In this document: piece by piece, positions 1 to 64,000 of the stretch | Layout: the number at the start of each line of letters is the position of its first letter | How positions within the stretch are numbered: the first letter of the stretch is position 1 | From: Nitrospirales bacterium | GTDB taxonomy: Bacteria; Nitrospirota; Nitrospiria; Nitrospirales; UBA8639 | Length of the DNA: 64,000 nt | Assembly (NCBI GenBank): GCA_965223685.1 | Contig: CBDCXG010000003.1 | Span: forward strand, 166,362-230,361 | Direction of reading: 5' to 3' | Program-made: the position numbers and the translations under genes | The notes under the pieces: model-generated | Told to the model about the DNA's origin: nothing | What the model saw: only the letters and a program-made list of their open reading frames with translations | Databases searched by the model: none

Positions 1-386
1 AGTGCGGCATTCGTGCCGAGGAGGCCTAAGGTCAGAACCATATCGACAGAGGGTTCCTTTATTAACGCCGTCAGAGCTCGATCGACTTTTTTGACCGACC
101 ATCCGGCATGAATTTGATATTTTTTAGGAAACTGGACATCGAATTCTCCCCTGGTCAGTGAAAGAATTTCTTTTTGGATAAGGCCCTGCCGAATAAATTT
201 CCCCATCCCTAAATCGGAATGTGGTCCATCATACAACACGGCAATTCTCACAATCGGTAATGAACTGGCAATGGATGTAGATGACGTGAACAGCGCAAAG
301 GTCCAGAAAAGAACGAACATGACCAGCCCACGGCTTTTCAGTTGATGCCAACGGGGTTCTCTTAGGGTATTAGTCTGAATTCGCAC
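1..386 (-). CDS. 5' part of an exported protein running off the window edge; resembles the N-terminal region of large TolC-family outer-membrane proteins
   Basis: Manual translation gives an open frame from GTG 386 (or ATG 320) to the edge: ...MFVLFWTFALFTSSTSIASSLPIVRIAVLYDGP...KEILSLTRGEFDVQFP...; hydrophobic signal-like stretch. Family call is from recall only. Confidence 0.45.
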   Translation of the reverse strand, partial: MRIQTNTLREPRWHQLKSRGLVMFVLFWTFALFTSSTSIASSLPIVRIAVLYDGPHSDLGMGKFIRQGLIQKEILSLTRGEFDVQFPKKYQIHAGWSVKKVDRALTALIKEPSVDMVLTLGLLGTNAA

Positions 387-1212
387 GTTATCCGAGTTTA
401 TCTTTAGGTGTTAGTAGAGAGAAAAGGAAATGCTAATGCGTTTGATAATTTCCTGCTCGAGTCATTTTGAAGAATCTGACACTTTGTATCGTTGTTCCGA
501 AGCCTTTTAGCTGAGAGAAAATGGTAGCACTATTAGGAAGGCAAAGGAAGAGAAGGGATAACAGATGACGCCACAATCCTACGTCCCATAGTTGAGGTTT
601 CATCATTTCTATCGAAGACTGTCATGCTTCTATCCATTTCTACAAACTTGGCTATGACGCTTCGCTCCTCCTACGTCCTTAATAATTCGATCCCCGCTTT
701 CCGTCTGTCATCTGCCAAACCAACGAAGAAAGACTGAAAGAGACTTGGCGGAATTCATTCGAAAAATCAAGTGAGATAACATCAAGAATCGAAGTGCTCA
801 TTAATTAATTTAAGGATCTCATCAACAAAGATATACATCACCGGGGCAAATAACACCCAAATCCGCCTCAATTCCTCATCGCTAATTTCGTCTGGCATTA
901 ATCCTTACATTTAATCCCTGACATACACATTTCCTTCCAAGGGCATCATTGCTCCTTGTTTACACTGGATTTTTGAAATATTTGCGAGTTTTTTCAAAAT
1001 TAATTTTATTAGTAGAAATTAGACGTAATGACACAAAAGCGAAATGATGTCGAGGAAAGACTTTGGTGCCTTCGACAGCTATGACAATTCTTCAGAATGT
1101 ATTCAGGAAGTCCGAACAGGTAATAGGTAAAACCGTTCTGTCAGGAAGAAAATCCATGAATAACCAGGAAATTCGTTGATCGTTCTCAAGTTGATATAGA
1201 GCGCGGAAGACA

Positions 1213-4197
1213 ATGGAGATTGCCATATTCAATGATGCTATTTGGATCCTGATTTGTGCCATTATGGTGATGATGATGCAAGCAGGTTTTACTTGCCTCG
1301 AAAGTGGATTGGTACGAGCGAAAAATAGTATCAACGTCGCCATCAAAAATTTTATTGATTTTTGTATTGCTGCCACGCTTTTTTGGGGAGTTGGCTATGG
1401 ATTCATGTTTGGCGTCAGTGCGGCCGGTTGGATAGGAACAGATGGGTTCTTCTTCAACGAACAGACAGAACCATGGTTGTTAGCATTCTTTCTGTTCCAA
1501 CTGACGTTCTGCGGTACCGCCACAACATTAGTGTCTGGAGCGGTTGCGGAACGCATGCGGTTTTCCGGGTATTTAATCATGGCCATGATCATCTCCTGTG
1601 TTATTTATCCTGTAATTGGTCACTGGGTCTGGGGAGGGGCTCCCAATGGAACGCCCAGCGGCTGGTTGGCAAGCAAGGGATTCCTGGATTTCGCTGGTTC
1701 CACAGTAGTTCATTCTACAGGAGGATGGGTGGCTTTGGCCGCAATCCTCTTGATCGGTCCTCGACTCGGACGGTTTGGTGAACATGCGGTTCGGATTCAA
1801 GGACAGGATTTACCACTTGCTACCTTGGGCACCTTTCTCTTGTGGATTGGATGGATGGGGTTCAACGGTGGGAGCACGTTTCACCTTGCGGCGAACATTC
1901 CGCTCATTCTCGTCAACACAACCATGGCTGGCGCAACTGGAGCCTTGATAGCTCTCGCCATCTCTTGGCATCGCCGCGGCTATCCAGATGTGCTTGGGGT
2001 TATGAACGGAGCCTTGGCTGGATTGGTTGGGATAACCGCGTCAGCCCATATTATGTCACTCTCGTCATCTCTTATCATTGGAGCTGTTGCGGGTGTGATT
2101 TCTGTCGTCCTTTCGGACCTTTTGGAAAAGCTAAAGATCGATGATGTGATAGGAGCTGTTCCCGTACATGTGGGTGGAGGGGTTTGGGGAACATTGGCTG
2201 TTGCCCTCTTTAGTGACCCGGCCACGTGGGACACCGGTTTAGGGCGTTGGGAACAACTAGGTGTTCAGGCTATGGGTATTGGTGCCTGCTTTGTGTGGGC
2301 GTTTGGGGGAGGGTTTGCGCTTCTGTGGCTCGTGAACCAATGGTTTCCGCTCAGGGTATCTGCTGAAAGTGAGTGGGAGGGGCTCAATATGTCAGAGCAT
2401 GGAGCAAGTTCTGCGTTGCGTGATCTCCTCGGGGAGATGGATCACCGGCGTCAGACCGGTGATTTCTCTACTCCTGTCTCCGTCGAACCTCATACCGAGA
2501 TTGGGCAGATTGCCTTGGCCTACAACCGTGTCCAAGAAAAGGTCATTGTCGAAACCCAACAACGGGAACATGCTCTTCAAGCGCTGACAGAAAGTGAACA
2601 GCAATTTCGAATGCTGTCAGAGGCCTTACCAATTGGTGCCTTTGAATTAGATTGCGAAGGTCATTGTATCTATCAAAACCACGTCTGTGCAGACATCGTT
2701 CACACCTCGATAGCGCAACCCACCAATAGCGTTCCTCATGTTGCTTCCCATCACTACTGGCTACAGTGGTTTCATCCAAGCATTCAATCCACACTTGAGA
2801 CGAAATGGCAAGCTTTGCTAACGGAACACAAAAAACTTTCAGTCGAATGTCAAATGGCCTCGACACATTCCAGGGACCGCTGGGTTCAGGTGCTGCTGTC
2901 CCCCATAATCAGCGAGCAAACCGTCCGTTATATCGGCACGCTCGAAGATATTTCTGAACGCAAGATTGCTGAAGAAGCCTTACACAAGACGCTTGAAGAA
3001 CGCGAAGAAATTCTTTCTTCGATTTCAGCCATTATGATTGGGATAGATAAGCAAGGTCGAATCAGGCAGTGGAATAAGGTTGCCGAAGAAACATTTGGGA
3101 TTCCGTTCTCTAGCGTAAGACGGCAACCCTTTCAGTTATGTGGCTTGGAGTGGGATTGGCAACAAGTCGGGCAGGCCCTCGAACGGTGCCAGTCAACGTC
3201 TGCACCCGTACATTTGGATAGCTTGACTTACCAACGATCTAATGAAACTGATGGGTTTGTCGCCCTCACGCTGAATCCTTTGATGAGTGATGATGATCCC
3301 AAGTCTTTTAAAGGCATCCTAATGTTAGGAAAGGATATTACTGAACGCAAGCAGCTGGAAATGCAGTTGGGGTTGGCTCAGAAGATGGAATCTATTGGGC
3401 AGCTCGCCGCGGGAATTGCCCATGAAATTAATACTCCGACCCAATTTGTTAGCGATAACCTACGGTTTCTCACGGAGAGTTTTACAGACATCCAAAAAGT
3501 CTTGACCGTCTACGATCAAGTCATAAAGACGTTGCCGCGAGAAGCTCTGGACGCTCAACTGCTTGAGACGATGGAGACCACGATCGCTGAGGCCGATCTA
3601 GAATATGTCAGCGAAGAGATTCCCAAAGCCCTCCAGCAATCGTTAGATGGCTCCGAACGAGTCGGAAAAATTGTGCGGGCTATGAAAGATTTTTCGCATC
3701 CTGGCACCACGGAGAAAAAGCCGATTGATCTGAATCAAGCGATTGAGAGTACGATTACTGTCGCCCGCAATGAGTGGAAGTATGTGGCTGACGTGGTGAC
3801 GGCTTTTGATCCCCAGATGCCCGTCGTTCCTTGCCTACCGGGGGAATTCAATCAAGTCATTCTTAATTTGTTGATCAATGCCGCTCATGCGATTGAAGCG
3901 GCGATGGGGCCAGAGGCCGAGGTAAAAGGGACAATTACGGTTACCACACGGATGACGGAGTCTGGTGCAGAGATTCGGGTCACTGATACCGGCACTGGTA
4001 TCCCCGAAGCTGCGCGCAAAAAGCTTTTCGATCCCTTCTTTACGACAAAAGAAGTAGGCAAAGGAACGGGACAAGGGCTTGCCATTGCCCATGATGTCAT
4101 TGTGAACAAACATGGAGGCACCTTAACGTTTGAGTCGACGATTGGGGTTGGCGCCACCTTTATTATTCAGTTGCCATGTGAACCAATCGCAGTATAA
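1213..4197 (+). CDS. Ammonium transporter (Amt) domain fused to HAMP-like linker, two PAS domains and a histidine kinase (HisKA + HATPase)
   Basis: Amt motifs MQAGFTCLESG, FQLTF, HWVWGG, DFAGSTVVHSTGG, WIGWMGFNGGS, DDVIGAVPVH (twin His intact); PAS ends DISERK and DITERK; H-box GIAHEINTP; N, G1, F and G2 boxes (NLLINAAHA, DTGTGI, FDPFFTTK, GKGTGQGL). Confidence 0.95.
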   Translation: MEIAIFNDAIWILICAIMVMMMQAGFTCLESGLVRAKNSINVAIKNFIDFCIAATLFWGVGYGFMFGVSAAGWIGTDGFFFNEQTEPWLLAFFLFQLTFCGTATTLVSGAVAERMRFSGYLIMAMIISCVIYPVIGHWVWGGAPNGTPSGWLASKGFLDFAGSTVVHSTGGWVALAAILLIGPRLGRFGEHAVRIQGQDLPLATLGTFLLWIGWMGFNGGSTFHLAANIPLILVNTTMAGATGALIALAISWHRRGYPDVLGVMNGALAGLVGITASAHIMSLSSSLIIGAVAGVISVVLSDLLEKLKIDDVIGAVPVHVGGGVWGTLAVALFSDPATWDTGLGRWEQLGVQAMGIGACFVWAFGGGFALLWLVNQWFPLRVSAESEWEGLNMSEHGASSALRDLLGEMDHRRQTGDFSTPVSVEPHTEIGQIALAYNRVQEKVIVETQQREHALQALTESEQQFRMLSEALPIGAFELDCEGHCIYQNHVCADIVHTSIAQPTNSVPHVASHHYWLQWFHPSIQSTLETKWQALLTEHKKLSVECQMASTHSRDRWVQVLLSPIISEQTVRYIGTLEDISERKIAEEALHKTLEEREEILSSISAIMIGIDKQGRIRQWNKVAEETFGIPFSSVRRQPFQLCGLEWDWQQVGQALERCQSTSAPVHLDSLTYQRSNETDGFVALTLNPLMSDDDPKSFKGILMLGKDITERKQLEMQLGLAQKMESIGQLAAGIAHEINTPTQFVSDNLRFLTESFTDIQKVLTVYDQVIKTLPREALDAQLLETMETTIAEADLEYVSEEIPKALQQSLDGSERVGKIVRAMKDFSHPGTTEKKPIDLNQAIESTITVARNEWKYVADVVTAFDPQMPVVPCLPGEFNQVILNLLINAAHAIEAAMGPEAEVKGTITVTTRMTESGAEIRVTDTGTGIPEAARKKLFDPFFTTKEVGKGTGQGLAIAHDVIVNKHGGTLTFESTIGVGATFIIQLPCEPIAV

Positions 4198-4244
4198 GGA
4201 ATTGAAAGCTCATGGCTGCCAAAGTGATTGAGGGGGACCATGCA

Positions 4245-5939
4245 ATGAAAATTTTGGTTGCCGACGATAGCACGACCTATCGAGGGATCTTCCAAGCTCT
4301 CTTGAGTCAATGGGGTTTTGATGTCATTTTAGCTGCAGATGGTCAACAGGCCTTCCGTCTCTATCAGGAAGGAAACGGGGCCCTCTTGGCACTTGTTGAC
4401 TGGGAAATGCCCAATATGAGCGGTGTGGAACTATGTCAGCAACTTCGCAAGACTGACTCTATTGTTCAACCCTATATCATCATGGTCACCACGAAGGAAG
4501 AGGGGGCTGATAAGGTTTGTGCCTTGGACGCGGGTGCAGATGATTTCGTACCGAAACCTTTCAATGAAGAGGAGCTGCGAGCTCGGCTTCGGGTGGGAGA
4601 GCGAACGATTTCACTCCAGCAGCATCTCTTGCAGTCACTTATGGAACTGGAACGTACAACTAAAGTACAACAACAAACGGAACAAGAATTACGTAGAGCT
4701 TTTTCTGAAACCAAAGGTCTTGTCGCTTCAATTTCGCTTATCCTTATTGAAATAGACTTAGAAGGAAAAATTCAGCAATGGAATGATGCGGCCACAGAAA
4801 CATTTGATATTTCTGCTTCCTCCGTCATAGGCAAGAATATTGGGGGCTTAGCTCCTAAACTTTGGGAGTGGTCAAAGATCATGCAAGGCATTATAGAATG
4901 TGAAGAAAAAGGTCGGGCTCTCAAATTAGGTGAAATACTCTTCATGCGTCCTTCAGGAAAAGAAGGCATCCTAGAAGTCACGCTTAATCCACTTTTTACT
5001 GATGAAGGTATACGCTTTGGACTGTTGTTACTTGGTGAAGACATCACGGAACGCAAACAGTTAGAAGCCCAACTGGGACTGGCTCAGAAGATGGAATCCA
5101 TCGGGCAATTGGCCGCTGGCATTGCTCATGAAATCAACACCCCCACTCAATTTGTCAGTGACAACTTGCGGTTTCTGACTGAAAGTTTTGGGGACATTCA
5201 AAAAGTTCTGACCGTCTACGAGCAGGTGATCAAGTCCTTGCCTCCCGATGTCATTGATCGCCATCTCTTGACCACCATGGAGAATACGGTGGCCGAGGCC
5301 GATCTAGAATACGTCAGCGAAGAGATTCCCAAAGCCCTTCAGCAATCGTTAGACGGCTCCGAACGAGTCGGAAAAATCGTACAGGCCATGAAAGAGTTTT
5401 CGCATCCTGGCACCACGGAGAAAAAGCCGATTGACCTGAATAAAGCCATCGAGAGCACGATTACCGTAGCCCGCAATGAGTGGAAATATGTGGCTGACGT
5501 GGTGACGGATTTTGATCCCCAGTTGCCCGTCGTTCCGTGCCTGCCGGGGGAATTCAATCAAGTCATTCTCAATTTGTTGATCAATGCCGCCCATGCCATT
5601 GAGACGGCGTTGGGGCCAGAGGCCGAGGTCAAAGGAACGATCACGGTCACCACGCGGATAACGGAGTCCAGCGTAGAGATTTGGCTCACTGACACTGGCA
5701 CTGGTATTCCCGAAGCCGTCCGTAAAAAGCTCTTTGATCCCTTCTTTACGACAAAAGAAGTAGGCAAAGGAACGGGACAAGGGCTTGCCATTGCCCATGA
5801 TGTCATTGTGAACAAACATGGAGGCACCTTAACGTTTGAGTCGACGATTGGGGTTGGCACCACCTTTATTATTCAGTTGCCTTGTGATCAAGTGGGTAAT
5901 GCGGAGGAACATGATGAAGCACCAAATCTTGTTTGTTGA
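4245..5939 (+). CDS. Hybrid signalling protein REC-PAS-histidine kinase
   Basis: N-terminal receiver (ILVADD...LVDWEMP...TT...KPF), PAS ending DITERK, kinase core nearly identical to the upstream gene; start moved to ATG 4245 after GAGGGG. Confidence 0.93.
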   Translation: MKILVADDSTTYRGIFQALLSQWGFDVILAADGQQAFRLYQEGNGALLALVDWEMPNMSGVELCQQLRKTDSIVQPYIIMVTTKEEGADKVCALDAGADDFVPKPFNEEELRARLRVGERTISLQQHLLQSLMELERTTKVQQQTEQELRRAFSETKGLVASISLILIEIDLEGKIQQWNDAATETFDISASSVIGKNIGGLAPKLWEWSKIMQGIIECEEKGRALKLGEILFMRPSGKEGILEVTLNPLFTDEGIRFGLLLLGEDITERKQLEAQLGLAQKMESIGQLAAGIAHEINTPTQFVSDNLRFLTESFGDIQKVLTVYEQVIKSLPPDVIDRHLLTTMENTVAEADLEYVSEEIPKALQQSLDGSERVGKIVQAMKEFSHPGTTEKKPIDLNKAIESTITVARNEWKYVADVVTDFDPQLPVVPCLPGEFNQVILNLLINAAHAIETALGPEAEVKGTITVTTRITESSVEIWLTDTGTGIPEAVRKKLFDPFFTTKEVGKGTGQGLAIAHDVIVNKHGGTLTFESTIGVGTTFIIQLPCDQVGNAEEHDEAPNLVC

Positions 5940-7113
5940 TGACGAACCTCGCATATTAGAAGGGCTCAAACGCATGCTACGACCCATGCGGCGTGACTGG
6001 GAAATGTCTTTCGCCAATGGCGGCAAAGAGGCATTGGCTTTTCTCGAACATACGGCCGTTGATGTCGTCGTCTCCGACGTCCGCATGCCGGTCATCAACG
6101 GCGTTCAACTTTTGACGCAAGTGAAAAATCTCTATCCACACACTATTCGAATTTTGCTCTCCGGACAGTCTGATGAAGAGATGACTCTTTCGGCAATCGG
6201 ACCAGTCCATCAGTATCTTAATAAACCCTGTGACGCAAATATTCTGAAATCCACGATCACTCGCGCCTGTGCCCTGCGCGACCTCCTCAATGATGAACAA
6301 ATCCGGCAGCTGGTTTCTCAAATAGATACGATTCCTAGCGTGCCCGACTTGTATGTTGAGCTGGAAAAGGAATTACATTCGCCAGAATGCGCAATGGAAA
6401 ATGTGGCTGCGATCATGGCCAAAGATGTTGGGATGACGGCAAAAATCTTGAAGCTTGTGAATTCAGCGTTTTTTGGCACTCAACAACATATTTCAGATAT
6501 TACCCAAGCCGTCATGTACCTTGGCATTGATACCATCAAGACCCTTGTTTTGAGCATTCAGATCTTTCAGCAACTGGGGGCAATCATGTGTCACGGCTTT
6601 GACTTGGATCGGTTCAGCCAACACAGTCTGGCTGTCGCAGACGTTGCTCGAAAAATCATGATTTCAGAACAAGCGAATGGACAGATGGTTGACGAGACGT
6701 TGGCGGCAGCGATGCTTCATGACTTAGGAGCCCTCCTGTTCGTCTCGCATTTTCCTGATCGTTATCAAGAATGTCTGAGGGCGGCGTGCGATCAAAAGGT
6801 TCCTCTTTACGAAGCAGAGCTCCAAACAATTGGCATCACTCATGCTGAAGTAGGGGCTTATCTTCTTGGATTGTGGGGGCTGAACACTCCGATTGTGGAA
6901 GCGGTGGCCTATCATCACACTCCACTTGGAAGTCTCAACCAACAATTTTCCCCCCTTACCGCTGTGCATGTTGCCAATGTCTTGGTATCCGAGGGCACTG
7001 ATAGGTTATTACAGGAAAAGGTCAAGAATACAATATGTATGGAGTATATCGATGCCATGGGTCTTAGCAATCGTGTGGGACATTGGCAGAATTTAGTTGA
7101 AATTCTCGTGTGA
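5911..7113 (+). CDS. Response regulator with HDOD output domain
   Basis: ILFVDDE...VVSDVRMP...LLSG...NKPC receiver; HDOD motifs IPSVP, DVGMTAKILKLVNSAFFG, MLHDLG, THAEVGAYLLGLWGL; GGAGG RBS before ATG 5911. Confidence 0.92.
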   Translation: MMKHQILFVDDEPRILEGLKRMLRPMRRDWEMSFANGGKEALAFLEHTAVDVVVSDVRMPVINGVQLLTQVKNLYPHTIRILLSGQSDEEMTLSAIGPVHQYLNKPCDANILKSTITRACALRDLLNDEQIRQLVSQIDTIPSVPDLYVELEKELHSPECAMENVAAIMAKDVGMTAKILKLVNSAFFGTQQHISDITQAVMYLGIDTIKTLVLSIQIFQQLGAIMCHGFDLDRFSQHSLAVADVARKIMISEQANGQMVDETLAAAMLHDLGALLFVSHFPDRYQECLRAACDQKVPLYEAELQTIGITHAEVGAYLLGLWGLNTPIVEAVAYHHTPLGSLNQQFSPLTAVHVANVLVSEGTDRLLQEKVKNTICMEYIDAMGLSNRVGHWQNLVEILV

Positions 7114-7136
7114 AGGGTTCAATGGAGGCACAAACC

Positions 7137-8300
7137 ATGGACAAGGTCCTGTTAGTGGATGACGAACCGAGTGTATTAGACGCTCTCAAACGTCAGTTTC
7201 GTAAGCAATTTCAGCTCTTTACAGCTGTTGGTGGAGAGCAAGGGCTTGAGAAGATCACAGCCGAGGGACCATTTTCTGTCGTGGTGTCAGATTGTAAGAT
7301 GCCAAGAATGAATGGCATTGAATTCCTTTCCCGGGTACGTTCAGTGAGCCCTGACTCTGTGCGTATGATGCTCACCGGGAATAATGACTTAGACACAGCC
7401 ATGGAAGCTGTCAATCAAGGCGAGATTTTTCGTTTTCTTACAAAACCCTGTCCGCCGGAAACGTTTAAAATCTCGATCGAAGCGGCCATAAAGCAATATC
7501 GGCTTCTTCGAGCTGAGAAAGAACTCTTAGAACAGACTCTGACTGGATCTCTCAAGGCATTGGCCGATGTTCTTTCACTGTATAATCCAGAGGCATTTGC
7601 TCGTGCGGCACGAGTCAAACGCTATGCCTTAGGATTGGCGAAAGAAATGGGCGTACCGGAAGTATGGGACCTCGAAATCGCCTCAACGCTGTCTCAAATA
7701 GGATATATCACCCTTCCCAAAGAGCTGTTGCAGAAAAAAGATTCAGGGCAGCCCTTGACTTCTGATGAAACGAATGCGTTTTCTCAGTATCCAGAAGCAG
7801 GGCGGAATATTCTCGGGAATATTCCTCGGATGGAGGACGTGGCAGACCTCATTCATTGTCAGCATAAACATTTTGACGGATCAGGACTGCCAGAAGATGC
7901 TCGGAAAGGTGACACGATTCCCTTGGGTGCTCGACTCCTGAAGGTTGCTCTGGACTTTGATGAACTCCGCATGCAAGAAATTTCAAGATCCGAAGCTTTT
8001 GCAAAACTAGAGGTACGAACGGGCTGGTACGATCCGAAAATGCTTGATGCGCTGAAGGTGGCCTTTGTCCCCGAGCAACAGTATAAAATTGTTTCTATTT
8101 CTCTCAGTGAGCTTCAACCAAACATGGTGTTAGCAGATGGGATTTGTGATAGCAAGGGCCAACTTCTTGTAGGAAAAGGGCAGGATTTGTCGGAATGGAT
8201 GGTCACCCGACTGAAACAAATGACCGGAAACCAGGCCGTTCAAGAACCCATTCAGATTCTCGTTCAAGAGCCTCTTGACTGTGAAACATGCCATGCATAA
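7137..8300 (+). CDS. Response regulator with degenerate HD-GYP (RpfG-like) domain
   Basis: Receiver LLVDDE...VVSDCKMP...LTG...TKPC; HD motif replaced by LSQIG and HHERxDGSGYP by QHKHFDGSGLP; GGAGG RBS before ATG 7137. Confidence 0.88.
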   Translation: MDKVLLVDDEPSVLDALKRQFRKQFQLFTAVGGEQGLEKITAEGPFSVVVSDCKMPRMNGIEFLSRVRSVSPDSVRMMLTGNNDLDTAMEAVNQGEIFRFLTKPCPPETFKISIEAAIKQYRLLRAEKELLEQTLTGSLKALADVLSLYNPEAFARAARVKRYALGLAKEMGVPEVWDLEIASTLSQIGYITLPKELLQKKDSGQPLTSDETNAFSQYPEAGRNILGNIPRMEDVADLIHCQHKHFDGSGLPEDARKGDTIPLGARLLKVALDFDELRMQEISRSEAFAKLEVRTGWYDPKMLDALKVAFVPEQQYKIVSISLSELQPNMVLADGICDSKGQLLVGKGQDLSEWMVTRLKQMTGNQAVQEPIQILVQEPLDCETCHA

Positions 8301-8378
8301 GGACACCCAGACCCACAGGCTGTTAGGAAAATTCTGACCAATCACTCCCAGGCTTGCGGAATATAGGAGCCATGTCTC

Positions 8379-8783
8379 ATGGAAAAAATTCTTCTCGTTG
8401 ACGATGAGCCGAATGTCTTGGATGCACTTAAACGTGAATTCCACAAACAATTTCACCTACATACTGCATTGGGCGGACAGGAGGCACTCGCTACGCTCAG
8501 GATCTCAGGTCCCTATGCAGTCGTTGTCTCAGATTGCCGTATGCCTAGTATGGATGGGATTCAACTTCTCTCTCTTGTTCGAAAAGTTGCACCGAACACG
8601 GTGCGGATGATGCTAACTGGAAATAATGACATGGAGACAGCAATCGAGGCAGTCAACAAGGGAGAGATTTTTCGCTTTCTCACAAAACCGTGCCCATCCG
8701 ATACTTTCCACGCAGCAATCGCCGACGGCATAAAACAATATCATCTTAATTGCTCAAAAAAGCCCTCCTCCATTTCCTATTAA
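8379..8783 (+). CDS. Single-domain response regulator, paralogue of the receiver of the preceding gene
   Basis: LLVDDE...VVSDCRMP...MLTGNND...FRFLTKPC; ends just after the receiver domain. Confidence 0.88.
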   Translation: MEKILLVDDEPNVLDALKREFHKQFHLHTALGGQEALATLRISGPYAVVVSDCRMPSMDGIQLLSLVRKVAPNTVRMMLTGNNDMETAIEAVNKGEIFRFLTKPCPSDTFHAAIADGIKQYHLNCSKKPSSISY

Positions 8784-8866
8784 AGGCACCTCTAAAAACT
8801 GGTGTTTTTTTCTGAGGGCAAGGAAGCCGCGCGCGAAAAACCGCCTTGTAGGGGCCAATACAAGGA

Positions 8867-9070
8867 GGGAGTGTTGAATAATGAAGATATCAATGGCCAT
8901 ATTTCGCCAGGAGGCCCTTGGCGATCGTCTGTTCAAAAAAGTCCGTCCAGTCCTGTCCTGCGGCCTCCCGAAGGGAAGGCAGCAAGCCTTTTTGCGCGCG
9001 GAGCGTACTGGCACTACGTGAACACGGAAAAAGGGCGAGTACGCGGCTGGCGGCTTTTTTCAACAGACCC
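8867..9070. mobile_element. MITE-A copy 1 (204-bp variant)
   Basis: Ends GGGAGTGTTGAA / TTCAACAGACCC; flanked by direct repeat AAGGA (8862-8866, 9071-9075). Confidence 0.9.
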
Positions 9071-9082
9071 AAGGATGAAGGC

Positions 9083-10492
9083 GTGACAAACCCGTCGGCA
9101 GCTCAAGTAGCACCTGGTTGTCGCATCCGCTCCATCTCCTATTGCGTGTCCTGTGCTGTGTCAATACTTGTGCTGTCAACGCTTCCAGTTAAAGCGAACG
9201 ACAGTGGCGCGAACTTGGCTGCGCCAGCAATCGAGTCAGTCTACGACCCATATCGCGGAATGGACGAGGATGGCCGGATTCCCAAGATAGACAAGGCAGC
9301 CTTAGTTGCTCGGCCAGAACGCTGGCGGGATGTGCCGGAGGGGCGACTCAAACCCGGCGGATTTTTCGAGCGTTTCCTTATCTCAAGCTTCCTGGTTCCG
9401 CTCTTTTTCGCCAACTCCGATGTTGGGATTGGAGTAGGTGCAGCGCTCACCGATATTGATTTCCGTGCACAACGTCGCCGGGAGTTCATGGGGGCATTTA
9501 TCTCCTACACGACCGAAGGCCAGCAGAGTTATGTGTTACGCTGGCGACGCTGGGTTAAGCATCTCGAAGTCCTACCTGGAGGCGTGCTTCAGGAAGAGCG
9601 CAGCTTTTTCAGCCTAGGCGGGGGGTATCGGAAAACACTGACCCGTCGTTTCTTTGGAATTGGTCCTTCTACCCGAGAAAGTCAGGAGACCAGCTTTACC
9701 GACGCAGTCGCTTTTCTGGACCTTGGGCTTTCAACATCTCTGGAGGGGGCATTTGACGACGTTGTTCTGGATGTAGGGTTGCGAGGAGAACACCACTGGC
9801 TCAGCCGGGGCCGAGTCGGGGACGCCGGACAAACCGACAGAGAGTTTCCCAAGCTCTTCGCCTAGGCGGATCCCTATGGCCTCGGCTGGGTAGCCGCTGG
9901 AGTTCGCTGGGACACGCGCGATAGCCAGCGTAATCCCTATCGTGGGACGGTTCTAGGAGCAAGGGTCGATGCCGCACTACTCCAGAACAATTGGAATCGT
10001 GGTGCGATCTACCGACTCTTTGGTGATCAGTTAATCCCCGTCCCAGGACTGTTTCACGACGGAGGAGACAAGGACGAGGAGCATCCTCCAACTGACACCG
10101 TCGCGATTCACCTTGAGAGCCAACTCAGCTCTGGTGATTTACCTTTTTTTGCTCTCCCCACACTTGGCGGCAGTAGAGTGTTACGGGGATATATCGCGGG
10201 TCGTTGGCGGGACGATGCAGCCTGGGCCACAGCGACGGAATATCGCTTCTGGGTTTTCCCGCGGGGATTCAATGTGTGGCGGCATATTCGAGTCGAACGC
10301 CTCGGGCTGGCGATCTTTTACGAGCTCGGTGGTGTGGCATCGGACGGACTTCGCTTTTTTCAGGAACGTGTGCGTCAAAGCTACGGGATCAGTGGGCGCT
10401 TCACTTTAGAACGTGCGGCCATTTTCCGTGCCGATTTTGGGTTCTCGGAAGATGGCGTCAATTTCTCAGTGGGCTTCGGCCTACCCTTTTGA
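9083..10492 (+). pseudogene. BamA/TamA (Omp85) family outer-membrane beta-barrel gene with an in-frame TAG at 9863-9865
   Basis: ORFs 8918-9865 and 10178-10492 share one frame, which stays open after the TAG (ADPYGLGW...DTRDSQRNPYRG...LGGSRVLRGY...); C-terminal FSVGFGLPF beta-signal; signal-peptide-like N-terminus. Confidence 0.75.
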
Positions 10493-10506
10493 TCCGTGTT
10501 TCTAAT

Positions 10507-10544
10507 GGGTTTGTCGAAAAAAGCCGCCAGCGGCGTTCTCGCCA
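10507..10544. repeat. MITE-A fragment (one end only)
   Basis: GGGTTTGTCGAAAAAAGCCGCCAGCGGCGTTCTCGCCA matches the first 38 nt of full copies. Confidence 0.8.
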
Positions 10545-10748
10545 GTTTTATCCGCGGGGCCTATCCTATGTGCGTAAGCATGGGGCCCTAGAGATAATGC
10601 CGCTGGTGGGAGTTTCTGCTCCTGATAGCAATTCGGAGGGAGAAGGAATTGAGGTTCTACGGCCTGATCTACTCTTTTACACCTCACTAGATGCTCAATT
10701 CCATGGCAACTGGTGTTCATAGTGACGCCTGGCGAACCGTCTTCTGAA

Positions 10749-11114
10749 CTACGTAAGCTCGTGCTCCTTAACAATGAATGCTGAAGATTGAGCGTGATCA
10801 ATAAAGTTCCCCTCATCTTCTAGGAGCGCGGCACCTAATTTTTGCCCCTCCGGTGAACTCATGGCCTCCATGAGATCGTTTTCTGATTCAAACCACACCT
10901 CTGCAACACCATCATATTCTGGTAACATGCCCCTCGAATTTCTTAGCCCTTCGTTTATAGGGGTATCAATCGTAAGAGATTGCACATATTTCTTTGCTCG
11001 CATAGCGCCAGCATTTTTCATGAAGAAAGGGCCATGTTTGTTCGTCCAATAATCTTGAAACTGCTCACGAGTCATACTTGGATGCCGGCGTAAACACATC
11101 ACAAATTTGATCAT
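10749..11114 (-). CDS. EthD-family (dimeric alpha-beta barrel) protein
   Basis: MIKFVMCLRRHPSMTREQFQDYWTNKHGP...YDGVAEVWFES...DEGNFID pattern. Confidence 0.85.
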   Translation of the reverse strand: MIKFVMCLRRHPSMTREQFQDYWTNKHGPFFMKNAGAMRAKKYVQSLTIDTPINEGLRNSRGMLPEYDGVAEVWFESENDLMEAMSSPEGQKLGAALLEDEGNFIDHAQSSAFIVKEHELT

Positions 11115-11186
11115 TTCACCATACTCCTTTATTAAGATAGACGGCCGAACTTTCTAGGCATGTTCTCATTATTTCTAGCACAACTC

Positions 11187-11275
11187 AATGACTGCGAACT
11201 CGCCGAGAATATCTGTTCGCCAATGGGAATGAATTCTAGGGCTTCGATGGTCCCAACATGACCCAAGAGCGGACT
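11187..11275. repeat. Degenerate palindromic gene-boundary repeat, copy R1
   Basis: AATGACTGC...CTAGGGCTTCGA...ACCCAAGAGCGGACT; shares ends with copies R2-R7. Confidence 0.55.
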
Positions 11276-11360
11276 AAAGATGTTTCTGGTTTGTGATAGT
11301 CTTCCCGAATCTTCATGCCCTCAAGCATAATATGAACCTCATTATTCCGAGGATCTATCC

Positions 11361-11939
11361 GTGATAGAAATTGACCGCTTGGATCATTTAGTCCTAACTG
11401 TTGCCGATGTTGAAAAGACCGTAGCTTTTTACGAAAGGGTGTTGGGGTCTGTTGAAAAAAGCCGCCAGCGACGTTCTCGCTATTTTCCCGTGCTCACATA
11501 ATGCCAGTATGCTCCGCGCGCAAAAATAGCTGCGGCCTTGCTGAACGGACTTTTTTGAACAGATCCAAGGCCTCTGACATCTTATGTCTCAAAGACTAAA
11601 TGTGGCCATTGATATCATCATTATTCAACAGTTCGTTTAGGGATGAAGCGAGTTTCATGTGGCGAAGGCCGCATAGCCTTGTCATTTGGAAATCAGAAAA
11701 TTAACTTACATCAACTTGGCCAAGAATTTGAGCCAAAGGCTGGGAATGTAGGGGCAGGTAATGCTGATCTGTGTTTTATCTTGAAAACGCCTATAGAGGA
11801 AGCTCAAAGACATCTTGAACAATGTGGGGTCGCAATTATAGATGGGCCTGTAGCACGAACCGGAGCGGTTGGGAACATGACATCACTCTATTTTAGGGAT
11901 CCCGACCTGAATCTAATCGAAGTTTCGAAGTATGAGTGA
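11361..11939 (+). pseudogene. VOC/glyoxalase-family gene split by MITE-A
   Basis: GTG 11361 (GAGGA RBS) encodes MIEIDRLDHLVLTVADVEKTVAFYERVLG; the insertion brings a stop; the frame resumes at ATG 11643 (MKRVSCGEGRIAL...SLYFRDPDLNLIEVS). Confidence 0.9.
11445..11635. mobile_element. MITE-A copy 2, inside the VOC gene
   Basis: Collinear with the 191-bp copy at 22866; right TIR and TSD are degenerate. Confidence 0.88.
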
Positions 11940-11942
11940 GCA

Positions 11943-12183
11943 AATGACAACTTTTGGCCAAAAGCTCTAGGTTTGAAGATCGACAGGACGCAGCCCAGGC
12001 CGTGTGAAAACTTCACTGCCATCTAAGGGTAGAAATACACTTCACAAGCAGCGTGACAAGCCACTGCTTAGCCCTGGATGCGATAACGTCTATCAGTGGG
12101 TGGATTGATTGGCCTCAACTGAAGACTTGAAAGGCTTAAAGGCAATTTCAGAAGGTCGTTTTCACACCGCCCATAGCGGACGT
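11943..12183. repeat. Palindromic gene-boundary repeat R2, interrupted by MITE-B
   Basis: 11955-11997 TGGCCAAAAGCTCTAGGTTTGAAGATCGACAGGACGCAGCCCA nearly matches 14635-14677; continues as TAGCGGACGT after the insert. Confidence 0.8.
11998..12171. mobile_element. MITE-B copy 1 (174 bp, IS1182-like ends)
   Basis: TIRs GGCCGTGTGAAAAC / GTTTTCACACCGCC; CA duplicated on both sides; alignable with 37660-37837. Confidence 0.8.
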
Positions 12184-12274
12184 GCAAGAAAGAACCCCCC
12201 CTTTTCTATGTAATAATTCCCATATTGGGAGTATATACGCGTAAAATGTCTGTATAAAAAGAAGTTAAACGAAT

Positions 12275-13078
12275 ATGTATCTGGTCAAACTCCTTAAAAA
12301 AAATTACCGGGCTCTAGCAATTTCTCATGGTAAGTTGAGAATTGGAACGATAAATTACTATCGAAAAATTGAAGACAACACACGGAAAGATTCCGAAGAG
12401 GGACTCGGTAACATTATTTGGGCTGGCAACAAATTACCTGCAGATCAATTCAATAAGATTTTCACTCCCTTCGACAACGTGTCACTGAAAGAGGGATGGG
12501 CAATAGAAAATAACGGAGCAAAAATCATCGGAGCATCTCCAAATTTCAACTTGTTCATTTTTTGTTACAGTTGGATTGATGATATTTCAGAAATCTCTAA
12601 AATATCCGAGAGTAAGGCAACTGACTATTTTTTTATAACCGACCTTCATCAGTTCGTAATTAAACTTACAAACGAGGTAAAAAGGATTGGGTTCGAAATG
12701 GTCCATCAATATGAACCTGAAAGAGCCGAAGAAATAATCAAAAGGACCACAGTTGTTGATACAACATATAAAGTATTCTATTCTAACGAATCCAAATCAC
12801 GAGTTGTAACTGAAGAAAATGTTGAGAATTTCGAAGTTAAGAAATTCCTGTCCTTTGATCTTTTTCAAAAAAACAAATCATATGAGTTTGAGCAAGAAGT
12901 TAGGACAGCATGGACTTTTGTTTACCAAGATGAAAAAGGGCGTAAACAGGCCCTACAATTACCCCATCCAGACCTTGATTACATTGATGTCGAAATTGGC
13001 GAATTACCAATTTCATTGGAACCTTCAATAAATAAATATCCAATCAAAACATCTTGTCCTAAACCAAAAAACGTCTAA
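12275..13078 (+). CDS. Hypothetical protein, AT-rich orphan
   Basis: 267-aa ORF, visibly lower GC than its neighbours, no motif recognised. Confidence 0.7.
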   Translation: MYLVKLLKKNYRALAISHGKLRIGTINYYRKIEDNTRKDSEEGLGNIIWAGNKLPADQFNKIFTPFDNVSLKEGWAIENNGAKIIGASPNFNLFIFCYSWIDDISEISKISESKATDYFFITDLHQFVIKLTNEVKRIGFEMVHQYEPERAEEIIKRTTVVDTTYKVFYSNESKSRVVTEENVENFEVKKFLSFDLFQKNKSYEFEQEVRTAWTFVYQDEKGRKQALQLPHPDLDYIDVEIGELPISLEPSINKYPIKTSCPKPKNV

Positions 13079-13116
13079 TGGCTGCTAAACGTAGATCTCC
13101 GCTCTGAGCCGTCATT
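13077..13116. repeat. Palindromic gene-boundary repeat R3
   Basis: AATGGCTGCT...GAGCCGTCATT imperfect inverted repeat overlapping the upstream stop codon; CTAGGATTGA motif follows. Confidence 0.55.
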
Positions 13117-13283
13117 GCATGGTCGGCGCTAGGATTGAGGCCCAACAGCACAGGCCGGAAACCGACCACCTTGGGGTAATCAAGATGCCATTCAACCTAT
13201 AACATACAGGGGACTCTGGCAAGCAAACCCTGACTTCAGATATTGGAAAAATTGGACATATTTTATTTGTTTGCAAGGGCTAT

Positions 13284-14081
13284 ATGTCTACATTTACCTG
13301 GGATGCTCGGGACTATGAGAAGCACTCACACGCCCAAAAGAAATGGGCAAGAGAGTTAATAGCGAAGATAGACCTTGAGAAGACTGAAGCTATTCTTGAT
13401 ATAGGCTGTGGGGATGGAAAAATAACCGCAGAGCTTGCGAATTGCGTTCCCTATGGCCGCGTTGTTGGCATCGATAGCTCCAAAGCAATGGTGGAACTTG
13501 CGAAGAATGTCTATACGGTTAGTAAGTATCCAAATCTTTCGTTCGTGAATATGGATGCTGTGCATTTGGCTTTTAAAGAGCAGTTTGACGTAGTGTTTTC
13601 GAATGCCGCCTTGCATTGGATCAAAGATCATGGCCCAATGCTAAAAGGGATCTTCAGAAGTCTGAAGTCCAGAGGTCGGGTGTTGTTACAAATGGGAGGC
13701 AAAGGGAACGCAGAAGGTGTCCTTTCTGTCTTACAAGAACTCCAGAAACAACTACGATGGCGTCAGTATTTTTCAGATTTCAAGGTTCCGTATGGTTTTC
13801 ATGGACCTCCCGAATACTCAGAATGGTTGCGTGAGGTGGGCTTTACTATTGAGCGGGTAGAGCTTATACCCAAAGATATGGAACATGAGGGCAAAGCAGG
13901 TTTGGCTGCATGGGTCCGAACAACGTGGTTGCCCTTTACGGAACAAGTACCACCAGAGCAACGAGATCAGTTCATTCATGAGGTGGTCGAGAAATATATT
14001 GACCGCGCACCACTTGATGCACATGGCAAAGCACATGTTGCCATGATGAGATTAGAAGTGGAGGCTTCTAAAAAACTATAA
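13284..14081 (+). CDS. Class I SAM-dependent methyltransferase (trans-aconitate methyltransferase-like)
   Basis: ILDIGCGDG motif I, VVGIDSS, FDVVFSNAALHW. Confidence 0.9.
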   Translation: MSTFTWDARDYEKHSHAQKKWARELIAKIDLEKTEAILDIGCGDGKITAELANCVPYGRVVGIDSSKAMVELAKNVYTVSKYPNLSFVNMDAVHLAFKEQFDVVFSNAALHWIKDHGPMLKGIFRSLKSRGRVLLQMGGKGNAEGVLSVLQELQKQLRWRQYFSDFKVPYGFHGPPEYSEWLREVGFTIERVELIPKDMEHEGKAGLAAWVRTTWLPFTEQVPPEQRDQFIHEVVEKYIDRAPLDAHGKAHVAMMRLEVEASKKL

Positions 14082-14101
14082 CTTTTGCATGTAGGTGAAT
14101 C

Positions 14102-14501
14102 TATGATTACTGCAGAAAGCGACACACGTGCATATCTCACACGCTTCTCCAATGGCACGTATGATGGATTCGCTGACACCATACACGAAAAAGGTGGAGG
14201 AGAGCGTGGCTTTCGCCCACACGACTTGCTGGAGGCTGCTCTGGCATCTTGTATCAATATGACGGTACGGATGTACGCCGATAAGCATCGCATTCGTTTA
14301 GAAGGAGTGACAACGAAAGTGTCATTGAATCGAGATACGGAGGGGGAAGCTCGTTTCGAGTATCACCTCGAGTTCCTTGGAGAACTTGAGCCGGATCAGA
14401 AAGAACGGTTGTTTAAGGTGGCGGAGCAATGCCCAGTTCGCAAAACACTTTCGCGTACCATTGCGTTTGGATATCTAAGTGAAGAGAAATGTGACATGTA
14501 A
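14102..14501 (+). CDS. OsmC/Ohr family protein
   Basis: GFRPHDLLEAALASC...RMYA and AEQCPVRKTL (two conserved Cys). ORF track opens at TTG 14085; the exact start is uncertain. Confidence 0.85.
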
Positions 14502-14620
14502 TCCAGTCTGAAATGACTCAGGTCGCCCTAGCCCAAATTGGGAAATGTAAGCGAAACGGCATTTTGTTGCGTCAAAAGTATATAAAAGGCCTAAACAGAC
14601 GAAAAGGCATGGAGATATAT

Positions 14621-14688
14621 AATGTGACCGTTCCTGGCCAAAAGTCCTAGGCTTGAAGATCGACAGGACGCGGCCCACAGCAAACATT
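14621..14688. repeat. Palindromic gene-boundary repeat R4 (uninterrupted)
   Basis: AATGTGACCGTTCCTGGCCAAAAG...GCGGCCCACAGCAAACATT; near-identical core to R2. Confidence 0.8.
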
Positions 14689-14737
14689 GGGAATCGAGTC
14701 TCATCCAAAAATTTTACGATGTCTTAAAGGAATGACT

Positions 14738-15283
14738 GTGAAAACAAGCGAACTAGTCTGGCAGGAGTACCATACGAAATTGGCTAGGTTCATACGAAGC
14801 CGGGTGACAGAGGAAGCAGTGGATGATCTGTTACAGGATGTGTTCATGAGGATTCACTCGCGCCTTGACTCCCTGAACGACGATGCGAAGCTGGAAAGTT
14901 GGTTGTATCAGATTACTCGCAATGCCATCACAGACTATTACCGTTCTCAGCGAAAGACAGAAGATCTTCACGAATGGATAGAACAACCTCCACCCGAAGA
15001 GGCCGACACGATTAGGAAGGAGCTGTCAGCCTGCCTGGAACCGATGATTCAGGAGTTGCCTGACAAATATCGCCACGCCATCCAACTGTCTGAACTTGAA
15101 AATAAGACGCAACAAGAAGTGGCTGAACAGGAAGGCATTTCATTATCCGGGGCAAAATCCCGCGTCCAACGAGGGCGAGCCATATTAAAAGACATTCTGG
15201 AAGACTGCTGTCAGTTTGAGCTGAACCAGCAGAATCAGATTCTTTCGTACGAGAAAAAGAAAGAGAAGGGGAAATATTGCTAG
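14738..15283 (+). CDS. sigZ: ECF sigma factor, SigZ family, with C-terminal Cys residues
   Basis: DDLLQDVF, WLYQITRNAITDYYR, region 4 SLSGAKSRVQRGR; ends EDCCQF...GKYC; GTG 14738 fits AAGGA spacing. Confidence 0.85.
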   Translation: MKTSELVWQEYHTKLARFIRSRVTEEAVDDLLQDVFMRIHSRLDSLNDDAKLESWLYQITRNAITDYYRSQRKTEDLHEWIEQPPPEEADTIRKELSACLEPMIQELPDKYRHAIQLSELENKTQQEVAEQEGISLSGAKSRVQRGRAILKDILEDCCQFELNQQNQILSYEKKKEKGKYC

Positions 15284-15294
15284 GTCGTCTTTTT

Positions 15295-15322
15295 TGCGTC
15301 TTTTTCCTCCCGTCTCCGTCTA
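15295..15322 (+). promoter_or_regulatory. Candidate ECF-type promoter for arsM
   Basis: TGCGTC followed by CGTC motifs about 40-60 nt upstream of the arsM start; CGTC is a common ECF -10 core. Assignment is inference. Confidence 0.35.
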
Positions 15323-15362
15323 TAGGGGTAACATGACTTTATTCACCCAACGGGAGGCTCAA

Positions 15363-16157
15363 ATGAACACTCAAGTAAAAAATGACAACATTCGTCAGAT
15401 CGTGCGTGAACGCTATGGCACCATTGCCGTATCTGACAATAACTCGTGTGCCACGAATTCATGTTGCCCGGGTGGCGATGCCAAGGCCACCTCAATGAAT
15501 CTGGGCTATTCGAGTGCTGATGTTAATCAAGTACCCGAGGGAGCCAATATGGGTTTGGGGTGCGGCAATCCCCGGGCCATCGCTTCCTTGAAAGTCGGGG
15601 AGACGGTCTTAGATTTAGGGAGTGGCGGGGGCTTTGATTGTTTTCTTGCCGTGAAGGAAGTGGGGGAAGACGGGACGGTAATTGGTGTGGATATGACCCC
15701 TGACATGGTGAGTAAAGCCAGAGCGAATGCCGACAAGGTAGGCTATACCAATGTGGAGTTTCGCCTTGGGGAAATAGAACATTTGCCTGTTGCCAATGGT
15801 GTGGTTGATGTCATTATTTCCAACTGCGTGATCAATCTGTCACCTGATAAAGCTAAGGTGTTTCAAGAAGCTTATCGGGTGTTGAAACCAGGCGGACGGT
15901 TGGCCATTTCAGATATCGTCGCGAGTGCTGAGCTACCGGAACCACAGAAAAACGATATGGCATTGTTCACGGGGTGTATGGCAGGCGCCTCATTCATCAC
16001 AGAGATTGAATCCATGCTGAAAGACGCTGGGTTTGAAGCAATCGACATCAAGCCGAAAAACAACAGTCAGGAATTTATCCGAAAATGGGCGCCAGATACC
16101 AAGATTGAGGACTATGTCGTATCCGCCTATATCGAGGCCATTAAGCCTGCCACTTAA
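15363..16157 (+). CDS. arsM: Arsenite S-adenosylmethionine methyltransferase
   Basis: SCC, LGCGNP, VLDLGSGGGFD, ISNCVINL, FTGCMAG; GGAGG RBS before ATG 15363. Confidence 0.9.
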   Translation: MNTQVKNDNIRQIVRERYGTIAVSDNNSCATNSCCPGGDAKATSMNLGYSSADVNQVPEGANMGLGCGNPRAIASLKVGETVLDLGSGGGFDCFLAVKEVGEDGTVIGVDMTPDMVSKARANADKVGYTNVEFRLGEIEHLPVANGVVDVIISNCVINLSPDKAKVFQEAYRVLKPGGRLAISDIVASAELPEPQKNDMALFTGCMAGASFITEIESMLKDAGFEAIDIKPKNNSQEFIRKWAPDTKIEDYVVSAYIEAIKPAT

Positions 16158-16233
16158 CAAGCATGTCTATTCGAGCAGAGCAAAGTGTCACGGCTTTGCT
16201 CTGCAGCTTGGAGCGGCCGTTTCCGAGAGGAGC

Positions 16234-16271
16234 GATGACCATTCTGGCCGAAAGTGACCAACGCGGACATT
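16234..16271. repeat. Palindromic gene-boundary repeat R5 (short form)
   Basis: GATGACCATTCTGGCCGAAAGTGACCAACGCGGACATT shares both ends with R4. Confidence 0.65.
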
Positions 16272-16329
16272 CAAAGATAAGACTCTTATCATGCCTAACC
16301 CTTATTAAGGCCACACCAGGAACGTTGAT

Positions 16330-16971
16330 ATGTTTCTCGTCAAATTGATACCTCCAAGGCTGCTCTCCAGACAAGCTAGAAAACCATCTGGTTGGTTTGG
16401 ACGTGTGGTGATGTCCCGAATTTTCAATAAGGGAAATGCTGAATTAAATCATTTCATCAAAGACCTCTTGGAACTGCAGGAACATGATACTGTTTTGGAG
16501 ATCGGATTTGGGCCAGGTTTATTATTAAGTCAAATGGCTCAAACCACCACGAAAGGCTTTGTGGAAGGCATTGATTTCTCAGAAGCCATGGTGGCTCAAG
16601 CCCAAAAAATTAACAAACACTATATTGCTCAGAAGAGAGTAAAAATTCAGAAGGGTCATTGTGACAACTTGCCATATGGCCCGGAGTCATTCGATAAAGT
16701 CTGCACGTCAAATACGATTTACTTTTGGGAAGACCCGAAGGCCATCTTCAATGAAATCTTTCGGGTGCTCAAACCAGAAGGTAAACTGGTGATCGGATTT
16801 AGAGATGCCGATCAAATGAAGACCCTCCCTCTCAGTAAGGAAGTATTCCATTTTTACACGATGAAGGACGTAAAAGGCTTCTTGACCCAAGCAGGATTTT
16901 TTCCTGTCCGGATTGAAAAAATGGAAGGCCAACCGTTGGTTTCTTATTGCGCCGTGGGTACAAAAGCCTAA
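16330..16971 (+). CDS. Class I SAM-dependent methyltransferase
   Basis: VLEIGFGPG motif I, GIDFSEAM, FDKVCTSNTIYFW. Confidence 0.9.
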   Translation: MFLVKLIPPRLLSRQARKPSGWFGRVVMSRIFNKGNAELNHFIKDLLELQEHDTVLEIGFGPGLLLSQMAQTTTKGFVEGIDFSEAMVAQAQKINKHYIAQKRVKIQKGHCDNLPYGPESFDKVCTSNTIYFWEDPKAIFNEIFRVLKPEGKLVIGFRDADQMKTLPLSKEVFHFYTMKDVKGFLTQAGFFPVRIEKMEGQPLVSYCAVGTKA

Positions 16972-16999
16972 AAAAATCACAACGCCGGCTCTCGACCCA

Positions 17000-17063
17000 G
17001 GCTGTGTGAAAACTCCTCAGCCAACTGATGGTAGAGGTCGACTTCAAAGGCAGCATGATCCGT
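17000..17063. mobile_element. MITE-B copy 2 (left part only, cut by IS630), inserted in repeat R6 (16981-16999)
   Basis: ...CTCGACCCA|GGCTGTGTGAAAAC...; internal sequence alignable to the other MITE-B copies up to the IS end. Confidence 0.75.
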
Positions 17064-17065
17064 TA

Positions 17066-17961
17066 TAGTCATTCCAAATAAGTTCCTGATGCTGTATACT
17101 GCTGGGCACTATGGCCTATAGCATCGATTTACGACAACGAGTGGTAAAGTTTGTTGCTGCTGGGGGCAGCAAGGCCGAAGCCGTTCGGCGTTTTCACGTC
17201 AGTATTTGGTGCGTCCACGATTGGTGTGGGCGAGCTGACTTAACCCCCAAGTATCCTCCAACCCGCCGACGCAAGTTAAATCGCGCGGCCTTGCGACGAC
17301 ATGTGACCCAGCACCCTGAGGCGACGCTCCAGGAGCGGGCTAGCCATTTCGGAGTCCGAATCAATGCAATCTGGTATGCACTCCGCCAGGAGCACATCAC
17401 TCGTAAAAAAAACTCTTCGGTACGCTGAACGGGATTCCACCCAGCGGGCCGCCTATCTTGCGCAACGGCGCCAGCTCCATCTGACCCAAGCCACCCCCCC
17501 CAGTGGTCTATCTCGATGAGAGCGGTTTTGAGCGCACAGCCTACCGCTCTCACGGATGGGCTTGCCGCGGCCAACGAGTGGCAGGGGAACGGAGTGGCCA
17601 GTCTCGTCCCCGCACCAGCTTGATCGCTGGGAAATGGGGCCAGCGCCTGCTAGCTCCCGTCCTCTTTGCAGGCAGCACGAATGCTGAGTGGTTCAATATC
17701 GGGCTCGAAGAGCATCTGTTTAAAGAGTTGGCTCCCCACTCGATCCTCATCATGGATAATGCCGCGTTTCATAAAACGGCGAAGCCCCGTGAGCTGATCG
17801 AACAAGCGGGGCACACGCTGCTGTTTCTGCCTCCGTACTCCCCGGATTTCAATCCGATTGAACAAGACTTTGCGACGATCAAGAAACGCTGGCAATATGC
17901 TTCGTCAGAGAAGTCGTTTGAAGAGATTCTCCGATTGTATGGAACTTAATTGGAATGACTA
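17066..17961 (+). mobile_element. IS630-family insertion sequence
   Basis: TIRs TAGTCATTCCAAATAAGTTCC / GGAACTTAATTGGAATGACTA, TA on both flanks; HTH ORF plus DDE ORF. Confidence 0.93.
17111..17949 (+). CDS. IS630 transposase, two ORFs joined by a probable -1 frameshift
   Basis: ORF A (MAYSIDLRQRVV, HTH) ends just after an A run at about 17404-17412; the -1 frame is open from there to VYLDESGF...LIMDNAAFH...LPPYSPDFNPIE. Confidence 0.9.
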
Positions 17962-17981
17962 TAATTGGAGAGCGACAGGCG

Positions 17982-18689
17982 CTAGTTTATCAGAGCCCCG
18001 CCTGTACTATAGATAATGGTTGCGCCAAGGATAATGGTCATGGTGCCTATACATCCTTGGAGACCGTTGTGGAACCACGTCAAGGAAGGAGAAGAATATC
18101 GAAACGGAAGGGCAATCACTAAAGAGAGTGCAGCCATGCCGGCTATGGACCCTAACCCAAATAGGACAACATAAAGGAGGCTTGTGAGAGGAGACAGTTG
18201 TGTTTGTAGCGTCAGAACAATGAGGGCAGCGGAGCCTGCCATCCCGTGCATGAGACCGACAAACAAAGCACGATAGGGAAAACCTTGCGGGTGATTGTGA
18301 TCATGCTTGGACAGCGTGTGCAGAGGTTCTCCTTCGTGGGAATGTGCATGAAAGTGTGGGGCTTTATCAGCATGTTGATGGACATGAAAGTGGATACGTT
18401 CTTTGATAAGTTTTCGAAACACGTCAATTCCTAACCCCACCAACATACAGCCAACCAACAATTCCAGCCACTGCGCCAACCGTTCAGGAATGATCGCCCC
18501 CCCGAGCAAGACGAGGGAACTGAACAACAAAAGGGTAAGCGTGTGTCCGACGCCCCATACCATACCCTGCCGGACCGAATGACTGACTGATCGACTGTTG
18601 GTCGCAAGCGTGGCCACCGCAGCCACGTGGTCGGCCTCAAGGGCATGCCGCATCCCAACTAAGAATCCGATCCCAAGAAGCATTAACAT
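17982..18689 (-). CDS. High-affinity nickel transporter, UreH/NiCoT-like
   Basis: GMRHALEADHVAAV signature, His-rich loop, GLMHGMAGS, multiple TM helices; last gene of the hyp operon. Confidence 0.85.
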   Translation of the reverse strand: MLMLLGIGFLVGMRHALEADHVAAVATLATNSRSVSHSVRQGMVWGVGHTLTLLLFSSLVLLGGAIIPERLAQWLELLVGCMLVGLGIDVFRKLIKERIHFHVHQHADKAPHFHAHSHEGEPLHTLSKHDHNHPQGFPYRALFVGLMHGMAGSAALIVLTLQTQLSPLTSLLYVVLFGLGSIAGMAALSLVIALPFRYSSPSLTWFHNGLQGCIGTMTIILGATIIYSTGGALIN

Positions 18690-19528
18690 CGGGCGAGGTC
18701 CTTATCGGGATTAGGCGTCATTTGCGATCGAATCCAGTCGTACCATTGTGGCATCCCTTCTCCTGTTGTCGCGGAAACCTGGAAGACCTGTATTTGTGGG
18801 TTCACCATTTTAGCACTATCCAAGCACTTCTGGACATTAAATGAAAGGTGCGGGAGCAAGTCGATTTTATTCAAGATCATGACCTGCGCCGATTGAAACA
18901 TGTGGGGATATTTCAATGGCTTGTCTTCCCCCTCTGTTGTGGAAAGAATGGCAACCTTGGCCTGTTCACCCAGATCAAAGAGCGCTGGACACACAAGATT
19001 TCCCACGTTTTCAATGAACACAAGTGAATGGGGCGGTGGGGCCAGCTCGTCTAATCCCCGGGCGAGCATATCCGCTTCAAGATGACAGCCGGCCCCGGTG
19101 TTGATCTGAACCACTCGACATCCGGTTTGCTGGATGCGTTCTGCATCATGCAGCGTCTCCTGATCTCCTTCAATCACTGAAATGGTTATCGCATCGCGCA
19201 AATGGCGAATGGTGTGTTCGAGAAGTGTCGTTTTGCCTGATCCAGGGGAACTGACTAAATTGAGCGCCAGAATATCTTTAGCCTGAAACCATCCTCGGTT
19301 CCGTTCCGCTAATCGATCATTCTTACTGAGAATGGCTTGTTCAAGGAGCACGGTGTGTTCATGGTCATGAGTGTGATGGTCGTCATGATGAGCATGAACG
19401 TGATCATGTTCGTCATGTGAGTCATGTGCGTGGGTATGCGGGTGACTAGTGACGGGATTCGTCTTCCCGGTCTCGAGATTGGTTACGCGAGGAGTCATCG
19501 TGTCAGAACATCCGCAGGTCGTACACAT
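18683..19528 (-). CDS. hypB: Hydrogenase nickel incorporation GTPase HypB
   Basis: CTTCGC N-terminal site, His-rich stretch, SSPGSGKT, CH, ENVGNLVCP, NKID. Confidence 0.97.
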   Translation of the reverse strand: MCTTCGCSDTMTPRVTNLETGKTNPVTSHPHTHAHDSHDEHDHVHAHHDDHHTHDHEHTVLLEQAILSKNDRLAERNRGWFQAKDILALNLVSSPGSGKTTLLEHTIRHLRDAITISVIEGDQETLHDAERIQQTGCRVVQINTGAGCHLEADMLARGLDELAPPPHSLVFIENVGNLVCPALFDLGEQAKVAILSTTEGEDKPLKYPHMFQSAQVMILNKIDLLPHLSFNVQKCLDSAKMVNPQIQVFQVSATTGEGMPQWYDWIRSQMTPNPDKDLARC

Positions 19529-19857
19529 TAGGCTTTCACCATTTGCTTAATGTTAAGCTCAGAACCCGTACATCGCGAAATATCATTCGAGCCGCATGGA
19601 CAGGGATCAAACATCTGTGTGAGAGTAAATTGGGCACCGCAGGCATGACATTCCCCAGTGCCAGGAGTTTCAATGATTTCTAGCGTCGCTCCCTCTGCGA
19701 CGGTTCCTTTGGTGACCAGATCAAAACAAAACCGAAGGGCATCTGGCAGGACGGCACTGAACTTTCCAATTTCCAAGGTCACCTGTGTGACCTTGGCGCC
19801 ATGAGCTTTTTCAGACACGATTGAGACAATGTTACGTGTTAAACTTAGCTCGTGCAT
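19528..19857 (-). CDS. hypA: Hydrogenase nickel metallochaperone HypA
   Basis: MHE N-terminus, CHAC...CPCG zinc site. Confidence 0.95.
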   Translation of the reverse strand: MHELSLTRNIVSIVSEKAHGAKVTQVTLEIGKFSAVLPDALRFCFDLVTKGTVAEGATLEIIETPGTGECHACGAQFTLTQMFDPCPCGSNDISRCTGSELNIKQMVKA

Positions 19858-19911
19858 CGATCCATCTCTTGCTGAAAATGACGGTTCTTAGGGGTGTCCT
19901 TGATTTCTTGC

Positions 19912-21003
19912 TCAGCAAATTCGAGGTAATTGTTCTCCCACCAATGTGTCCACGATTCGTGAGCCGCCGAAGGACGTCGACAACAGTACCGTCCCAGCGG
20001 GTGATTTTTCCACGGTTCCAATGATCGCACTGTGTTGCCCTCCAGGATGCTGTTGCATCGTCGCAATGAGTTCTTGAGCGCGATCTTGCGGCACGATGGC
20101 CACTAATTTACCTTCATTCGCCAAATACAGCGGATCAAGCCCTAATATTTCACATGCTCCACGAATTGATTCCCTGATGGGCAGGGAGGACTCAAGCAAA
20201 CGTATAGAAACTCCAGCGGCAGTGGCAAACTCATTTAGCACCGTGGCGACTCCGCCACGTGTGGCATCTCGCATACACCTGATATCGGGGCACACCGCTA
20301 ACATCTGGGCAATCAAATCATGGAGAGGCTTCGTGTCACTTTCGACATTGGACGCCAAGGCCAATTCATTTCTCGCCAGAAGAATGGCGATGCCATGGTC
20401 ACCGATGAAGCCATTGGTCACGATGGCATCACCAGGCTGAGCTTGTTGTGCCGAAATGGAGATCCCTTCAGGAACGATTCCAATACCCGAGGTATTGATG
20501 AACAGCTTGTCTGCTGACCCTCGTTCAACAACTTTTGTGTCCCCTGTCACTATGGTGACTCCTGCGCGGTCAGCAGCTCGCTTCATGGAATCGACGACGT
20601 GGGTGAGTGTGTCCATCGGGAGCCCTTCTTCCATCACCATGCCGCACGACAGATAGAGCGGGCGGGCCCCGCTGACGGCCAAGTCATTGACGGTGCCGTT
20701 CACGGCAAGTTCACCAATATCCCCTCCTGGAAAGAATAGTGGATGGACGACATAACTATCCGTCGTAAAGGCCAGTCGATTGCCATGCGGAAGAATCTCT
20801 TGCAATGGCAAGAGCGCTTGATCCTCCAGGGCTTCAAGAATGGGATTATGAAAGGTGCTGACAAAGACGTGTTGAATGAGATCTCTCATGGCTCTCCCGC
20901 CTGAGCCATGGGCAAGAGTAATTCGCTGATCCCGCACAGTTGTCGTCCCTGATGCGATCGATGCGGGAGCCAATTTTCGAGATGCAAAAGTCGGTTGGTT
21001 CAT
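19912..21003 (-). CDS. hypE: Hydrogenase maturation protein HypE
   Basis: ITLAHGSGG, FTTDSYVV, GTVNDLA, DATRGG, C-terminal PRIC; start placed after the hypD stop. Confidence 0.97.
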   Translation of the reverse strand: MNQPTFASRKLAPASIASGTTTVRDQRITLAHGSGGRAMRDLIQHVFVSTFHNPILEALEDQALLPLQEILPHGNRLAFTTDSYVVHPLFFPGGDIGELAVNGTVNDLAVSGARPLYLSCGMVMEEGLPMDTLTHVVDSMKRAADRAGVTIVTGDTKVVERGSADKLFINTSGIGIVPEGISISAQQAQPGDAIVTNGFIGDHGIAILLARNELALASNVESDTKPLHDLIAQMLAVCPDIRCMRDATRGGVATVLNEFATAAGVSIRLLESSLPIRESIRGACEILGLDPLYLANEGKLVAIVPQDRAQELIATMQQHPGGQHSAIIGTVEKSPAGTVLLSTSFGGSRIVDTLVGEQLPRIC

Positions 21004-21019
21004 ATGACAGATTTTTTCG

Positions 21020-22165
21020 TTATGCGGGGACGTGTATGGGTTGAATGTCGTTTCGATCAATCCAACCATAGTTATAGTAGGCAGCACAGGCGCCTTCTGT
21101 GGAGACCATCAACGCGCCTAAGGCATTCTCTGGTGTACAGGTCGTCCCAAAGACTTTGCATTGATTGGGCTTGATCACCCCTTTTAATACCTCCCCGCAT
21201 TGACAGGATGTGGGGTCAGCAATCGTGACATTCGGAACCGAGAATTTGCGTTCAGCGTCGAATGCAGAAAATTGCTGACGAACGCGCACTCCTGAATGAT
21301 CAATCGAGCCTAAGCCTCGCCATTCAAAGAATTCTCGTAGTTCAAAGACGCGATGAATGGCTTCAAGTGCCTGCGTATTCCCCTGTTGTGGCACAATACG
21401 CTGGTATTGATTTTCAACCTCGCATCGGCCCTCGGTCAGTTGCTTCAACACCATCCAGACGGATTGCAAAACATCGAGTGGTTCAAAGCCCGCGATCGTA
21501 ATGGGTTTGCCATAGTGTTGTGCGATAAAGGTATAGGGAGCCGTGCCAATGACCATGCTGACATGCCCAGGTCCAAGAAATCCGTCAAGTTGCAAGTCTG
21601 GAGAATCCAAGACGGCCTTAATCGTGGGAATGATGGTGATATGATTGCAAAACAGTGAAAAATTTTTAATCCCTTCCTCGTGGGCCTTGAGAATCGTCAG
21701 GGCTGTGCTGGGCATCGTGGTCTCAAATCCCAATCCAAAGAACACCACTTCTTTATCTGGGTTGGCTCGGGCAATACTCAGGGCGTCGAGAGGAGAGTAG
21801 ACCATCCGGACATCCGCCCCGTCGGCTTTGGCCTGCAACAAGCTCTTCTTCGATCCCGTTACACGCATCGCGTCCCCAAAGGTCGTCATGATGACATCTG
21901 GTCGTTCTGCCAAAGCCACGCAATCATCCACCCGTCCTCGTGGTAATACGCAGACTGGACACCCAGGGCCATGAATGAACTCCACCGATTCGGGAAGCAT
22001 TTTGTTAATCCCATATCGAAAAATGGTATGGGTGTGTCCACCGCAGACTTCCATGATGTACACCGGGCGGTGACGGCACGTATCGATACGTTTGACCAAT
22101 CCTTGGATTTCTTGGAGGAGCCCCTGAGCTTTTTGAGGATCACGAAATTCATCGACGAACTTCAT
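21020..22165 (-). CDS. hypD: Hydrogenase maturation protein HypD
   Basis: MEVCGGHTH, GPGCPVC, GFETT, GPGHVS, MVSTEGACAAYY. Confidence 0.97.
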   Translation of the reverse strand: MKFVDEFRDPQKAQGLLQEIQGLVKRIDTCRHRPVYIMEVCGGHTHTIFRYGINKMLPESVEFIHGPGCPVCVLPRGRVDDCVALAERPDVIMTTFGDAMRVTGSKKSLLQAKADGADVRMVYSPLDALSIARANPDKEVVFFGLGFETTMPSTALTILKAHEEGIKNFSLFCNHITIIPTIKAVLDSPDLQLDGFLGPGHVSMVIGTAPYTFIAQHYGKPITIAGFEPLDVLQSVWMVLKQLTEGRCEVENQYQRIVPQQGNTQALEAIHRVFELREFFEWRGLGSIDHSGVRVRQQFSAFDAERKFSVPNVTIADPTSCQCGEVLKGVIKPNQCKVFGTTCTPENALGALMVSTEGACAAYYNYGWIDRNDIQPIHVPA

Positions 22166-22854
22166 GGCGTGTCCTTTGGTCGCGCGAGCGCACCACGTTT
22201 ATCGGCAAGCAGCGTATGCACGAGATCCCACATAATGTGATAGATGAGCACGTGACATTCCTGCACTCGGTGAATGCTATCTGTTTCCACGATCAAACAA
22301 TGATCAATCGCCGAGGAGGTCGCCATACGTCCGCCTGCCCCTCCGGTCAAGGCGATGGTCGTTAACCCCATCTCTTTGGCTTTTTCGAAGGCCCGTAGAA
22401 GATTCTCTGAGTTACCACTGGTTGAGGCCCCGATGAGGCCGTCCTCGGGTTTTCCTTGTGCGATGAGTTGACGAACAAAGATATGGTCGAACCCAACATC
22501 ATTTCCTACCGCCGTCATCATGGCTTGATCTGATGCCAAATTCATCGCGGGAAGAGACGGTCTTCCCGCTGTGACAGGATGAAGAAATTCAACAGCCACA
22601 TGAGCGGCATCGCAGCTGGATCCACCGTTGCCCATCGTCAAAAGCCGACCTCTATTCTGAAAAATGGAAGCGATGGCTTGGGCGACATCAACGACCCCTT
22701 GTGCAGATTTCGCAAAAAAGCCCTGCATCACATGCACACTATCTTGGGATTTGCGAAGCGCGGATTCCAATAATTCATGGTCGAGACGCGCGTGATCCTG
22801 TCGGTCTGACTGCAGAAACGGGTACAGAGATGACAAGGTATCTTGTGTGGACAT
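22162..22854 (-). CDS. SIS-domain protein (GmhA/phosphoheptose isomerase-like) inside the hyp operon
   Basis: GNGGSSCDAAH, AVGND, STSGNSEN, HRVQECH; overlaps the hypD start by 4 nt. Confidence 0.88.
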   Translation of the reverse strand: MSTQDTLSSLYPFLQSDRQDHARLDHELLESALRKSQDSVHVMQGFFAKSAQGVVDVAQAIASIFQNRGRLLTMGNGGSSCDAAHVAVEFLHPVTAGRPSLPAMNLASDQAMMTAVGNDVGFDHIFVRQLIAQGKPEDGLIGASTSGNSENLLRAFEKAKEMGLTTIALTGGAGGRMATSSAIDHCLIVETDSIHRVQECHVLIYHIMWDLVHTLLADKRGALARPKDTP

Positions 22855-22865
22855 GTTTCAATACC

Positions 22866-23056
22866 GGGTCTGTTGAAAAAAGCCGTCAGCGGCGTTCTCG
22901 CCATTTTTCCGTGCTCACGTAGTGCCAGTACGCTCCGCGCGCAAAAAGGGCTACGGCCTTGCTGAACGGACTTTTTTGAACAGACCCGAGGCCTCTGACA
23001 TGTTACGTCGCAGAGGCGAAATCTGGCTGTTGATATCATCAATATTCAACAGTCTC
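22866..23056. mobile_element. MITE-A copy 3 (191 bp)
   Basis: Ends GGGTCTGTTGAA / TTCAACAGTCTC; TSD ATACC (22861-22865, 23057-23061). Confidence 0.93.
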
Positions 23057-23061
23057 ATACC

Positions 23062-23343
23062 TTATGACGTATTGGATTGTCGCATCGCCTCAAGCTCTGT
23101 TTGCACCTCACCCATTTCGGTCAAGAGTTCAATCGTTCGTTTGGCTTCGTCCTCATCGATCCGGCTCATCGCAAACCCCACATGTACGAGCACCCAATCT
23201 CCGACACAGGAAGCGGGAGGATGTTCATCATCGACGATACAGGCGATATTGACCTGACGTCGAACACCCCCGACATCAACCATCGCCAGTTTGTTCTCCG
23301 CACTACTAATCTCAACGATCTGTCCAGGTATCCCTAAGCACAT
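23062..23343 (-). CDS. hypC: Hydrogenase maturation chaperone HypC
   Basis: MCLGIPG, VLVHVGFA. Confidence 0.97.
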   Translation of the reverse strand: MCLGIPGQIVEISSAENKLAMVDVGGVRRQVNIACIVDDEHPPASCVGDWVLVHVGFAMSRIDEDEAKRTIELLTEMGEVQTELEAMRQSNTS

Positions 23344-25754
23344 AGCGTCTCTTTCTTGGCGTACATAGAGCGAGCTGCGGCAATAACGGCTTGGCCCAAG
23401 GCTAGCCCTCCATCGTTCATCGGCACCTGACGGTGAGAAAGGACCGTGAACCCTTCTTTGGTGAGTTTCTGATGCACGAGCTCAAATAATATTTGGTTTT
23501 GAAAAACTCCTCCAGATAGTGCCACGGTATGATAGGCTCGTTGGCCGTCAGAATTTTGGGTACAGGTCTTGACCATCGAACAGATGACATTGGCCAGTCC
23601 TTTATGAAACCGTGCGGCCATGACGGGTCGTGGTGTGTCTAGCAGTAAATCACCTAGAAGTGCCTCCCACATGGCGAGTGGTTCAATGTAAGGGAGTTGA
23701 GAACCCCGAAGACGTGGAATAGAGAACGGATAAGCCAAGACATCTTGTTCCCGTTCGAGCGTGCAACGATCGACCTTAGCCTCCAATTCCATCGCGGCTT
23801 GCCCTTCATACAGAATGCGATCCGAGCAGATTCCTATCGCAGCCGCAACGGCATCAAACAGGCGGCCGCATGAACTGGCAAGTGGACTATTCACGTGTTT
23901 GCTCAGCATTTGATCCAGCATCGCTCGGGGTTTTTGGTCCAAGTAGTGGTACAAGGGCAGGTTATGATAGTTCATGGCAAACCGGGCCCAACCCATTTCT
24001 GCCACTATATGAGCGTAGGTGTTGCGCCAGGGTTCTTTAATGGCCTGACTGCCTCCGAGCATGGCGACCGGTTTGAAAGTCCCCAGCCGAGTAAAGCGAT
24101 CGTAATCACCAGCGAGAAATTCCCCTCCCCAGATAGTCTGATCTTCTCCATACCCCAAACCATCGAGGATCACGCCAAGAACCGGCCCCGTCGTGATAGG
24201 AATGTTATTGTCAGCTAAGCATGCCGCCAAATGCGCATGGTGATGTTGAACTTCGTGCAATGGCAATTGGGCTTGTTCCGCTCGTTGCCGACCCAACTTG
24301 CTGGACACATATTCCGGATGACGATCAATCGCAATAACTTTGGGGGTTTGTCCGAATAATGGCTGATAGTGCTCCAACGCTCGCTGATAGTCTGTGTACG
24401 TCAAGGCATCTTCTAAATCGCCGATGTGGTGGGACAGAAGGGCTTCTCCGCGTTGCACGAAACAAAACGTATTCTTGAGTTCTCCACCCATCGCCAACAC
24501 CCGCGTTGCCTGTTCAAAACCATTTGGGAGCGAAAGTGGTGTCGGTGCGTAGCCACGACTTCGACGGAAGATTCGTGGAATGTTTAACATCACCTTGACG
24601 ACTGAATCATCCACGCGTTGAGAAACGTCTCGATCGTGAAACACAAAATACTCAGCAATATCACTCAAATGTTCCTTGGCTAACCGGTTCTCAATCCATT
24701 GAGGTTCTCCAGCTCGATTGCCGCTCGTCAAGACTATCGGGACTGTCATTCGCTTGAGGATCAAGTGATGCAAGGGAGAATTCGGGAGCATGACCCCATA
24801 GGTCGAAAATCCCTCGGCGACACGTGGGACTAATGAATGTCCATCTTGACGAGCAAGCAGGACGATCGGGGCGGCTGGACCTTGGAGCAACGCGGCTTCC
24901 AGATCACTCACCTTGCAATACTTCCGCACCACATCCAAATCCCTGGCCATGAGCGCAAACGGCTTTCCTTCTCGTTGCTTGAGTGCTCGTAGTCTGTTGA
25001 CAGATTCTTCCTGCGTGGCGTCACACGCTAATTGGAAGCCCCCTAATCCTTTGATCGCCACGATGCGACCGCGTTTCAACAATGTGCAGACGGCATCCAC
25101 GTCGTCCAACATACTCAAGGAATCGACAGCGATCGGTTTGCCATCAGCCCGTTCAAGCCAGGCATGAGGACCACAGACATGACAGGCAATGGGTTCGGCA
25201 TGGAATCGTCGATCGTGCGGGTCGCTATATTCCTGAGCACACCCATCGCACATGCTGAAGGTACGCATGGTCGTGTTCTGCCGATCGTACGGTATGCGTT
25301 GTTGAATCGTGAGCCGTGGGCCGCAGTGCGTACAATTTGTAAAGGGATACCGGAAGCGTCGAGCAAACGGATCGAAAATTTCTTCGAGGCATTCCGAACA
25401 TGTGCTGGCATCGGGAACGATTCCTGTTTCCGTTCCCGTGGGCTTTGATTCCGCAATGTGAAACTGATGTTCGGAAATGTCTTCCGGAGAAATGGATTCC
25501 CAAACTATGTTTTGGATTTTGGCTAAGGGCGGAGGGTTGTTGGTTAACTCTTTCATGAAATTCGTTAAGTCTGTTTTTTCGCCTGCGGCCAAGATTTCAA
25601 CCCCTTCGCCGTTGTTGAGAACCTGTCCTCTCAATTGATGACGTTGTGCCAGAACCCAAACCATGGGGCGAAACCCTACGCCTTGGACCAACCCTTGAAT
25701 GTGGATTTTCCAGGCGACTTGTTGAGTTGACGGTTCAGTGACAGGAGCATTCAT
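23334..25754 (-). CDS. hypF: Carbamoyltransferase HypF
   Basis: Acylphosphatase GLVQGVGFRP, two zinc fingers, KGLGG, HHHAH, GDGGL-like NDGGLALGQ. Confidence 0.97.
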   Translation of the reverse strand: MNAPVTEPSTQQVAWKIHIQGLVQGVGFRPMVWVLAQRHQLRGQVLNNGEGVEILAAGEKTDLTNFMKELTNNPPPLAKIQNIVWESISPEDISEHQFHIAESKPTGTETGIVPDASTCSECLEEIFDPFARRFRYPFTNCTHCGPRLTIQQRIPYDRQNTTMRTFSMCDGCAQEYSDPHDRRFHAEPIACHVCGPHAWLERADGKPIAVDSLSMLDDVDAVCTLLKRGRIVAIKGLGGFQLACDATQEESVNRLRALKQREGKPFALMARDLDVVRKYCKVSDLEAALLQGPAAPIVLLARQDGHSLVPRVAEGFSTYGVMLPNSPLHHLILKRMTVPIVLTSGNRAGEPQWIENRLAKEHLSDIAEYFVFHDRDVSQRVDDSVVKVMLNIPRIFRRSRGYAPTPLSLPNGFEQATRVLAMGGELKNTFCFVQRGEALLSHHIGDLEDALTYTDYQRALEHYQPLFGQTPKVIAIDRHPEYVSSKLGRQRAEQAQLPLHEVQHHHAHLAACLADNNIPITTGPVLGVILDGLGYGEDQTIWGGEFLAGDYDRFTRLGTFKPVAMLGGSQAIKEPWRNTYAHIVAEMGWARFAMNYHNLPLYHYLDQKPRAMLDQMLSKHVNSPLASSCGRLFDAVAAAIGICSDRILYEGQAAMELEAKVDRCTLEREQDVLAYPFSIPRLRGSQLPYIEPLAMWEALLGDLLLDTPRPVMAARFHKGLANVICSMVKTCTQNSDGQRAYHTVALSGGVFQNQILFELVHQKLTKEGFTVLSHRQVPMNDGGLALGQAVIAAARSMYAKKETLCA

Positions 25755-26968
25755 GTTGAACTCAGCGTTTCGTTACATGACCAAAGCTGAATGCGATTGT
25801 TTCCCGAGTCAGCCACGACGATCGTTTTCCCGCAAGCTTGTACGCTATAAGGCCAGCATAGGCTTTCTCTTCTCGGAAAACTCCATTGATTGTCACCCTT
25901 GGCATTGAATGTGGGTTGTCCGGCTAAGCCTGTAGCTTTTGCACCTGTGTGGAGATGAGAAGGCGACCATCCCAGTAATCGGGAGTTCGCCGTGTCTGCG
26001 GTTAGCAAGCATGATCCACAGTTGGTAATGCCATAAGGCATGTTGAGTGTCTCAGCTCTTGGCCAGTACAAACTCCGGTTATGATCAACCGAGTGAGAGG
26101 TGTGTTGTCCGAGAATCCATTGGCAGTCAGCACCATGATGCGTCGGAATACCCGCCCAAATCATGATTCGATTGTTCCCTGCATCCGCGACGCAGAGATT
26201 CCCGTTCCACATCGTGATGCCATGAGGCCACCGCATACTCATGGCATTGGGATCGCCCCCAGCGTTTTCGTCTCGGCAATCAAATGAGCGTTGTCCAAGA
26301 ACAAGATCGGCTGGTTGTCCATGTCGCGTCGGCAGGGTGTGCCAAACCAAGACCCTACGGTTGCCGGTATCCGCCACAAACAACGTTTCGCCACTCGACC
26401 AAACACCGTACGGCCAATGCATTGAGGCAGCAGTGGGGGCTTCTTTTCCCCGATTGGCTTCCATGGAGTACATGTCGTATTGGCCTAAGACGATATCCGC
26501 AGGCGTATGGCTGTTGTGGGGAACGGTTTTCCACATCAACACGCGATGGTTCCATGCATCAGCGACGACCAATCCCTTTTGGTAATGAGCGATGCCGGTC
26601 GGAACATTCAACGTGCTAGGGCCTGGTCCGGCTTTGGCGTTGCGGCCTTCGGATTCGAAATGTGGTTGGCCGATCAGCCAATCTGCCGGGGTATGATCCT
26701 CAGTAGGTGCGCGCTTCCAACCCATGAGACGATGATGTCCCGTATCCGAAACCCACAGTGGTCCATCAGGTGAAACCAAACACGCGCCGCGTGGTCCAAA
26801 CAGGGTTGAGGAGGACGGTGCGATGGGAATGGGAAGCCCTCCGGCATCACGACACTCTCCTAAGACGGCGGAAGGGGCCGTTTCTTGGAACAACGATTCA
26901 GGAACCTCAGGACACACCTCTCTGGGTTGTAACGCAGGCGTAGGAGAGATGTGCAAAACCGTATTCAT
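25751..26968 (-). CDS. NHL-repeat beta-propeller protein of the extended hyp operon
   Basis: Repeated xxVSDTGHHR / VADAWNHR / VADTGNRR / VADAGNNR / TADTANSR / VADSGNNR units. Confidence 0.9.
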   Translation of the reverse strand: MNTVLHISPTPALQPREVCPEVPESLFQETAPSAVLGECRDAGGLPIPIAPSSSTLFGPRGACLVSPDGPLWVSDTGHHRLMGWKRAPTEDHTPADWLIGQPHFESEGRNAKAGPGPSTLNVPTGIAHYQKGLVVADAWNHRVLMWKTVPHNSHTPADIVLGQYDMYSMEANRGKEAPTAASMHWPYGVWSSGETLFVADTGNRRVLVWHTLPTRHGQPADLVLGQRSFDCRDENAGGDPNAMSMRWPHGITMWNGNLCVADAGNNRIMIWAGIPTHHGADCQWILGQHTSHSVDHNRSLYWPRAETLNMPYGITNCGSCLLTADTANSRLLGWSPSHLHTGAKATGLAGQPTFNAKGDNQWSFPRRESLCWPYSVQACGKTIVVADSGNNRIQLWSCNETLSST

Positions 26969-26974
26969 GAACTT

Positions 26975-27895
26975 CTACTCCGAGATTTTGACCTCGACGG
27001 TCGTCCCGGTGACGCGAACGGCATGGGGGAGTAACTGGACTTCAGGTGCCGTCAAGCATTCCCCGCTGGACAACGAATACTGAAATCCATGATAGGGGCA
27101 CGTGAGAATTCCATCCTTAATGTCTCCCATGTCCAAAGGCATACCCATATGTGCGCAACGATTCTCAAAGCAAGTCACCTGGTGGCCCTCGCGGCTCATC
27201 AACAATGATTGTCCATTGATTTCTTTGACGGCAATGCTTCCTTCGGGAATCTGTTCCAAGTCCGTGACATATTCCCAACCTTGGTCCTCAGATTTGGCAA
27301 ATGGACTTACAAAATGAAGGGGAACGCCATTTTCACTATTAGTGATTGGGGAGCCTTTAACTTTTCGAATAGCCGTAACTTCAGGACAATATTCTTTAAT
27401 AGCTTTTTCCACCCCCTCGGTGAGTGTGAGGTTTGAAGAGGGGCAGCCATCGCAGGCGCCGAGAAGTCGAATCTCGACGGTGTCCGGTGGGTGAACCGCG
27501 ACGAGCTCAACATTGCCTCCATGCGTTTGGAGGGAAGGACGAACCGAATCCAGTGCATCTTCAACACGTTCGTGTAACGACGGTTTGATCAATTGGAAGT
27601 GACGGAGGACGGCATAGACGACTTCATCCGACACGGCTTGCCGAAGACCAGGTTTGGCAGCTGGGTCAGTCTTGATCTCGCGGATCAACCTGGAAAATGC
27701 TTCTCTATGGAGTTGGTCAATGGCATGACGCAACGCTTGCACGGTATGTTGGTGAGAGTCCTCCCATCCCGTGATGATAGATTCCAATTTCTGGATATCT
27801 TGTACCATCGACGCCAGGTCAGCGTGACCCGATGGGCTTGGCTCGGCTTGTCGGCCGATTTCCTGAGACGACATCATGGTGTGCGCGTCGGGCAT
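26975..27895 (-). CDS. NifU-like domain plus Rieske [2Fe-2S] domain protein
   Basis: VRPSLQTHGGNVEL...GACDGC (NifU C-terminal domain); CAH...CPYHG Rieske ligands. Confidence 0.9.
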   Translation of the reverse strand: MPDAHTMMSSQEIGRQAEPSPSGHADLASMVQDIQKLESIITGWEDSHQHTVQALRHAIDQLHREAFSRLIREIKTDPAAKPGLRQAVSDEVVYAVLRHFQLIKPSLHERVEDALDSVRPSLQTHGGNVELVAVHPPDTVEIRLLGACDGCPSSNLTLTEGVEKAIKEYCPEVTAIRKVKGSPITNSENGVPLHFVSPFAKSEDQGWEYVTDLEQIPEGSIAVKEINGQSLLMSREGHQVTCFENRCAHMGMPLDMGDIKDGILTCPYHGFQYSLSSGECLTAPEVQLLPHAVRVTGTTVEVKISE

Positions 27896-27900
27896 GGGTG

Positions 27901-28125
27901 TTACCGATACTTCAAATCACGAAACAGCCGAGGTTGAAGGGCTCCTGCCACCAGACTCGCAATGATGACCGCCAACCACACGCTGATTCCTGCCTTGGTC
28001 AATGCAACAATGCCGACTGCGGCTAAACCAGCTCCAACGGCCATGAGCATCATGACTTTGTTGAAATCCTGAAACAATTTGCCCTTCAGAAAGAGTTGGA
28101 CTGAGTTCCAAAACATGTCAAACAT
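27901..28125 (-). CDS. Small membrane protein of the extended hyp operon
   Basis: 74 aa, two hydrophobic helices, closely spaced in the operon. Confidence 0.75.
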   Translation of the reverse strand: MFDMFWNSVQLFLKGKLFQDFNKVMMLMAVGAGLAAVGIVALTKAGISVWLAVIIASLVAGALQPRLFRDLKYR

Positions 28126-28147
28126 GGGGTAATCTCCTTTTAGAAAA

Positions 28148-28366
28148 TTACAGCAACGTCAGAAGCACTAACCCAACAATGGCACCAGGTGCGGTGGCCA
28201 CGGGGCCAAAGAATGCCCCCATCATGGCAGCCAATTCATTCCCAAGATCTTTTCCCCCGACAATGATTCCGCCAATTGCGCCTCCGATCGCCCCCATGAG
28301 CAAGGCTACGAGGAGCAGGAATAGACCCGTCATGAAGGTGATTTCTCCGGTTGCCAACATATCCAT
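28148..28366 (-). CDS. Small glycine-rich membrane protein of the extended hyp operon
   Basis: MDMLATGEITF...GAIGGAIGGIIVGGKDLG..., GGAG RBS; glycine-zipper helices. Confidence 0.75.
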   Translation of the reverse strand: MDMLATGEITFMTGLFLLLVALLMGAIGGAIGGIIVGGKDLGNELAAMMGAFFGPVATAPGAIVGLVLLTLL

Positions 28367-28400
28367 AGTCTTCCGTCTCCTTTCACTGAGATCTACGTCA

Positions 28401-29426
28401 TCATATTGCGTGTGTCGTCGTGGTTGGATGTTCCGTCGTTGAACCATTAGCCTCGGCCAACTCTTGATCGAGTTCCGCAAGAACGTCGTTCGTCATGTGC
28501 ACTTTGGTGTTTTCCCCGAATCGTTGAAATATGGCGATCGCTTCACGGTAATACGCGCGTGCGCGGGTGAGATTCTGGACATTGCCTCGCTCAGGGTGCT
28601 CAGGAACATCCGGCACGTTTCGCAGGGCGTTGGCCTTGTTCGAGATCGTATTGGCGTATTCCAGTGGCGTGTCTTGCGGGTTGCGGACCTTTAAGGCTTC
28701 GTCGTACGCCGTCAATGCACGAAGGTTATTCTCGACCGCGTGACTGCTGGATGAGTATTGCAAAGCGTTTCCCAAATTGTTCTGGAGCATCGCGTACTCC
28801 GCAGGATGGTCAATCAGTGTGATCACACGCAGAGCTTCTTCGAACGACTGCACGGCTAGCGCTTCTCGCATCTTGCCATTGTGTTCGGTAGTCGACATAG
28901 ACAAATACGCGGTAGCCAAGTTGTTATGAAGAATCGCGAACTCGGCAGGAAAGTCCTCACGTGTGAAGGTTCGAAGTGCGCGCAAATACGCTTTGATGGC
29001 ATCGGTAACCCGTGCGCGACCTAGCCCAGCTAGGCCCTGAACCGTGAGCCCAAGGTTCATTTCGGCCTCGGCCAATTCCTGTACAGAGCCATGAGTCTTC
29101 AGCCCAGGAATAGCCGATTCAAACGCGGTTTGGGCTTGCAGAAGATATTCGGGGCCATCATGGGGAATGGCATTCAATGCTGTGCCCATTCGGGCTTGCA
29201 CTCGAGCCAACAGCAGCAGATCAGTCGGACTCAGTGACAGAGCTTTTTGATAGAGCGACACCGCATGATGGAGGTCTTGCGGAGATTGCGGTTTTTGCTG
29301 AAGGCCCATGGCGATCTCCATGAGCATTTCCACTTTTTCTGAATGAGTGGCATCCGCGGATTCCACGGCTGCGAACGCGGCTTTGACATTGTGCTCGGAT
29401 AGGCTGGAGTTCATCACGTGATCCAC
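28401..29426 (-). CDS. Tetratricopeptide-repeat protein
   Basis: Repeated helical units (AEAEMNLG, AILHNNLA, AMLQNNLG, ANTISNKA); start uncertain (GTG 29426 or ATG 29414 after GAGGAG). Confidence 0.85.
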   Translation of the reverse strand: MDHVMNSSLSEHNVKAAFAAVESADATHSEKVEMLMEIAMGLQQKPQSPQDLHHAVSLYQKALSLSPTDLLLLARVQARMGTALNAIPHDGPEYLLQAQTAFESAIPGLKTHGSVQELAEAEMNLGLTVQGLAGLGRARVTDAIKAYLRALRTFTREDFPAEFAILHNNLATAYLSMSTTEHNGKMREALAVQSFEEALRVITLIDHPAEYAMLQNNLGNALQYSSSSHAVENNLRALTAYDEALKVRNPQDTPLEYANTISNKANALRNVPDVPEHPERGNVQNLTRARAYYREAIAIFQRFGENTKVHMTNDVLAELDQELAEANGSTTEHPTTTTHAI

Positions 29427-29453
29427 GGCGTTGTTGCTCCTCAATGTGATATT

Positions 29454-29469
29454 TGCGCATCCTATGCCA
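29454..29469 (-). promoter_or_regulatory. Weak candidate sigma54 promoter for the TPR-hyp operon
   Basis: TGGCATAGGATGCGCA has GG-N10-GC spacing but lacks the TT before GC. Confidence 0.3.
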
Positions 29470-29611
29470 TGGACACAAAAAATGTCAACATATTTTTCTA
29501 ATTGCAAAGTTACTTTACATATATGAGTCCTGCAGCTGATATGTCATAAATGTTCATTTGTACATTTTATCATTTTATAGTATTCTTAAACTATTAAAAG
29601 GAAGGAAGACT

Positions 29612-29863
29612 ATGAGTCGTTTATCCATAGAACTTACCGCCGAGCAACACCAAAAGGTCAAGGCGATGGCCGCCCTCTCTGGGAGTAGCATTCGTGAGTA
29701 TGTCCTGACCCGCCTGTTCCCGGCATCTTCCGAGGAAGAAGCTGCCTTACATGAGCTAGAAATTCTTCTTGATAAGCGAGTGAAGGCTGCTGAAGCTGGA
29801 GCCGTGAGCAATAGAACGGTGGAGGATATTTTTCACGATGTTTATAACGAGACTCGGCCTTAA
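29612..29863 (+). CDS. ParD-like antitoxin (ribbon-helix-helix type)
   Basis: MSRLSIELTAEQHQKVKAMAALSGSSIREYVL; TAATG coupling to parE. Confidence 0.82.
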   Translation: MSRLSIELTAEQHQKVKAMAALSGSSIREYVLTRLFPASSEEEAALHELEILLDKRVKAAEAGAVSNRTVEDIFHDVYNETRP

Positions 29864-30367
29864 TGCCAGACTATGAACTCACCACTTTCGCCGAAGACGA
29901 CCTAAGAGGTATTGCCCGTTATACAATTGATACCTGGGGACTTAAACAAGCCAAGCGTTATGAAGCGTCACTTGCTGCTCGATTTCACAAAATTGCGCAA
30001 GGGGATGTCACACCAAGAACCTTTCTCTCCCATAGACCAGTCTTGCTCGTCACTCATTGTGAGCATCACTACATCTTCTATACTGGGAGTGTTGAATAAT
30101 GTGGATATCAAATGGCCACAATGCCCGGGAACACTGAGGATGTCAAAAGCCTCGGGCCTGTTCAAAAAAGTCCGTCCAGCAAGGCCACAGCCATTTTGAC
30201 GCGCGCAGCGTACTGGCATTACGTGAGCACGGGAAAATGGCGAGAACGCCGCTGGCGGCTTTTTTCAACAGGCCCATACTATCCGTGACACTCAGTGCCC
30301 CTTAATCATCGCGGTCTTTTATGAGCGTATGGATTTAATGCGACGTCTCAAAGACCGTCTGCCATAA
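29863..30367 (+). pseudogene. parE: ParE/RelE-family toxin split by MITE-A
   Basis: MPDYELTTFAEDDLRGIARYTIDTWG...CEHHYIFYT; removing the insert and one TSD restores IRDTQCPLIIAVFYERMDLMRRLKDRLP* (102 aa). Confidence 0.93.
30085..30275. mobile_element. MITE-A copy 4 (191 bp), inside parE
   Basis: Ends GGGAGTGTTGAA / TTCAACAGGCCC; TSD ATACT (30080-30084, 30276-30280). Confidence 0.95.
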
Positions 30368-30456
30368 GCACCGGTTACGTCCGTCAAAAACGGCTGTTGG
30401 ATCACGAAAGTCTGCCCTGAGTTGTTCGGCAAGCTCACAATGTACTGTTCGATGTA

Positions 30457-30557
30457 TCATCCTGAGCTCTGTCGAAGGATGGTTCGACGGGCTCACCATG
30501 ACCGCTATCACTCATCCCGAACCGTATGATTTATAATCCTGAGCTCCGTCGAAGGAT
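30457..30557. repeat. REP-like palindromic repeat family C (TCATCCTGAGCxxxGTCGAAGGATGGTTCGACxxGCTCACCATGA), with a partial second unit
   Basis: Units at 30457-30501 and 30536-30557; a reverse-complement copy lies at 31551-31616. Confidence 0.7.
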
Positions 30558-30602
30558 CACAATGAATCTGTGGAAGGATTCGTCCGGCGAGATCCGCTCA
30601 GA

Positions 30603-31442
30603 CTAAATTAAGGAAGTTTCGACATTGGAAATGTCCATAACCAAACCCGCTGCTGTTTCATCCCACAAAACAGGAACGAGACGGTCAAGTGCTTCATCAA
30701 TACCATGTTCACGAAAGAATTCTTGTGCATGGACGACGCGGTCGCCTTGGGCGTTTCTGATTTTTAGTAAGAGTCCACCGCTCCCTTCTTGGTGGACTGG
30801 CAAAATTAGAATCTGGTTGTCACGCTTGAGGAGTACGATGTGTTGAATATTCGGGAAATGCTTCTCGGAGATCGATGCATCTATATAGATATTGCCGTGA
30901 CAAATTTTGATCTGAAATGGGAGACCAGGTTCACACGCGTGTTGTGCTTCAGACTCAGATTCAGCCTGTTCTAACACTTGTACGCGAATATGTTCACACA
31001 CCGTTTCAATGGATTGGGCAACCTCTGGTGTCAACTCCAACCCTAGCGAGGTATCAGCAGCTTCGACTAGGTAGATCGTCACGTCTTTCGGAAATGCTTC
31101 TTTGAAAATTTGTTTTCCCGCATAGAGCGCATGGTCCCATCGGAAATCATGTAAGCTATAACTCGTCCCTGGAGGATTCGTGACTTCATCTCCCGTGAGC
31201 TTGAATATCGCTCCCGGGTCGGATCCACTAACACATGCGTCAACAATGATGAGTGAACGAGCCCCTCGAGCTTGAAACATGACGTCCATGCCACCGGTCC
31301 CCGCGTCAAAGACCTGGATATTCGGCTGTGGATGTACGGAAAAAAATGTTTGAAGACGTTGGGCAATCATCACGCCAACACCATCGTCACGTCGATTGAG
31401 ATTGCCACATCCAATGATCACATGCATCTCTACCACTTTCAA
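30603..31442 (-). CDS. Hydrogenase maturation endopeptidase (HupW/HybD family) with an extra ~110-aa C-terminal domain
   Basis: IIGCGNLNRRDDGVG, IIVDA, SLHDF metal ligands; extension FQIKICHGNIYID...GGLLLKIRNAQGDRVVHAQEFF. Confidence 0.9.
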   Translation of the reverse strand: MKVVEMHVIIGCGNLNRRDDGVGVMIAQRLQTFFSVHPQPNIQVFDAGTGGMDVMFQARGARSLIIVDACVSGSDPGAIFKLTGDEVTNPPGTSYSLHDFRWDHALYAGKQIFKEAFPKDVTIYLVEAADTSLGLELTPEVAQSIETVCEHIRVQVLEQAESESEAQHACEPGLPFQIKICHGNIYIDASISEKHFPNIQHIVLLKRDNQILILPVHQEGSGGLLLKIRNAQGDRVVHAQEFFREHGIDEALDRLVPVLWDETAAGLVMDISNVETSLI

Positions 31443-31461
31443 TCGTCAGAATACTGATGTT

Positions 31462-31726
31462 GGGTCTGTTGAAAAAAGCCGCCAGCGGCGTTCTCTAAAC
31501 CAGTAAGAAGTGAAAAGTGAGAAGTAAGGAGCACGAGGAAAACCTCAGGACCCTTCGGATGAGTGATAACGATCATGGTGAGCTTGTCGAACCATCCTTC
31601 GACAGGCTCAGGATGATAGGTTGAACAGCTCAGAACATGTTTTTTTTGAACAGACCCAACGCTATTGATCTCCAAGGGCCTCCTGGCCAAATATGGCCCT
31701 TGATATCTTCATTATTCAACACTCTG
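31462..31726. mobile_element. MITE-A copy 5, composite (265 bp) carrying repeat family C internally
   Basis: Ends GGGTCTGTTGAA / TTCAACACTCTG; TSD ATGTT (31457-31461, 31727-31731); central part replaced. Confidence 0.85.
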
Positions 31727-31825
31727 ATGTTCCTCCTCTTTGTCGGGGGAGAACCAAGGATGGAATAGAGGCTTGCATTCTTTCACCAGTTGCAGAATAA
31801 ATTGGGCATGCGCTCTCACGACGAT

Positions 31826-31863
31826 TCTACCTCCCCTAGCCTTTCCTTACAAAGGAGGGGGAC
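31826..31863. repeat. Short palindromic repeat family D
   Basis: TCTACCTCCCCTAGCCTTTCCTTACAAAGGAGGGGG; second copy at 50899-50934. Confidence 0.65.
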
Positions 31864-31911
31864 GGTTCACCCTTATCTTTTCGACTATCTATATACAATG
31901 GAAGGGTCGCT

Positions 31912-32238
31912 CTAAATTCGCCACAGTCGGCAGGACCAATCTTTCTCGACGGGAAGAGCTAATTCTGGCAGTTCACAGTATCGACGATGAACAACATAAT
32001 ACATGCAGGTCTCACAGGATTGAACTAAGTCATCTTCCATGCCTGGCGGTTGATACGGTTGTAGCGTAAAACCGGCTATATTGATTTTCTCTTTGACATG
32101 GTCAGGACCATGAGATTGAAGCCGGTGAATGAGGTCGTTGACAGCTTCGCTGGTATAGGCTCGAGGTTCGACCTCAGTTTGGAGACCGGATTCAAGGAGC
32201 TGGGTCACCTGCTTGCGAAGCCGCTCGTCATTCTCCAT
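31912..32238 (-). CDS. Small HiPIP-like Fe-S protein, paralogue 2
   Basis: CETCMYYVVHRRYCELPELALPVEKDWSCRLWRI four-Cys motif. Confidence 0.8.
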   Translation of the reverse strand: MENDERLRKQVTQLLESGLQTEVEPRAYTSEAVNDLIHRLQSHGPDHVKEKINIAGFTLQPYQPPGMEDDLVQSCETCMYYVVHRRYCELPELALPVEKDWSCRLWRI

Positions 32239-32341
32239 GGATAAGGCAGGTCTGTTAGAGGCAAGACCAAAATTTCAGAATGCTATTGTCGTGGCCGTGC
32301 GCGATTTTCCTCTTGCGAAGTTAAATATCTCGCTGTGAAAA

Positions 32342-32656
32342 CTAGATTCTCCACAATCGACAATACCAATCAGGTTCTACTGGCACAGCCAATTCAGGTA
32401 AGTCACACCATTTTCTGTGCACGAGGTAATACATACATTCTAAACACCGCATTTGATCGGGCCCATACGGTTTATCGGCAAATCCTGATACGACGAGTTT
32501 ACCTTCTAAGTCATCCGGATCGAGCTTTCGTAGTTCATCGAGCAGTTTGGCGAATTCGACATGGGTTTCAGGAAACGGTTCGGTTTGTGTCTTGAGCCCT
32601 TTGGCTAACATGTCTCCAATCTGTTGTCGAAGTCTGTCCTCTTCCTCACTACGCAT
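32342..32656 (-). CDS. Small HiPIP-like Fe-S protein, paralogue 1
   Basis: CLECMYYLVHRKWCDLPELAVPVEPDWYCRLWRI four-Cys motif. Confidence 0.8.
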   Translation of the reverse strand: MRSEEEDRLRQQIGDMLAKGLKTQTEPFPETHVEFAKLLDELRKLDPDDLEGKLVVSGFADKPYGPDQMRCLECMYYLVHRKWCDLPELAVPVEPDWYCRLWRI

Positions 32657-32775
32657 AGATGATGATCCTTACGCTCTGCGGAAGGAGAGGAAATACTCAA
32701 GTGTCGTACTCCTACCCGTGTGAGCTCAAACGTAACGTTACTCCCTGTCAATCCTGGGTTGCCAGTACATCCGAC

Positions 32776-34371
32776 TTACCCAATTCGGAAACGTGATAAT
32801 TCCTTCCCATTCTTGGCATCGTGAGCATGTACCGTGCAGACCAAACACGAATCAAAGGAGCGAGCCACATGTCCAACTTCAACCGGGTCCGTCGGATCAG
32901 CGATGGGAGCTCCAATGAGCGCTTCTTCAATAGGACCGCGTCCACCTTCCGCATCACGCGGCCCCACGTTCCACGTTGTCGGAGCAATGATCTGGTAGTT
33001 TTTAATTTTTCCGCCTTTGACATCGATCCAATGACACAACGCGCCGCGAATGGCTTCCGTGGCACCCCATCCCTGGCCATCGATCTCCTGCGGTTTCACA
33101 TACCATGGCTCAGCCAGTTTGAATTCACGTAAACACCGTTCGGCTTGGCGATACAGTTTGATGGTTTCATGCATCCGCGCGAGCTGCCGCAGGTGCAGGC
33201 TGGGTCTGCCCATGTTTTTGTACACGTCTAAAATGAATCCATCAGTATGTTGCCAGTCTTCTCCATGACTTCCGCCAGCTATTAACTGGCGGGAAAATGG
33301 ACCGGCTTCGAGCCGGCCGACTTGAACATGGCGCACGGCCGTAGCCCAGGAGTAGGTGCCGTTGTAATCGGTGTTATTGTTCTGAATCGCTTTAGTCGTT
33401 CGGTCAAACGGATGAACGTCGGCTCCGCCTTCGTCATACCAGGAGTGCGTGGTGTTCTCTCGTAAAAGATCTTGACTCATGAGACTGTGCGTGTCCGTCG
33501 CGCCGTCATAGACTCCGCTTTTCATAATCACTGCGGCTTGACGGCCATCGATCGTGGGTTTTTGATACTTATCTTCATGAGGCAGATACCCCCACGAGAC
33601 GTATTTCCCAAGCCCGCCCCCATATTGATGAAGCCCAATATCCATACCCATCCGCCAATAAAACCCTAAATCGGAATTGGCATGTGCAGGGCTTTCATCT
33701 AACCACGCCATAAAATCGTTATAGGTTTTGATTTCTTCGTACCGTTCTAGGGAGCAGCCTAACCACAACGGTTCCAGCCAATTTGTTTTGTAGTACTCCA
33801 GAATGGACCAAGCTCGGGTGATATCTGAAAGAGTGGGCGCACACATCACCCCCCCAGGAACCATATACGATGAGTGCGGCCATTGGCCGCCCAAGAGCGC
33901 ATAGATTTCCACGGGCTTGCCTGACACCGTCACGCCTATTTCGTAGGATGTTCCTGTGAAGGGTGCAAACCGTTTGCATGCCTCTTCGTAGTATTGATTG
34001 TTTTTATACTTTTTGTTAGTCAGGTCGATAGCATACAGCCCATAGAAATACCGGGGCTGGCTTTGAATGCTTTCCACAAGCTGTCCCAGGTTGCGTGCTA
34101 AAATCGCATTGCGAGGAACCGTGGTTTGCCATGCAGTATCCAGAGCCCACGCCGCGCACGTTAAGTGTGAAGCCCCACAAATGCCACAGGCACGAGGCGT
34201 CACAACCAAACCCGCTTGAGGGTCTTTATCACGCAGAATGATTTCAAAGCCACGAAACAGTTCGGCTTGGGTCCAAGCATTCGTGACGACTCCATTATCT
34301 ATATCAACCCGAACATCCAAATCTCCTTCTACACGTCCTACGGGAGAAATATCTAAGGTTTGTACGGTCAT
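32776..34371 (-). CDS. hupL: [NiFe]-hydrogenase large subunit, group 2a
   Basis: L1 TPRACGICGASH, L2 RSFDSCLVCTVH followed by a cleavable tail; GRVEGDL N-terminus as in cyanobacterial-type uptake hydrogenases. Confidence 0.95.
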   Translation of the reverse strand: MTVQTLDISPVGRVEGDLDVRVDIDNGVVTNAWTQAELFRGFEIILRDKDPQAGLVVTPRACGICGASHLTCAAWALDTAWQTTVPRNAILARNLGQLVESIQSQPRYFYGLYAIDLTNKKYKNNQYYEEACKRFAPFTGTSYEIGVTVSGKPVEIYALLGGQWPHSSYMVPGGVMCAPTLSDITRAWSILEYYKTNWLEPLWLGCSLERYEEIKTYNDFMAWLDESPAHANSDLGFYWRMGMDIGLHQYGGGLGKYVSWGYLPHEDKYQKPTIDGRQAAVIMKSGVYDGATDTHSLMSQDLLRENTTHSWYDEGGADVHPFDRTTKAIQNNNTDYNGTYSWATAVRHVQVGRLEAGPFSRQLIAGGSHGEDWQHTDGFILDVYKNMGRPSLHLRQLARMHETIKLYRQAERCLREFKLAEPWYVKPQEIDGQGWGATEAIRGALCHWIDVKGGKIKNYQIIAPTTWNVGPRDAEGGRGPIEEALIGAPIADPTDPVEVGHVARSFDSCLVCTVHAHDAKNGKELSRFRIG

Positions 34372-34415
34372 GGTCTGTCTCCTCTTGTTCGAAAAACTTT
34401 ATTCGTATTGTTGTC

Positions 34416-35378
34416 TTAGACCACAAAAATGTCGTCCTCTGCCCAAGCAGGTGCAGCATTTTTCGCGGCTCCGGTCAGTGCAATATACCCTTTCTTCTCT
34501 ACACCTAGTGGCAGATCTTTGGGAATGCCCATAACCGTTTGAGTTTTAAACACCGTGCCGGGCGCCAGATCAAAGAATGGAAATTCTGGTTCCGTGCAGC
34601 CTAAGCAAGGCATGCCAGCACGCGTTTTAGACGACTGCCGGTTCCACAGAATACGATTACATGGAGAATGGGTCATGGGGCCACGGCATCCGAGATCGTA
34701 GTACAGACAGCCTTTCCGTTGACCAAACTCTGTCGCGGAAACCTTGTAAGCAAAGTGCATGTTTCGCGTGCACCCTGTTTGCGTAAAACTTTGAAAGAAG
34801 GTTTTCGGACGCTGGAATTCGTCTAAAGAGATATCACCACCTCGTCCGGTCGCGACGGCGACCACAATTTGGGTAATCCAATCAGGGTGCGCCGGACAAC
34901 CTGGAACATTAATCACTGGGAGACCGGCTTTCGAACGAAAGTCTTTCCCCAAAAAACCGCCATGGTTTCGTTTAAGAAACTGGAGTCCTTGCGATTCACT
35001 CGGATTCGGTGCGGTAGCAGGAATTCCTCCCCACGTCGCACAATCTCCAATGGCCACGACATAAGAAGCCGCTCCACACAACTCCTGGACCCATTGTTTC
35101 ATGGGACGTCCGGCAAACCGATTCCATTCTCCTGTCCCATTTGGGGCATTCACGACCGTTCCTTCCCACACAAAGATATCCAATGGAATGGCTCCTGACA
35201 CACAGTCTCGTAGGATCTTTTGAAGGTTGTCCCCTAATTCAACGCCCAGTGAGGGATGCCAAAGCACGTTGATCCCAAAATCTGTGACTAAGTCACAGGC
35301 ACTGGGTTCTTCTGCGTTAAGAAACGACATGGTGTTCCCGGAACACGCGCCACCTTGAAGCCACAGTAAATTCGCCAT
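34416..35378 (-). CDS. hupS: [NiFe]-hydrogenase small subunit, group 2a, no Tat signal
   Basis: MANLLWLQGGACSGNTMSFLN (CxxN proximal site), GDCA, GCPAHP, QTGCTRN, CLYYDLGCRGP, CLGC. Confidence 0.95.
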   Translation of the reverse strand: MANLLWLQGGACSGNTMSFLNAEEPSACDLVTDFGINVLWHPSLGVELGDNLQKILRDCVSGAIPLDIFVWEGTVVNAPNGTGEWNRFAGRPMKQWVQELCGAASYVVAIGDCATWGGIPATAPNPSESQGLQFLKRNHGGFLGKDFRSKAGLPVINVPGCPAHPDWITQIVVAVATGRGGDISLDEFQRPKTFFQSFTQTGCTRNMHFAYKVSATEFGQRKGCLYYDLGCRGPMTHSPCNRILWNRQSSKTRAGMPCLGCTEPEFPFFDLAPGTVFKTQTVMGIPKDLPLGVEKKGYIALTGAAKNAAPAWAEDDIFVV

Positions 35379-35490
35379 AAGTGTTCCCCTTTACGATCGA
35401 TAGAAAGAATATTGGTGAATCACATTCATGGTGTAAGTGTAATGACAGTTAGCGTTAGTCGATTCACAAATTGTCTGTCTTCGAAAAGAA

Positions 35491-35506
35491 GGCAAAACCA
35501 GTGCCA
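35491..35506 (-). promoter_or_regulatory. Sigma54 (-24/-12) promoter of hupSL
   Basis: Minus strand TGGCACTGGTTTTGCC matches TGGCAC-N5-TTGC, about 110 nt upstream of the hupS start. Confidence 0.8.
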
Positions 35507-35583
35507 CCTTGTCCTTCCTAACAATACCCAGAGGTGCTTTCATCATTTTGCTAAAGAAATATGGAGTTTTTAATGAACGTGTC

Positions 35584-35610
35584 ATTCGTGTTCGTTGAAA
35601 GAACACGAAT
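35584..35610. promoter_or_regulatory. Perfect dyad, candidate upstream activator sequence
   Basis: ATTCGTGTTC-N7-GAACACGAAT, about 80-100 nt upstream of the -24 box, no U-tract on either strand. Confidence 0.5.
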
Positions 35611-35811
35611 GGGATGGAAGGTAAGCTTACAGTTTCAACGGAAGAGAGAAGAAGAAGTGCAAATCAAGTATGCAAGGTGTTTCTGGAAAATGGAGCAGTC
35701 ACGTCCTTGCTTTTCAATGCGACTCGGTAATCAATCGATCGAAATTGTGAAAAGGGAAAGAGCGATGATGAGATAGTTATCCGGTGGGATTACAGTCTCT
35801 TCCTTGAACGT

Positions 35812-36081
35812 TTATCCATGCCGGTTTCCACATACAGGGCATTCAGCTTCAAGCGTGTAGCCATACCAAATGCCTTCGCACCGACTACACCAGTGGCCAT
35901 TTGTTTGTTCCTCAGTCAAGGATAACTGTTTGGCCAAAGGGGTAATCCCGAGGTTTTTCGGTTGCGGTCTGGAGTAGGACTGAGAAGGTGTTGCGAGATG
36001 AAAGAGACTCGACTCTTGAACATGACGCTTCAAAATGTTGGTTGCTTCTTCATCTCGATCTCTGGCGTCATCCATTAACAA
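35812..36081 (-). CDS. Small protein with C-terminal zinc-ribbon motif
   Basis: HWCSRCEGIWYGYTLEAECPVCGNRHG; starts 4 nt after the activator stop. Confidence 0.7.
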   Translation of the reverse strand: MLMDDARDRDEEATNILKRHVQESSLFHLATPSQSYSRPQPKNLGITPLAKQLSLTEEQTNGHWCSRCEGIWYGYTLEAECPVCGNRHG

Positions 36082-36085
36082 GTTC

Positions 36086-37564
36086 TCACGATTCTGCAGC
36101 GATTAACTGATAACGCTTAATCTTGCTAGCCAATCCGACTCGAGACAAACCCAGTTCTTTGGCTGCCTTGCTTTGATTCCATCGGTGGCGGGTGAGACAT
36201 TGCGTCACGACTAATGCTTCCAATCGTTCAACTTTCTCTTTGAGGGTGCTTGCTTCATTGATATAAGCCTGATCTTGGTTACGAGGGTCCGGCGGCAAAG
36301 CCTGAGCGATTTCCGGGGACAAGTGGTCGACTGACAAGAATTCGCCATTGTTTGTTAACGACACCATCCGACGAATTTCTGTTTCCAACTCCCGAACATT
36401 GCCTGGAAAAGAATAAGCTTGAAAGTGGCGCATGACTTGGACCGAGATACCGGCAATTTTTCGATTGAGAGCTTCGGCATATTTTCGAGAAAGATATTCT
36501 GCTAAGACTGGAATATCTTCCACGCGTTCTCGCAGTGGGGGGAGGTTGATCTCAAATCCACGCAGGCGATAGTACAAGTCTTGTCGAAACTTTCCGGCTT
36601 CCACTAATTTTTTGAGTGAATGGTTAGACGCGACTAATATCCGAACATCAGCATATTGGACCTTTTCCGAACCTAATGGCTTGATTTCTCCTTCTTGGAG
36701 GAACCGTAAGAGGCTGACTTGAAACGAGGGAGAGACTTCAGAGATTTCATCGAGAAAGACGGTGCCACCATCGGCTGCTGAAAAAAGTCCAAGCCGGTCG
36801 CTCACCGCACCGGTAAAGGCCCCGCGTTTGTGCCCGAAGAGTTCAGACTGTAGTAAATCATCCGGCAACGCTCCACAATTTTGTACCAAAAACGGATAGT
36901 CTTTTCGTACACTAAACCCATGGATGGCTTTGGCCATAAGTTCTTTTCCCGTGCCGGTATCTCCCTGAATCAGGACTGGAAGGTCGGTCGGAGCGGCCTT
37001 CTTAGCAAGGTTGCAGACTTCTAACATGGCATCACTGGCAAAGACCAACTTGTCAAACTCGTAACTCTCCCGTAGCAGTTTTACCATGTGATCTTTCGGG
37101 CTACGAAAGGCATTGTCTGAAAATTTCAGTTCCCGACTCAGAATACGATGACGACGGGCTAACTCCCGGCTTTCTAAGGCCCGGTTCACTAACAGCCACA
37201 AATGCCATGGAGGACATGGCTTGGGGATCACTTGATAGACCGCTCCCGCTTTGAAGATTTCCATGACCTTTTTATCATCTCGCGATTCACTCAGAAATAT
37301 ACGAATTGTATCTGGATAATGAACGCGTGCTTCCCTAAAAAAACTCTCTCCGTTTGTATCCGAAACAGCTTCATCAAATAATATGGCATCAATCTCGTTC
37401 TGCCCTAACAGTTCGTTTGCTTCTTTGCCTGTCCCCGCGGTGAGAACTCTATAATCTTTGGAAAGATAGCTGAAGAGGGACTTGCGATTTTTCGCGTTTC
37501 CGTCAACAAGGAGAAGGGTTTCTTCTTTCTTCTCTGGCTTACTTTGCATAAACATCCCTTTCAA
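36086..37564 (-). CDS. Sigma54-dependent enhancer-binding response regulator, HoxA/HupR-like (REC-AAA+-HTH)
   Basis: GDTGTGKE Walker A, ELFGHKRGAFTGA, FLDEI Walker B, FRQDLYYRL, Fis-type HTH; adjacent to hupSL. Confidence 0.9.
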   Translation of the reverse strand: MKGMFMQSKPEKKEETLLLVDGNAKNRKSLFSYLSKDYRVLTAGTGKEANELLGQNEIDAILFDEAVSDTNGESFFREARVHYPDTIRIFLSESRDDKKVMEIFKAGAVYQVIPKPCPPWHLWLLVNRALESRELARRHRILSRELKFSDNAFRSPKDHMVKLLRESYEFDKLVFASDAMLEVCNLAKKAAPTDLPVLIQGDTGTGKELMAKAIHGFSVRKDYPFLVQNCGALPDDLLQSELFGHKRGAFTGAVSDRLGLFSAADGGTVFLDEISEVSPSFQVSLLRFLQEGEIKPLGSEKVQYADVRILVASNHSLKKLVEAGKFRQDLYYRLRGFEINLPPLRERVEDIPVLAEYLSRKYAEALNRKIAGISVQVMRHFQAYSFPGNVRELETEIRRMVSLTNNGEFLSVDHLSPEIAQALPPDPRNQDQAYINEASTLKEKVERLEALVVTQCLTRHRWNQSKAAKELGLSRVGLASKIKRYQLIAAES

Positions 37565-37659
37565 AATGAAAAGAAAGCTTACACATTTATAAAGAATTTC
37601 ACAAGGGTGACATAAAATAAGGGGAGTTCATGGTGATTTGGTGGTCCGCTCCTGGCCCA

Positions 37660-37837
37660 GGCTGTGTGAAAACACCACCGCTGTCTGACGGTAGCAGTGG
37701 ACTTCAAATGCAGTGTGACATGCCATTGATTAGCCGTAGATCCGAAAACGCCCTTTTAGGAGATGACTGGCGCTACCTGAAAACTTGATAGGCTTAAAGA
37801 TGATTTAAAAAAGCCATTTTTAGGTTTCCACACAGCC
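37660..37837. mobile_element. MITE-B copy 3 (178 bp), inserted in repeat R7
   Basis: TIRs GGCTGTGTGAAAAC / GTTTCCACACAGCC; flanks rejoin to GGTCCGCTCCTGGCCCA-AAGCGGATAC. Confidence 0.82.
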
Positions 37838-37943
37838 CAAAGCGGATACAACTTGGAGTAAACAAGATATACCGCCGAACCCAAAGAACTACAAGGGTTT
37901 TTGGTCCTCCTCATATAATGAGGTTGTATAAATGCCTTTACCG

Positions 37944-38966
37944 TTAAGGGAACAAAACGGAGAAAGTAAAAATGAATCGGAAATTTTCGGTCCCCTCTCC
38001 ACCCTGTTGATCATCTTCTTCATTGAGATCTTTCCAGATTGGAACCTTCGCCCCAACCGCCGCACTGAGATTCCTCCAATACCCTCGCACCCCTCCCAGC
38101 AGGTATAAAATGTCTCCACCCGTTGCTCGTTCATCCTCACCATTGGTGCGATCTCTGCCGAGATGAAGGTATTGGGGCTCTCCAGAAATGTCTAGCCGAA
38201 CCTTGTGCTGAGGATTGGTGTACGCTCGGTAGATCAGGGCTGGATTCGCTCGGTATTCGGTCCCGAAGCGAGTTCGATTTCCATCGGCATACCGGTTTTC
38301 GGTAAAGGCCGTCCGGGAGAGTTCCAGATTCACGGTCCACTGGTCCGCTACTACTCTGGTCGCGGTCAGGCCCGTAAAATAGGAGGGCGACCCAAAGCCG
38401 GTCGATTTTCCCGGATCAATGTTGCCATCATCGTCTCGCACATTGTCGTCTCCCGTAGGTATGGTGCTCCCCCCGATCAGGGTAAAGTGCCAGTCTTCAA
38501 GGTCGTCCAGACTTTCATTCGCCGGAATCAGACGAAAACCTTCATCCCATTTGAACCCGAGTTGCCCAAAGAGGGAAATATCCGCAAATCCACTGGTATC
38601 AAACCCGCCGGGTTCATCCTCCTTTTGATTGTAGGGAACGAACAGATAGGCGGAGAACCATGAGGTGACCCCGTACCCAAGGCCACCAATCCAGAAGTTG
38701 GCATAATCACTTTCAGGATTCGCCCGATCCGAGTCAAAGGTCTCATAATCGGCATGGTCGAGTTTGAAGTACAGGAGAAGTTTGCTGTCCGGTAAGGTAG
38801 AGGAGTTAGCTGCCTCAATCGGTGCACCGGGGCCTTGCAAAGCGGCGGCTCCAATTCCTGCCACCCCATGGTGTGCGTAGGTGGGTAGAGCCCCTGTTCC
38901 CAGGAACATCAGGATACCGACAAGAGTCAGCCATTGAATGTTCAAGAACGACGGATGAGCTGCCAT
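37944..38966 (-). CDS. Putative outer-membrane beta-barrel transporter with His-His mature N-terminus
   Basis: Signal peptide ending TYA, then HHG; alternating amphipathic strands. Substrate is inference from context. Confidence 0.6.
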   Translation of the reverse strand: MAAHPSFLNIQWLTLVGILMFLGTGALPTYAHHGVAGIGAAALQGPGAPIEAANSSTLPDSKLLLYFKLDHADYETFDSDRANPESDYANFWIGGLGYGVTSWFSAYLFVPYNQKEDEPGGFDTSGFADISLFGQLGFKWDEGFRLIPANESLDDLEDWHFTLIGGSTIPTGDDNVRDDDGNIDPGKSTGFGSPSYFTGLTATRVVADQWTVNLELSRTAFTENRYADGNRTRFGTEYRANPALIYRAYTNPQHKVRLDISGEPQYLHLGRDRTNGEDERATGGDILYLLGGVRGYWRNLSAAVGAKVPIWKDLNEEDDQQGGEGTENFRFIFTFSVLFP

Positions 38967-38969
38967 GGT

Positions 38970-39725
38970 TTAAGGGAGGTCAGGCAACTCAAACAATAAG
39001 GTGGTGCTGCGGAGAAGGGAATCCGCCTTTCCCGCATCGACGGCCGGTTCTTTAATACTGCCGGTGATGACTTGAGGCCCACCATGGCGCACGCGAATAT
39101 TGATACGTCCGTCCTGGCCGGTCACACCACGAGGGTTGCCATCATAGGCCACCGTTACTCCCTGACGGGGTTTCCCTGACTGCAAAACGACAAGTCGAAG
39201 TTTCTCACCTTCCTTCACGAGGAATGGGTTTTTTTCGAGAAAGATCTCCAACCCCTGCGGTAAGGATGATGGGTGTTCAAGTTGATTCCAGGAGTTGAGT
39301 AACGTCGTACTCTCGATCACTCGCCATGTATAACGTGCTTCAGGAACCTGTTCGCCAGATTGATGGATTGTCTCAATTCCGGTTTCGGGCCAATACCCTG
39401 AATTCACTTCCACCGTGAGTCGGGCACAGGGACCGGGAATTCGAGCTGGATAGTCAGTCGGAGGGTCGACCTTCCGGGGAACACCATCAGGGGATACACA
39501 AGTGATGTGCTGAATAATGGCTGGGTCATAGGGGACCAGGAATTCTCCCTCATGGTTGCCAAAATGATGCCCGCGATATAACACATACTCCTGTCCTTCC
39601 TGTTGGAACCAAAAATCATGGGCCTCCACAGGAAGCTGGAGGAACATCATAGCTCCAAAAGTAAAACCAATGACAGGGATGTATCGAACAATAAAGGTCG
39701 AGATGCGGTAACGAAGGTAGATCAT
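38970..39725 (-). CDS. DUF4198-family periplasmic protein (putative Ni/Co binding)
   Basis: Signal ending VEA then HDFW; GLEIFLEKNP and TGQDGRINI motifs. Confidence 0.75.
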   Translation of the reverse strand: MIYLRYRISTFIVRYIPVIGFTFGAMMFLQLPVEAHDFWFQQEGQEYVLYRGHHFGNHEGEFLVPYDPAIIQHITCVSPDGVPRKVDPPTDYPARIPGPCARLTVEVNSGYWPETGIETIHQSGEQVPEARYTWRVIESTTLLNSWNQLEHPSSLPQGLEIFLEKNPFLVKEGEKLRLVVLQSGKPRQGVTVAYDGNPRGVTGQDGRINIRVRHGGPQVITGSIKEPAVDAGKADSLLRSTTLLFELPDLP

Positions 39726-40061
39726 AGGAGTGAGGGAAGGACGCTACAAACGGAATTACGAGATAGAGGGCATGGAATTCAGATGTTCTGTAAGTTTATT
39801 GATATAACAGGTGAAAAAAAGAGATGATGAAAAATGGGAGAAGGATTTGTCAACTTCATGGGCAACCTTAATACCCAACCCTATCTCGCTCTAGGTGACT
39901 TTTTTGTGCTCTCAAAAACCGCATCTCTCGTAGCAGACAAAAAGAAAGCCTCTCCGCATCACGACAGGAGACTTCAAACGAGTTTGTGACCGCTTCTGGC
40001 CGAACTCTGCCGAGTAGCCGAAACAATTGCCGTTGGATAGCAGACCACTCTAACCGGACGC

Positions 40062-40427
40062 TCACTCGAGCTTTGCGCCCATGTTGGTCATTGACCACTC
40101 CGCCATCGCCCTCAGTACTGGTTTCAACGATCGCCCTATCGGGGTAAGCGAGTACTCTGTCCGTGGTGGCACTTCGGTATAGACTTTCCTCTGAATGAGC
40201 CCATCGTGTTCTAGCTCCCGCAAATGTTTCGTGAGCATTCGTTGTGAGGCGTCTGGAATTGCTCGCCGCAGCTCTTGAAAACGTTTCGTCCCCTTCAGTA
40301 ACTGATCAATGATCGGGCACTTCCAACGTCCTCCAATCACCTCAATAGTGGTTTCGACCGGACAGTTTGTTGTCGAGGACAACGTTGATCGAATGTGGGC
40401 TCTCGCTGTTTTTTTCATAGTTCCCAT
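40062..40427 (-). CDS. HxlR-family winged-helix transcriptional regulator
   Basis: [38 protein letters not shown]. Confidence 0.92.
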
Positions 40428-40505
40428 AATGTACCTACTTACGAATGTGTTCAACCATATGCAACAATCCTATTTTACACATCAACCTCATGAGGAGATA
40501 GGACG

Positions 40506-41093
40506 ATGAAAAAGGCTAAAGCGAGTGATGCGGCAATGATTTTGATCGATCATCAAATTGGCACTATGAACTGGATCGGATCAATCCCAAAGTCCATCGT
40601 GGAAGCGAACACACGCGCATTAGCGAAGGTGGCGGTGGCTCTGAACATGCCCCTGGTTTTCACGAGTAGCCAGGAAGATCAGATGCAGGGGCCGTTAATG
40701 CCCGCTCTTGAAGCAATTGCGCCTGACGCGTTTGGCGCTCGGATTAAACGACCCGGTGTCGTCAATTGTTGGGATGATGAGCGATTTGCGCGGGCTTGCC
40801 GCGACACGAGACGTCAGCAGTTCATCATGGCCGGCGTGACCACTGACGTCTGCCTGGCCCCACCAGCGATCAGTGCCGCTGAAGAGGGGTTTGAGGTCTA
40901 CGGTGTCGTTGATGCCTCCGGTTCTCCGGCCACGTTGACCGATGAAATGGCCTTTCGTCGTATGGAACGTTCTGGCGTGGAATTGACGACAACGAGTGCC
41001 ATCATTGCCGATCTCGCAGTTAATTGGGCGAGTGAAGATGGTGGCAAGCTCATGAAAATTCTGGGCGAAGAAATCTTAGGTGGTGGCCACTAA
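40506..41093 (+). CDS. Isochorismatase-family cysteine hydrolase (YcaC-like)
   Basis: ILIDHQ, AGVTTDVC; divergent from the HxlR gene. Confidence 0.9.
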   Translation: MKKAKASDAAMILIDHQIGTMNWIGSIPKSIVEANTRALAKVAVALNMPLVFTSSQEDQMQGPLMPALEAIAPDAFGARIKRPGVVNCWDDERFARACRDTRRQQFIMAGVTTDVCLAPPAISAAEEGFEVYGVVDASGSPATLTDEMAFRRMERSGVELTTTSAIIADLAVNWASEDGGKLMKILGEEILGGGH

Positions 41094-41228
41094 CAGGAGC
41101 ATTGACTTGAAACGCGATACGATTTTTTTGCCAGCAAGTACCAGGAATTATGCAGAGACATTCGGATGTCGCACCAAGTTTCGGGTTAGATCTTGTCATG
41201 CGACAGCGTGAATGTCTAGACTGCCTCT

Positions 41229-41761
41229 ATGACCCGTGCATTGGTTCTCACAGTCATCGGCAAAGATCGGCCTGGATTGGTCGAATCTCTGGCAGATGTC
41301 ATCGCACAATATGAGGGGAGTTGGGACGAGAGCCGTATGGCGCGCCTAGCCGGACATTTCGCTGGCGTTGTCCAGATTCATCTCCCTGAACATCAGACGG
41401 AGAGCTTCATGACGGCTCTTCCGATGCTAGCCGACCGCGGGCTTTCTGTGAGTGTGGTGGACAGTGACTGGTCACTGGCGAGTGTCGATCATCACAATTC
41501 ATTACAGCTAGAGTTAGTTGGACAAGACCGTCCTGGCATTGTGCGAGAGATCTCGAGCAAGTTGGCGGCTCTCGGCGTTAGCATGCAAGACCTTCGGACC
41601 GTTGTCGAGAGTGCTCCCATGTCGGGCGAACGAATTTTTCGGGCTGAGACAGACTCGTCCTCCCTACCCAAACCGATTCCGAACAGGTCCGCGCCATTCT
41701 TGAGCGCCTTGCCGACGAGATGATGGTTGATATCACGTTGAAAAATACCAACAGAGCGTAG
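41229..41761 (+). pseudogene. ACT-domain GcvR-like protein with a frameshift near 41650
   Basis: Two ACT domains (IGKDRPGLV, VGQDRPGIV); the expected C-terminus LVLPTQTDSEQVRAILERLADEMMVDITL lies in another frame ending TAG 41761. Confidence 0.75.
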
Positions 41762-41906
41762 AAAGCTCTTGTGTCCTTGTGATTTTGCCCAAGTCAACAT
41801 TGGCCTCGATCTATACATGGAGTTAAGAAGCTGATCCCCGGCAAGTCAATGGCTGACTGTTTGGCCTATGATGTGTGTAGTGTTCTCTTGCCGTTAGATT
41901 CTTAAT

Positions 41907-42097
41907 GCGGCTGTTGAAAAAAGCCACCAGCGGCGTTCTCACCATTTTTCCGTGCTCACGTAGTACCAGTACGCTCCACGCGTAAAAATGGCTGCGGCCT
42001 TGCTGGATGAACTTTTTTGAACTGCCCCGAAGCTTTTGGTATCCAACGCAATCATGAGCAAAGTTGCCTCTGGTATTTTGTTTTATTCAACACTCCC
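41907..42097. mobile_element. MITE-A copy 6 (191 bp)
   Basis: Ends GCGGCTGTTGAA / TTCAACACTCCC; TSD TTAAT (41902-41906, 42098-42102). Confidence 0.92.
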
Positions 42098-42110
42098 TTA
42101 ATCCCTTCGA

Positions 42111-42878
42111 ATGTCTGCGTTCAGAGATTCCTTACATCACCTCTACTATGGAACGAGTAAAACATCGGTCTACTTTCGTTTTGGGCTGATTGCGTTCGAC
42201 ATCATTACCATCAGTTTTTTTATCGTGACCTCCATGGTGGAGTTATCTACTTGGATTATCACCATTGACGTCATGATCGCGATTGTTCTGAGCTTAGATT
42301 TTTTTGCTAGGTTGTTCCTTGCTGGCGATCGCCTCAATTTTCTTATTCAGCCGATTTCCCTTCTCGACATCGTGGTCATCCTTGCGCTGCTGGCGGCGGC
42401 ATTCATTGAAAATCTTGCATTCTTACGAGTATTCCGGTCCCTCCGGTTATTGCGATCGTATCATCTCCTCAGAGATCTCCGAAGTCAGTATCGCTTTTTT
42501 GCCAGAAACGAAGAGGTGATACACAGCGTTATTAACCTCTTTGTGTTTATTTTTGTGGTCACAGCGCTGGTTTATGTGTTTCAGCATGATGTGAATTCGC
42601 AAATTAGCACGTACACAGACGCGCTGTATTTTACCGTGACAACTCTGACGACTACGGGCTTTGGCGATATCACCCTAACAGGAGACATTGGGCGATTATT
42701 AGCAGTCGTGATTATGGTGCTAGGCGTTGCATTATTTCTCCATCTCCTCCAGGCCGTGTTTCGACCTGCCAAGGTAGAATATGGCTGTCCTGACTGCGGA
42801 CTGAAACGACATGATCCCGATGCCGTGCATTGCAAACACTGCGGGCGAACCATCCATATTGAAACAGAAGGTGCATAA
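42111..42878 (+). CDS. Six-TM potassium-channel family protein with C-terminal zinc ribbon
   Basis: S4-like LRVFRSLRLLR, pore TTTGFGD, CPDC...CKHC. Confidence 0.88.
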   Translation: MSAFRDSLHHLYYGTSKTSVYFRFGLIAFDIITISFFIVTSMVELSTWIITIDVMIAIVLSLDFFARLFLAGDRLNFLIQPISLLDIVVILALLAAAFIENLAFLRVFRSLRLLRSYHLLRDLRSQYRFFARNEEVIHSVINLFVFIFVVTALVYVFQHDVNSQISTYTDALYFTVTTLTTTGFGDITLTGDIGRLLAVVIMVLGVALFLHLLQAVFRPAKVEYGCPDCGLKRHDPDAVHCKHCGRTIHIETEGA

Positions 42879-43059
42879 TTATGCCTCGACAGCAAATTTT
42901 TATGCTCATGTCTTTTGCAATCTGAGGCCTGTATACAATTTCCCCCTAGCTATGATAATTTTCTCGCACGCCCTGTGCTGTTTTTCAAGGCAGTAGGTTC
43001 GCAGCATATTTTCTAGCGCATTTTTCCTAACATTCTTTTTAACCATAAGGAGATGACTC

Positions 43060-43518
43060 ATGATCCGGATGTGTATTCAAGCTTCCATCCTCATCACAAC
43101 GTTCGTGCTTATGAGTGCGTGTGCTACCGATAATCTCAAGTCACAGGCTTCACTTTTTGATCGCCTAGGAGGCAAGGAAGCCATTGATATGGTGGTGAAT
43201 GATTTTATTGACACCGTGGGCAGTGATCAGCGGATTGAAAACCCAAAGGTGGGCGAACGGCTTGGGGAAATTGATATTCGTCGCTTGAAACAGTTGGTGG
43301 CTGAGCAAGTGTGTATGGCGACGGGTGGGCCGTGTGAGTATACGGGGCGAGATATGAAATCATCTCATGTTGGTCTGGATATTACCAATGACGAGTTTGA
43401 TTATGTCGTTGATGATCTGATCAAGACCTTGAACCAATATAAAGTTCCGGAGAAAGAACAGCAAGAATTGCTGTTGCTCCTTGCTCCCATGCGTGCCGAC
43501 ATTGTTCAAGCTCCGTAA
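43060..43518 (+). CDS. Group 1 truncated haemoglobin with lipoprotein signal
   Basis: SLFDRLGG, ATGGP, proximal His MKSSH; lipobox MSAC. Confidence 0.88.
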   Translation: MIRMCIQASILITTFVLMSACATDNLKSQASLFDRLGGKEAIDMVVNDFIDTVGSDQRIENPKVGERLGEIDIRRLKQLVAEQVCMATGGPCEYTGRDMKSSHVGLDITNDEFDYVVDDLIKTLNQYKVPEKEQQELLLLLAPMRADIVQAP

Positions 43519-43682
43519 GTGAGGGTTTGTTGCTTAAATAAGGGGACATCGACAGATACAAGATTCAGCGTTGTGATCGGGAATTCTAGGTTGAAGAACG
43601 TATCAAAGCTGGTTTTCCGAATGTCTCCCTTGACCATTCTTTGATGATTAGATCAAGTTCTGGCGATGATCATCCTTCTATC

Positions 43683-45011
43683 TTATTTGACTGGGGTATT
43701 GGAAGGTTCCTTTGGAAATTTGAGTGTGAACGTGCTCCCGTGATTGGGTTCACTTTTTACGAAGACTTCACCGCCATGCGCGACCATAATTTTCTTCACA
43801 AGACTTAGCCCCAGACCATACCCTCCCGTGTTTTTGGTTCGTGATGGGTCTATCCGATAAAAGGGCTCAAAAATGCGCGACTGATCCTCTACTGGTATTC
43901 CAATGCCATGGTCTTTTACAGTGACAAAGGCCGAATCTTTGTTGACCTCAATGTGAAGTGTGACAGGACCGAATTCAGGACGAGAATACTTCACGGCATT
44001 GTCTATGACATTTCGTATGGCGATCTGCACGCGATGAGGATCGAGTGGCAGGCGGACATACTGTGGTGCTGATACAAGCTGAACACCTGGTCCAACCGAG
44101 GCGTAGGACTCAGCCAATTCTTTCACGATAGGGACAAGATTTGTTGAGACTACACTCAGACCGCCCGTCTGACTGTTGAGCTGCTCTGATTCCAGCAACT
44201 CAGTCACCATGGCTTCTAGTTCTCGAATCTCCTGCTGGAGAGTCTCCTTAGCAGAATTGTCCGTCATCATCTCGACGGTCAGTTTCATTCGGGTGAGGGG
44301 TGAACGAAGTTCATGGCTGACATCAAGTAAGAGCCGATCTCGTGTGTGAATCATATCGCTGACTTGGTGCGCCATCTCATTAAATGATTGGGTTAATCGC
44401 CCAAGTTCATCAGCCGAACGGACGGGAACTTGGTGGTCGAAGTGCCCTGTCGCAATTTCTGCTACACCTTTGTTCAGCCAATGCAGGGGCCTAAACAACC
44501 GATGAACGGCGATGTAGCTCGCTCCAATAATTAATCCTACTATCCCAATCAGTCCTAAAAAGCTCCAGCCAGGGAGTTCTCCAAACGGCCGATGTTGAAA
44601 AAACAAGGCATATTGAATGTCGTCTTCTTCGATGAGCACGAAAGGATGCCGGCGATAGCGCCCAACCTGTGTGGTTGCATTGGAAAAGGCCTCTTCAATC
44701 GTCAATGCCGACACAGGAGGAAGGGTCGGATCCGTTGACCATGTTTCTGTACGGCTCTTCATGCGAAATTGGACGCCTAATTCATTGGCTAGGGCTCTTG
44801 CTCGTTTCTCATCTGGGGGAGTTCCGACTTCCTGCACTAACTGAAGAGAGTATTTGGATAAGTTTCTGAACAAGTCCGCTTTGAAACTCTGATTTTGATC
44901 AAGCCCAATGAAAAAAAATCCGCGGATGACGAGAATGAGGGCAAAAGCAGTAGCTAGAAAAATGAGGAGTAGCTTGACGAAAATAGAACGTTGGCGAAGG
45001 AGGTTAATCAT
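43683..45011 (-). CDS. Sensor histidine kinase (2 TM, HAMP)
   Basis: DELGRL HAMP, DVSHELRSP H-box, DHGIGI, GGYGLGL. Confidence 0.93.
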   Translation of the reverse strand: MINLLRQRSIFVKLLLIFLATAFALILVIRGFFFIGLDQNQSFKADLFRNLSKYSLQLVQEVGTPPDEKRARALANELGVQFRMKSRTETWSTDPTLPPVSALTIEEAFSNATTQVGRYRRHPFVLIEEDDIQYALFFQHRPFGELPGWSFLGLIGIVGLIIGASYIAVHRLFRPLHWLNKGVAEIATGHFDHQVPVRSADELGRLTQSFNEMAHQVSDMIHTRDRLLLDVSHELRSPLTRMKLTVEMMTDNSAKETLQQEIRELEAMVTELLESEQLNSQTGGLSVVSTNLVPIVKELAESYASVGPGVQLVSAPQYVRLPLDPHRVQIAIRNVIDNAVKYSRPEFGPVTLHIEVNKDSAFVTVKDHGIGIPVEDQSRIFEPFYRIDPSRTKNTGGYGLGLSLVKKIMVAHGGEVFVKSEPNHGSTFTLKFPKEPSNTPVK

Positions 45012-45748
45012 TTGTCATGAATCGAATCGCGCGGGAACTCCACATCCATAGGACGCGGGATTTGCAGAAATTGATATCCGGCACCCCAGATGGTTTTGAT
45101 GTAGCGCGGTCGTTTGGGGTCATCTTGCAGTTTTTGGCGTAGACGACTGACCGCCACATCGATAGAACGGTTGTAGGCTTCCCAGTCGATTCCACGGATG
45201 CGGTCCATCATTTCTTCTCGGCTCAGTACGGCCTGAGGGTTCTTAAGGAACAGGGCCAGGATTTCAAATTCCATGGTAGTCAGATCCAGAGGATGGCCCT
45301 TTAGTAAGACTGTCTGCTTACGAAGATCGACGGTCAATTCGTCAGCTTGGATCCGATCAGCTGTCGAATGATGGCTCCCTGCGACATCGCTCCGTCGCAA
45401 CACACTTTGGATTCTTGCGACGAGCTCTCGTGGTTCAAAGGGCTTGGCGAGATAGTCGTCAGCCCCGATTTCGAGTCCCACGATACGGTCAGGAAGATCG
45501 CCGCGGGCCGTCAGCATGATGATCGGCACGGTACTTTCCTTCCGGATTTCGCGACAAACGGTAAAGCCATCTTTCTCAGGAAGCATGAGATCCAGAATGA
45601 TTAGTGATGGACTCTTCTGCCGAAACAAGGTCAGGCCTTGCTCAGGATGCTCTGCCGTTAACACCGTCATTCCAAACGGACTGAGGTAGTCTTTCAGCAA
45701 CTCATTAAGCTTGTGATCATCATCGATAATTAGGATAGTGGTGGCCAT
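45008..45748 (-). CDS. OmpR-family response regulator (CpxR-like)
   Basis: ILIIDDD, LDLMLP, GADDYLAKPF, winged helix RSIDVAVSRLRQKL. Confidence 0.93.
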   Translation of the reverse strand: MATTILIIDDDHKLNELLKDYLSPFGMTVLTAEHPEQGLTLFRQKSPSLIILDLMLPEKDGFTVCREIRKESTVPIIMLTARGDLPDRIVGLEIGADDYLAKPFEPRELVARIQSVLRRSDVAGSHHSTADRIQADELTVDLRKQTVLLKGHPLDLTTMEFEILALFLKNPQAVLSREEMMDRIRGIDWEAYNRSIDVAVSRLRQKLQDDPKRPRYIKTIWGAGYQFLQIPRPMDVEFPRDSIHDK

Positions 45749-45770
45749 AATGGCTTAGGGGTGCAAATAG

Positions 45771-45798
45771 GACGGGGAAGACTCAAGCCTTCCCCGTC
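45771..45798 (-). terminator. Hairpin after the Spy/CpxP-like gene
   Basis: GACGGGGAAG / CTTCCCCGTC inverted repeat, weak U-tract. Confidence 0.5.
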
Positions 45799-45809
45799 GT
45801 TCACCCGAA

Positions 45810-46310
45810 TTAGGTGTGAGACCTTCTCCGATCCTCAAAGCGGTCCTTCCATTTCTGTAAGAACTCGGTCGCTTTGGACTTTTGTTCCGGAGTTAAGACG
45901 GCGTGAAAGTCAGCAATTTTAGCGGTCACCTCTGGGGTGAAGTCCTCCACAATTGCTTGATGTCGTTTCACGATGTCTTGGACGCCGCTCTGGTCAAGCG
46001 TGTCACTGGAAATCAGATCGAGAACCTCATCAAAGGTTTGAATTCTGGTCTGGGACATGGCTTGTCGGGCCTTCTGCAAAGACTCTTGCACCCCTTGAAG
46101 TTTGGTTTTTTGAGTTTCATTTAAATCCAGTTTCTCTGCGATGCGATCAATCTTGTGCTGGCCATCGTGACGTTTTCCCCAGTAAGAGGACATGAAGCCT
46201 CCGTCATGAGAGCCGCACCACCCTGAATGGCTTTTCGAAGCACCAACGGCTATAACGGTACCAAGTAACATCAAGCCCGCGATGCTGAAAATGAGAATTC
46301 GTTTTTTCAT
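45810..46310 (-). CDS. Spy/CpxP-family periplasmic protein
   Basis: Signal peptide; LNETQK and LTPEQK (LTxxQ) motifs. Confidence 0.85.
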   Translation of the reverse strand: MKKRILIFSIAGLMLLGTVIAVGASKSHSGWCGSHDGGFMSSYWGKRHDGQHKIDRIAEKLDLNETQKTKLQGVQESLQKARQAMSQTRIQTFDEVLDLISSDTLDQSGVQDIVKRHQAIVEDFTPEVTAKIADFHAVLTPEQKSKATEFLQKWKDRFEDRRRSHT

Positions 46311-46479
46311 GAGATCCCTCCTTTGTGCGATGATGAATAAATCATTGTGATCTGTCATCACACACGCTACCATTCACCAAATCGGAGATCTTCTCACAAT
46401 CGTAAAGTTTTGTAACGAATTGTAACAAGCCAGAGGAAAATGTTTTGCTTGCTTCAAGCCAAAGAATTATTAAAATATC

Positions 46480-47106
46480 ATGGGAATGAGAAACACGGTA
46501 GGCCATCGTATTATAGCATGTCAGGATTGTGACCTGTTGCATCGGCAGTGCATGTTGCGAAATGGTCAACGAGCCCTTTGCTCCCGTTGTGGGGCGGTAC
46601 TCTATCGAAAACGCAAGGATAGTCTGGATCACACTCTGGTATTTTCATTGACGGCAGTGATTTTCTTTCTATTGGCTAATGTCTTTCCCTTCATGACGTT
46701 TAAATATGAGGGGCGCATACAGGAAAGTGTGTTGTTTTCTGGAGTTGCTGCCCTGTTTGCCCAAGATTTGTGGGCAGTGGCGACGTTAGTTCTCCTGGTG
46801 AGTATCGTAATCCCGCTCCTCAAAATTTTAGGGATGTTGTATGTGCTAATCCCGATACGACTCAAGCAACGGCCATGGCATGCCGCCAAAGTTTTCCGTA
46901 TTGTTGAGGCCTTGCATCCGTGGGCCATGGTAGATGTGTATATGTTGGGAGTGATTGTGGCGATTGTGAAGATCAATGATTTTGCGGCGATTGTTCCAGG
47001 GACTGCGCTGTACTCTTTTGCCGCGTTGTTGCTCTCGATGGCGGCCGCAGGTGCTGTCTTGGATCCCCATCAGGTATGGGAGCGGTTAGAGAAGATCGAT
47101 GCGTAG
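46480..47106 (+). CDS. pqiA: Paraquat-inducible protein A, first half-gene
   Basis: CQDC...CSRC, LLANVFP, WAMVDVYMLG. Confidence 0.9.
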   Translation: MGMRNTVGHRIIACQDCDLLHRQCMLRNGQRALCSRCGAVLYRKRKDSLDHTLVFSLTAVIFFLLANVFPFMTFKYEGRIQESVLFSGVAALFAQDLWAVATLVLLVSIVIPLLKILGMLYVLIPIRLKQRPWHAAKVFRIVEALHPWAMVDVYMLGVIVAIVKINDFAAIVPGTALYSFAALLLSMAAAGAVLDPHQVWERLEKIDA

Positions 47107-47737
47107 TGCGAAAAGTCAAAGAACCCAAGTGGCGCTTATTGGTTGTACAACCTGCCAACTTGTGAGTCGTATTCAGAGGTTACCTCCACATGCATATGCG
47201 AGGTGTCGGCGGTGTGGAGCTCGGCTCACTCATCGCAAACCCAAGAGCTTGTCACGAACCTGGGCACTGATTATTGCTGCGTATATCTTATATATTCCTG
47301 CAAATGTGTATCCAATCATGACAGTCATTTCTTTTGGCAAAGGAGACCCGGATACGATTTTGAGTGGAGTGCAATCGTTGTGGGCCAGTGGCTTGTGGCC
47401 GCTGGCGGTTCTGGTGTTTTTTGCGAGTATTACGGTTCCGTTAATTAAGCTTTTTGGACTGACATTTCTGTTAGTATCCGTTCAGGCCAAATGGCAATGC
47501 CGCCCGAGAATCCGAACCATTCTCTATCGCCTAACTGAAGCGGTAGGGCGGTGGTCCATGATCGACATTTTCATGATTTCGATTTTGGTGGCGTTAGTGA
47601 GATTGGAAGCTATTGCGACGATCGAGCCTGGTCCGGCCGCGACATCTTTTGCGGCAGTGGTGATTCTGACTATGTTTGCCGCGACGAGCTTTGATCCTCG
47701 ATTAATCTGGGATGCCCTGGAAACGCAGGATGGCTGA
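47099..47737 (+). CDS. pqiA: Paraquat-inducible protein A, second half-gene
   Basis: CTTC...CRRC, YIPANVYP, GRWSMIDIF. Confidence 0.9.
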   Translation: MRSAKSQRTQVALIGCTTCQLVSRIQRLPPHAYARCRRCGARLTHRKPKSLSRTWALIIAAYILYIPANVYPIMTVISFGKGDPDTILSGVQSLWASGLWPLAVLVFFASITVPLIKLFGLTFLLVSVQAKWQCRPRIRTILYRLTEAVGRWSMIDIFMISILVALVRLEAIATIEPGPAATSFAAVVILTMFAATSFDPRLIWDALETQDG

Positions 47738-49406
47738 GGAACAGACAAGGCAATCATTGTATGAAGAGCTCCCTGAAGTGGCAGTGGCTTCGCGGGAGGG
47801 ATTTTCCTACGTGTGGATTATTCCAGTGGTGGCGGTATTACTCGGCGGCTGGGTGGCATATAAGACGATTTCCGATGCCGGGCCAACCATAACGATTACG
47901 TTTAAAGAAGGAGGCGGGTTGGAAGCTGGCAAGACGAAGATCAAATATAAAGCGGTAGATGTGGGTACGGTCGAAACGGTTCAAATTACGGATGATCTCT
48001 CGCATGTGGTTGTTACGGCAAAAATGAATAAAGAAACAGAGACACATTTGACGACCAACACTAAATTTTGGGTCGTCAGACCGCAAATTGGGTTGAGTGG
48101 GGTTTCCGGCCTAGAGACCTTAGTGTCGGGTGCCTATATTGACGCAGATCCCAGGCCAGGAGAGCCAGCGTGGGAATTTATCGGTTTGGACCAACCCCCT
48201 GGTGTGACAGCGTTTGAAGAAGGAACGGAATTTCAATTGGTCGCGAAAGAATTGGGATCTTGCTATCCAGGCGCCCCGGTATTTCTACGTGGGATTAGAG
48301 TGGGCCGAATTTTAGGCCATGAGTTGTCAAAAGATTATCAAAGTGTGTTCATTGGAGTGTTTGTCCAGGCGCCCTATGATTCGCTGGTGCAGGATACCAG
48401 CAGATTTTGGCAAAGGGCTGGAATTGAGGCTTCGGTGGGAGCGGAAGGTATTGATGTGAAAATGGAGTCGCTCGCTTCCGTTGTGGCAGGTGGTGTAGCC
48501 TTTGATACACCGGTTTTGGCAGCTGGAATAAGCAATTCGAGCAAGCCGGGAACCGTATTTGAGCTATTTGACAGCTTTGGAAGTATTGGGGAAGGCAAAT
48601 ATGTTCGCAAAATTCCCTATTTGCTGCATTTTGATGGCTCTGTCCGCGGATTGAACGTTGGTGCTCCGGTTGAATTGAAAGGTATCAAAGTTGGAGTGGT
48701 TACCGATATTGCCATGAAATTGGATCCAAAGACACTAAATTTTGAGGTGCCAGTGGCGATTGAGATACATCCTGACCGTATCGTGACGCCAGATGTCCGG
48801 GAGGCATTAGAGAAAATCAATTCGGAAGATCCGTATTCAGTTGGACGGATGTTGGTTGAGGGGCACGGGTTACGTGCCCAATTGCAAACCGGCAGTCTTC
48901 TCACAGGGCAATTATTTGTGGATCTGGATTTTTATCCAGAGCTTCCGAAAGCTTCACTTCTGATGACTAGCACGTTCCCGGAAATTCCAACGGTCCCGTC
49001 AACATTAGATAAATTCCGCCGGACGGCCACCAACGTCTTAGAGGAATTACGACAACTTCCGTTAGATAAAATTGCGCATGAATTGTTGGAGACCTTGAAA
49101 GGGACCAAACGGCTAGCGAATTCCCCAGGTCTGATCCAAGCCGTGCAGTCATTGACTACGACCCTCGAAGATGTACAAAAACTCACGTACGATGTGGACC
49201 AGACTGTGACATCATTGGCCGTGAGCACTGAAAAAACATTGGCGGCAGCTAGATCGGCGTTAGAGATCGCTGATCCTCATTCTCCAACAGCAGTAAATTT
49301 GGCCAATACTCTGGAAGAGCTTGCATCTGCAGCGCGGTCTATTCGAGTGTTAGCCGATTACCTGGAACAACATCCGGAGTCATTGGTACAGGGGAAAAAT
49401 GAATGA
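47730..49406 (+). CDS. pqiB: MCE-domain intermembrane lipid transport protein PqiB
   Basis: N-terminal TM; MCE repeats (GLEAGKTKIKYKAVDVG, GAPVFLRGIRVG, GLNVGAPVELKGIKVG). Confidence 0.92.
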   Translation: MAEEQTRQSLYEELPEVAVASREGFSYVWIIPVVAVLLGGWVAYKTISDAGPTITITFKEGGGLEAGKTKIKYKAVDVGTVETVQITDDLSHVVVTAKMNKETETHLTTNTKFWVVRPQIGLSGVSGLETLVSGAYIDADPRPGEPAWEFIGLDQPPGVTAFEEGTEFQLVAKELGSCYPGAPVFLRGIRVGRILGHELSKDYQSVFIGVFVQAPYDSLVQDTSRFWQRAGIEASVGAEGIDVKMESLASVVAGGVAFDTPVLAAGISNSSKPGTVFELFDSFGSIGEGKYVRKIPYLLHFDGSVRGLNVGAPVELKGIKVGVVTDIAMKLDPKTLNFEVPVAIEIHPDRIVTPDVREALEKINSEDPYSVGRMLVEGHGLRAQLQTGSLLTGQLFVDLDFYPELPKASLLMTSTFPEIPTVPSTLDKFRRTATNVLEELRQLPLDKIAHELLETLKGTKRLANSPGLIQAVQSLTTTLEDVQKLTYDVDQTVTSLAVSTEKTLAAARSALEIADPHSPTAVNLANTLEELASAARSIRVLADYLEQHPESLVQGKNE

Positions 49407-50062
49407 AGAGACTGTTGATGGGAGCAAGAAAAAATCTGGGCTTTTTAGTGATGCTTATTAGTCTCTCACATGTGTGGGGATGCGCCACAACACAACCCAC
49501 TCATTTTTATCTGATGCGTGCGATGGGTCCTTCTGCGAGTGCTTCCATGTTAGAAACGAAACTTCAGGGTGTGTCATTAGGGTTAGGGCCGATTCGTGTT
49601 CCCAAATATTTAGAACGACCTCAGATTGTCACGAGACTCAGTCCGCATGAAATCCATTTGGCAGAATTTCATAAATGGGGTGCTCCTCTGAAAGAGAATG
49701 TCAGTCATGTTTTGGAAGAGAATCTTTCGGAGCTTTTGGACACCGACAAAATTATCATCTATCCCTGGAATCGATCCAAATTGCCGGATTACCAATTGTC
49801 AGTGGATATTATTCAATTTGACGGGACGAGAAACCAGGAGGCGGTCCTCAAAGTTCGCTGGGCTTTGGCAAAAGGGGAAAAAACAATAATCTTTCACAAA
49901 AAGACTAGCCAGTTTTCAGAAGTTCCCCGCGGTGGAGACTATGAAGCGCTCGTCGAAGCCATGAGTCGCATGCTCGCTGCCTTCAGCCAAGAAATCGCTG
50001 ATGTCCTCAGTGCTCGTTCGACTCCAACTCTTAAAATGTCTAAGCCCAAAACGAATGAATGA
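49403..50062 (+). CDS. pqiC: PqiC-family lipoprotein
   Basis: Lipobox WGC, VPKYLERPQIV, W in HKWGAPL. Confidence 0.88.
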   Translation: MKRLLMGARKNLGFLVMLISLSHVWGCATTQPTHFYLMRAMGPSASASMLETKLQGVSLGLGPIRVPKYLERPQIVTRLSPHEIHLAEFHKWGAPLKENVSHVLEENLSELLDTDKIIIYPWNRSKLPDYQLSVDIIQFDGTRNQEAVLKVRWALAKGEKTIIFHKKTSQFSEVPRGGDYEALVEAMSRMLAAFSQEIADVLSARSTPTLKMSKPKTNE

Positions 50063-50217
50063 CAATCTCTCAAATAGAGTTCCCACAAAAATTTGTTCCT
50101 GCTGTTTCCTGTGAGTGACACTTTTAATTAAGGCATTTTCCATTGAGAGAATAGCTGTTGCAACAATAAGTTGGCTTAGGGAATTGGGGTAGAAAAAAAG
50201 ATCATGCTTGCCCTGAT

Positions 50218-50832
50218 TTAGGCGAGCTTGATGTCTAAGCCGGAAGCGGTTGTTTGGAGCACTCTAGTCTGAGAAATTTCTTGTAGGGCATCTCCCGTCA
50301 GCTCATTGCCGATGGCATCTACCAATATGATGACCTGAAACTTGAGCTCGCAGGCATCCGCAATTGTTTGTTTGAGACAATCTCGGGTTGCAGGTCCTAA
50401 GACAAAGATAGTTTTCACATTTAAATCTTCTAGTCGATCTGCCAAGCTGCTTTCTTGAAAACCTGATCCTGAATCTTTCTTGGGGTCTGTACCTTTTGAA
50501 ATGACCATCATGCCGGGTGGCATGACTAAATTCGAATGGAATTGTGCGCCGCGTGACCCTTGAACGCAATGGGTGGGATGTGGTCCACCTTGTTCGATAA
50601 AGGAACAATGATTAGGTGGGTGCCAATCGCGTGTAGCAAGTATAGGCCAGCCATTTCGGCTGAAGTGTTGAATGTAAGCGTTGATGATGGGAATGAGATT
50701 TGTGTCTTCCTGCAGTCCCATTGCCCCACCTGGGAAAAAGTCGTTTTGAGGGTCCACAAGGAGCAGGGCCGATTGACGATCAGGTAGGGGAATGGATCTT
50801 TGTTCAGAAGGCTCGTCTTTAGAGAGTTTCAT
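50218..50832 (-). CDS. pncA: Nicotinamidase/pyrazinamidase-family protein
   Basis: VDPQNDF, TRDWH, HCVQGS, SKG, catalytic Cys region ATRDC. Confidence 0.8.
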   Translation of the reverse strand: MKLSKDEPSEQRSIPLPDRQSALLLVDPQNDFFPGGAMGLQEDTNLIPIINAYIQHFSRNGWPILATRDWHPPNHCSFIEQGGPHPTHCVQGSRGAQFHSNLVMPPGMMVISKGTDPKKDSGSGFQESSLADRLEDLNVKTIFVLGPATRDCLKQTIADACELKFQVIILVDAIGNELTGDALQEISQTRVLQTTASGLDIKLA

Positions 50833-50898
50833 TACATTGGTGAACTTCAGGATTTTTCAAGCCTGTGAAGCTCTTTCGTATTTTAGAGCATCGAGGAC

Positions 50899-50934
50899 TC
50901 TACCTCACCTAGCCTCTCCTTACAAAGGAGAGGC
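50899..50934. repeat. Short palindromic repeat family D, second copy
   Basis: TCTACCTCACCTAGCCTCTCCTTACAAAGGAGAGGC; lies just downstream of argB. Confidence 0.65.
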
Positions 50935-50940
50935 ATATTT

Positions 50941-51834
50941 TTAGGCGACGATTTCTGTGCCGATACCTTTATCTGTGAAAATTTCTAGTAAGACGGCATG
51001 GGGGACTCGCCCATCAATAATGTGAGATTTTTTTACACCACCTTGGAGGGCCGTCAGGCAGGCATGGACTTTTGGGAGCATGCCTTCGCTGATCACTTTT
51101 TTCTTCACCATTTGTTCCATGTGTTTCCGTGAAAGCGTCGAGACATGGTGTTTGTTGGCATCGCGAATCCCTTTTACATCACTCAGCATCAGGAGTTTTT
51201 CTGCCTGAATAGCAGCTGCCAAACTTCCGGCGACCAGGTCGGCATTAATATTATGGGTGTTGCCTTTGGCGTCGACCCCAATAGGGGCGATCACGGGAAT
51301 GAAATTGGCATTTTGCAGGGTGAGCAACAAATCACTATTGACGTGACTGACTTCTCCCACGAGGCCAAAATTTTCTGACTGGAGAGCTTCAGTCGATCCG
51401 CTATATCGATGAAACAGACTTTTGGGGTTAAACGATTTTGTTGTAAATAATTGCCCGTCCTTTCCGGTGAGTCCCACCGCTTTTCCACCATGTTGGTTCA
51501 GGAGAGCGACTATTTCTTTATTAATTCTGCCACCTAAAACCATTTCCACAACTGCCATGGTTGGTTCGTCAGTGACACGGACACCATGAATAAATTTTGC
51601 TTCAATACCAAGGGTGTCCAACATTTTATTGATTTGCGGCCCACCTCCATGAACAACGATGGGATTGAGTCCCACATATTTCAGCAACACCACATCTTCC
51701 GCGAATCCTTCTTTGAGGTCTTCAGCCACCATGGCGTTGCCCCCATATTTAATGACAATCGTTTTTCCGGCAAAATTCCGGATATAGGGTAAGGCTTCGA
51801 CAAGGATGTCAGCTTTTTTAATGAGTTTGTCCAT
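50941..51834 (-). CDS. argB: Acetylglutamate kinase
   Basis: IKYGGNAM, VHGGGPQI, NINADLVA, GMLPKV, FTDKGIGT. Confidence 0.97.
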   Translation of the reverse strand: MDKLIKKADILVEALPYIRNFAGKTIVIKYGGNAMVAEDLKEGFAEDVVLLKYVGLNPIVVHGGGPQINKMLDTLGIEAKFIHGVRVTDEPTMAVVEMVLGGRINKEIVALLNQHGGKAVGLTGKDGQLFTTKSFNPKSLFHRYSGSTEALQSENFGLVGEVSHVNSDLLLTLQNANFIPVIAPIGVDAKGNTHNINADLVAGSLAAAIQAEKLLMLSDVKGIRDANKHHVSTLSRKHMEQMVKKKVISEGMLPKVHACLTALQGGVKKSHIIDGRVPHAVLLEIFTDKGIGTEIVA

Positions 51835-51857
51835 GGGTGCTGTGAGTTTCCAAATGC

Positions 51858-53267
51858 TTATAAGATGAATCGACTGAGATCTTGATCTTTCACGATATTG
51901 TGCAAATGATCTTTGACGTACTGGGCATTGACCGTGACCTGTTTTTCTGGAAGATCTTGCGCTTCAAATGATACATCTTCCAGGAGACGTTCCACGATTG
52001 TGAACAGACGACGAGCTCCAATATTTTCGGTGCGGTCGTTCACCTCAACGGCCGTTGCGGCAATCTCTTCGATGCCATCTGGTGTGAAGTCGAGGTTGAT
52101 ACCTTCGGTTTCCAAAAGGGCGTGATATTGTTTGATCAATGCGTTCTTGGGTTCTGTAAGAATCCGGATCAGGTCATCTTTTGTTAAAGGTTCTAGTTCT
52201 ACTCGAATGGGAAACCGGCCTTGTAATTCAGGGATGAGGTCCGACGGTTTTGAGACGTGAAATGCACCTGCAGCAATAAACAAAATATGGTCGGTTTTAA
52301 CCAGCCCGTGTTTTGTATTTACTGTGGAGCCTTCCACGATGGGCAAGAGATCTCGTTGAACGCCTTCTCGAGAAATGTCCGGTCCTTGGTGTTTTTCTTT
52401 CCCGGCAATTTTGTCGATTTCATCCAAAAAGACGATGCCGGATTGTTCTGTGCGTGAGATGGCTTCTTTGGTCACTTCGTCCATGTCGATTAATTTCTGA
52501 GCTTCTTCGTGGGCTAAAAACTTCAACGCTTCAGAAATTTTCATGCGCCTGTCTTTTTTCTTCCCGGGCATCATCCCTCCGAGCATTTCTCGAAGGTTGT
52601 GTTCCATATCTTCCATCCCGCCGATATTAGAAATGATGCCAACCGGAAGCCCTCCTCGTTCTTTGATCTCGATTTCTACCATCCGATCATCAAGCTTGCC
52701 TGCTTGTAATTGTTTGCGAAGCTTGGCGCGCGTGGATTCCTGAGTCGTGGGTTTTGGGGGCGAAACTGTCTCTGACGTTTCGTCTTCTTGACGAGGCTCC
52801 TTCGTTGAAGCGGAAGGTGATGGGGGAAGAAGAATGTCTAGCACGCGTTCTTCGGCCATTTCTTCGGCTTTGTGTTGGACTTGTTCTAAATAGGCCGACT
52901 TCACTTGGTTAATCGAAATATCCGTAAGATCGCGGATAACGGATTCGACATCCCGACCCACATAGCCAACCTCAGTGAATTTCGAAGCTTCCACTTTAAT
53001 AAAAGGTGCATCAGCAAGTTTAGAGACCCTGCGAGATACCTCGGTCTTTCCTACGCCGGTTGGTCCAATCATGATGATATTTTTCGGGACGATTTCCTCT
53101 CGAAGTTCAGGACTGAGTTGTTGTCGGCGCCACCGATTGCGAAGTGCGATGGCGACCATCCGCTTGGCGTCTTTCTGCCCAATGACATAGCGATCGAGCT
53201 CTTCCACGATTTGGCGTGGGGTCATGGCATCGAATGTTGAGGTTGAAGCGACGGGTTTCTGTTCCAT
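51858..53267 (-). CDS. hslU: ATP-dependent protease ATPase subunit HslU
   Basis: [43 protein letters not shown]. Confidence 0.98.
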
Positions 53268-53270
53268 AGG

Positions 53271-53807
53271 TTATTTCGGTAACTCCTCGATGACGATGTT
53301 ATGGTTAGTGTAAATATCAATGCTCCCGGCGATTTGCATACTTTGCTCTACAATCTGTTTGGGCGCAAGTTCCGTTTGAGCCAGTAGGGCACGGGCGGCG
53401 GCTAAGGCGTAAGAGCCCCCTGAGCCAATGGCTAAGATCCCGTCTTCAGGCTCAATGACATCTCCAGTACCGGAAATAATAAAAGACTGTTCATGGTTTG
53501 CGACAGCCAGCAATGCTTCGAGTCGTCGAAGCACACGATCTGTCCGCCAGTCTTTTGCGAGTTCAACAGCCGCGCGGGTTAGTTTTCCACGATATTCTTC
53601 TAGTTTGGCCTCGAACTTTTCGAACAGTGTAAAGGCATCAGCCGTGGCTCCTGCAAACCCTGCCAGGACTTGATTCTGATGCATCGTACGCACTTTTCGA
53701 GCATTACTTTTCATGACTGTCGTGCCGACGGTCACTTGGCCATCAGAGCCCATGGCCACAATAGGGCCTTTTCGTACGCAAAGAATGGTCGTAGAACGAA
53801 TGATCAT
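53271..53807 (-). CDS. hslV: ATP-dependent protease peptidase subunit HslV
   Basis: [26 protein letters not shown]. Confidence 0.97.
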
Positions 53808-54781
53808 GATTGGGGCTTGTCTCCGTTTGGTGATGAGGCTGTGGAAGAGCCCGATCGCGGATGGGCTCGATCATAGACTGCCATGAGTTGATCTGTGGCG
53901 ACATGCGTATATTTTTGGGTCGTGGCTAAAGACGCATGTCCAAGCAATTCTTGGATGGCCCGTAAATCAGCTCCCTCATCTAGCAAATGCGTGGCAAACG
54001 AATGGCGTAGCGTATGCGGGGTCACAGATTTAGAGAATCGATCTCCAGCATGGTGTTTAATGATACGCTCGACACTTCGGCTAGTTAATCGTCCTCCACG
54101 GGCGTTGACAAAGAGGGGTTGAGGTACTGAACGAGAGGAACGCCCTTGGCGGAGTTTCCTTCTCTTTGAATGGCCAAGCTGTGGGAGCTGCTGCTGATAC
54201 TCACGTATGGCTTCGGTGGCAACGGAACCAATAGGGACCCTCCGTTCCTTTTTCCCTTTTCCACGCACTCGAATGAGTTGAGCCTCCAGGTCCAGGTCCT
54301 CCCAATTGAGTCCCATCAATTCTGAGACTCTGGTTCCACTTGAATAGAGGGTTTCGAACATAGCCTGATTGCGGGCCTGAATCCATGTTTGGGCAGATGG
54401 AGTGTCGAGGAGCACAGTGACTTCGTCTTTAGTGAGAACCGTTGGAAGATGTGTGCCGAGACGTGGGGAGCGAACGGCAGCCGCTGGATTGTGAGTGATA
54501 CGTCCCTCCTCAAGGAGATATCGAAAGAAACTTTTGAGACAGGCTAATTTTCGAGACAAAGAAGTTTTTTTGAGTCCTTGATCGCTGAGATGTTTTAAAT
54601 GGGAGCGGATATGGAGTGCATGGATCGCGTTGAGTTGGAAGTCGCGGTCTGCTTGAAAAAACTCATTGTGAAGATGTGCCAGGAATTGTTGAAGATCAGA
54701 TTGGTAGTTGCGGTACGTCTCTTCTGAAGCCCCGCGTTCCAATTGCAGATACAGTATAAAAGCTTGAATGGCATCATTCAT
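53804..54781 (-). CDS. xerC: Tyrosine recombinase XerC
   Basis: [35 protein letters not shown]; TGATG coupling to trmFO; canonical trmFO-xerC-hslVU order. Confidence 0.92.
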
Positions 54782-56097
54782 CAGGAAAGTCCGGATTCTA
54801 TGGCCCAAGTGTGGAAATCTGAAAATGCTCGTTCTTGTATGGCTTGTCGTTTTTTTTGTTTATCTCGAATAGGACTATCGAGCGGAGGGAACAGTCCAAA
54901 GTTTGTGTTAATGGGTTGGAAATATTTAGGCTCACAGGTGGTTATGTAGTGTAGCAAGGCTCCATGTGCCGTAGTTGGGGGTGGTGTAGATAGATCTTGT
55001 GTCGCTAATAGGCGTGCAGCGTTCAGTCCTGCCAGCCCTCCGCTGGCTGCGGCTTCCACATAGCCTTCCACACCGACCAATTGGCCCGCAAAAAAAATGT
55101 TGGATTGTTTTTTTAGTTGCAATCTCTTGTTCAAGAGTATTGGGACGTTAATGAAGGTGTTGCGATGAATACTTCCATAACGAAGAAATTCAGCCTCTTC
55201 TAACCCGGGAATCATTCGAAATATTCTACGTTGCTCTGGATATTTGAGTTTGGTTTGGCAGCCGACCAAATTGTAGCAAGAGCCATGTTGGTTTTCTGCC
55301 CGTAATTGTAACACAGCAAATGGCCGTGTTCCCGTTTTGGGGTCAATGAGGCCCACTGGTTTCATTGGCCCGAAGGCCAAGGTTTGTCGACCACGGTCTG
55401 CCATGACTTCTACAGGCAAGCATCCTTCAAAGTAGGGAATGTTTTCAAAATCTTTCGGTTGAACCCGATCTGCCCGTACCAGGGCATCGTAGAATTGATT
55501 ATAGGTTTCCTCGTCCATGGGGCAGTTGAGATAATCGGCACTACCTTTCTCATAGCGTGAGGCCCGAAAGATTCGGTCCATATTGAGCGACTCGGTGTCA
55601 ACGATGGGGGAGATCGCATCAAAAAAATACAGGTTTTTTGATCGGGTCAGTTGAGTCATGGCCTCCGATAATTTTGAGGAGGTTAATGGACCGGTCGCAA
55701 TGATGCAGACTGCATCCTCTGGAATGTCTTGAATTTCCTCGCGAAGGATTCGCACATTAGGATGCTCACTTAAAGTTTGTGTGATTTTTTGCGAAAATTG
55801 GTCTCGATCAACGGCCAGGGCCGACCCAGCAGGAACGGCGACATCATCTGCAACTTTTATGATTAACGAACCAAGCTGCCGCATTTCCTGCTTGAGAATT
55901 CCAGGTGCGCTCAGGGGATCGTTGGAGCCTAAGGAGTTGGAGCATACAATCTCAGCGAGTTGTTCGGTCTTATGGGCCGCTGTTTCCGTTTTGGGCCGCA
56001 TCTCATAAAGAGTAACTTTTGCTCCATGATTGGCGGCTTGCCATGCGGCTTCGGAGCCGGCGAGGCCGCCTCCAATAATAACGAGGTCTTCTCTCAT
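54781..56097 (-). CDS. trmFO: tRNA (uracil-54) methyltransferase, folate/FAD dependent
   Basis: GGGLAGSEAA, ELVCSNS-like EIVCSNSLG, YGSIHRNTF, GVEGYVEA. Confidence 0.97.
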   Translation of the reverse strand: MREDLVIIGGGLAGSEAAWQAANHGAKVTLYEMRPKTETAAHKTEQLAEIVCSNSLGSNDPLSAPGILKQEMRQLGSLIIKVADDVAVPAGSALAVDRDQFSQKITQTLSEHPNVRILREEIQDIPEDAVCIIATGPLTSSKLSEAMTQLTRSKNLYFFDAISPIVDTESLNMDRIFRASRYEKGSADYLNCPMDEETYNQFYDALVRADRVQPKDFENIPYFEGCLPVEVMADRGRQTLAFGPMKPVGLIDPKTGTRPFAVLQLRAENQHGSCYNLVGCQTKLKYPEQRRIFRMIPGLEEAEFLRYGSIHRNTFINVPILLNKRLQLKKQSNIFFAGQLVGVEGYVEAAASGGLAGLNAARLLATQDLSTPPPTTAHGALLHYITTCEPKYFQPINTNFGLFPPLDSPIRDKQKKRQAIQERAFSDFHTWAIESGLS

Positions 56098-56173
56098 GAG
56101 TATGAGCTATGGAGCAAACAATGAAGACGTTCAAAAATGCAGGTAAAAATCTCAATATATCGAAAAAAAAGTG

Positions 56174-56998
56174 TCAACCATCACATGAAGAGCATAAACC
56201 AGTCAAGGCTTGCCGCGCTCGATCATGACAGTCTTTTGTGGTGGCTAAGACCCCGTGAAGATTCCGAAATTCATTCGTGCCATATTGAATCGGATTTCCG
56301 TGAATGTCAGTGAAGCAACCGCCAGCACCCCGTAAAATGGCTTCAGGACCACATGCATCCCAGGATTTGGTATAGGGCCCTGGCTCCATATAGAGATCCG
56401 CTCCACCATTGGCAATGAATCCAATTTTTAGTCCGACACTTCCCATAGGATGCTCCTCTTGAATATTAAGGGACTGTTTTATTGGTGATAATTTTGGTGA
56501 ACGATGGGAGCGAGAGGCCACAAGCCTTAAAGCCGTTTGAGTTTTTGCTTGTTCAGCCCGTAAGGGATAGCGTGTTCCTTTATGTTCCATCCAAGCTTCC
56601 TGATCCGAAATGCCCGCGAAAAGTTGGTCTTCTGTTGGTCGATAGACGATTCCCAATTGTGTTTTCCCATCAAGTGTTAAGCCAATCATGATGGAAAATT
56701 CACCATTTTTGGCAATAAATTCTTTTGTTCCATCCAAAGGGTCCACATACCAGATTCTTCCTGTTGGTTGACAATCGGTAGGCAGGGGACTTTCTTCAGC
56801 CACAATGACATCGTTCTGGAAATGGGCGGTCAGTCCCTCTACGATGAGATTATTAGCTAGTTGATCGGCTTCCGTGACTGGATCGTTTTTACTTTTATAG
56901 GATATTGCAAAATCTTTTTCATAAATGCCCATTACAACCTGCCCTGCTTGTCTAGCTAGTTTTGAAGCAATGTCGAGTTCATGTGTCCAATTTGTCAT
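56174..56998 (-). CDS. cysQ: 3'(2'),5'-bisphosphate nucleotidase, CysQ/inositol monophosphatase family
   Basis: PVTEAD, AEE, VDPLDGTKEF, ASRSH, WDACG. Confidence 0.88.
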   Translation of the reverse strand: MTNWTHELDIASKLARQAGQVVMGIYEKDFAISYKSKNDPVTEADQLANNLIVEGLTAHFQNDVIVAEESPLPTDCQPTGRIWYVDPLDGTKEFIAKNGEFSIMIGLTLDGKTQLGIVYRPTEDQLFAGISDQEAWMEHKGTRYPLRAEQAKTQTALRLVASRSHRSPKLSPIKQSLNIQEEHPMGSVGLKIGFIANGGADLYMEPGPYTKSWDACGPEAILRGAGGCFTDIHGNPIQYGTNEFRNLHGVLATTKDCHDRARQALTGLCSSCDG

Positions 56999-57111
56999 GA
57001 GCCATCCTGGTAAAAAGTTGAAAGAATTCCATCTCTCAAGCCGATATGAGAGAATGGAGAAGATTGTATATGGAGTGAGGGAAGCATTGTATTTCAAACA
57101 AGAGTGACGTA

Positions 57112-57591
57112 ATGGTTCGGATTGCCTTATTTGTCTTATTACTCATCATCGTGGGGGTGGCGGTGGCGTTCCCCAAGTTTCGACGTACGCTAGGGGTGAT
57201 ACTCGTCATCTTAATGGGAGCTATTGGGCTGATCATTTGGCAGGATTCACAGGAACATGAATTAGAATTTACGCGAATTTCTTCAGATGAGGTCCAACTT
57301 CAACAAATGCAAGCGCGCCCGGGCCTAAATACCCGATCTTTCGTCGTGGATGGCCGCCTCCACAATCTTGCCCAAGACTATACCATACTTTCGGTTCAGC
57401 TCCAGGCAACTGCAAAAGACTGTTATCTTGGAAATTGTGAAGTGGTGGGGCAAGAGGATCGGATATTTCCTTTGGAAGTGCCTCCGGATCAGGCTCGGGA
57501 TTTTTCTGTCACGATCCCATTTTCTGTCACGCCAAAAGTACAAGGGGAAATTGCCTGGGAATATAAGATATTGAAAATCCGAGCTCGTTAA
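57112..57591 (+). CDS. Hypothetical membrane-anchored protein
   Basis: Two N-terminal TM helices followed by a beta-rich soluble domain. Confidence 0.7.
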   Translation: MVRIALFVLLLIIVGVAVAFPKFRRTLGVILVILMGAIGLIIWQDSQEHELEFTRISSDEVQLQQMQARPGLNTRSFVVDGRLHNLAQDYTILSVQLQATAKDCYLGNCEVVGQEDRIFPLEVPPDQARDFSVTIPFSVTPKVQGEIAWEYKILKIRAR

Positions 57592-57616
57592 CATCACCAT
57601 AAAGACAGTTGATTAA

Positions 57617-57646
57617 TTGACAATATTTGAAAGAGATTCTTATACT
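57617..57646 (+). promoter_or_regulatory. Sigma70-type promoter upstream of the OFOR operon
   Basis: TTGACA-N18-TATACT. Confidence 0.65.
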
Positions 57647-57845
57647 TCCTTCTCCTCTTTGAGGGACATTCCTCATGTCTAGGGCCAAAGACTCATCGAT
57701 TTCTTCTCAAAAAGTCTAAGATTCCTGGCAGCTGGGTCTTTTTTAGCATTGAGAATTGTCTGCGACCTCTTTACCATGAACTGTTTAAAATTTAACAAAC
57801 GAGTATTTCGTTCCAATTTCTTGAAGAATGGAGACATGTAGGACG

Positions 57846-58463
57846 ATGACCACATCTTATAAGGTGATGCCCGGCCCAGAGCATTTTTTGCCTCCTTCAG
57901 CCTCTTCCATGGGGGTCAGACTGCCCGATCCTGGGCAAGCACACATCCATGGGTCCATCGTCTCAGAAGAAGAGGCCATGGAGCAGGCCGCCAAGGAATT
58001 TCTTGCAGCGAAAGTTCCAACCGTCTTCCCAGGCCCCTTGGTGCTATGGGCTTGGAATGAAAAAGCTGCAAAAAAGGCGAAAGCCGTTCGGCATCTCTAT
58101 GAAACTATTAAGGAATGTGTGGACCCTAAACTCCAACAGGCCATGCTAATCCCAATGCCTGATTACCGACCGAAATACCCCAAGATTAATCCTGAAATTG
58201 AAATCAACCCAAATCACCCTAATCTCACTATTTGGCATAATAAAATCGATGCCTGCATGTTTGTAGGCGTGCATTGTCATCAAGCCAATCTATCCCTCAA
58301 GATTATTCGGGGGGGGACGAGCTGTTATACGGTTGCCATGTGCGCGCAGGCAGGTCATGAAGACGCTATGCTCTCATTTCGTGATGCGACTGCCGAAAAG
58401 ATAGGCAGATTGGCTGATTGGGTGAAAAAGTTAAAGGGCACTGTGCCACCGCCATCTGCATGA
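57846..58463 (+). CDS. forD: Five-subunit 2-oxoacid:ferredoxin oxidoreductase, delta subunit
   Basis: First gene of a D-A-B-G-E order; IPMPDYRPKYPKINPE...NHPNLTIWHNKI. For versus Por is inferred from gene order. Confidence 0.75.
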   Translation: MTTSYKVMPGPEHFLPPSASSMGVRLPDPGQAHIHGSIVSEEEAMEQAAKEFLAAKVPTVFPGPLVLWAWNEKAAKKAKAVRHLYETIKECVDPKLQQAMLIPMPDYRPKYPKINPEIEINPNHPNLTIWHNKIDACMFVGVHCHQANLSLKIIRGGTSCYTVAMCAQAGHEDAMLSFRDATAEKIGRLADWVKKLKGTVPPPSA

Positions 58464-58581
58464 TCTGGCAAGCCATAGTCCTGATGCCCACTATCGCAAG
58501 GAAAAGCGATAGATTAGAATAATAGGTAGTGAATACTCCTGAGCATCATTCACCTGAAGCATTAAAGAAGGAGGTCTTGAC

Positions 58582-59793
58582 ATGGCCACTCAAGCTTCGT
58601 TCATAGGACAAAAGAATAAGAAAGATCAGGTATACACTGATCCCTGGAAAATGATGTATGAGGCGGAGAGGACCCCTTCATTTTTTACGGGGAGTGAAGT
58701 GATTAAGGAGGCGATTCGTCGCGCTTCTTGTGATGTCATGATCGCGTATCCCATTACCCCGCAAAGTGAGGCGGCAGCCTTAATCGGCGAACTTTTTGCT
58801 GAGGGATATATTGGGGATTATTTCAGAGGTGAGAGCGAATTCGCGGTGATGTCTCAATGTGCCGGAGCGGCTTTTGGCGGAGCGAGGGTCTTTACGACGA
58901 CGGCAGGCCCAGGAACAATGCGGGCGATGGAAAACTTTCCTATGTGGGCCGGAGCTCGGTTGCCCATTCAAATGATTGTGACCTGCCGTGGTATTAATTC
59001 CCCGCTCTCGATCCAACCAGATACTTTGGAAATTTCCTATCTCATGCAAACAGGGATGCTCGTATGGCATGCGGAAACGGCCCAAGATTTTTATGACTGG
59101 ATTCTAAAGGGGTATATGGTATCAGAAGAACCTGACGTGCATTTACCTTTAGCCTTATGCTGTGATGGATTCTTTGTGACGCATACAAAAGATATGGTTG
59201 ATCTGACTCCTGTCGATATGTGTTTGCCTCCGTATGATCCCTACCGATCTCCAGTTCCATGTATGGACATGGAATGTCCGCCGGTTCGGATGATGCGAGA
59301 TCCCTTTGTCATGAAAAGCAACTACATTAGTTATGCAACCCATGCGAGTTGGCAACAAGAGGTGTGGGCAGCGGTTGAACGGTCACGGAAGCATACCATT
59401 CGTTGGATGGATGGGCTGGTTGATACAGAAAATACTGATGCGGATGTTCTTGTTGTGGCGTCGGGAACAGCCGTGTCGCAAAGCCGTGAGGCCATTGCGA
59501 TGTTAGAAGATGAAGGCATTACGGTGGGGCTTGTGAAAGTGAAGACCTTACGCCCCTGGCCTGGGGAAGAAATCAGAGAAGCTACCAAACATGCCAAGCA
59601 TATTATTGTCCCTGAATTTAATGTTACGGGATGGTTGGCACGAGAAGTCTCTGCCACGATACCAAACAATGAACGGGTGCATGCTGGCCCCCATGTCTGT
59701 GGCGGGATGACAATGCCACCGGAGATCATTGCCAGTGAGATCAAAACCTTAATGGGGATGAAAGTGGAAACGTTGTCGGCTCGTGGGAGCTGA
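58582..59793 (+). CDS. forA: 2-oxoacid:ferredoxin oxidoreductase alpha subunit
   Basis: AYPITPQSE, ESEFAVMS, TTTAGPG. Confidence 0.85.
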   Translation: MATQASFIGQKNKKDQVYTDPWKMMYEAERTPSFFTGSEVIKEAIRRASCDVMIAYPITPQSEAAALIGELFAEGYIGDYFRGESEFAVMSQCAGAAFGGARVFTTTAGPGTMRAMENFPMWAGARLPIQMIVTCRGINSPLSIQPDTLEISYLMQTGMLVWHAETAQDFYDWILKGYMVSEEPDVHLPLALCCDGFFVTHTKDMVDLTPVDMCLPPYDPYRSPVPCMDMECPPVRMMRDPFVMKSNYISYATHASWQQEVWAAVERSRKHTIRWMDGLVDTENTDADVLVVASGTAVSQSREAIAMLEDEGITVGLVKVKTLRPWPGEEIREATKHAKHIIVPEFNVTGWLAREVSATIPNNERVHAGPHVCGGMTMPPEIIASEIKTLMGMKVETLSARGS

Positions 59794-59842
59794 GTGGATA
59801 TGATACTGAGACCCTTGAACTAACCTTCGTAGGAGATCAATT

Positions 59843-60754
59843 ATGAGCAAAGAACGTATAAAAATAGCCGAAGAGATGTACGATATTATGCCCGTTGAAT
59901 ATCAAGATCTTGTCAAACGAGCGACGTTTGGAAATGAAACACGAGGGTGGAAAGATATTGGAGGTGCCAAGGAGCTCATCGAAGAACATTCGCTCTGCGC
60001 TGGTTGTCCGGAGTCTATGGCTTTTCGTTATATCCTAGCCTCTCTACCCAATCCTGAGGATACCGTGATGGTAGGGTCAACTGGTTGTACAAGTTTGGTG
60101 TTTCCACATGTGGCCGTCCACAATATTCATTCCTTGTTTGGGAACCAAAATGCCATTGCTTCAGGGTTAAAGCGAGCACTCAGTGTGCGTTTCCCTGATC
60201 GAACCAAAGATGTCGTGGTGTTGGCGGGAGACGGGGCAACCGTGGATATTGGATTGGATATGACTTTGCAAGCATGGTTTAGGCAAGAGAAATTTACAAC
60301 CATTTGTTTTGACAATGAACTGTATGCCAACACTGGTGGGCAAGAAAGTGGGCTCATGCAAAAAGGGTTTGTCGCCAAAATGGCGCCAGTCGGGAAGTCA
60401 TTTGAAAAAGTGCGCCTTCCTGAAATTGCTCGTGAGTCGGGTTGTCACTATGTTGTGCAATGTACTGTAAGTAAGCCAAATCTGGTGGAAAAAGTCATTA
60501 AAAATGCGATTCATGTGGCTCGGGAAATTGGGCCAACATACCTGCAATTATATACTCCGTGTATTTTGGAAATTGGGAAAAATAGTATGGAAGGGTTACA
60601 GGAAATGCGAGATTCTGAAAAGCCTTCAGAGCGGTTTGCTATGAAAGAATTCGTCAGTGAACCGGCTAGGGAATTGTTAGCTGAATTAGCTGCAAAAGAA
60701 AAAGAACGCAAAGCTGAAGCGAAAAAAAGAAAACTTGCGGCCCAAAATGCGTAG
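59843..60754 (+). CDS. forB: 2-oxoacid:ferredoxin oxidoreductase beta subunit (TPP-binding)
   Basis: CAGC, GDGATVDIG...DNELYANTGGQ. Confidence 0.85.
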   Translation: MSKERIKIAEEMYDIMPVEYQDLVKRATFGNETRGWKDIGGAKELIEEHSLCAGCPESMAFRYILASLPNPEDTVMVGSTGCTSLVFPHVAVHNIHSLFGNQNAIASGLKRALSVRFPDRTKDVVVLAGDGATVDIGLDMTLQAWFRQEKFTTICFDNELYANTGGQESGLMQKGFVAKMAPVGKSFEKVRLPEIARESGCHYVVQCTVSKPNLVEKVIKNAIHVAREIGPTYLQLYTPCILEIGKNSMEGLQEMRDSEKPSERFAMKEFVSEPARELLAELAAKEKERKAEAKKRKLAAQNA

Positions 60755-60783
60755 TTGGAGAGACATGTGAGAGGAGCCAACAT

Positions 60784-61488
60784 ATGATTTTACGTCGAAT
60801 CAATATTAGAATGTCGGGGCTGGGAGGCCAGGGTGCTGTGACTGCAGCCCATGTAATGGCCATGGCGGCCTCAAAGGATGGTAAGTTTGCCATTTCCAAT
60901 CCATTTTTTGGTGCTGAAAAACGGATGGCACCCGCGGAGAGCTACTGCCGTATTGGATTGAGGAAAATTTATGATCGTGGGGAGTTGGTCTTTCCCGATG
61001 TCATTCAGGTCTTTCATCCCCAGGTGATCACGATGGGAAAGAGTTATACCATGCCTTTCTACTCAGGCATTAAAGAAGGAGGCTTGGTGATTATTAATAC
61101 CGATATGCCTCTTTTGGCGGATGAAGATGTGAAGCATCTCAAAGATATGAATGTGTCGGTTTTTAATATTCCTGGGACCAACATTGCGATGGATATTGCT
61201 GGCACTGAATTGGCAACTAACATGACCATGATTGGTTCGGTGTCTGGGATTACCAAGTGTGTGTCAATGAATGCCTTGGATTTAGCTTTGCAAGAACGAT
61301 TTGGGAAAAAATTTGTGGCTTCTGGTGGAACCGCCACCTTGGATGAAGCCATTAAGAAAAAATTTGCCAAGAAAGAAATGTTACTGAAAAAGAATTTGGA
61401 AACTGTGAAACGAGCCTATGAAATGGGAGCGGAATGGGCGGAGAAGAACAATGTCGAAGTGATGGTTGGAGAAGTCGCTGCGGCGTAA
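60784..61488 (+). CDS. forG: 2-oxoacid:ferredoxin oxidoreductase gamma subunit
   Basis: GLGGQGAVTA, FFGAEKRMAP. Confidence 0.85.
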   Translation: MILRRINIRMSGLGGQGAVTAAHVMAMAASKDGKFAISNPFFGAEKRMAPAESYCRIGLRKIYDRGELVFPDVIQVFHPQVITMGKSYTMPFYSGIKEGGLVIINTDMPLLADEDVKHLKDMNVSVFNIPGTNIAMDIAGTELATNMTMIGSVSGITKCVSMNALDLALQERFGKKFVASGGTATLDEAIKKKFAKKEMLLKKNLETVKRAYEMGAEWAEKNNVEVMVGEVAAA

Positions 61489-61532
61489 ATGGGCATCTTG
61501 CCGAAGAAACAACGATAAAGGAAGCATGATAG

Positions 61533-61811
61533 ATGTATAATGTTGCTCAAGTAACGGATGACAAGTGTGTGGCAAAAAAGGGTTGTCGGCTCTGCATCAT
61601 GTATTGTCCAGAGGCGAATTGCTTGGATTTGAATCCAGGAAAAATGGTAGCCGAAGTCAATATTGATCGATGTAAGGGATGTGAATTGTGTAAGGTCGTT
61701 TGTGACGCCGCCAAACATGAGGCGGTTGAAATGGTGGCCGTGAATTCGGATGGGACGCTTTTAGATAAGGCTGGTGAAGCTGCGGAGTTAGGCCAAGCCT
61801 ACCAAGGATAA
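61533..61811 (+). CDS. forE: 2-oxoacid:ferredoxin oxidoreductase epsilon subunit (ferredoxin-like)
   Basis: CRLCIMYCP and CKGCELCKVVC [4Fe-4S] motifs. Confidence 0.85.
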   Translation: MYNVAQVTDDKCVAKKGCRLCIMYCPEANCLDLNPGKMVAEVNIDRCKGCELCKVVCDAAKHEAVEMVAVNSDGTLLDKAGEAAELGQAYQG

Positions 61812-61823
61812 TTTTTTCATTTG

Positions 61824-61875
61824 AAAAGCCCTGCGATATTTCTCTGAGTAGATGAAGTTCGCAGGGCTTTTTTTA
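61824..61875 (+). terminator. Intrinsic terminator after the OFOR operon
   Basis: AAAAGCCCTGCGA ... TCGCAGGGCTTTTTTT. Confidence 0.75.
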
Positions 61876-61939
61876 TGTGTTTCAGTATGGCTTTCATCTT
61901 TGGCGAGGTCTAAGGGATGTTCATGAGAGGGGCACAATA

Positions 61940-62203
61940 ATGACCGATGATCTTCGCGAGCAAATGGATACCTTAGCCACACAAATGAAAAACTTCCATA
62001 CCTCCCTTGAGGTCAAAGCCCGGGATATGGAAATGACGGGGGGAGATTCTGAAGTCGTCAGCAAACTCATCAACGGGGCTGATGCCATGAGAGACAGCGC
62101 GAATATTTATTTGTCTTGGGCTCGACATTATGTGAATCTCTCAGAGGGCGGGGCGTCTGAGGCAGACGAAGGAGAAGAAGATTCAGACGATTTTCAATTT
62201 TAG
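61940..62203 (+). CDS. Hypothetical protein (helical, acidic C-terminus)
   Basis: MTDDLREQMD...EEDSDDFQF after GAGGGG RBS. Confidence 0.7.
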   Translation: MTDDLREQMDTLATQMKNFHTSLEVKARDMEMTGGDSEVVSKLINGADAMRDSANIYLSWARHYVNLSEGGASEADEGEEDSDDFQF

Positions 62204-62306
62204 TTCTCAAAAAGACCAAAAACTGTTTCCCTGTTCTTGAAGAATATCGGTTGTCCGGCTAGAATCATCTAGACGAAAAAAATATTTCAATACAGACGAT
62301 ATCCAT

Positions 62307-62382
62307 TCCTCGGTAGCTCAGTTGGTAGAGCGTTCGGCTGTTAACCGAATGGTCGCAGGTTCGAGTCCTGCCCGGGGAGCCA
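62307..62382 (+). tRNA. tRNA-Asn (GTT)
   Basis: 76 nt; acceptor TCCTCGG/CCGGGGA, D arm AGCTCAGTTGGTAGAGC, anticodon arm TTCGG-CT-GTT-AA-CCGAA, GTTCGAGTC T loop, encoded CCA. Confidence 0.97.
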
Positions 62383-62390
62383 ATTTGAGA

Positions 62391-62427
62391 AAAGCCCTCT
62401 GTACATCATGTACAGAGGGCTTTTTTT
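62391..62427 (+). terminator. Intrinsic terminator after tRNA-Asn
   Basis: AAAGCCCTCTGTACA-TCA-TGTACAGAGGGCTTTTTTT. Confidence 0.85.
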
Positions 62428-62458
62428 GTCTCAGATGCTTTTGGAGTATTTCTTTTAA

Positions 62459-62649
62459 GGGCGTGTTGAATAATGAAGACATCGATAGCCATATTTCTCC
62501 ATGAAGCAATTGGTGATCAATGGCTTCGGGTCCGTTCAAAACAGTTCGTTCAGCAAGGCCGCAGCCCTTTTTGCGCGCGGAGCGTACTGGCACTACGTGA
62601 GTACGGAAAAAGGGCGAGAACGCCGCTGGCGGATTTTTTCAACGGACCC
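62459..62649. mobile_element. MITE-A copy 7 (191 bp)
   Basis: Ends GGGCGTGTTGAA / TTCAACGGACCC; TSD TTTAA (62454-62458, 62650-62654). Confidence 0.93.
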
Positions 62650-62876
62650 TTTAACTTGCGATTCCCCCTGGTCGTGCGATGGGGATCTGCATTCCTTGGC
62701 CATTCAGCGAAAAGAATGGAAGGCAAGAGTTGTCTTTTTTGACAGATTTTTGCATGATGTGGCACAACGCTAAAATTGAAGCTACGAATTTCTGCTTTGA
62801 GGAGATATCAAGTAGAGTACAGAAATTTTTTGTTGCCTCGTGTTCGTTTAAATATCCAATTTTTGTGGTATTTGTC

Positions 62877-63542
62877 ATGAATGTACGCCATCATCCGTTT
62901 AAAAATGTGCCGTTATTTTCTGATCTGACTGATAAGGAGTTGTCTGTCTTGGCTGCGTCAGGCAAGAGTCGAAAATTTCCTGCCAAGAATGTGGTCTTCC
63001 AAGAAGGAGAGCCTGGTGACGTGCTGCTGGTGATCTTGTCGGGGAAGGTCAAAGTCTTGCTTACAGGGAAAGACGGACAAGAATTTATTTTGACCATGCT
63101 GGGTCCAGAAAATTTTTTCGGGGAAATGGCCATATTAGAAGCAGCTCCACGTTCAGCCACCGTTATGACCGTCGAGCCCAGTGAATTTTTGCTCCTCGAG
63201 CAAAAAGACTTAATTGGGCTTATCAAAAAACATCCAGGAATCGCCGTAAAAATTCTGAAACATCTCTCCCAACGTCTACGCAAAACCAATGAACAAATCC
63301 GAAGTCTGGTCATGTTTGATATTTATGGTCGAGTGGGACGTTGTCTCCTGAATTTGGCAGAAACACAAGGTGGACGGGCGAATGGCCAGTTTCTGGTCCC
63401 GAATCGCCCCTCGTTTCAAGAGTTGGCGAAGATGGTGGGCTGTTCACGAGAAACATTAAGCCGCGCCATGAAAGCCCTCAAAGACAATGGATGCCTAACC
63501 GTTACGCGCAATACAATCTACATCAATAAGGTCTGGGAATAA
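62877..63542 (+). CDS. Crp/Fnr-family transcriptional regulator
   Basis: cNMP domain FFGEMAILEAAPRSATV; HTH ELAKMVGCSRETLSR. Confidence 0.93.
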   Translation: MNVRHHPFKNVPLFSDLTDKELSVLAASGKSRKFPAKNVVFQEGEPGDVLLVILSGKVKVLLTGKDGQEFILTMLGPENFFGEMAILEAAPRSATVMTVEPSEFLLLEQKDLIGLIKKHPGIAVKILKHLSQRLRKTNEQIRSLVMFDIYGRVGRCLLNLAETQGGRANGQFLVPNRPSFQELAKMVGCSRETLSRAMKALKDNGCLTVTRNTIYINKVWE

Positions 63543-63811
63543 CGCCATGTGGTATCAGAGCAGGAATACCACAAAAGGTGATGTAGGTCACTGACAAGAC
63601 CAATGCCTTGTAGGTACAGTCAAGGCTAAACTACCCCACGTATTTTTTCTTTTATACAAGGTCTAGGTTCTTCTCTGCGTGGGGATGCTCATAGTTGCAG
63701 GACTCAACGGATCTTCTCCGTTCTCTCACTTTTTCACTTTCTGAACACGGGAACTGTACTTATATTAGGTATGAAATATTTCTCGGCCAGAAGGCCAGAC
63801 ATTGTCTGAAT

Positions 63812-64000
63812 GGGCGTGTTGAATGATGAAGACATCGATAGCCATATTTCTCCATGAAGCAATTGGTGATCAATGGCTTCGGGTCCGTTCAAAACAGTTC
63901 GTTCAGCAAGGCCGCAGCCCTTTTTGCGCACGGAGCGTACTGGCAATACGTGAGTACGGAACAAGGGCGAGAACGCCGCTGGCGGCTTTTTTCAACGGAC
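63812..64000. mobile_element. MITE-A copy 8, runs off the window edge
   Basis: Nearly identical to copy 7; left end GGGCGTGTTGAA. Confidence 0.9.

What the first reader, a model, noticed from the sequence alone, without database searches (positions are those of the whole stretch)
1213..8783. Ammonium-sensing phosphorelay with no DNA-binding output: Amt-PAS-PAS-kinase, REC-PAS-kinase, REC-HDOD, REC-(dead HD-GYP), REC
Seen: one tightly packed operon whose first gene fuses a full Amt domain to a HAMP-like stretch, two PAS domains and a kinase. The AmtB-equivalent pore residues all appear present (Phe gate, Trp, Ser, Asp, twin His). None of the four downstream proteins has an HTH; the outputs are HDOD, a catalytically degenerate HD-GYP and a bare receiver. 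Known: an Amt-kinase ammonium sensor was characterised in the anammox bacterium Kuenenia (Ks-Amt5). Inference: this is an ammonium-sensing cascade in a probable nitrite oxidiser that acts post-transcriptionally (protein interaction, c-di-GMP binding, motility or attachment), for example to track ammonia-oxidiser partners. I do not know of this five-gene module being described.
Basis: partly seen in the sequence, partly recalled or inferred. Interest (0 to 1): 0.88.

Follow-up and report, generated by a model that had tools for sequence, protein, structure and literature searches.

The report
Ammonium-sensor kinase feeding a conserved regulator cassette
A Nitrospirales bacterium fuses an ammonium-transporter-like sensor to a signalling kinase and places it in front of a gene trio found in many bacterial phyla, but never studied as a unit, that has no DNA-binding output; this names the first candidate downstream partners for this class of ammonium receptor.

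Summary
Five co-oriented, tightly packed genes at 1213-8783 encode Amt-HAMP-PAS-PAS-kinase, REC-PAS-kinase, REC-HDOD, REC plus a degenerate HD-GYP, and a bare REC. None has a DNA-binding or Hpt domain.

The Amt domain matches the published ammonium-receptor (AmR) N1/N2 signature exactly. It is closer to the Shewanella receptor Sd-Amt1 than to Ks-Amt5.

The main new result is that genes 3 and 4, together with a kinase of this type, form a conserved cassette found across more than ten phyla with very different sensor inputs. Its HD-GYP is not decayed. It belongs to an old pseudo-enzyme clade with its own conserved motifs (R / SQ / Q-x-K / G-x-P). The HDOD keeps a full set of metal ligands.

Five of the eight closest Amt-kinases looked up elsewhere sit beside the same REC-HDOD and REC-pseudo-HD-GYP pair. 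The ammonium link is therefore recurrent.

The two kinases share an 89% identical core, so they probably serve the same receivers.

"Phosphorelay" is the wrong word, because there is no Hpt domain. The nitrite-oxidiser ecology could not be tested. Canonical c-di-GMP binding residues are absent.

Verdict: a real, functional, new variant built from known parts. It is moderately interesting and directly testable.

The parts
973..1000 (+). Weak sigma-70-like promoter match upstream of g1. It lies just upstream of the conserved block, which begins at 1073.
   Evidence: TTGAAA-16-CAAAAT, 9/12 matches, not above chance for the region. One search shows that homology to L001 begins at 1073.
1213..4197 (+). 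g1: ammonium-receptor histidine kinase, 994 aa (Amt-HAMP-PAS-PAS-DHp-CA).
1240..2409 (+). g1 Amt domain (aa 10-399). It carries the N1/N2 receptor signature Q23, E30, N46, D49, F50, T105, S108; the exit-narrowing N265; and the pore residues W140, S221, F99, F217, H167 and H319.
   Evidence: 400 bits. (433 bits to Sd-Amt1 8QJ3/8QPF, 324 bits to Ks-Amt5 6EU6). (regex match at aa 23-108). Signature taken from PMC11152129.
2416..2541 (+). g1 HAMP-like linker (aa 402-443).
   Evidence: Pfam HAMP at 23.7 bits, just under the cutoff of 25. The stretch aligns with the Sd-Amt1 linker up to aa 459; PMC11152129 describes that linker as a HAMP domain.
2620..2964 (+). g1 PAS domain 1 (aa 470-584).
   Evidence: PAS_4, 27.9 bits against a cutoff of 23.1.
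2995..3354 (+). g1 PAS domain 2 (aa 595-714).
3343..4197 (+). g1 kinase core. It has a DHp with phospho-acceptor H737 in AHEINTP (an H-E-x-x-T phosphatase-type motif), a ~45 aa insert between the DHp helices, and a CA domain with N, G1, F and G2 boxes at aa 885, 925, 939 and 951.
   Evidence: The core is 89% identical to the g2 core. DNA repeats 3334-3536 / 5040-5242 and 3568-3867 / 5274-5573 are 77% and 91% identical.
4212..5939 (+). g2: soluble REC-PAS-histidine kinase, 575 aa. REC spans aa 14-126 with D17, D18, D63, T93 and K115. PAS spans aa 173-283. The phospho-acceptor is H306. CA spans aa 448-559.
5911..7113 (+). g3: REC-HDOD response regulator, about 400 aa. The start is probably ATG 5911 or 5914, after GGAGG at 5903-5907; the ORF opens at 5836. 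In ORF numbering, REC spans aa 31-141 and HDOD aa 166-363. H295, D296, H336, H360 and H361 are invariant in 62 orthologues.
7110..8300 (+). g4: REC plus pseudo-HD-GYP response regulator. GTG 7110 overlaps the g3 stop codon; ATG 7137, after GGAGG at 7124-7128, is the more likely start (387 aa). REC lies at 7146-7469, the degenerate HD-GYP-like helical domain at 7557-8039, and a conserved small beta domain at 8082-8267.
8379..8783 (+). g5: stand-alone receiver, 134 aa, 66% identical to the REC of g4. D9, D10, D52, T81 and K104 are all present.

Best explanation
This is a branched two-component pathway that reports extracellular ammonium.

Sensing. g1 is a membrane ammonium receptor of the AmR class. 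NH4+ is selected by the normal Amt entrance (Trp/Ser, Phe gate, twin His). It is then diverted into the lateral N1/N2 pocket instead of leaving through the Asn-narrowed exit. That movement passes through the HAMP and PAS domains to the kinase, which phosphorylates H737. This step is inferred by homology with Ks-Amt5 and Sd-Amt1.

Second kinase. g2 is a soluble kinase whose DHp helices are almost the same as those of g1 (96% and 94% identical). It should therefore serve the same receivers and could even pair with g1. It adds a second input through its own REC and PAS domains. The kinase-docking helix of its REC is unlike that of the other three receivers, so g2 is probably fed by a different donor.

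Receivers. Both kinases are predicted to phosphorylate, and (given the H-E-x-x-T motif) dephosphorylate, the three similar receivers of g3, g4 and g5.

Output. The output is post-translational. g3 is a REC-gated HDOD domain with an intact di-metal site, so it is a candidate phosphohydrolase or ligand-binding module. g4 is a REC-gated pseudo-HD-GYP that cannot hydrolyse and most likely acts by binding a partner; the co-translated g3 is the obvious candidate, by analogy with HnoD and NosR. g5 is a sink or competitor derived from the REC of g4.

What is shown and what is inferred. Shown: the domain content, motifs, conservation and gene linkage. Inferred: the ammonium response, the phosphotransfer map and the nature of the final target.
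For: AmR identity. The Amt domain matches QX6EX15NX2D[F/T]X54-60TX2[S/T] exactly at aa 23-108. That regex hit 13 of 80 long or fused Amt ORFs and 0 of 33 short Amt ORFs in the fetched loci (signature). N265 corresponds to Sd-Amt1 N269. The best solved relatives are Sd-Amt1 (433 bits, including the HAMP linker) and Ks-Amt5 (324 bits).

Functional kinases. H-box, N, G1, F and G2 boxes are present in g1 and g2.

Functional receivers. DD, D, T/S and K are present in all four RECs here and in all 52 cassette homologues examined.

Linkage. The same five genes in the same order occur in Nitrospirales MAG L001 at 91% nt identity, with dN/dS 0.08-0.15 for every gene. Among the eight nearest Amt-kinases looked up, four have REC-HDOD then REC-HD_5 directly downstream, one has them divergently with an extra REC, and two have one of the pair.

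Cassette. In kinase-seeded loci, 39 of 79 have the adjacent REC-HDOD + degenerate REC-HD-GYP pair. In loci seeded on the pseudo-HD-GYP, 45 of 63 have the adjacent REC-HDOD and 41 of 63 also have a kinase of this type. A short stand-alone REC sits next to the pair in 11 loci. Kinase inputs vary: MHYT, CHASE3, a periplasmic binding domain, dCache+GAF, REC and multiple PAS.

Shared specificity. The g1 and g2 kinase cores are 89% identical, with DHp helices 96% and 94% identical, while their PAS domains are only 38% identical.

Pseudo-enzyme. The conserved R/SQ/Q-x-K/G-x-P set contrasts with H/HD/HHE/GYP in non-cassette copies. The family comprises 876 clusters at 50% identity with E<=1e-30. The AF2 model has pLDDT 89.6, and its best HD-GYP structural match is the SQ-type receptor DvhD.

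Analogies. HnoD and NosR are REC-degenerate HD-GYP regulators phosphorylated by their kinases.
Against: Ammonium dependence of the kinase is inferred only from two characterised relatives, and both differ in the linker or the transducer. In the NJ tree and identity table, the g1 kinase core groups with non-Amt cassette kinases of related Nitrospirales, not with the cores of other Amt-kinases. The Amt-to-cassette junction in this lineage may therefore be recent, and its coupling is unproven. The phosphotransfer map is inferred from adjacency and sequence similarity alone. A g3-g4 interaction rests on analogy and translational coupling only. HDOD domains have no established substrate: DVU0330 showed only weak activity on an artificial substrate and none on c-di-GMP.
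Confidence: 0.68

Rival explanations
1. Linear cascade. g1 does not talk to g3-g5 directly. It phosphorylates the REC of g2, which switches on the g2 kinase, and only g2 feeds the three response regulators. g2 to g5 would then be the complete ancestral cassette and g1 an added upstream sensor.
For: In many other loci a REC-PAS-kinase is the only kinase of the cassette (for example L005, L010, L012, L016, L188 and L193). A sensor kinase paired with a REC-kinase recurs in L002, L007, L019, L057, L070, L163, L176, L195 and L211.
Against: The g1 and g2 DHp helices are 96% and 94% identical, so whatever g2 phosphorylates g1 should phosphorylate too. The first helix of the g2 REC (DDSTTYRGIFQALL) is unlike the shared DDEPxxLxxLKR of g3, g4 and g5. 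That makes it a poor match for a kinase tuned to those three. Four Amt-kinase loci have the pair but no REC-kinase at all.
Confidence: 0.15
2. The pseudo-HD-GYP of g4 is a metal-independent cyclic-dinucleotide receptor like DvhD. On this view the pathway reads out or gates c-di-GMP (or cGAMP) levels and does not act purely through protein contacts.
For: g4 and its family carry the same HD->SQ replacement as DvhD, and DvhD is the best HD-GYP structural match (TM 0.71-0.74 on the target, 26% identity). DvhD binds c-di-GMP without metals with a Kd of about 99 nM. The former active site of the family is lined by invariant polar residues (Q187, Q242, K244, R266, D273), which looks like a re-purposed pocket and not decay.
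Against: The residues that hold c-di-GMP in DvhD (R650, Y652, R653) and in PmGH (RxY[K/R], KPG, Tyr of GYP) are not conserved. g4 reads D-E-L-R-M-Q-E-I-S-R where the RxYK motif sits, the family consensus has Gly at the Arg position, KPG is replaced by KKDSG, and the GYP Tyr is variable.
Confidence: 0.25
3. g1 is a transporting Amt with a regulatory tail (a transceptor). On this view it takes up ammonium for assimilation, and the kinase reports flux, not binding.
For: All transport-pore residues are intact. PMC11152129 notes that some proteins with the N1/N2 signature, such as the plant AMT1s, do transport.
Against: g1 has the Asn (N265) that narrows the exit and the Phe/Glu pair (F26, E30) that opens the side pocket in the two non-transporting receptors. 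It lacks the Tyr/Ser pair of assimilatory Amts. No glnK is adjacent.
Confidence: 0.1

Closest known systems
Sd-Amt1 of Shewanella denitrificans (PDB 8QJ3/8QJ4/8QPF; Pfluger et al. 2024, PMC11152129)
   Same: It is the closest solved relative (433 bits). It shares the Amt receptor module with the identical N1/N2 ligand set, the exit Asn and a homologous HAMP linker alignable to g1 aa 459.
   Different: Its transducer is a diguanylate cyclase that makes c-di-GMP directly. Here the transducer is PAS-PAS-histidine kinase followed by separate response regulators.
Ks-Amt5 of 'Candidatus Kuenenia stuttgartiensis' (PDB 6EU6; Pfluger et al. 2018, PMC5764959)
   Same: An Amt module is fused to a histidine kinase, and ammonium binding without transport raises kinase phosphorylation. 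It belongs to the same AmR class.
   Different: It is more distant in sequence (324 bits). According to the authors' comparison with Sd-Amt1, the connection between sensor and signalling domain differs fundamentally. The two papers name no cognate response regulator.
H-NOX/HnoK-HnoB-HnoC-HnoD network of Shewanella oneidensis and Vibrio cholerae (Plate and Marletta 2012, as summarised in bioRxiv 10.1101/2021.11.05.467447)
   Same: One kinase feeds several receivers. One of them is HnoD, a REC + degenerate HD-GYP that does not hydrolyse c-di-GMP and acts by inhibiting another response regulator.
   Different: The signal is NO, sensed by a separate protein. The partner enzyme is a REC-EAL and there is a DNA-binding regulator. 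There is no HDOD protein, and the degenerate motifs differ (SE / QLE).
NosP-NosK-NosR of Burkholderia pseudomallei and B. thailandensis (PMC12570481); NCBIfam NF053512
   Same: NosR is a REC + degenerate HD-GYP (HG-GTP) phosphorylated within seconds by a kinase with an HEINN H-box. NF053512 is the best NCBIfam match of g4 and covers the pseudo-HD-GYP and the C-terminal domain.
   Different: g4 scores 270 bits against a cutoff of 400. The signal and sensor differ, and no HDOD partner is described.
DvhD of Desulfovibrio vulgaris (PDB 9RBZ/9RC0; PMC13090378)
   Same: Its HD-GYP domain has SQ in place of HD, binds no metal, is catalytically dead and is used as a receptor. It is the best HD-GYP structural match to the g4 model.
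   Different: It is a membrane dCache-PAS protein, not a response regulator. It keeps GYP and the Arg/Tyr/Arg nucleotide clamp, which the g4 family lacks.
REC-HDOD response regulators GsmR (Xanthomonas campestris) and DVU0330 (D. vulgaris), and the HDOD structure 3HC1 (Geobacter)
   Same: They have the same REC-HDOD architecture. Like DVU0330 and 3HC1, g3 keeps the HD-type metal ligands.
   Different: GsmR lacks the active-site His and affects expression of motility genes. No substrate or partner is known for any of them, and none is described in a trio with a pseudo-HD-GYP.
LvrA/LvrB of Leptospira (PDB 8VC9; NCBIfam NF047466)
   Same: LvrB is a REC-then-kinase protein that works beside a second kinase. 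Its kinase core resembles those of g1 and g2.
   Different: Similarity is limited to the kinase core (105-119 bits against a cutoff of 500). The partners and outputs differ.

Membership tests
AmR class of sensory Amt proteins (Pfluger et al. 2018, 2024) | Amt/Rh fold (PF00909) of 11 TM helices | tested here: met
   Pfam 400 bits over aa 10-399; TIGR00836 415 bits against a cutoff of 343.
AmR class of sensory Amt proteins (Pfluger et al. 2018, 2024) | N1/N2 signature QX6EX15NX2D[F/T]X54-60TX2[S/T] | tested here: met
   Exact regex match at aa 23-108 (Q23, E30, N46, D49, F50, T105, S108); signature quoted.
AmR class of sensory Amt proteins (Pfluger et al. 2018, 2024) | Conserved entrance and pore residues (Trp/Ser, Phe gate, twin His) plus an Asn narrowing the exit and Phe/Glu opening the side pocket | tested here: met
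   W140, S221, F99, F217, H167, H319, N265, F26 and E30, by alignment to Sd-Amt1.
AmR class of sensory Amt proteins (Pfluger et al. 2018, 2024) | C-terminally fused cytoplasmic transducer module | tested here: met
   HAMP-PAS-PAS-DHp-CA at aa 402-994.
AmR class of sensory Amt proteins (Pfluger et al. 2018, 2024) | Binds NH4+ without net transport, and NH4+ changes transducer activity | not testable with these tools
   Needs electrophysiology and autophosphorylation assays.
Phosphorelay (His-Asp-His-Asp) | An Hpt (or Spo0B-like) second histidine carrier between two receivers | tested here: not met
   No Hpt (PF01627) or other phosphotransfer family hit in any of the five proteins at E<=0.01. 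The REC of g2 is N-terminal to its own kinase.
Class I histidine kinase | H-box His in a DHp, plus N, G1, F and G2 boxes in the CA domain | tested here: met
   g1 has H737 and boxes at aa 885, 925, 939 and 951. g2 has H306 and boxes at aa 454, 494, 508 and 520. HATPase_c scores 79 and 76 bits. Pfam HisKA is below its cutoff because of an unusual long DHp.
Receiver (REC) domains able to be phosphorylated | Acidic pair, phospho-acceptor Asp, Thr/Ser and Lys | tested here: met
   All four RECs have them. They are invariant in 52 homologues of g4 and 62 homologues of g3.
HD-GYP c-di-GMP phosphodiesterase (RpfG family, as defined by Galperin and Chou) | Metal ligands H, HD, H, HHE, D | tested here: not met
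   They are replaced by R165, S195/Q196, Y227, Q251-H252-K253 and L281.
HD-GYP c-di-GMP phosphodiesterase (RpfG family, as defined by Galperin and Chou) | Substrate-binding KPG, GYP Tyr and RxY[K/R] | tested here: not met
   KKDSG replaces KPG, GLP replaces GYP and E-I-S-R replaces RxYK. The family consensus also lacks them.
HD-GYP c-di-GMP phosphodiesterase (RpfG family, as defined by Galperin and Chou) | HD-GYP fold following a REC domain | tested here: met
   Pfam HD_5 at 143 bits. The AF2 model (pLDDT 89.6) matches DvhD, PmGH and PA4781 HD-GYP domains.
NosR family (NCBIfam NF053512) | Whole-protein score at or above the curated cutoff of 400 bits | tested here: not met
   270 bits: a relative, not a member.
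HDOD domain (PF08668) | Pfam model above the gathering score | tested here: met
   189 bits against 22.9. Best PDB relative is 3HC1.
HDOD domain (PF08668) | Di-metal site of five His and one Asp, as in 3HC1 | tested here: inconclusive
   H295, D296, H336, H360 and H361 are invariant in 62 orthologues, and H263 aligns with the His of 3HC1. Geometry and metal content were not tested.

The most novel reading that the evidence does not exclude
The kinase -> REC-HDOD + REC-pseudo-HD-GYP trio is an unrecognised output module that spans many phyla. In it an active di-metal HDOD hydrolase and its inactive HD-superfamily partner, both gated by phosphorylation, together set the level of a nucleotide messenger or its breakdown product (for example pGpG). 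In this Nitrospirales lineage and several others the module has been wired to an Amt receptor, so extracellular ammonium directly controls second-messenger turnover and hence the choice between motile and attached lifestyles. The soluble twin kinase g2 may also pair with the odd third kinase arm of the trimeric Amt, which would solve the trimer-versus-dimer mismatch noted for these receptors.
Probability: 0.2. Interest if true: 0.8.

Novelty: new variant of a known kind. Interest (0 to 1): 0.58.

Why it matters
Two ammonium receptors of this class have been characterised structurally. The papers on them (Ks-Amt5 and Sd-Amt1) name no downstream partner for the kinase type and list its signalling role as future work. 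This locus, and at least five independent relatives, point to one specific and conserved set of partners. That turns the question "what does an Amt-kinase talk to?" into a phosphotransfer experiment with four named substrates.

The work also shows that thousands of proteins auto-annotated as "RpfG family c-di-GMP phosphodiesterase" belong to a clade that lacks every catalytic residue and always travels with an HDOD response regulator. This gives a concrete handle on two poorly understood domains, HDOD and degenerate HD-GYP.

For nitrogen-cycle microbiology, it suggests that some Nitrospirales, Planctomycetota and other bacteria sense external ammonium through a non-transcriptional route. None of this is a new principle of signalling.

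Tried and rejected

(2) The Rfam scan of 1-12000 at E<=0.1 found nothing. ORFs of 30 aa or more in the ~850 nt AT-rich upstream region look like noise.

(3) The promoter and terminator scans were not above chance and gave no internal + strand terminator of note. They support an operon only weakly.

(4) A genome scan seeded on the Amt+HAMP part brought mostly SAR11 long Amts and Planctomycetaceae Amt-HK-REC-REC hybrids. It found no further cassette, because the exact peptide patterns bias the sample. The protein-identity look-ups were needed instead.

(5) 'Phosphorelay' was rejected for lack of an Hpt domain.

(6) 'Recently decayed HD-GYP' was rejected because the replacement residues are conserved across phyla and g4 has dN/dS 0.09.

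(7) 'Canonical c-di-GMP receptor' was downgraded because the nucleotide clamp is absent.

(8) NosR membership was rejected on score.

(9) The literature searches 'ammonium transporter' + HDOD (0 papers), HDOD + HD-GYP + response regulator + histidine kinase (5 papers) and HDOD alone found no description of the trio. The library lacks most subscription-journal papers, so this is absence in that library only.

(10) I did not identify the C-terminal beta domain of g4; it has no Pfam hit.

(11) The nitrite-oxidiser claim could not be tested from the window. Neither nxr nor any other diagnostic gene was among the ORFs scanned.

Full report
**1. What is in the sequence**

The region 1213-8783 holds five ORFs on the + strand. 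Pfam assigns them as follows.
- g1 (1213-4197, 994 aa): Ammonium_transp at aa 10-399 (400 bits); a borderline HAMP at aa 402-443 (23.7 bits, cutoff 25); PAS_4 at aa 470-584 (27.9 bits, cutoff 23.1); a second PAS at aa 595-714; HATPase_c at aa 879-990.
- g2 (4212-5939, 575 aa): REC-PAS-kinase.
- g3: REC-HDOD (189 bits).
- g4: REC-HD_5 (143 bits).
- g5: a bare REC of 134 aa.

No HTH and no Hpt family hit any of the five.

The genes are packed. There are 14 nt between g1 and g2. g3 most likely starts at ATG 5911 or 5914, after GGAGG at 5903-5907, and so overlaps the end of g2. GTG 7110 overlaps the g3 stop codon, but ATG 7137 after GGAGG at 7124-7128 is the better g4 start. g5 follows after 78 nt. 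Pattern scans for promoters and terminators were no better than chance, and Rfam found nothing.

**2. The sensor**

The best solved relatives of g1 are Sd-Amt1 of Shewanella denitrificans (8QJ3/8QPF, 433 bits; the alignment runs through the linker to g1 aa 459) and Ks-Amt5 (6EU6, 324 bits). Assimilatory AmtB and Amt-1 lie far behind at 144-192 bits.

Pfluger et al. 2024 (PMC11152129) define ammonium receptors (AmR) by a lateral two-site NH4+ pocket with the signature QX6EX15NX2D[F/T]X54-60TX2[S/T]. They also describe an Asn that narrows the cytoplasmic exit and a Phe/Glu pair that opens the side path.

g1 matches the signature exactly at aa 23-108 (Q23, E30, N46, D49, F50, T105, S108). It also has F26, N265 and the usual W140, S221, F99/F217, D159 and H167/H319. 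The same regex matched 13 of 80 long or fused Amt ORFs and none of 33 short ones in the loci I fetched, so the match is informative.

g1 therefore meets every sequence-level criterion of the AmR class. Ammonium binding without transport, and ammonium control of the kinase, remain inferred.

Amt-PAS-kinase fusions are common. There were more than 6000 hits at E<=1e-20 among the candidates scored, including cyanobacteria, Nitrospirota, Nitrospinota, Planctomycetota and Acidiferrobacterales.

**3. The two kinases**

Both g1 and g2 have an AHEINTP H-box (H737 and H306; an H-E-x-x-T phosphatase-type motif) and N, G1, F and G2 boxes.

Their kinase cores are 89% identical, with DHp helices 96% and 94% identical. 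The PAS domains just upstream are only 38% identical. At the DNA level, 3568-3867 and 5274-5573 are 91% identical.

In an NJ tree the g1 and g2 cores of the window and of L001 are each other's closest relatives. The g1 core is 66-71% identical to non-Amt cassette kinases of related Nitrospirales and Nitrospinota, but only 47-61% identical to the cores of other Amt-kinases. The Amt domains of those other proteins are 51-61% identical to that of g1.

The simplest reading is that the kinase core was copied or converted between g1 and g2 shortly before the window and L001 lineages split. The functional consequence is inferred: the two kinases should have the same receiver specificity and could heterodimerise.

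The first helix of the g2 REC (DDSTTYRGIFQALL) differs from the DDEPxxLxxLKR shared by g3, g4 and g5. g2 is therefore probably fed by another donor and adds a second input.

**4. The response regulators**

All four RECs keep the acidic pair, the phospho-acceptor Asp, Thr/Ser and Lys. The REC of g5 is 66% identical to that of g4.

*g4.* Alignment with PmGH, PA4781, V-cGAP3 and DvhD shows that every metal ligand is replaced: H->R165, HD->SQ, H->Y227, HHE->QHK. GYP has become GLP.

I examined 52 REC-HD-GYP ORFs from the first set of loci. The copies that sit next to a REC-HDOD almost all share R / SQ / C / H / Q-x-K / G-x-P. Five copies elsewhere in the same loci are canonical H / HD / K / H / HHE / GYP. 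A 58-sequence alignment has invariant Q187, Q242, K244, G248, G250, R266, D273, Y298 and D299.

The family is large:
- 4949 hits at E<=1e-10 in the word-indexed search, mostly auto-named 'RpfG family c-di-GMP phosphodiesterase';
- 876 clusters at 50% identity with E<=1e-30 in the exhaustive search.

This is an old, conserved pseudo-enzyme clade, not recent decay.

An AF2 model (pLDDT 89.6) shows a REC, a long helix, a helical HD-GYP-like domain and a small C-terminal beta domain. Its best HD-GYP match is DvhD of D. vulgaris (9RBZ). DvhD also has SQ for HD and binds c-di-GMP without metals (PMC13090378). However, the g4 family lacks the Arg/Tyr/Arg clamp (RxY[K/R]), the KPG motif and the GYP Tyr that hold the nucleotide, so binding in the known mode is doubtful.

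The best NCBIfam match is the NosR family at 270 bits, below the cutoff of 400. NosR of Burkholderia is a REC + degenerate HD-GYP phosphorylated by NosK. HnoD of Shewanella is a similar protein that inhibits a REC-EAL enzyme.

*g3.* Its HDOD keeps H295-D296, H336 and H360-H361, which are invariant in 62 orthologues. It aligns best with 3HC1, the Geobacter HDOD that binds two irons through five His and one Asp. An enzymatic or metal-dependent output is therefore possible. The only REC-HDOD assayed with these residues, DVU0330, showed only weak activity on bis-pNPP and none on c-di-GMP.

**5. Conservation of the gene set**

A Nitrospirales MAG (L001, CBDCWD010000004.1) has the same five genes in the same order. 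It is 91% identical at the nucleotide level across window 1073-8866. dN/dS is 0.076, 0.090, 0.151, 0.090 and 0.148 for g1 to g5.

The other 78 loci from that scan were pulled in by the kinase half alone. In 39 of the 79 loci an adjacent, same-strand REC-HDOD + degenerate REC-HD-GYP pair follows the kinase.

Seeding instead on the pseudo-HD-GYP alignment gave 63 loci at 31% identity or more. Of these, 45 have the adjacent REC-HDOD and 41 also have a kinase of this type within 1.5 kb. Several of the rest are truncated contigs. A short stand-alone REC sits next to the pair in 11 loci.

The carriers span Nitrospirota, Nitrospinota, Desulfobacterota, Planctomycetota (including Brocadia and Scalindua), Chloroflexota, Acidobacteriota, Armatimonadota, Verrucomicrobiota, Bacteroidota/Kapaibacteria, Calditrichota, Leptospirales, Gemmatimonadota, and Alpha-, Gamma- and Zetaproteobacteria.

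The kinase inputs differ widely: MHYT, CHASE3, a periplasmic phosphonate-binding-like domain, dCache+GAF, REC and multiple PAS. The trio is thus a constant output cassette with exchangeable inputs.

**6. Is ammonium input to this cassette recurrent?**

I looked up the genomic places of the eight nearest Amt-kinases that lie on contigs long enough to judge.
- P0002, P0005, P0006 and P0013 have REC-HDOD then REC-HD_5 immediately downstream.
- P0018 has REC-HDOD, REC-HD_5 and a 117-aa REC transcribed divergently.
- P0021 has only REC-HDOD.
- P0025 has a separate HDOD gene and a REC-HD_5.
- P0003 has neither adjacent.

So five of eight carry the full pair. The association holds across Amt-kinases whose kinase cores are only 47-61% identical to that of g1. 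A pattern-based genome scan with the Amt half found other architectures (Amt-HK-REC-REC hybrids, long SAR11 Amts) and no further cassette, which reflects the sampling method.

**7. Mechanism proposed**

Shown: the architecture, the motifs, selection and linkage. Inferred: everything that follows.
- NH4+ binding in the N1/N2 pocket of the g1 trimer changes kinase/phosphatase balance through the HAMP and PAS domains.
- g1 and g2 act on the same three receivers.
- g3 is the effector.
- g4 is a phosphorylation-dependent modulator, most plausibly of g3, with which it is translationally coupled.
- g5 is a sink or competitor.
- The final target is unknown.

Rivals are a strict g1 -> g2 -> regulators cascade, a DvhD-like nucleotide-receptor role for g4, and a transporting 'transceptor' g1. 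Each comes with a stated refuting experiment in the Rival explanations section.

**8. Comparison with what is known, and novelty**

Each part has a described relative:
- AmR sensors (Ks-Amt5, Sd-Amt1);
- REC-degenerate HD-GYP (HnoD, NosR);
- the SQ-type HD-GYP receptor (DvhD);
- REC-HDOD (GsmR, DVU0330);
- REC-kinase (LvrB).

I found no description of the kinase / REC-HDOD / REC-pseudo-HD-GYP trio as a unit, or of any downstream partner of an Amt-kinase. The caveat is that the library lacks most subscription-journal papers. I therefore class the finding as a new variant of a known kind.

'Phosphorelay' is a misnomer. The nitrite-oxidiser ecology is untested: the nearest genome is labelled only Nitrospirales, and the rest of the window shows a [NiFe] hydrogenase cluster but no nxr among the ORFs scanned.

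**9. Limits**

My neighbourhood counts use my own ORF calling and phmmer/hmmsearch probes built from the window's domains. The samples were seeded by short peptide patterns, so the fractions are indicative and do not amount to a census. The NJ tree has no support values. No complex modelling was possible.

Noticed in passing
window 8867-10495: The gene after g5 (weak Omp85-like; 93% aa identity to a 506-aa ORF in L001) has an in-frame stop near 9863-9865 ('PKLFA*ADPYG'). It also has a ~200 nt insert (8867-9069) at its 5' end relative to L001. It may be a pseudogene, or this may be an assembly error.
   Followed up: partly
window 9018-9070 (-) and 11445-11499 (+); L001 7204-7258: A ~55 nt sequence is repeated in the window and is also present in L001 (87-93% identity). 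One window copy (9018-9070) ends exactly where homology to L001 resumes after the insert; the other (11445-11499) lies about 1 kb beyond the end of the shared block. It may be a small dispersed repeat or a MITE-like element.
   Followed up: no
window 1073-10495 versus L001 9861-19059: The window and the Nitrospirales MAG share only this ~9.4 kb block (the five genes plus the Omp85-like gene) at 87-91% nt identity. The flanks held on either side are not homologous, so the block has been rearranged or moved.
   Followed up: partly
window 365-1212: About 850 nt of AT-rich (~40% GC) sequence lies upstream of g1. It has no convincing ORF and no Rfam match. Only its last ~140 nt are conserved with L001.
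   Followed up: partly
window 17982-37564 (- strand): A [NiFe] hydrogenase cluster: large and small subunits (32776-35378), a HycI-like protease (30603-31442), HypB/E/D/F-like maturation genes (18683-25754), NifU-Rieske and NHL-repeat proteins, and a sigma-54 REC-AAA-HTH regulator (36086-37564).
   Followed up: partly
window 13284-16971: An ECF-type sigma factor (14687-15283) lies among three SAM-dependent methyltransferase genes.
   Followed up: no
window 8082-8267 (g4 C-terminus): A conserved ~60-residue beta-rich domain follows the pseudo-HD-GYP. It is modelled with high confidence, has no Pfam match, and is also covered by the NCBIfam NosR profile. Its function is unknown.
   Followed up: partly
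L089-L124 (Pelagibacteraceae genomes): SAR11 genomes carry two tandem long Amt genes (716 and 745 aa). Their ~300-aa C-terminal extensions are not kinase or REC by my probes and do not match the strict N1/N2 regex.
   Followed up: no
L002, L007, L019, L057, L070, L163, L176, L195, L211: A sensor kinase paired with a REC-kinase recurs beside the REC-HDOD / pseudo-HD-GYP cassette. The two-kinase design of the window is therefore not unique.
   Followed up: partly
proteins P0121-P0240: Public annotations call members of the pseudo-HD-GYP clade 'RpfG family c-di-GMP phosphodiesterase' or 'HD domain-containing phosphohydrolase', although they lack all catalytic residues. This is a systematic mis-annotation.
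   Followed up: partly

Follow-up and report, generated by a model that had tools for sequence, protein, structure and literature searches.

A ~191-bp miniature element of a Nitrospirales genome and its probable IS5-family partner in congeners

The MITE of Porphyromonas gingivalis is reportedly an example of a bacterial MITE derived from an insertion sequence (IS) of the IS5 family. Subgroups of this family in ISfinder generate target-site duplications (TSDs) of 2–4, 8 or 9 bp, and IS903, a family member with the inverted repeat GGCTTTGTTGAATAAATC, generates a TSD of 9 bp; 5 bp is, to our knowledge, an unusual length for the named subgroups, and a search of the literature for a table of IS5 subgroup TSDs did not find one. 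Inverted-repeat miniature elements derived from Tn3 (TIMEs) are said to have 5-bp TSDs and G-run ends and to be mobilised in trans, and MITEs of the Correia, RUP and ERIC type are hairpin-forming intergenic repeats of 100–200 bp that can alter the expression of neighbouring genes. Our literature search for Nitrospirales or Nitrospira returned no described MITE. Here we analysed a repeat of ~191 bp in a Nitrospirales genome, which is very probably a non-coding, non-autonomous MITE of the DDE type, with ends matching an IS5-family IS of congeners by which it would be mobilised in trans.

Copies, target sites and disrupted genes

The first-pass annotation had placed the repeat at nine sites in the window, i.e. 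the whole 64-kb stretch of DNA analysed here, and all nine sites proved real, comprising eight copies of the ~191-bp element and one 43-nt fragment (Table 1). Exact 5-bp TSDs were found at 7 of the 8 copies: the 5-mers already given were exact, and the genome sequence supplied one more for the copy at 63812, which measures 191 bp and extends to 64002, 2 nt beyond the end of the window. The sequence GGGNNTGTTGAA was counted 22 times when at most one mismatch was allowed, compared to 6.0 ± 2.3 in shuffles. The copies at 62459 and 63812 were 97% identical to each other; the former, with the ends GGGTCCGTTGAA and TTCAACACGCCC, is neighboured by a tRNA with a terminator on one side and by a Crp-family gene on the other. 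The ORF at 42111 begins 14 nt after the copy at 41907, and in the copy at 31462 the core interior was swapped for ~150 nt of another short repeat of the CCTTCGACAGGCTCAGG type.

In the 4.1-Mb genome, 95 non-overlapping core copies were counted, corresponding to approximately one per 43 kb, and 77 of them carried GGGnnTGTTGAA(A/T)AA at both ends. Among these two-ended copies, the TSD matched at all five positions in 42 and at four in 15, whereas sliding of the right flank by 1–15 nt as a control gave 0–2 matches among the 77. The modal length of the element was 190–191 bp, and ORFs inside the copies reached ~60 aa at most and were confined to the repeat, with no transposase ORF among them. Target sites were AT-rich with a weak nTnAn preference, and both flanks fell in long ORFs for 2 of 69 elements versus 72% of random pairs. 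The youngest subfamily consisted of 12 copies (mean pairwise identity 95.9%, nearest neighbours ≤99%), and the MITE was present in all of the 18 congeners searched. The earlier idea of a large genome-wide burst was overstated, since the window turned out to be the densest 64-kb stretch of the genome (9 copies vs a mean of 1.5).

Orthologous empty and filled sites were compared at three sites with G058, the closest relative (95% nucleotide identity), and at two sites with G060. The site of the copy at 22866 was empty in both relatives, with a single ATACC in G058, and the site of the copy at 30085 was empty in G058, with a single ATACT; the element at 31462 was missing from G060. Conversely, G058 holds a subfamily-B MITE with TTTCT on both sides where the present genome has one TTTCT. 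The orthologous empty sites thus hold a single 5-mer, the opposite of sites that already contain both before any insertion, which bears out the transposase-mediated insertion claimed at the outset. Insertion of copies has thus occurred after the split between this genome and its 95%-identical relative. Two of the window copies interrupt genes: the copy at 30085 breaks parE after approximately codon 74, while G058 has an intact 102-aa ParE adjoining ParD, and the halves of the VOC/glyoxalase gene flanking the copy at 11445 gave, when rejoined, a full-length match to PF00903 (1–121/121).

Table 1. Copies and target sites of the MITE in the window, and TSD-flanked copies of the 1.2-kb IS in congeners
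Feature	Position or genome	Strand	Remarks
MITE copy, 204 bp, subfamily A	8867..9070	-	TSD AAGGA, 8862-8866 and 9071-9075
Fragment, core-left end alone, 43 nt	10507..10549	+	nhmmer positions 1-43
MITE copy within VOC/glyoxalase-family gene	11445..11635	+	TSD decayed, 3/5
MITE copy, 191 bp	22866..23056	+	TSD ATACC
Empty target TTTCT, 6 codons from hypF stop	23351..23355	.	filled in G058
MITE copy, 191 bp, inside parE toxin gene	30085..30275	-	TSD ATACT
MITE copy, 265 bp	31462..31726	+	TSD ATGTT
MITE copy, 191 bp	41907..42097	+	TSD TTAAT
MITE copy, 191 bp, youngest subfamily	62459..62649	-	TSD TTTAA
MITE copy, young subfamily as at 62459	63812..64000	-	TSD TGAAT (genome read)
IS copy L367	G058		TSD AGAGA
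IS copies L368, L369	G041		TSDs TCAAT, CTCAA
IS copies L370, L371	G053		TSDs ATGAT, TTTTT
IS copy L375	G002		TSD TATAG

Hairpin core and arms of the element

The left 122 nt of the element fold into a long but imperfect hairpin with GGGnnTGTTGAAAAAAG and CTTTTTTGAACAnnCCC at its two boundaries, confirming the inverted-repeat-bounded inner unit that the first-pass annotation had described, and this core is followed by a 69-nt arm terminating in TTATTCAACA(C/G)TCCC. At least two types of arm, A and B, occur on the one common core, which carries its own inner copy of the outer end. Terminal inverted repeats (TIRs) were present as annotated, but their length of 12 bp needed correction: the repeat common to both ends is 15–16 nt, and the ends agree only over 15–17 nt.

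Compensatory changes, i.e. those on both sides of a pair, were observed at 21 of the 45 hairpin pairs, and covariation in the hairpin amounted to 125 cells, compared to 37 ± 4 in shuffles and 12–28 in slid controls; the 'free' positions 4–6 of the outer end also covaried with the inner end copy. The z-score of the DNA fold was −6.6, an A-run and a T-run border the stem, and a simple scan flagged terminator-like sites inside the copies. It is possible, if somewhat doubtful, that this compensatory upkeep reflects selection of the folded form, via either a need of transposition or recruitment by the host. As to the former, an IS5-type transposase might mobilise the element efficiently only if the hairpin forms in single strands; as to the latter, the hairpin could be a host-recruited two-way terminator or RNA-processing site, spread genus-wide by a repeatedly lost transposase.

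We also considered that the host might select the repeat chiefly as a structural module, such as a two-way transcription terminator or an RNA-processing hairpin, which spread and is kept for its function, transposition being no more than its means of arrival. The compensatory changes that keep the hairpin, the fold z-score, the A-run and T-run, the terminator-like sites and the location of the copies almost exclusively between genes would all agree with such a module, but purifying selection against gene hits would also leave intergenic copies, and arm-to-arm correction within the hairpin could yield equal covariation with no need for a host function. Moreover, parE and the VOC gene were disrupted by copies, and the repeat had no match in Rfam. 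We regard this explanation as unlikely.

A candidate partner IS in congeners

Neither in the window, as had been noted, nor in the whole assembly was a transposase with matching ends found; the search was successful in congeners. Congeneric Nitrospirales (G058, G041, G053, G002, G034 and G017) carry an IS of 1224–1229 bp with one ORF for a predicted 317-aa transposase and with GGGACTGTTGAATAA as TIRs, which matched the B arm of the MITE at 16/16 and the A arm at 15/16 positions. The right end of the IS matched the core-left end of the MITE at 28/35 positions, including GGCGTTCTCG at equal offset; this similarity of the interiors is confined to ~35 nt at one end, and 8 of 1000 shuffles reached the local score obtained outside the TIR. 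Exact 5-bp TSDs were observed for 6 of 8 flanked IS copies, a length that falls outside those given above for the named IS5 subgroups.

The 317-aa protein matched PF05598 (DUF772, 6e-20) and PF01609 (DDE_Tnp_1, 7e-14) and is named IS5 family transposase in the source records, with scores of 134.6 bits for NF033581 (IS5_4, cut-off 140) and 151 for NF033551 (IS1182, cut-off 270). The IS5/IS1182-like partner that had been offered as a guess therefore has its counterpart in this 1.2-kb IS, which shares its ends and its 5-bp TSD with the MITE and encodes a transposase with DUF772 and DDE_Tnp_1 domains. A plasmid search gave no DNA match, and named IS5-family proteins on plasmids were at most 28% identical to the transposase, the exception on plasmids being an unnamed transposase of a Candidatus Bandiella plasmid (62% identity).

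The transposase was intact in 7 of 50 congeners and was represented by decayed remnants in ~10 others. No trace of the 1.2-kb IS or its transposase was detected in the whole assembly of the present genome, nor were paired ends 300–8000 bp apart with a TSD, even at 2 mismatches; since the assembly is 98.8% complete, it is possible that the IS is present but unassembled. G007, the MITE-richest congener by first-look count, likewise had no detectable transposase copy, so that recent movement in these two genomes requires a lost or transient source.

The link between the IS and the MITE is drawn from their shared ends and TSD length. According to this scheme, the IS transposase would bind the 15–16-bp ends of the MITE in trans, the target would be cut with a 5-nt stagger, and repair following integration of the element would duplicate 5 bp. 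The MITE is probably a derivative of the IS from which the interior was deleted; its core-left end still matches the right end of the IS (35 nt), and its arm matches the left end (16 nt). Given that the assembly contains no trace of the transposase, the copies in this genome are probably stranded unless the IS comes back. With ends and a TSD equal to those of an IS5-family IS, the MITE is a well-behaved but ordinary mobile element, which goes beyond the textbook only in the covariation of its hairpin and the 5-bp length of its TSD.

Another IS5-family element of the genus might have moved the MITE instead, namely a 1.7-kb IS with the ends GGGCTTGCTGAAAAAAGC and a 545-aa transposase of the IS5_1 type (PF13586 / NF033578). 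Its ends match the core-left end of the MITE at 15/18 positions, and its transposase is the only related type to have left a trace in this genome (a decayed copy at C2:938.7–940.4 kb). However, its copies across the order and at 79 loci in many phyla are flanked by 6-bp TANNTA duplications, not 5-bp ones, and position 8 of its ends, which is T in the MITE, is without exception C (in GCTGA or CCTGA), whereas the 1.2-kb IS fits the MITE ends and TSD length exactly. Mobilisation by the 1.7-kb element is therefore very improbable. An REP/BIME-like or recombination-spread palindrome, or a TIME derived from Tn3, is scarcely credible in spite of the palindromic body, the end starting with GGG and the 5-bp TSD, which is the length of the Tn3 family, since recombination cannot have spread a repeat with exact TSDs and clean empty sites, the 15–16-nt ends are without the 38-bp GGGG...TAAG repeat of Tn3, and an IS with identical ends exists and is non-Tn3.

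Several other candidates were rejected. The multi-copy ISs of this genome (1335, 1400, 720, 1560 and 1697 bp) have other ends and 8–9-bp TSDs, the PF01609 loci surveyed across the genus had no matching ends, an IS427-like IS adjoining a MITE fragment (L064) has different ends, and the ends of an IS1182-like class (475–539 aa) are CCCAGGCTGTGTGAAAAC. A 976-bp 'composite' in L254 consists of two separate MITE insertions.

Uses of the element and comparison with known systems

This analysis documents what is very probably a MITE/IS pair for Nitrospirales, which are nitrite-oxidising bacteria. For annotation, the MITE model can be used to mask spurious small ORFs, ~95 in each genome, and to flag real gene disruptions, here those of the ParE toxin and the VOC gene. 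Since insertions differ between 95%-identical genomes, they are usable as strain markers in metagenomes; and since the MITE is found genus-wide but the IS has a patchy distribution and is in decay, the pair offers a clean case for non-autonomous elements outliving their partners.

Like bacterial MITEs derived from IS5-family ISs, the element is small, non-coding and hairpin-foldable, has TIRs of a DDE-type IS and a TSD of fixed length, and occurs in many, mostly intergenic copies; it differs from them in its sequence, its uncultured Nitrospirales host, its 5-bp TSD, its modular build of a 122-nt hairpin core with an inner end and interchangeable 69-nt arms, and the absence of the partner IS from this genome. 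The terminal motif TGTTGAATAA of IS903 is common to the MITE arms and the 1.2-kb IS, and the two ISs are alike in having a single ORF for a DDE transposase of ~300 aa within ~1.1–1.2 kb, whereas the element described here has a 5-bp TSD and its transposase a DUF772 N-terminal domain. The MITE shares with TIMEs the 5-bp TSD, ends opening with G-runs and, putatively, mobilisation in trans, but it has no 38-bp Tn3-type repeat and its probable partner is an IS5-family IS rather than a Tn3 transposon. From the Correia, RUP and ERIC-type MITEs it is distinguished by its TSD (TA in Correia elements) and by the family of its partner, and unlike REP/BIME repeats it has both TSDs and a candidate IS partner.

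Copies of the element in the window and across the genome

The repeat is a real MITE. All nine sites reported in the window by the first-pass annotation were confirmed on reading each of them, and the six target-site duplications (TSDs) claimed with them (those of the window copies in the Table other than TGAAT) were found at their respective copies. The family was also recovered by repeat finding, and GGGNNTGTTGAA at one mismatch or less gave 22 matches in the window (6.0 ± 2.3 in shuffles).

Table. MITE copies in the window, and TSDs of the partner insertion sequence (IS) in related genomes (G-numbers)
Feature	Location	Length	TSD	Remark
MITE copy	8867-9070	204 bp	AAGGA	
MITE fragment	10507	43 nt		
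MITE copy	11445-11635			splits VOC gene
MITE copy	22866-23056		ATACC	
MITE copy	30085-30275		ATACT	cuts parE
MITE copy	31462-31726	265 bp	ATGTT	interior replaced
MITE copy	41907-42097		TTAAT	
MITE copy	62459-62649		TTTAA	
MITE copy	63812-64002		TGAAT	right flank taken from genome sequence
Partner IS	G058		AGAGA	
Partner IS	G041		TCAAT, CTCAA	
Partner IS	G053		ATGAT, TTTTT	one further copy 4/5
Partner IS	G002		TATAG	
Partner IS	G034		none	

The rejoined halves of the VOC gene cover PF00903 completely (1-121/121). The interrupted parE ORF stops four codons into the element, and the closest relative, G058, encodes an intact 102-aa ParE (PF05016) adjoining ParD (PF09386). Short units CCTGAGCTCTGTCGAAGG / CCTTCGACAGGCTCAGG lie at about 30400-30560 and 31480-31640; G058 is without them at the same site, and the 31462 copy owes its foreign interior to units of this type. 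A 24-nt version, CCCTTCGACAAGCTCAGGGCAGGA, occupies one fixed insertion place in several MITE cores of this and other genomes, and a 17-mer of the unit type has about 15 matches genome-wide.

The window spans contig C3, 166362-230361, of an assembly with 4.09 Mb in three contigs (98.8% complete), placed in Nitrospirales through a HypF relative (95% amino-acid identity). By using a profile of the 122-nt core, 95 non-overlapping copies were found genome-wide, with modal lengths of 191 bp (n = 28) and 190 bp (n = 17). The right end was recognisable in 77 copies, among which 42 had an exact 5-bp TSD and 15 a 4/5 match; as a control for the exact matches, the right flank was slid by −3 to +15 nt, upon which they fell to 0–2. 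The TSDs were 75% A+T (genome, 53%) and weakly favoured nTnAn. The copies that were kept are nearly all intergenic: both flank points (40 nt outside the element) fell inside ORFs of 150 aa or more in 2/69 MITEs versus 72% of random point pairs. The large genome-wide burst proposed earlier was too strong an extrapolation, because no other 64-kb stretch of the genome is as dense as the window (9 core matches versus a mean of 1.5).

The family was found in 18/18 congeners searched and was weaker in other families of the order. Of 115 stretches that match a 31-nt core word, 80 loci were listed, and these all belong to Nitrospirales/Nitrospira records except for a few that are probably mis-binned. 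The same build of roughly 190 bp is seen in Nitrospira sp. DJ and in an uncultured Nitrospira, where the TSDs are ATACG and ATGAT. On the Nitrospirales chromosome OY820905.2 (locus L254, 4901-5876), two copies 570 bp apart each adjoin the 5-mer ATACA, which could mean that the target is preferred or that a small duplication occurred.

Two other repeats were observed in the window. The motif CCCAGGCTGTGTGAAAAC (11986-12056, 16988-17058 and 37648-37718) is the terminal repeat of an IS1182-like IS of roughly 1.7 kb with ORFs of 483-539 aa, present on contig C3 at 485769-487465 and 1585169-1586865 and in three related genomes (G004, G015 and G052); the copies in the window resemble solo ends of this IS or MITEs that belong to it. 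A direct repeat (3334-3867 / 5040-5573, offset 1706 bp, 77-91% identical) lies between two adjacent kinase genes.

Modular build and hairpin of the MITE

The inner unit of about 122 nt, noted in the first pass as bounded by inverted repeats, is real: the left 122 nt fold into a long, imperfect hairpin between GGGnnTGTTGAAAAAAG and CTTTTTTGAACAnnCCC (DNA fold −47.5 kcal/mol, z = −6.6), followed by a 69-nt arm with the terminus TTATTCAACA(C/G)TCCC. Subfamily B has the same core as subfamily A and ends GGGAA...TTCCC with an unrelated arm, and shows exact 5-bp TSDs (TTTCA, TGAAT, AAAAT, AGTCA, ATTCA). Because of this shared core with unrelated arms, and because coreless mini-elements join a B arm to an A arm, the parts of the MITE are modular. 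The youngest subfamily (ends GGGTCCGTTGAA / TTCAACACGCCC) has 12 copies, two of them at the window's right edge, with a mean pairwise identity of 95.9%, nearest neighbours up to 99% and an exact TSD in 10/12.

Covariation was evaluated on an alignment of 56 cores with a hand-drawn full-length hairpin, in which 90.5% of cells pair. Both sides had changed in 21/45 pairs, compared to 14.1 ± 2.0 in shuffles, and 125 double-change cells were counted versus 37 ± 4 (0/500 shuffles reached 125) and versus 12-28 when the partner column was slid; common descent of the copies inflates the cell counts, which makes the number of covarying pairs more reliable. RNAalifold independently found the terminal stem, where positions 4-6 covary with 118-120 as UA/AU/CG and CG/AU. 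These compensatory changes reflect either selection on the fold or arm-to-arm correction. A consensus scan flagged terminator-like sites within MITE copies, and no Rfam family matched the MITE.

Empty and filled sites

G058 (95% nucleotide identity) is syntenic with window 17974-37644, and the related genome G060 (79% identical) covers 18022-37605. Opposite ATACC-MITE-ATACC and ATACT-MITE-ATACT of this genome, G058 holds the single sites TTTCAATACCTTATGA and CTTCTATACTATCCGT, respectively; G060 lacks the 22866 copy too, and it lacks the 31462 copy. In the reverse case, a B-type copy (locus L018) lies between two TTTCT in G058, within the last six codons of hypF, altering the C-terminus, and this genome has one TTTCT (23351-23355). 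MITE presence is thus polymorphic between genomes, and the empty-allele comparison upholds insertion by transposition, as the G058 sites hold a single 5-mer and not both. In this 20-kb stretch the two lineages share none of their four insertions, and therefore both gained copies after their split. Collinearity with the two relatives is limited to the hydrogenase/hyp segment (17974-37644) here; window 1-17973 and 37645-64000 had no counterpart in the 80 kb retrieved around their locus, and the window, dense in MITEs, may be a variable region.

The partner insertion sequence

In this genome, no matching-end pair with a TSD was found at IS distance, and its multi-copy ISs differ in their ends and make 8-9-bp TSDs. 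A first candidate IS of 1.7 kb, with ends GGGCTTGCTGAAAAAAGC (15/18 match) and an IS5_1-type transposase of 545 aa, was set aside as partner because its copies, in the genus, the order and 79 loci of many phyla, show 6-bp TANNTA duplications and never T at position 8. A decayed, frameshifted copy of it lies outside the window at C2:938.7-940.4 kb (loci L055 and L091), and in one relative (L104) the flanks, TATCTA / TAGATA, are inverted and not direct.

The partner IS of the MITE is now identified. Searching the genus for DUF772 (PF05598) and then scanning the loci for terminal repeats led to a 1226-bp element in G017 (L245) with ends GGGACTGTTGAATAA and a 317-aa ORF, whose relatives are 1224-1229 bp long. 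Its left end matches the B-arm terminus at 16/16 and the A-arm terminus at 15/16, and its right end (reverse complement) matches the core-left end at 28/35, including GGCGTTCTCG at equal offset; beyond the repeat, the local IS-MITE score was matched by 8/1000 shuffles. MITE and IS thus have in common 15-16-nt ends and a 5-bp TSD. DUF772 and DDE_Tnp_1 domains were recognised in the protein, which scores 134.6 for IS5_4 (cut-off 140) and 151 for IS1182 (cut-off 270) in NCBIfam; its close homologues are named 'IS5 family transposase' by JGI. The initial guess of an IS5/IS1182-like partner is borne out by a 1.2-kb IS with MITE ends and 5-bp TSD. On plasmids, the protein is closest to an unnamed transposase (62% identity) of a Candidatus Bandiella plasmid (element ends GGGAGTGTTGCAAGA / GGGAGCGTTGAAAGA), and no named IS5-family protein exceeds 28% identity.

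Of 50 congeners, 7 have the transposase intact, including G058, and about 10 more have stop-ridden remnants; no copy was detectable in this genome or in G007, the genome with most first-look MITE candidates. The 317-aa DDE enzyme would mobilise the MITE in trans, and the MITE itself probably derived from the IS by losing the interior and gaining the palindromic core. With the enzyme gone from the 98.8% complete assembly, the copies in this genome now appear stranded. The MITE is unusual in its modular core-plus-arm build and its compensatory hairpin upkeep, and, relative to the IS5 subgroup lengths in ISfinder, a 5-bp TSD is unusual for an IS5-type enzyme.

Follow-up and report, generated by a model that had tools for sequence, protein, structure and literature searches.

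Integrons gather small, functionally unrelated and often orphan genes in arrays where each gene is followed by a recombination site, and genes encoding VOC proteins and methyltransferases are common in their cassettes. The dif modules of Acinetobacter (pdif sites, XerC/XerD) are carried by Rep_3 plasmids of one genus and consist of discrete accessory modules bounded by 28-bp sites with an 11-6-11 organization. Recombinase core sites typically have two equivalent arms in an invariant 11-6-11 arrangement.

The stretch of DNA analysed here (64,000 nt from a Nitrospirales bacterium, hereafter the window) carries accessory genes whose arrangement is closest in logic to these two systems. Probably (at a rough probability of 60%), this arrangement is a decayed array that lacks a recombinase and belongs to a widespread and apparently undescribed system for site-specific module exchange. 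No description of this integron-like system was found in the literature.

Organization of the array in the window

The region from 11.2 to 17.0 kb contains five accessory units in one orientation, in the order VOC pseudogene, AT-rich orphan, methyltransferase (MT) plus OsmC, sigma factor plus ArsM-like protein, and MT (Table 1). A degenerate repeat lies at every unit boundary, with inverted arms that approximate ATGwCCGCTyy-TGGCC ... (G/A)(G/A)CCCA-nAGCGGACAT. An earlier note, made from the sequence alone, had reported unrelated + strand accessory genes separated by such repeats (R1–R6), a further copy at 37642 (R7), a 43-nt near-identical core common to R2 and R4, the motif CTAGGnTTGA in several repeats and a sharp difference in composition between units. 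All these observations hold: R7 is real, R2 and R4 are 91% identical over the 43 nt, R2, R3 and R4 all contain the motif, of which R1 has a variant, and the orphan has a GC content of 0.33–0.37 versus 0.43–0.53 in its neighbours. Other points have to be amended. The VOC unit is indeed present on the + strand, but its gene is a pseudogene, split by an insert that contains MITE2 (11445-11563); a complete Glyoxalase domain (positions 1-121 of 121, E=4e-12) is recovered when 11361-11447 and 11640-11936 are joined. R2, R6 and R7 exist as described but are interrupted by a MITE, and R6 is a mere half-site. Finally, what had been called a degenerate palindromic repeat does have inverted arms but is more aptly called a pair of recombinase-type core sites. 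An eighth copy, R8, was absent from the list in that note.

Table 1. Position of the gene units, repeats and insertion sequence in the window.
Feature	Position	Strand	Remarks
R1, degenerate doublet	11188..11276	+	left arm ATGACTGCGAA (11188-11198); right half-site GACCCA-AGAGCGGACTA (11260-11276), toward the VOC unit
VOC/glyoxalase cargo gene, pseudogene	11361..11939	+	split by a 192-nt insert, 11448-11639
R2, doublet	11944..12183	+	ATGACAACTTT-TGGCCA-AAAGCTCTAGG ... GCAGCCCA then TAGCGGACGT
AT-rich orphan cargo gene	12275..13078	+	267 aa; homologues in other phyla with the same flanking arms
R3, weak copy	13078..13154	+	left arm ATGGCTGCTAA, overlapping the stop codon of the orphan; CTAGGATTGA; right half-site GAGGCCCA-ACAGCACAGG
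Two-gene cargo unit	13284..14501	+	class I SAM MT (13284-14081), OsmC-like protein (14103-14501)
R4, intact doublet	14624..14688	+	GTGACCGTTCC-TGGCCA-AAAGTCCTAGG ... GCGGCCCA-CAGCAAACATT
Two-gene cargo unit	14732..16157	+	ECF-type sigma factor (14732-15283, 183 aa), ArsM-like methyltransferase (15363-16157, 264 aa)
R5, compact copy	16235..16271	+	ATGACCATTC-TGGCCG-AAAGTGACC/AACGCGGACATT
Single-gene cargo unit (MT213)	16330..16971	+	213-aa class I SAM MT; other neighbours in relatives
R6, half-site then truncated A-module MITE	16981..17062	+	AACGCCGGCTCT-CGACCC-A (16981-16999); MITE 17000-17062
IS630-family insertion sequence	17063..17964	+	24-nt TIRs; transposase in two ORFs; HTH_Tnp_IS630, DDE_3
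R7, single site	37641..37849	+	GTGGTCCGCTCC-TGGCCC-AAAGCGGATAC, broken by A-module MITE 37660-37837
Two-gene unit between R7 right arm and R8 left arm	37944..39725	-	DUF4198 protein and 340-aa protein without Pfam match
R8, doublet	39986..40061	+	GTGACCGCTTC-TGGCCG-AACTCTGCCGA ... GACCAC-TCTAACCGGACGC

The 267-aa orphan has no Pfam match. The MITE that interrupts R2, R6 and R7 (about 175 nt, TIR GGCYGTGTGAAAAC) sits at an identical position within the site each time; the R2 copy (A-module MITE, 174 nt, 11998-12171) lies at the spacer/right-arm junction. As R4 has the same core as R2 and no MITE, it is the empty form of R2. The IS630-family element adjoins the truncated MITE of R6 and truncates the array on its right side.

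The window copies were scored using pattern searches and PWMs trained on copies from outside the window. Taken alone, they barely exceed chance (7 matches of at least 12 bits versus 3.35 expected): single arms are not significant, with scores near the shuffle expectation, and the copies fold no better than shuffles (z about 0). The right arms of R2, R5 and R1 reach 15–18, 10.5–11 and 9.8 bits, respectively, and R8 scores 20.7 bits with a PWM partly trained on R8 itself but 11.3 bits with an independent one. R1-left and R3 are weak copies. The reality of the window copies rests on their position, their shared spacer motifs and the existence of the family outside the window. As the earlier note had stated, they are not attC sites and the window encodes no integron integrase (IntI): the repeats have neither RYYYAAC/GTTRRRY boxes nor AAC...GTT boxes in either orientation, and an Rfam search with them gave no match. 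No T-run was found 3' of their stems.

A 28-bp site family in diverse bacteria

Elsewhere, the motif takes the sharply delimited form of a 28-bp site, ATGTCCGCTTT-N6-AAAGCGGACAT. Many genomes carry it, those of soil and marine bacteria as well as those of Pantoea and E. coli, and its arm sequence is the same in Nitrospirales, alpha- and gammaproteobacteria and Enterobacterales. The exact 11-6-11 spacing is kept in 256 distinct sites from the fetched loci, the metagenome search pattern having pre-selected near-consensus copies. Two spacer classes dominate among them: TGGCCG (169 sites), which the pattern favoured, and GGGTCG/CGACCC (55 sites), which was not selected for. Enterobacterial copies have the spacers TGGCAC and GAGCGA. 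The site is either single or forms an inverted doublet (a-spacer-b ... c-spacer-d) in which arms a and d, on the outside, are well conserved and b and c, on the inside, are looser; canonical doublets fold, a pairing with d and b with c (z from -4.5 to -8.9).

Sites are almost always intergenic: only 17% of 253 sites lie in naive ORFs (at least 120 aa), which cover 79% of the bases. At least two sites are present in 62 of the 120 loci (median spacing 738 nt), and arrays in which sites about 0.7 kb apart are separated by unrelated small genes are a common form (L104, L068, L061, L110, L015). Within arrays, single sites are perfectly preserved, site orientation is mixed and the sites flanking one unit usually differ in spacer. 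The cargo varies greatly, with 104 Pfam families represented in 145 ORFs, and some of it resembles ordinary chromosomal genes (NhaA, CorA, ABC binding proteins). Copy number in E. coli is low, with a median of 1 per genome having any.

Reshuffling of modules among relatives

Homologues of the window orphan (38–58% identity) are found in L015/L016, L014, L017 and L019, the last being an alphaproteobacterium carrying GcrA. On these Nitrospirota-like, alpha- and gammaproteobacterial contigs, the gene has the same flanking arms, ...AAAGCGGACAT upstream and ATGTCCGCT... just past the stop codon. The MT213 gene follows the sigma+ArsM module in the window, precedes it in L162/L164/L167, comes after a LysR gene in L166 and, in L168, is followed by a 62-aa gene and NhaP. 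In all these relatives, it keeps its 3' arm and spacer (...CGGCTCT-CGACCC / CGATCC / CAACCT), the R6 arm and spacer being found 3' of it in L162 and L168. Likewise, the sigma module retains its own 5' arm, and the arm and spacer of R5 are found downstream of ArsM in L162. The MT and sigma+ArsM modules of the relatives end at the arm/spacer border.

Other pairs of loci show the same type of breakpoint. L038/L084 and L063/L068 have one flank in common up to the site and diverge beyond it; L030, L033, L036, L059 and L088 have a common downstream module and different upstream DNA. Beside a recombinase gene, the metagenome population variants L149-L158, from assemblies of a kind that can be chimeric at repeats, carry ...ATGGTCGCTTA-CCGGCC- followed by AGAAGTGGTCAT and flank A or by AAAAGCAGGTAT and flank B; in the same way, either ATGACCGCTTT and its flank or ATGTCCGATAA and a different flank precede the same -GGGTCG-ATAAGCGACCA. 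In these variants, therefore, every arm stays with its flank and the spacer is unchanged. Between L154 and L149, the breakpoint is at the outer edge of the arm, not in the spacer.

A small Xer-like recombinase encoded between sites

The candidate enzyme is a Xer-like tyrosine recombinase of about 200 aa, whose gene lies between such sites in six lineages. The sites are inverted in Pantoea pVag1 (L140), L095, L110, L144 and L149; the Providencia gene has a half-site only. The protein contains the Phage_integrase catalytic domain and lacks an N-terminal domain. Xer proteins are its closest matches among both NCBIfam models and solved structures, and it scores 19 bits against the integron-integrase model (cutoff 265 bits). 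It is encoded in 2 of 120 loci picked solely for carrying a site (57–59% identity) and belongs to a family of 1161 clusters (50% identity) at E<=1e-30. The int-bearing unit between sites is about 0.7–0.85 kb, and the doublets are short and gene-less. It is through gene adjacency that this recombinase is linked to the sites.

Proposed mechanism and alternative explanations

Comparative data suggest the following scheme. The window repeats would be decayed recombination sites made of two 11-bp inverted arms and a 6-bp spacer. A tyrosine recombinase, most likely the small Xer-like protein with hardly more than a catalytic domain, would bind the arms and exchange strands within the spacer. DNA between two compatible sites would thus either be inverted or be released as a circle that can integrate at a different site, and repeated exchange would string unrelated gene modules into arrays that vary in content and order between relatives. 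The window arrays (11.2-17.0 kb, and the second small unit at 37.6-40.1 kb) have no such recombinase nearby and are probably fossils in which the arms have drifted, one cargo gene has been broken and sites have been invaded by MITE and IS elements. The earlier note had proposed non-integron gene-capture sites, and the 11-6-11 family supports this by marking module boundaries in many genomes, the same cargo gene being found with the same arms across phyla (the orphan homologues). It had also suggested looking for varying gene content and a co-occurring recombinase; module order does differ among the relatives of the window, and the Xer-like protein is such a recombinase candidate. Several observations count against the scheme: the high degeneracy of the window copies, which do not fold and whose single arms are not significant, the mixed site orientation within arrays, the different spacers of flanking sites, which a spacer-dependent recombinase would not join, the ordinary-looking part of the cargo (NhaA, CorA, ABC binding proteins), also compatible with a repeat dispersed between genes, the possible chimerism of the population variants and the absence of any copy of the enzyme in the window.

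The chief rival, although itself unlikely, is that the sites are REP/REPIN-like selfish palindromes, the 28-bp unit and its doublets being non-autonomous elements that a single-copy HUH (RAYT-type) transposase spreads through intergenic DNA. Copies would accumulate in dispensable regions, attract IS and act as passive rearrangement hot spots, the cassette look being a by-product. Palindromic units, inverted doublets folding as long hairpins, intergenic location, ordinary chromosomal neighbours and the insertion of IS and MITE elements would be explained in this way, IS insertion into REP sequences being known. However, REP families are typically limited to one species or genus, whereas the same arms extend from Nitrospirales to proteobacteria including Enterobacterales; moreover, copies are few in E. 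coli, those of the window show strong clustering (6 of 8 within 6 kb), single sites in arrays are perfectly preserved without decay, and arms segregate with their flanks around a constant spacer. Neither a set of some 1800 ORFs nor the Pfam census for site-chosen loci contained a Y1/HUH transposase; what did appear in such loci was the tyrosine recombinase. It is less probable still that the gene units are mobile insertion cassettes with 28-bp terminal inverted repeats, mobilized in trans by a DDE transposase encoded elsewhere, doublets being two back-to-back cassette ends. The breakpoint at the outer arm edge in L154 versus L149, the better conservation of cargo-proximal arms and the inverted left and right sites of a unit, with only 2 different spacer positions, would suit such ends. 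Nevertheless, many array junctions are single sites common to two units (L104, L068), which is not expected of end-to-end transposons, and in their constant 11-6-11 spacing and equivalent arms the sites resemble typical recombinase core sites. IS5/IS1182-like elements and MITEs nearby have other ends (GGCTGTGTSAAAAC) and interrupt the sites; no autonomous IS ending in the 28-bp site was seen, and no target-site duplications were noticed at the units.

Divergent attC sites that have lost their integrase (CALIN) are a very improbable explanation, despite the small co-oriented accessory genes each followed by a repeat, the VOC and methyltransferase cargo and the four-box doublets with a variable centre: the AAC...GTT boxes are absent, boxes of 11 nt and spacers of 6 nt are found, box sequence and not structure alone is conserved across phyla, IntI is missing from the window and the associated recombinase is far below the integron-integrase cutoff. 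Equally improbable, and already disfavoured, is a chance or regulatory pattern, i.e., unrelated weak hairpins, terminators or operators sharing a few bases. While the near-shuffle arm scores and folding of the window copies are what it would predict, it is at odds with the R2/R4 identity, three independent MITE insertions that hit the motif at one and the same position, an arm and spacer that recur 3' of orthologous genes in relatives, canonical sites flanking the orphan homologues elsewhere and stems that no T-run follows.

Comparison with known systems

Like IS-derived mobile insertion cassettes and MITEs mobilized in trans, the preferred module-exchange system involves passenger genes between inverted repeats without a transposase inside, and short gene-less derivatives (the doublets versus the int-bearing unit). 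It differs from them in having no matching DDE IS or visible target duplications, in the single sites common to adjacent units and in the tyrosine recombinase gene of its long form. With REP/REPIN elements, it shares short intergenic palindromes, hairpin-forming inverted doublets, targeting by IS and presence at rearrangement points, but it differs by the same sequence across phyla, low and clustered copy number, well-conserved singlets and association with a tyrosine recombinase rather than HUH; no GTAG-type cleavage motif was noticed at the sites.

The resemblance to integrons includes the arrays themselves, the four-box site with conserved outer boxes, looser inner ones, short half-spacers and a centre of variable length, the attC-like folded topology, the targeting of sites by other mobile elements and the existence of arrays without a nearby integrase, the probable fossil array of the window being comparable to a CALIN. 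Unlike attC, the sites lack the AAC/GTT core, have 11-nt boxes and 6-nt spacers with a box sequence conserved across phyla, and are commonly single sites of double-strand type (a-spacer-d); genes and sites occur in both orientations, the candidate recombinase differs from IntI in its size (about 200 aa), missing N-terminal domain and lack of a match to the IntI model, and no attI or Pc arrangement was seen. In contrast to the dif modules of Acinetobacter, the present sites have two almost identical arms (homodimer-type) that are, presumably, unlike dif. The sites are chromosomal and found in several phyla, inverted doublets exist and a small dedicated recombinase gene lies between sites, in place of host XerC/XerD. 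Both systems nevertheless have 28-bp 11-6-11 sites bounding discrete accessory modules, usually in mutually inverted pairs, and modules that are shuffled, between replicons in the case of dif modules. The MITE and IS insertions in the window sites also find a parallel in the dedicated IS family that targets dif-module sites (PMC10132070).

Gene content of the array and its surroundings

As the earlier note stated, all real genes between 11.2 and 17.0 kb lie on the + strand. In order, they encode a VOC/glyoxalase protein, an AT-rich 267-aa product without any Pfam match (the orphan), a class I methyltransferase with an OsmC-like protein, an ECF-type sigma factor with an ArsM-like methyltransferase, and a 213-aa methyltransferase (MT213). 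The contrast in composition between units is also real, the orphan having a GC content of 0.33–0.37 against 0.43–0.53 in its neighbours. The VOC gene is broken, as a 192-nt insert carrying a copy of MITE2 (the second of two MITE families found here) divides its reading frame; once the flanks are rejoined, a complete Glyoxalase domain is restored.

Left of the array lie an EthD gene on the opposite strand, a further copy of MITE2 and a gene for an outer-membrane protein that is frameshifted. Pieces of the latter have no Pfam match, and this gene, located between MITE2 copies, is probably a pseudogene. The right end is severed by an IS630-family element whose transposase lies in two ORFs and which is inserted within the truncated A-module (the MITE that interrupts the repeats) of R6. 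Beyond this element are found a LysE-like gene and then the hyp/[NiFe]-hydrogenase cluster, whose hyp gene set is complete. This cluster is bordered by the module array on one side and by the R7-R8 unit on the other. In this last unit, the right arm of R7 and the left arm of R8 enclose two genes encoding a DUF4198 protein and a 340-aa protein.

Coordinates of the features identified in the window
Feature	Position	Remarks
Degraded outer-membrane-type protein	8918-10492	GC 0.55-0.60; one protein over several frames; C-terminus ...GFGLPF
MITE2 copies	10507-~10720; 11445-11563; ~8800-9070 (-); ~22866; ~30270 (-); 31462; ~41905-42030	
A-module copies	11998-12171; 17000-17062; 37660-37837	R2, R6 (truncated) and R7; same point of the site
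R4	14624-14688	clearest copy of the repeat
IS630-family element	17063-17964	24-nt TIRs, 96% complementary; severs right end of array
HTH_Tnp_IS630 ORF	17111-17428	
DDE_3 ORF	17503-17949	
Hydrogenase locus	19528-37564	HypA, B-like, E, D, F; [NiFe]-hydrogenase small and large subunits; HycI-type protease; sigma-54 response regulator
R7	37641-37849	A-module inside
R8	39986-40061	eighth copy
XerC/XerD-type recombinase	53804-54808	334 aa; within trmFO(gid)-xerC-hslV-hslU cluster

Repeats of the window

A copy of the motif is present at each boundary of the window units, as previously proposed. The repeat itself stands; its description as a palindrome gives way, on closer reading, to a pair of half-degenerate sites per full copy, separated by 0–45 nt. 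In the left site, an arm a (~ATGwCCGCTyy) and a poor arm b enclose the spacer TGGCC(A/G); in the right site, the spacer (G/A)(G/A)CCCA lies between an arm c, again poor, and an arm d (~nAGCGGACAT). R5 is compact, and R3 and the left arm of R1 are weak. The core shared by R2 and R4 is confirmed (43 nt, 91% identity), R2 carrying in addition a 174-nt A-module; the seventh copy, R7, is genuine too, and an eighth, R8, joins it.

The window sequence by itself does not carry the case for these repeats far. A search with degenerate patterns finds neither arm enriched there, a relaxed paired-arm scan yields mostly noise, and the window copies fold as single-stranded DNA no better than shuffles (z about 0). 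Position weight matrices give 7 matches of at least 12 bits against 3.35 expected, this evaluation resting on matrices trained only on non-window copies, as a partly window-trained matrix is circular; only the right arm of R2 is individually convincing. An arm candidate at 42107 was discarded, being the start of an ion-channel gene. The window repeats are taken as real because there is one per gene boundary, they have common spacer motifs and three of them bear MITE insertions at the same point; the evidence from outside loci strengthens this further.

A family of 28-bp sites outside the window

Thirteen homologues of the orphan (38–58% identity) are found in quite different genomes. In L015 and L016 (GC 47%), AATGTCCGCTTTTGGCCGAAAGCAGACATGTCCGTTAACGACCCAAAGCGGACATA lies upstream of the homologue and AATGTCCGCTTTTGGCCG... 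30 nt past its stop codon; there are five such places in this 4-kb stretch, which has a tRNA-Ala gene at its end. In L014 (GC 55%, beside hut genes), the arms are located 73 nt upstream and 12 nt downstream of the gene. The homologue of L019, an alphaproteobacterial contig that carries GcrA, is a single insertion among core genes and is flanked on either side by palindromes. In L017 and L018, the upstream arm is cut by an IS5/IS1182-like element, leaving ...CGGACATTC. The same arms surround these homologues in differing genomes, so that gene and arms have been carried together across phyla.

The site has an 11-6-11 organization (arm-spacer-arm), with arms ATGTCCGCTTT and AAAGCGGACAT; the exact sites of L015 are ATGTCCGCTTT-TGGCCG-AAAGCAGACAT and ATGTCCGTTAA-CGACCC-AAAGCGGACAT. 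A metagenome scan with the TGGCCG form, a pattern that selects near-consensus sites, retrieved at least 120 contigs, whose origins include soils, marine sediments and TARA. The fetched loci contain 256 distinct sites in a fixed 17-nt arm-to-arm register, with TGGCCG (169 sites, search-selected) and GGGTCG/CGACCC (55 sites, unselected) as spacer classes; a 7-nt spacer is found beside some int genes. Naive ORFs of at least 120 aa cover 79% of the sequence, yet overlap only 17% of the sites. At least two sites are present in 62 of 120 loci (median spacing 738 nt), and 28 pairs are doublets at most 100 nt apart. Inverted doublets have the form a-spacer-b ... c-spacer-d. Canonical (well-preserved) doublets fold as single-stranded DNA, a with d and b with c, the spacer remaining unpaired in part (z -4.5 to -8.9); many sites are of the simple 28-bp duplex type.

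A typical unit is flanked by one site of CGACCC type and one of TGGCCG type, in inverted relative orientation. Where flanking sites are oppositely oriented (L015, L111, L140-L143 and others), the left one has CGACCC or GAGCGA and the right one TGGCCG or TGGCAC. Directly oriented sites can also follow one another, as in L104, and single sites between small ORFs form arrays in L104 (2.1 kb with five sites), L068, L061 and L110. The cargo is diverse: 145 ORFs fall into 104 Pfam families, none of them dominant, and many ORFs have no family. A conserved leader of ~45 nt, GGTAAAAAGYTAAGAGATACTTTCTGTTAAAYTTTCYTTAGYC (L015 28-70, 2262-2307 and 3114-3159), precedes three sites of this contig, so that the repeated unit of that lineage exceeds the 28-bp site in length. 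A conserved GACTATAGC is located ~16 nt upstream of sites in the marine sediment loci L061, L067, L098 and L104.

In Enterobacterales, the same arms are associated with the spacers TGGCAC and GAGCGA. Plasmid records carrying the site come from Pantoea (64), Klebsiella (37) and others. In E. coli, a match is present in 2207 of 5426 genomes (354 at 80% or more of the query), at a median of one place. The two E. coli places examined, a lambdoid prophage and a CP4-like island, both enclose hypothetical genes. A scan of viral contigs found only six with the site, mostly at contig ends, so that the site is not a typical viral feature.

Sites as probable points of exchange

In L038/L084 and in L063/L068, homology runs up to a site and unrelated DNA lies beyond it. 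In L030, L033, L036, L059 and L088, one downstream module is preceded by differing DNA; this recurrent module opens with a palindromic GTTAACAGTTAATATGCA...TGCATAT before the start codon, which is possibly an operator carried within the module.

Close relatives of MT213 (82–84% identity) are found in different gene orders: SnoaL, a 74-aa gene, MT213, sigma, ArsM-like and CopB in L162, L164 and L167; LysR and MT213 in L166; SnoaL, SnoaL_2, MT213, a 62-aa gene and NhaP in L168 and L169; and sigma, ArsM-like and MT213 in the window. The arm and spacer 3' of MT213 are the same throughout, in the relatives as in the window (...CGGCTCT-CGACCC, -CGATCC or -CAACCT). At this place L168 has an intact site (right arm CAAGCGGACCT), and L162 and the window have the MITE instead. 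The sigma module retains its 5' arm (CAGCAAACATT / GGGAATCGAGTC in the window, AAGCTGTTATT / GGGAATCAAGTC in L162), and the ArsM module its 3' arm plus TGGCCG. Module order thus varies among relatives, with module ends at the arm/spacer limit, and the array is not fixed, in keeping with the gene capture proposed earlier.

One recombinase sequence, P0105, is carried by ten contigs (L149-L158) from a series of related samples. Its stop codon is followed by ...ATGGTCGCTTA-CCGGCC-, the L158 contig stopping before the site. After CCGGCC come AGAAGTGGTCAT and one flank in seven contigs (L149-L151, L153-L155 and L157), and AAAAGCAGGTAT with a different flank and a different first gene in L152; L156 begins diverging like L152 (AA), then ends. 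On the other side, -GGGTCG-ATAAGCGACCA... is constant, with CGTAACGA+ATGACCGCTTT ahead of it in seven contigs and AGCGA+ATGTCCGATAA in one. Arms that stay with the flanks over a constant spacer would be the expected product of strand exchange within the spacer. In L154, the Chlor_dismutase module is joined inverted and the junction site keeps the usual arm of that module; one simple crossover starting from the major form would not yield this junction. Since the P0105 variants come from assemblies, they might include chimeras.

A candidate recombinase

Clustering of about 1800 ORFs around the sites reveals no recurrent neighbour gene. The co-occurring recombinase expected in the earlier note has a candidate, first spotted beside sites on an annotated plasmid: on pVag1 of Pantoea vagans, the gene for a 200-aa "site-specific integrase" (WP_135910941.1) has a TGGCAC half-site on one side and a GAGCGA site on the other. 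Homologues (57–59% identity) are encoded by L095 and L110, two of the 120 site-selected loci, each time between a GGGTCG-type and a CGACCC-type site. In L144, CTGACCGCAAA-GGGTCG-ATAAGCGCCCA and TGGGCGCTTGT-CAGCCA-AGAGCGGTCAT stand on either side of the gene. In Providencia, it belongs to an smpB-adjacent island, at the edge of a strain-variable region, with a half-site behind it. In L159, it is found among small accessory genes, including two glyoxalase genes, with core genes on either side.

This small recombinase consists of a Phage_integrase catalytic domain and almost nothing else. Its best NCBIfam models are XerA, XerC and DNA-invertase, all far below cutoff, and the nearest solved structures are XerD, XerC-like, XerH and XerA (E~1e-6). 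The family comprises at least 8000 90%-identity clusters at E<=1e-20 and 1161 50%-identity clusters at E<=1e-30, many members being on contigs of 0.7–3 kb.

In Providencia CP077260.1 (L146, 16832-20077), three tandem tyrosine-recombinase genes in a recombinase-in-trio type arrangement are inserted in the small-recombinase island; L145 and L147, identical in other respects, lack them. In the enterobacterial islands of E. coli SE11 (L143, 6225-9392) and Providencia (L148, 10697-13753), sites and small recombinase border stretches of defence-type genes (DUF2971, TIR/SEFIR, HNH, WYL); the modules of such islands may often be anti-phage genes.

Elements that appear to target the sites

The A-module (TIR GGCYGTGTGAAAAC) is placed exactly at the spacer/d junction in R2. 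Six occurrences of its end pattern are present in the window (1.35 expected), a number attained in no shuffle. MITEs of the same type (~130–180 nt) are found in L002, L003, L010, L012, L013, L162 and L166, and all copies seen lie at the spacer/arm junction of 28-bp sites. A scan of genome contigs for the MITE ends gave five relevant loci, in Nitrospirales MAGs. Full-length IS5/IS1182-like elements (DUF772 + DDE_Tnp_1_6) with a related end, GTTTTGACACAGCC, adjoin arms in L014 and L017. Together with the A-modules, they look like an IS family targeting the 28-bp sites, and resemble in this the IS1202-family elements that target pdif. The dif-module system of Acinetobacter includes an IS family targeting pdif sites (PMC10132070).

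A reading of the A-module and the arms as one long-TIR MITE, the repeats being its deletion derivatives, was abandoned because R4 is R2 minus the A-module and canonical sites occur without any module. At least seven copies of MITE2 (end GGGTYTGTYGAAAAAAGCCGCCAG) are present in the 64 kb, including the one that disables the VOC gene. A similar end, TATTCTGTTGAAAAACTC, breaks site spacers in L014 and L023.

Proposed mechanism and alternative explanations

The site is laid out like a tyrosine-recombinase core site, its two arms being equivalent and the 6 bp between them forming the overlap region. Two directly oriented sites with like spacing would, on recombining, release the module and its junction as a circle, and the reverse reaction would insert this circle at any compatible site; between inverted sites, recombination would invert the intervening DNA. 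Unit junctions are often doublets, within which the recombinase gene, where present, is located (a unit of ~0.7–0.85 kb). Since this gene sits inside doublets, the gene-less doublets R1, R2, R4 and R8 look like its deletion derivatives. The substrate might be either duplex or folded DNA. We read the window arrays as fossil, given their drifted arms, dead cargo gene, MITE and IS insertions and lack of a recombinase.

More speculatively, with a probability of about 0.45, there may be a second, integron-independent cassette system spread across several phyla, in which a minimal recombinase and a sequence-conserved 28-bp site, with doublets mimicking attC, would allow the capture, inversion and exchange of single-gene modules, the window holding a fossil array. 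Chromosomes, plasmids, genomic islands and prophages would all be concerned. Module exchange would explain the co-oriented row of unrelated and compositionally different genes beside the hydrogenase locus.

The view that the repeats are not attC is borne out, as RYYYAAC/GTTRRRY is absent in both orientations from R1-R8 and from the canonical outside copies; Rfam 15 (gathering and E-value thresholds) has no family for the window or for loci with canonical copies. Likewise, no integron integrase was found when every substantial window ORF was run through Pfam: the sole tyrosine recombinase is of XerC type and is regarded as housekeeping because of its trmFO-xerC-hslVU context. The small recombinase scores 19 bits on the integron-integrase model TIGR02249, against a cutoff of 265. 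With these defining tests negative, a divergent integron is highly improbable. Equally hard to credit are chance or regulatory hairpins: the T-run of intrinsic terminators is absent after the arms in the window and outside copies, and the evidence from outside loci counts as excluding them.

REP/REPIN-type elements have in common with the present family intergenic palindromes, inverted doublets and targeting by IS, but are an unlikely explanation. The sequence of such elements is particular to a lineage, with tens to hundreds of copies dispersed over a genome. In the present family, the arms are identical across several phyla, copy numbers are low and clustered (median of one place in E. coli; six of the eight window copies within 6 kb), singlets are well preserved and the sites are associated with a tyrosine recombinase. 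Moreover, neither the ORF clusters nor the Pfam census of 0.52 Mb around sites, in which a single-copy gene is easily missed, include any HUH (Y1) transposase. It is quite improbable that the sites are ends of DDE transposons, as no IS matches them, the neighbouring IS5/IS1182-like and IS630 elements having other ends. Such an origin would also leave single sites common to two units unexplained, and an unsystematic look noticed no target duplications at unit ends.

Significance and comparison with known systems

If the cassette system proposed here is real, cassette-type exchange arose at least once more and operates in Nitrospirota, Alpha- and Gammaproteobacteria, including mobile elements of Pantoea, Providencia, Klebsiella and E. 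coli. The site would provide a new marker for the limits of accessory modules, for example in defence-rich islands, and would explain contig breaks near such regions; the recombinase, being very small and having a defined site of 28 bp, would lend itself to study.

Integrons are regarded as the sole general bacterial device for collecting and reshuffling single-gene cassettes, and Xer-dependent dif modules as a peculiarity of Acinetobacter plasmids. Searches of the open-access literature by sequence and by concept retrieved only work on integrons and on Acinetobacter dif modules, and nothing on this site or enzyme. Canonical doublets have the four boxes, variable centre and folded topology of attC; the window copies do not fold in this way, and many sites are of the simple duplex type. 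The resemblance to dif modules lies in a 28-bp site with two 11-bp arms and a 6-bp centre, and in modules located between oppositely oriented sites. The arms of E. coli dif (…GCGCATAA / TTATGTTAAAT) appear quite unlike the copies of the site in E. coli and Pantoea. Judged from its sequences, the site family would work like integrons and dif modules and is a member of neither.
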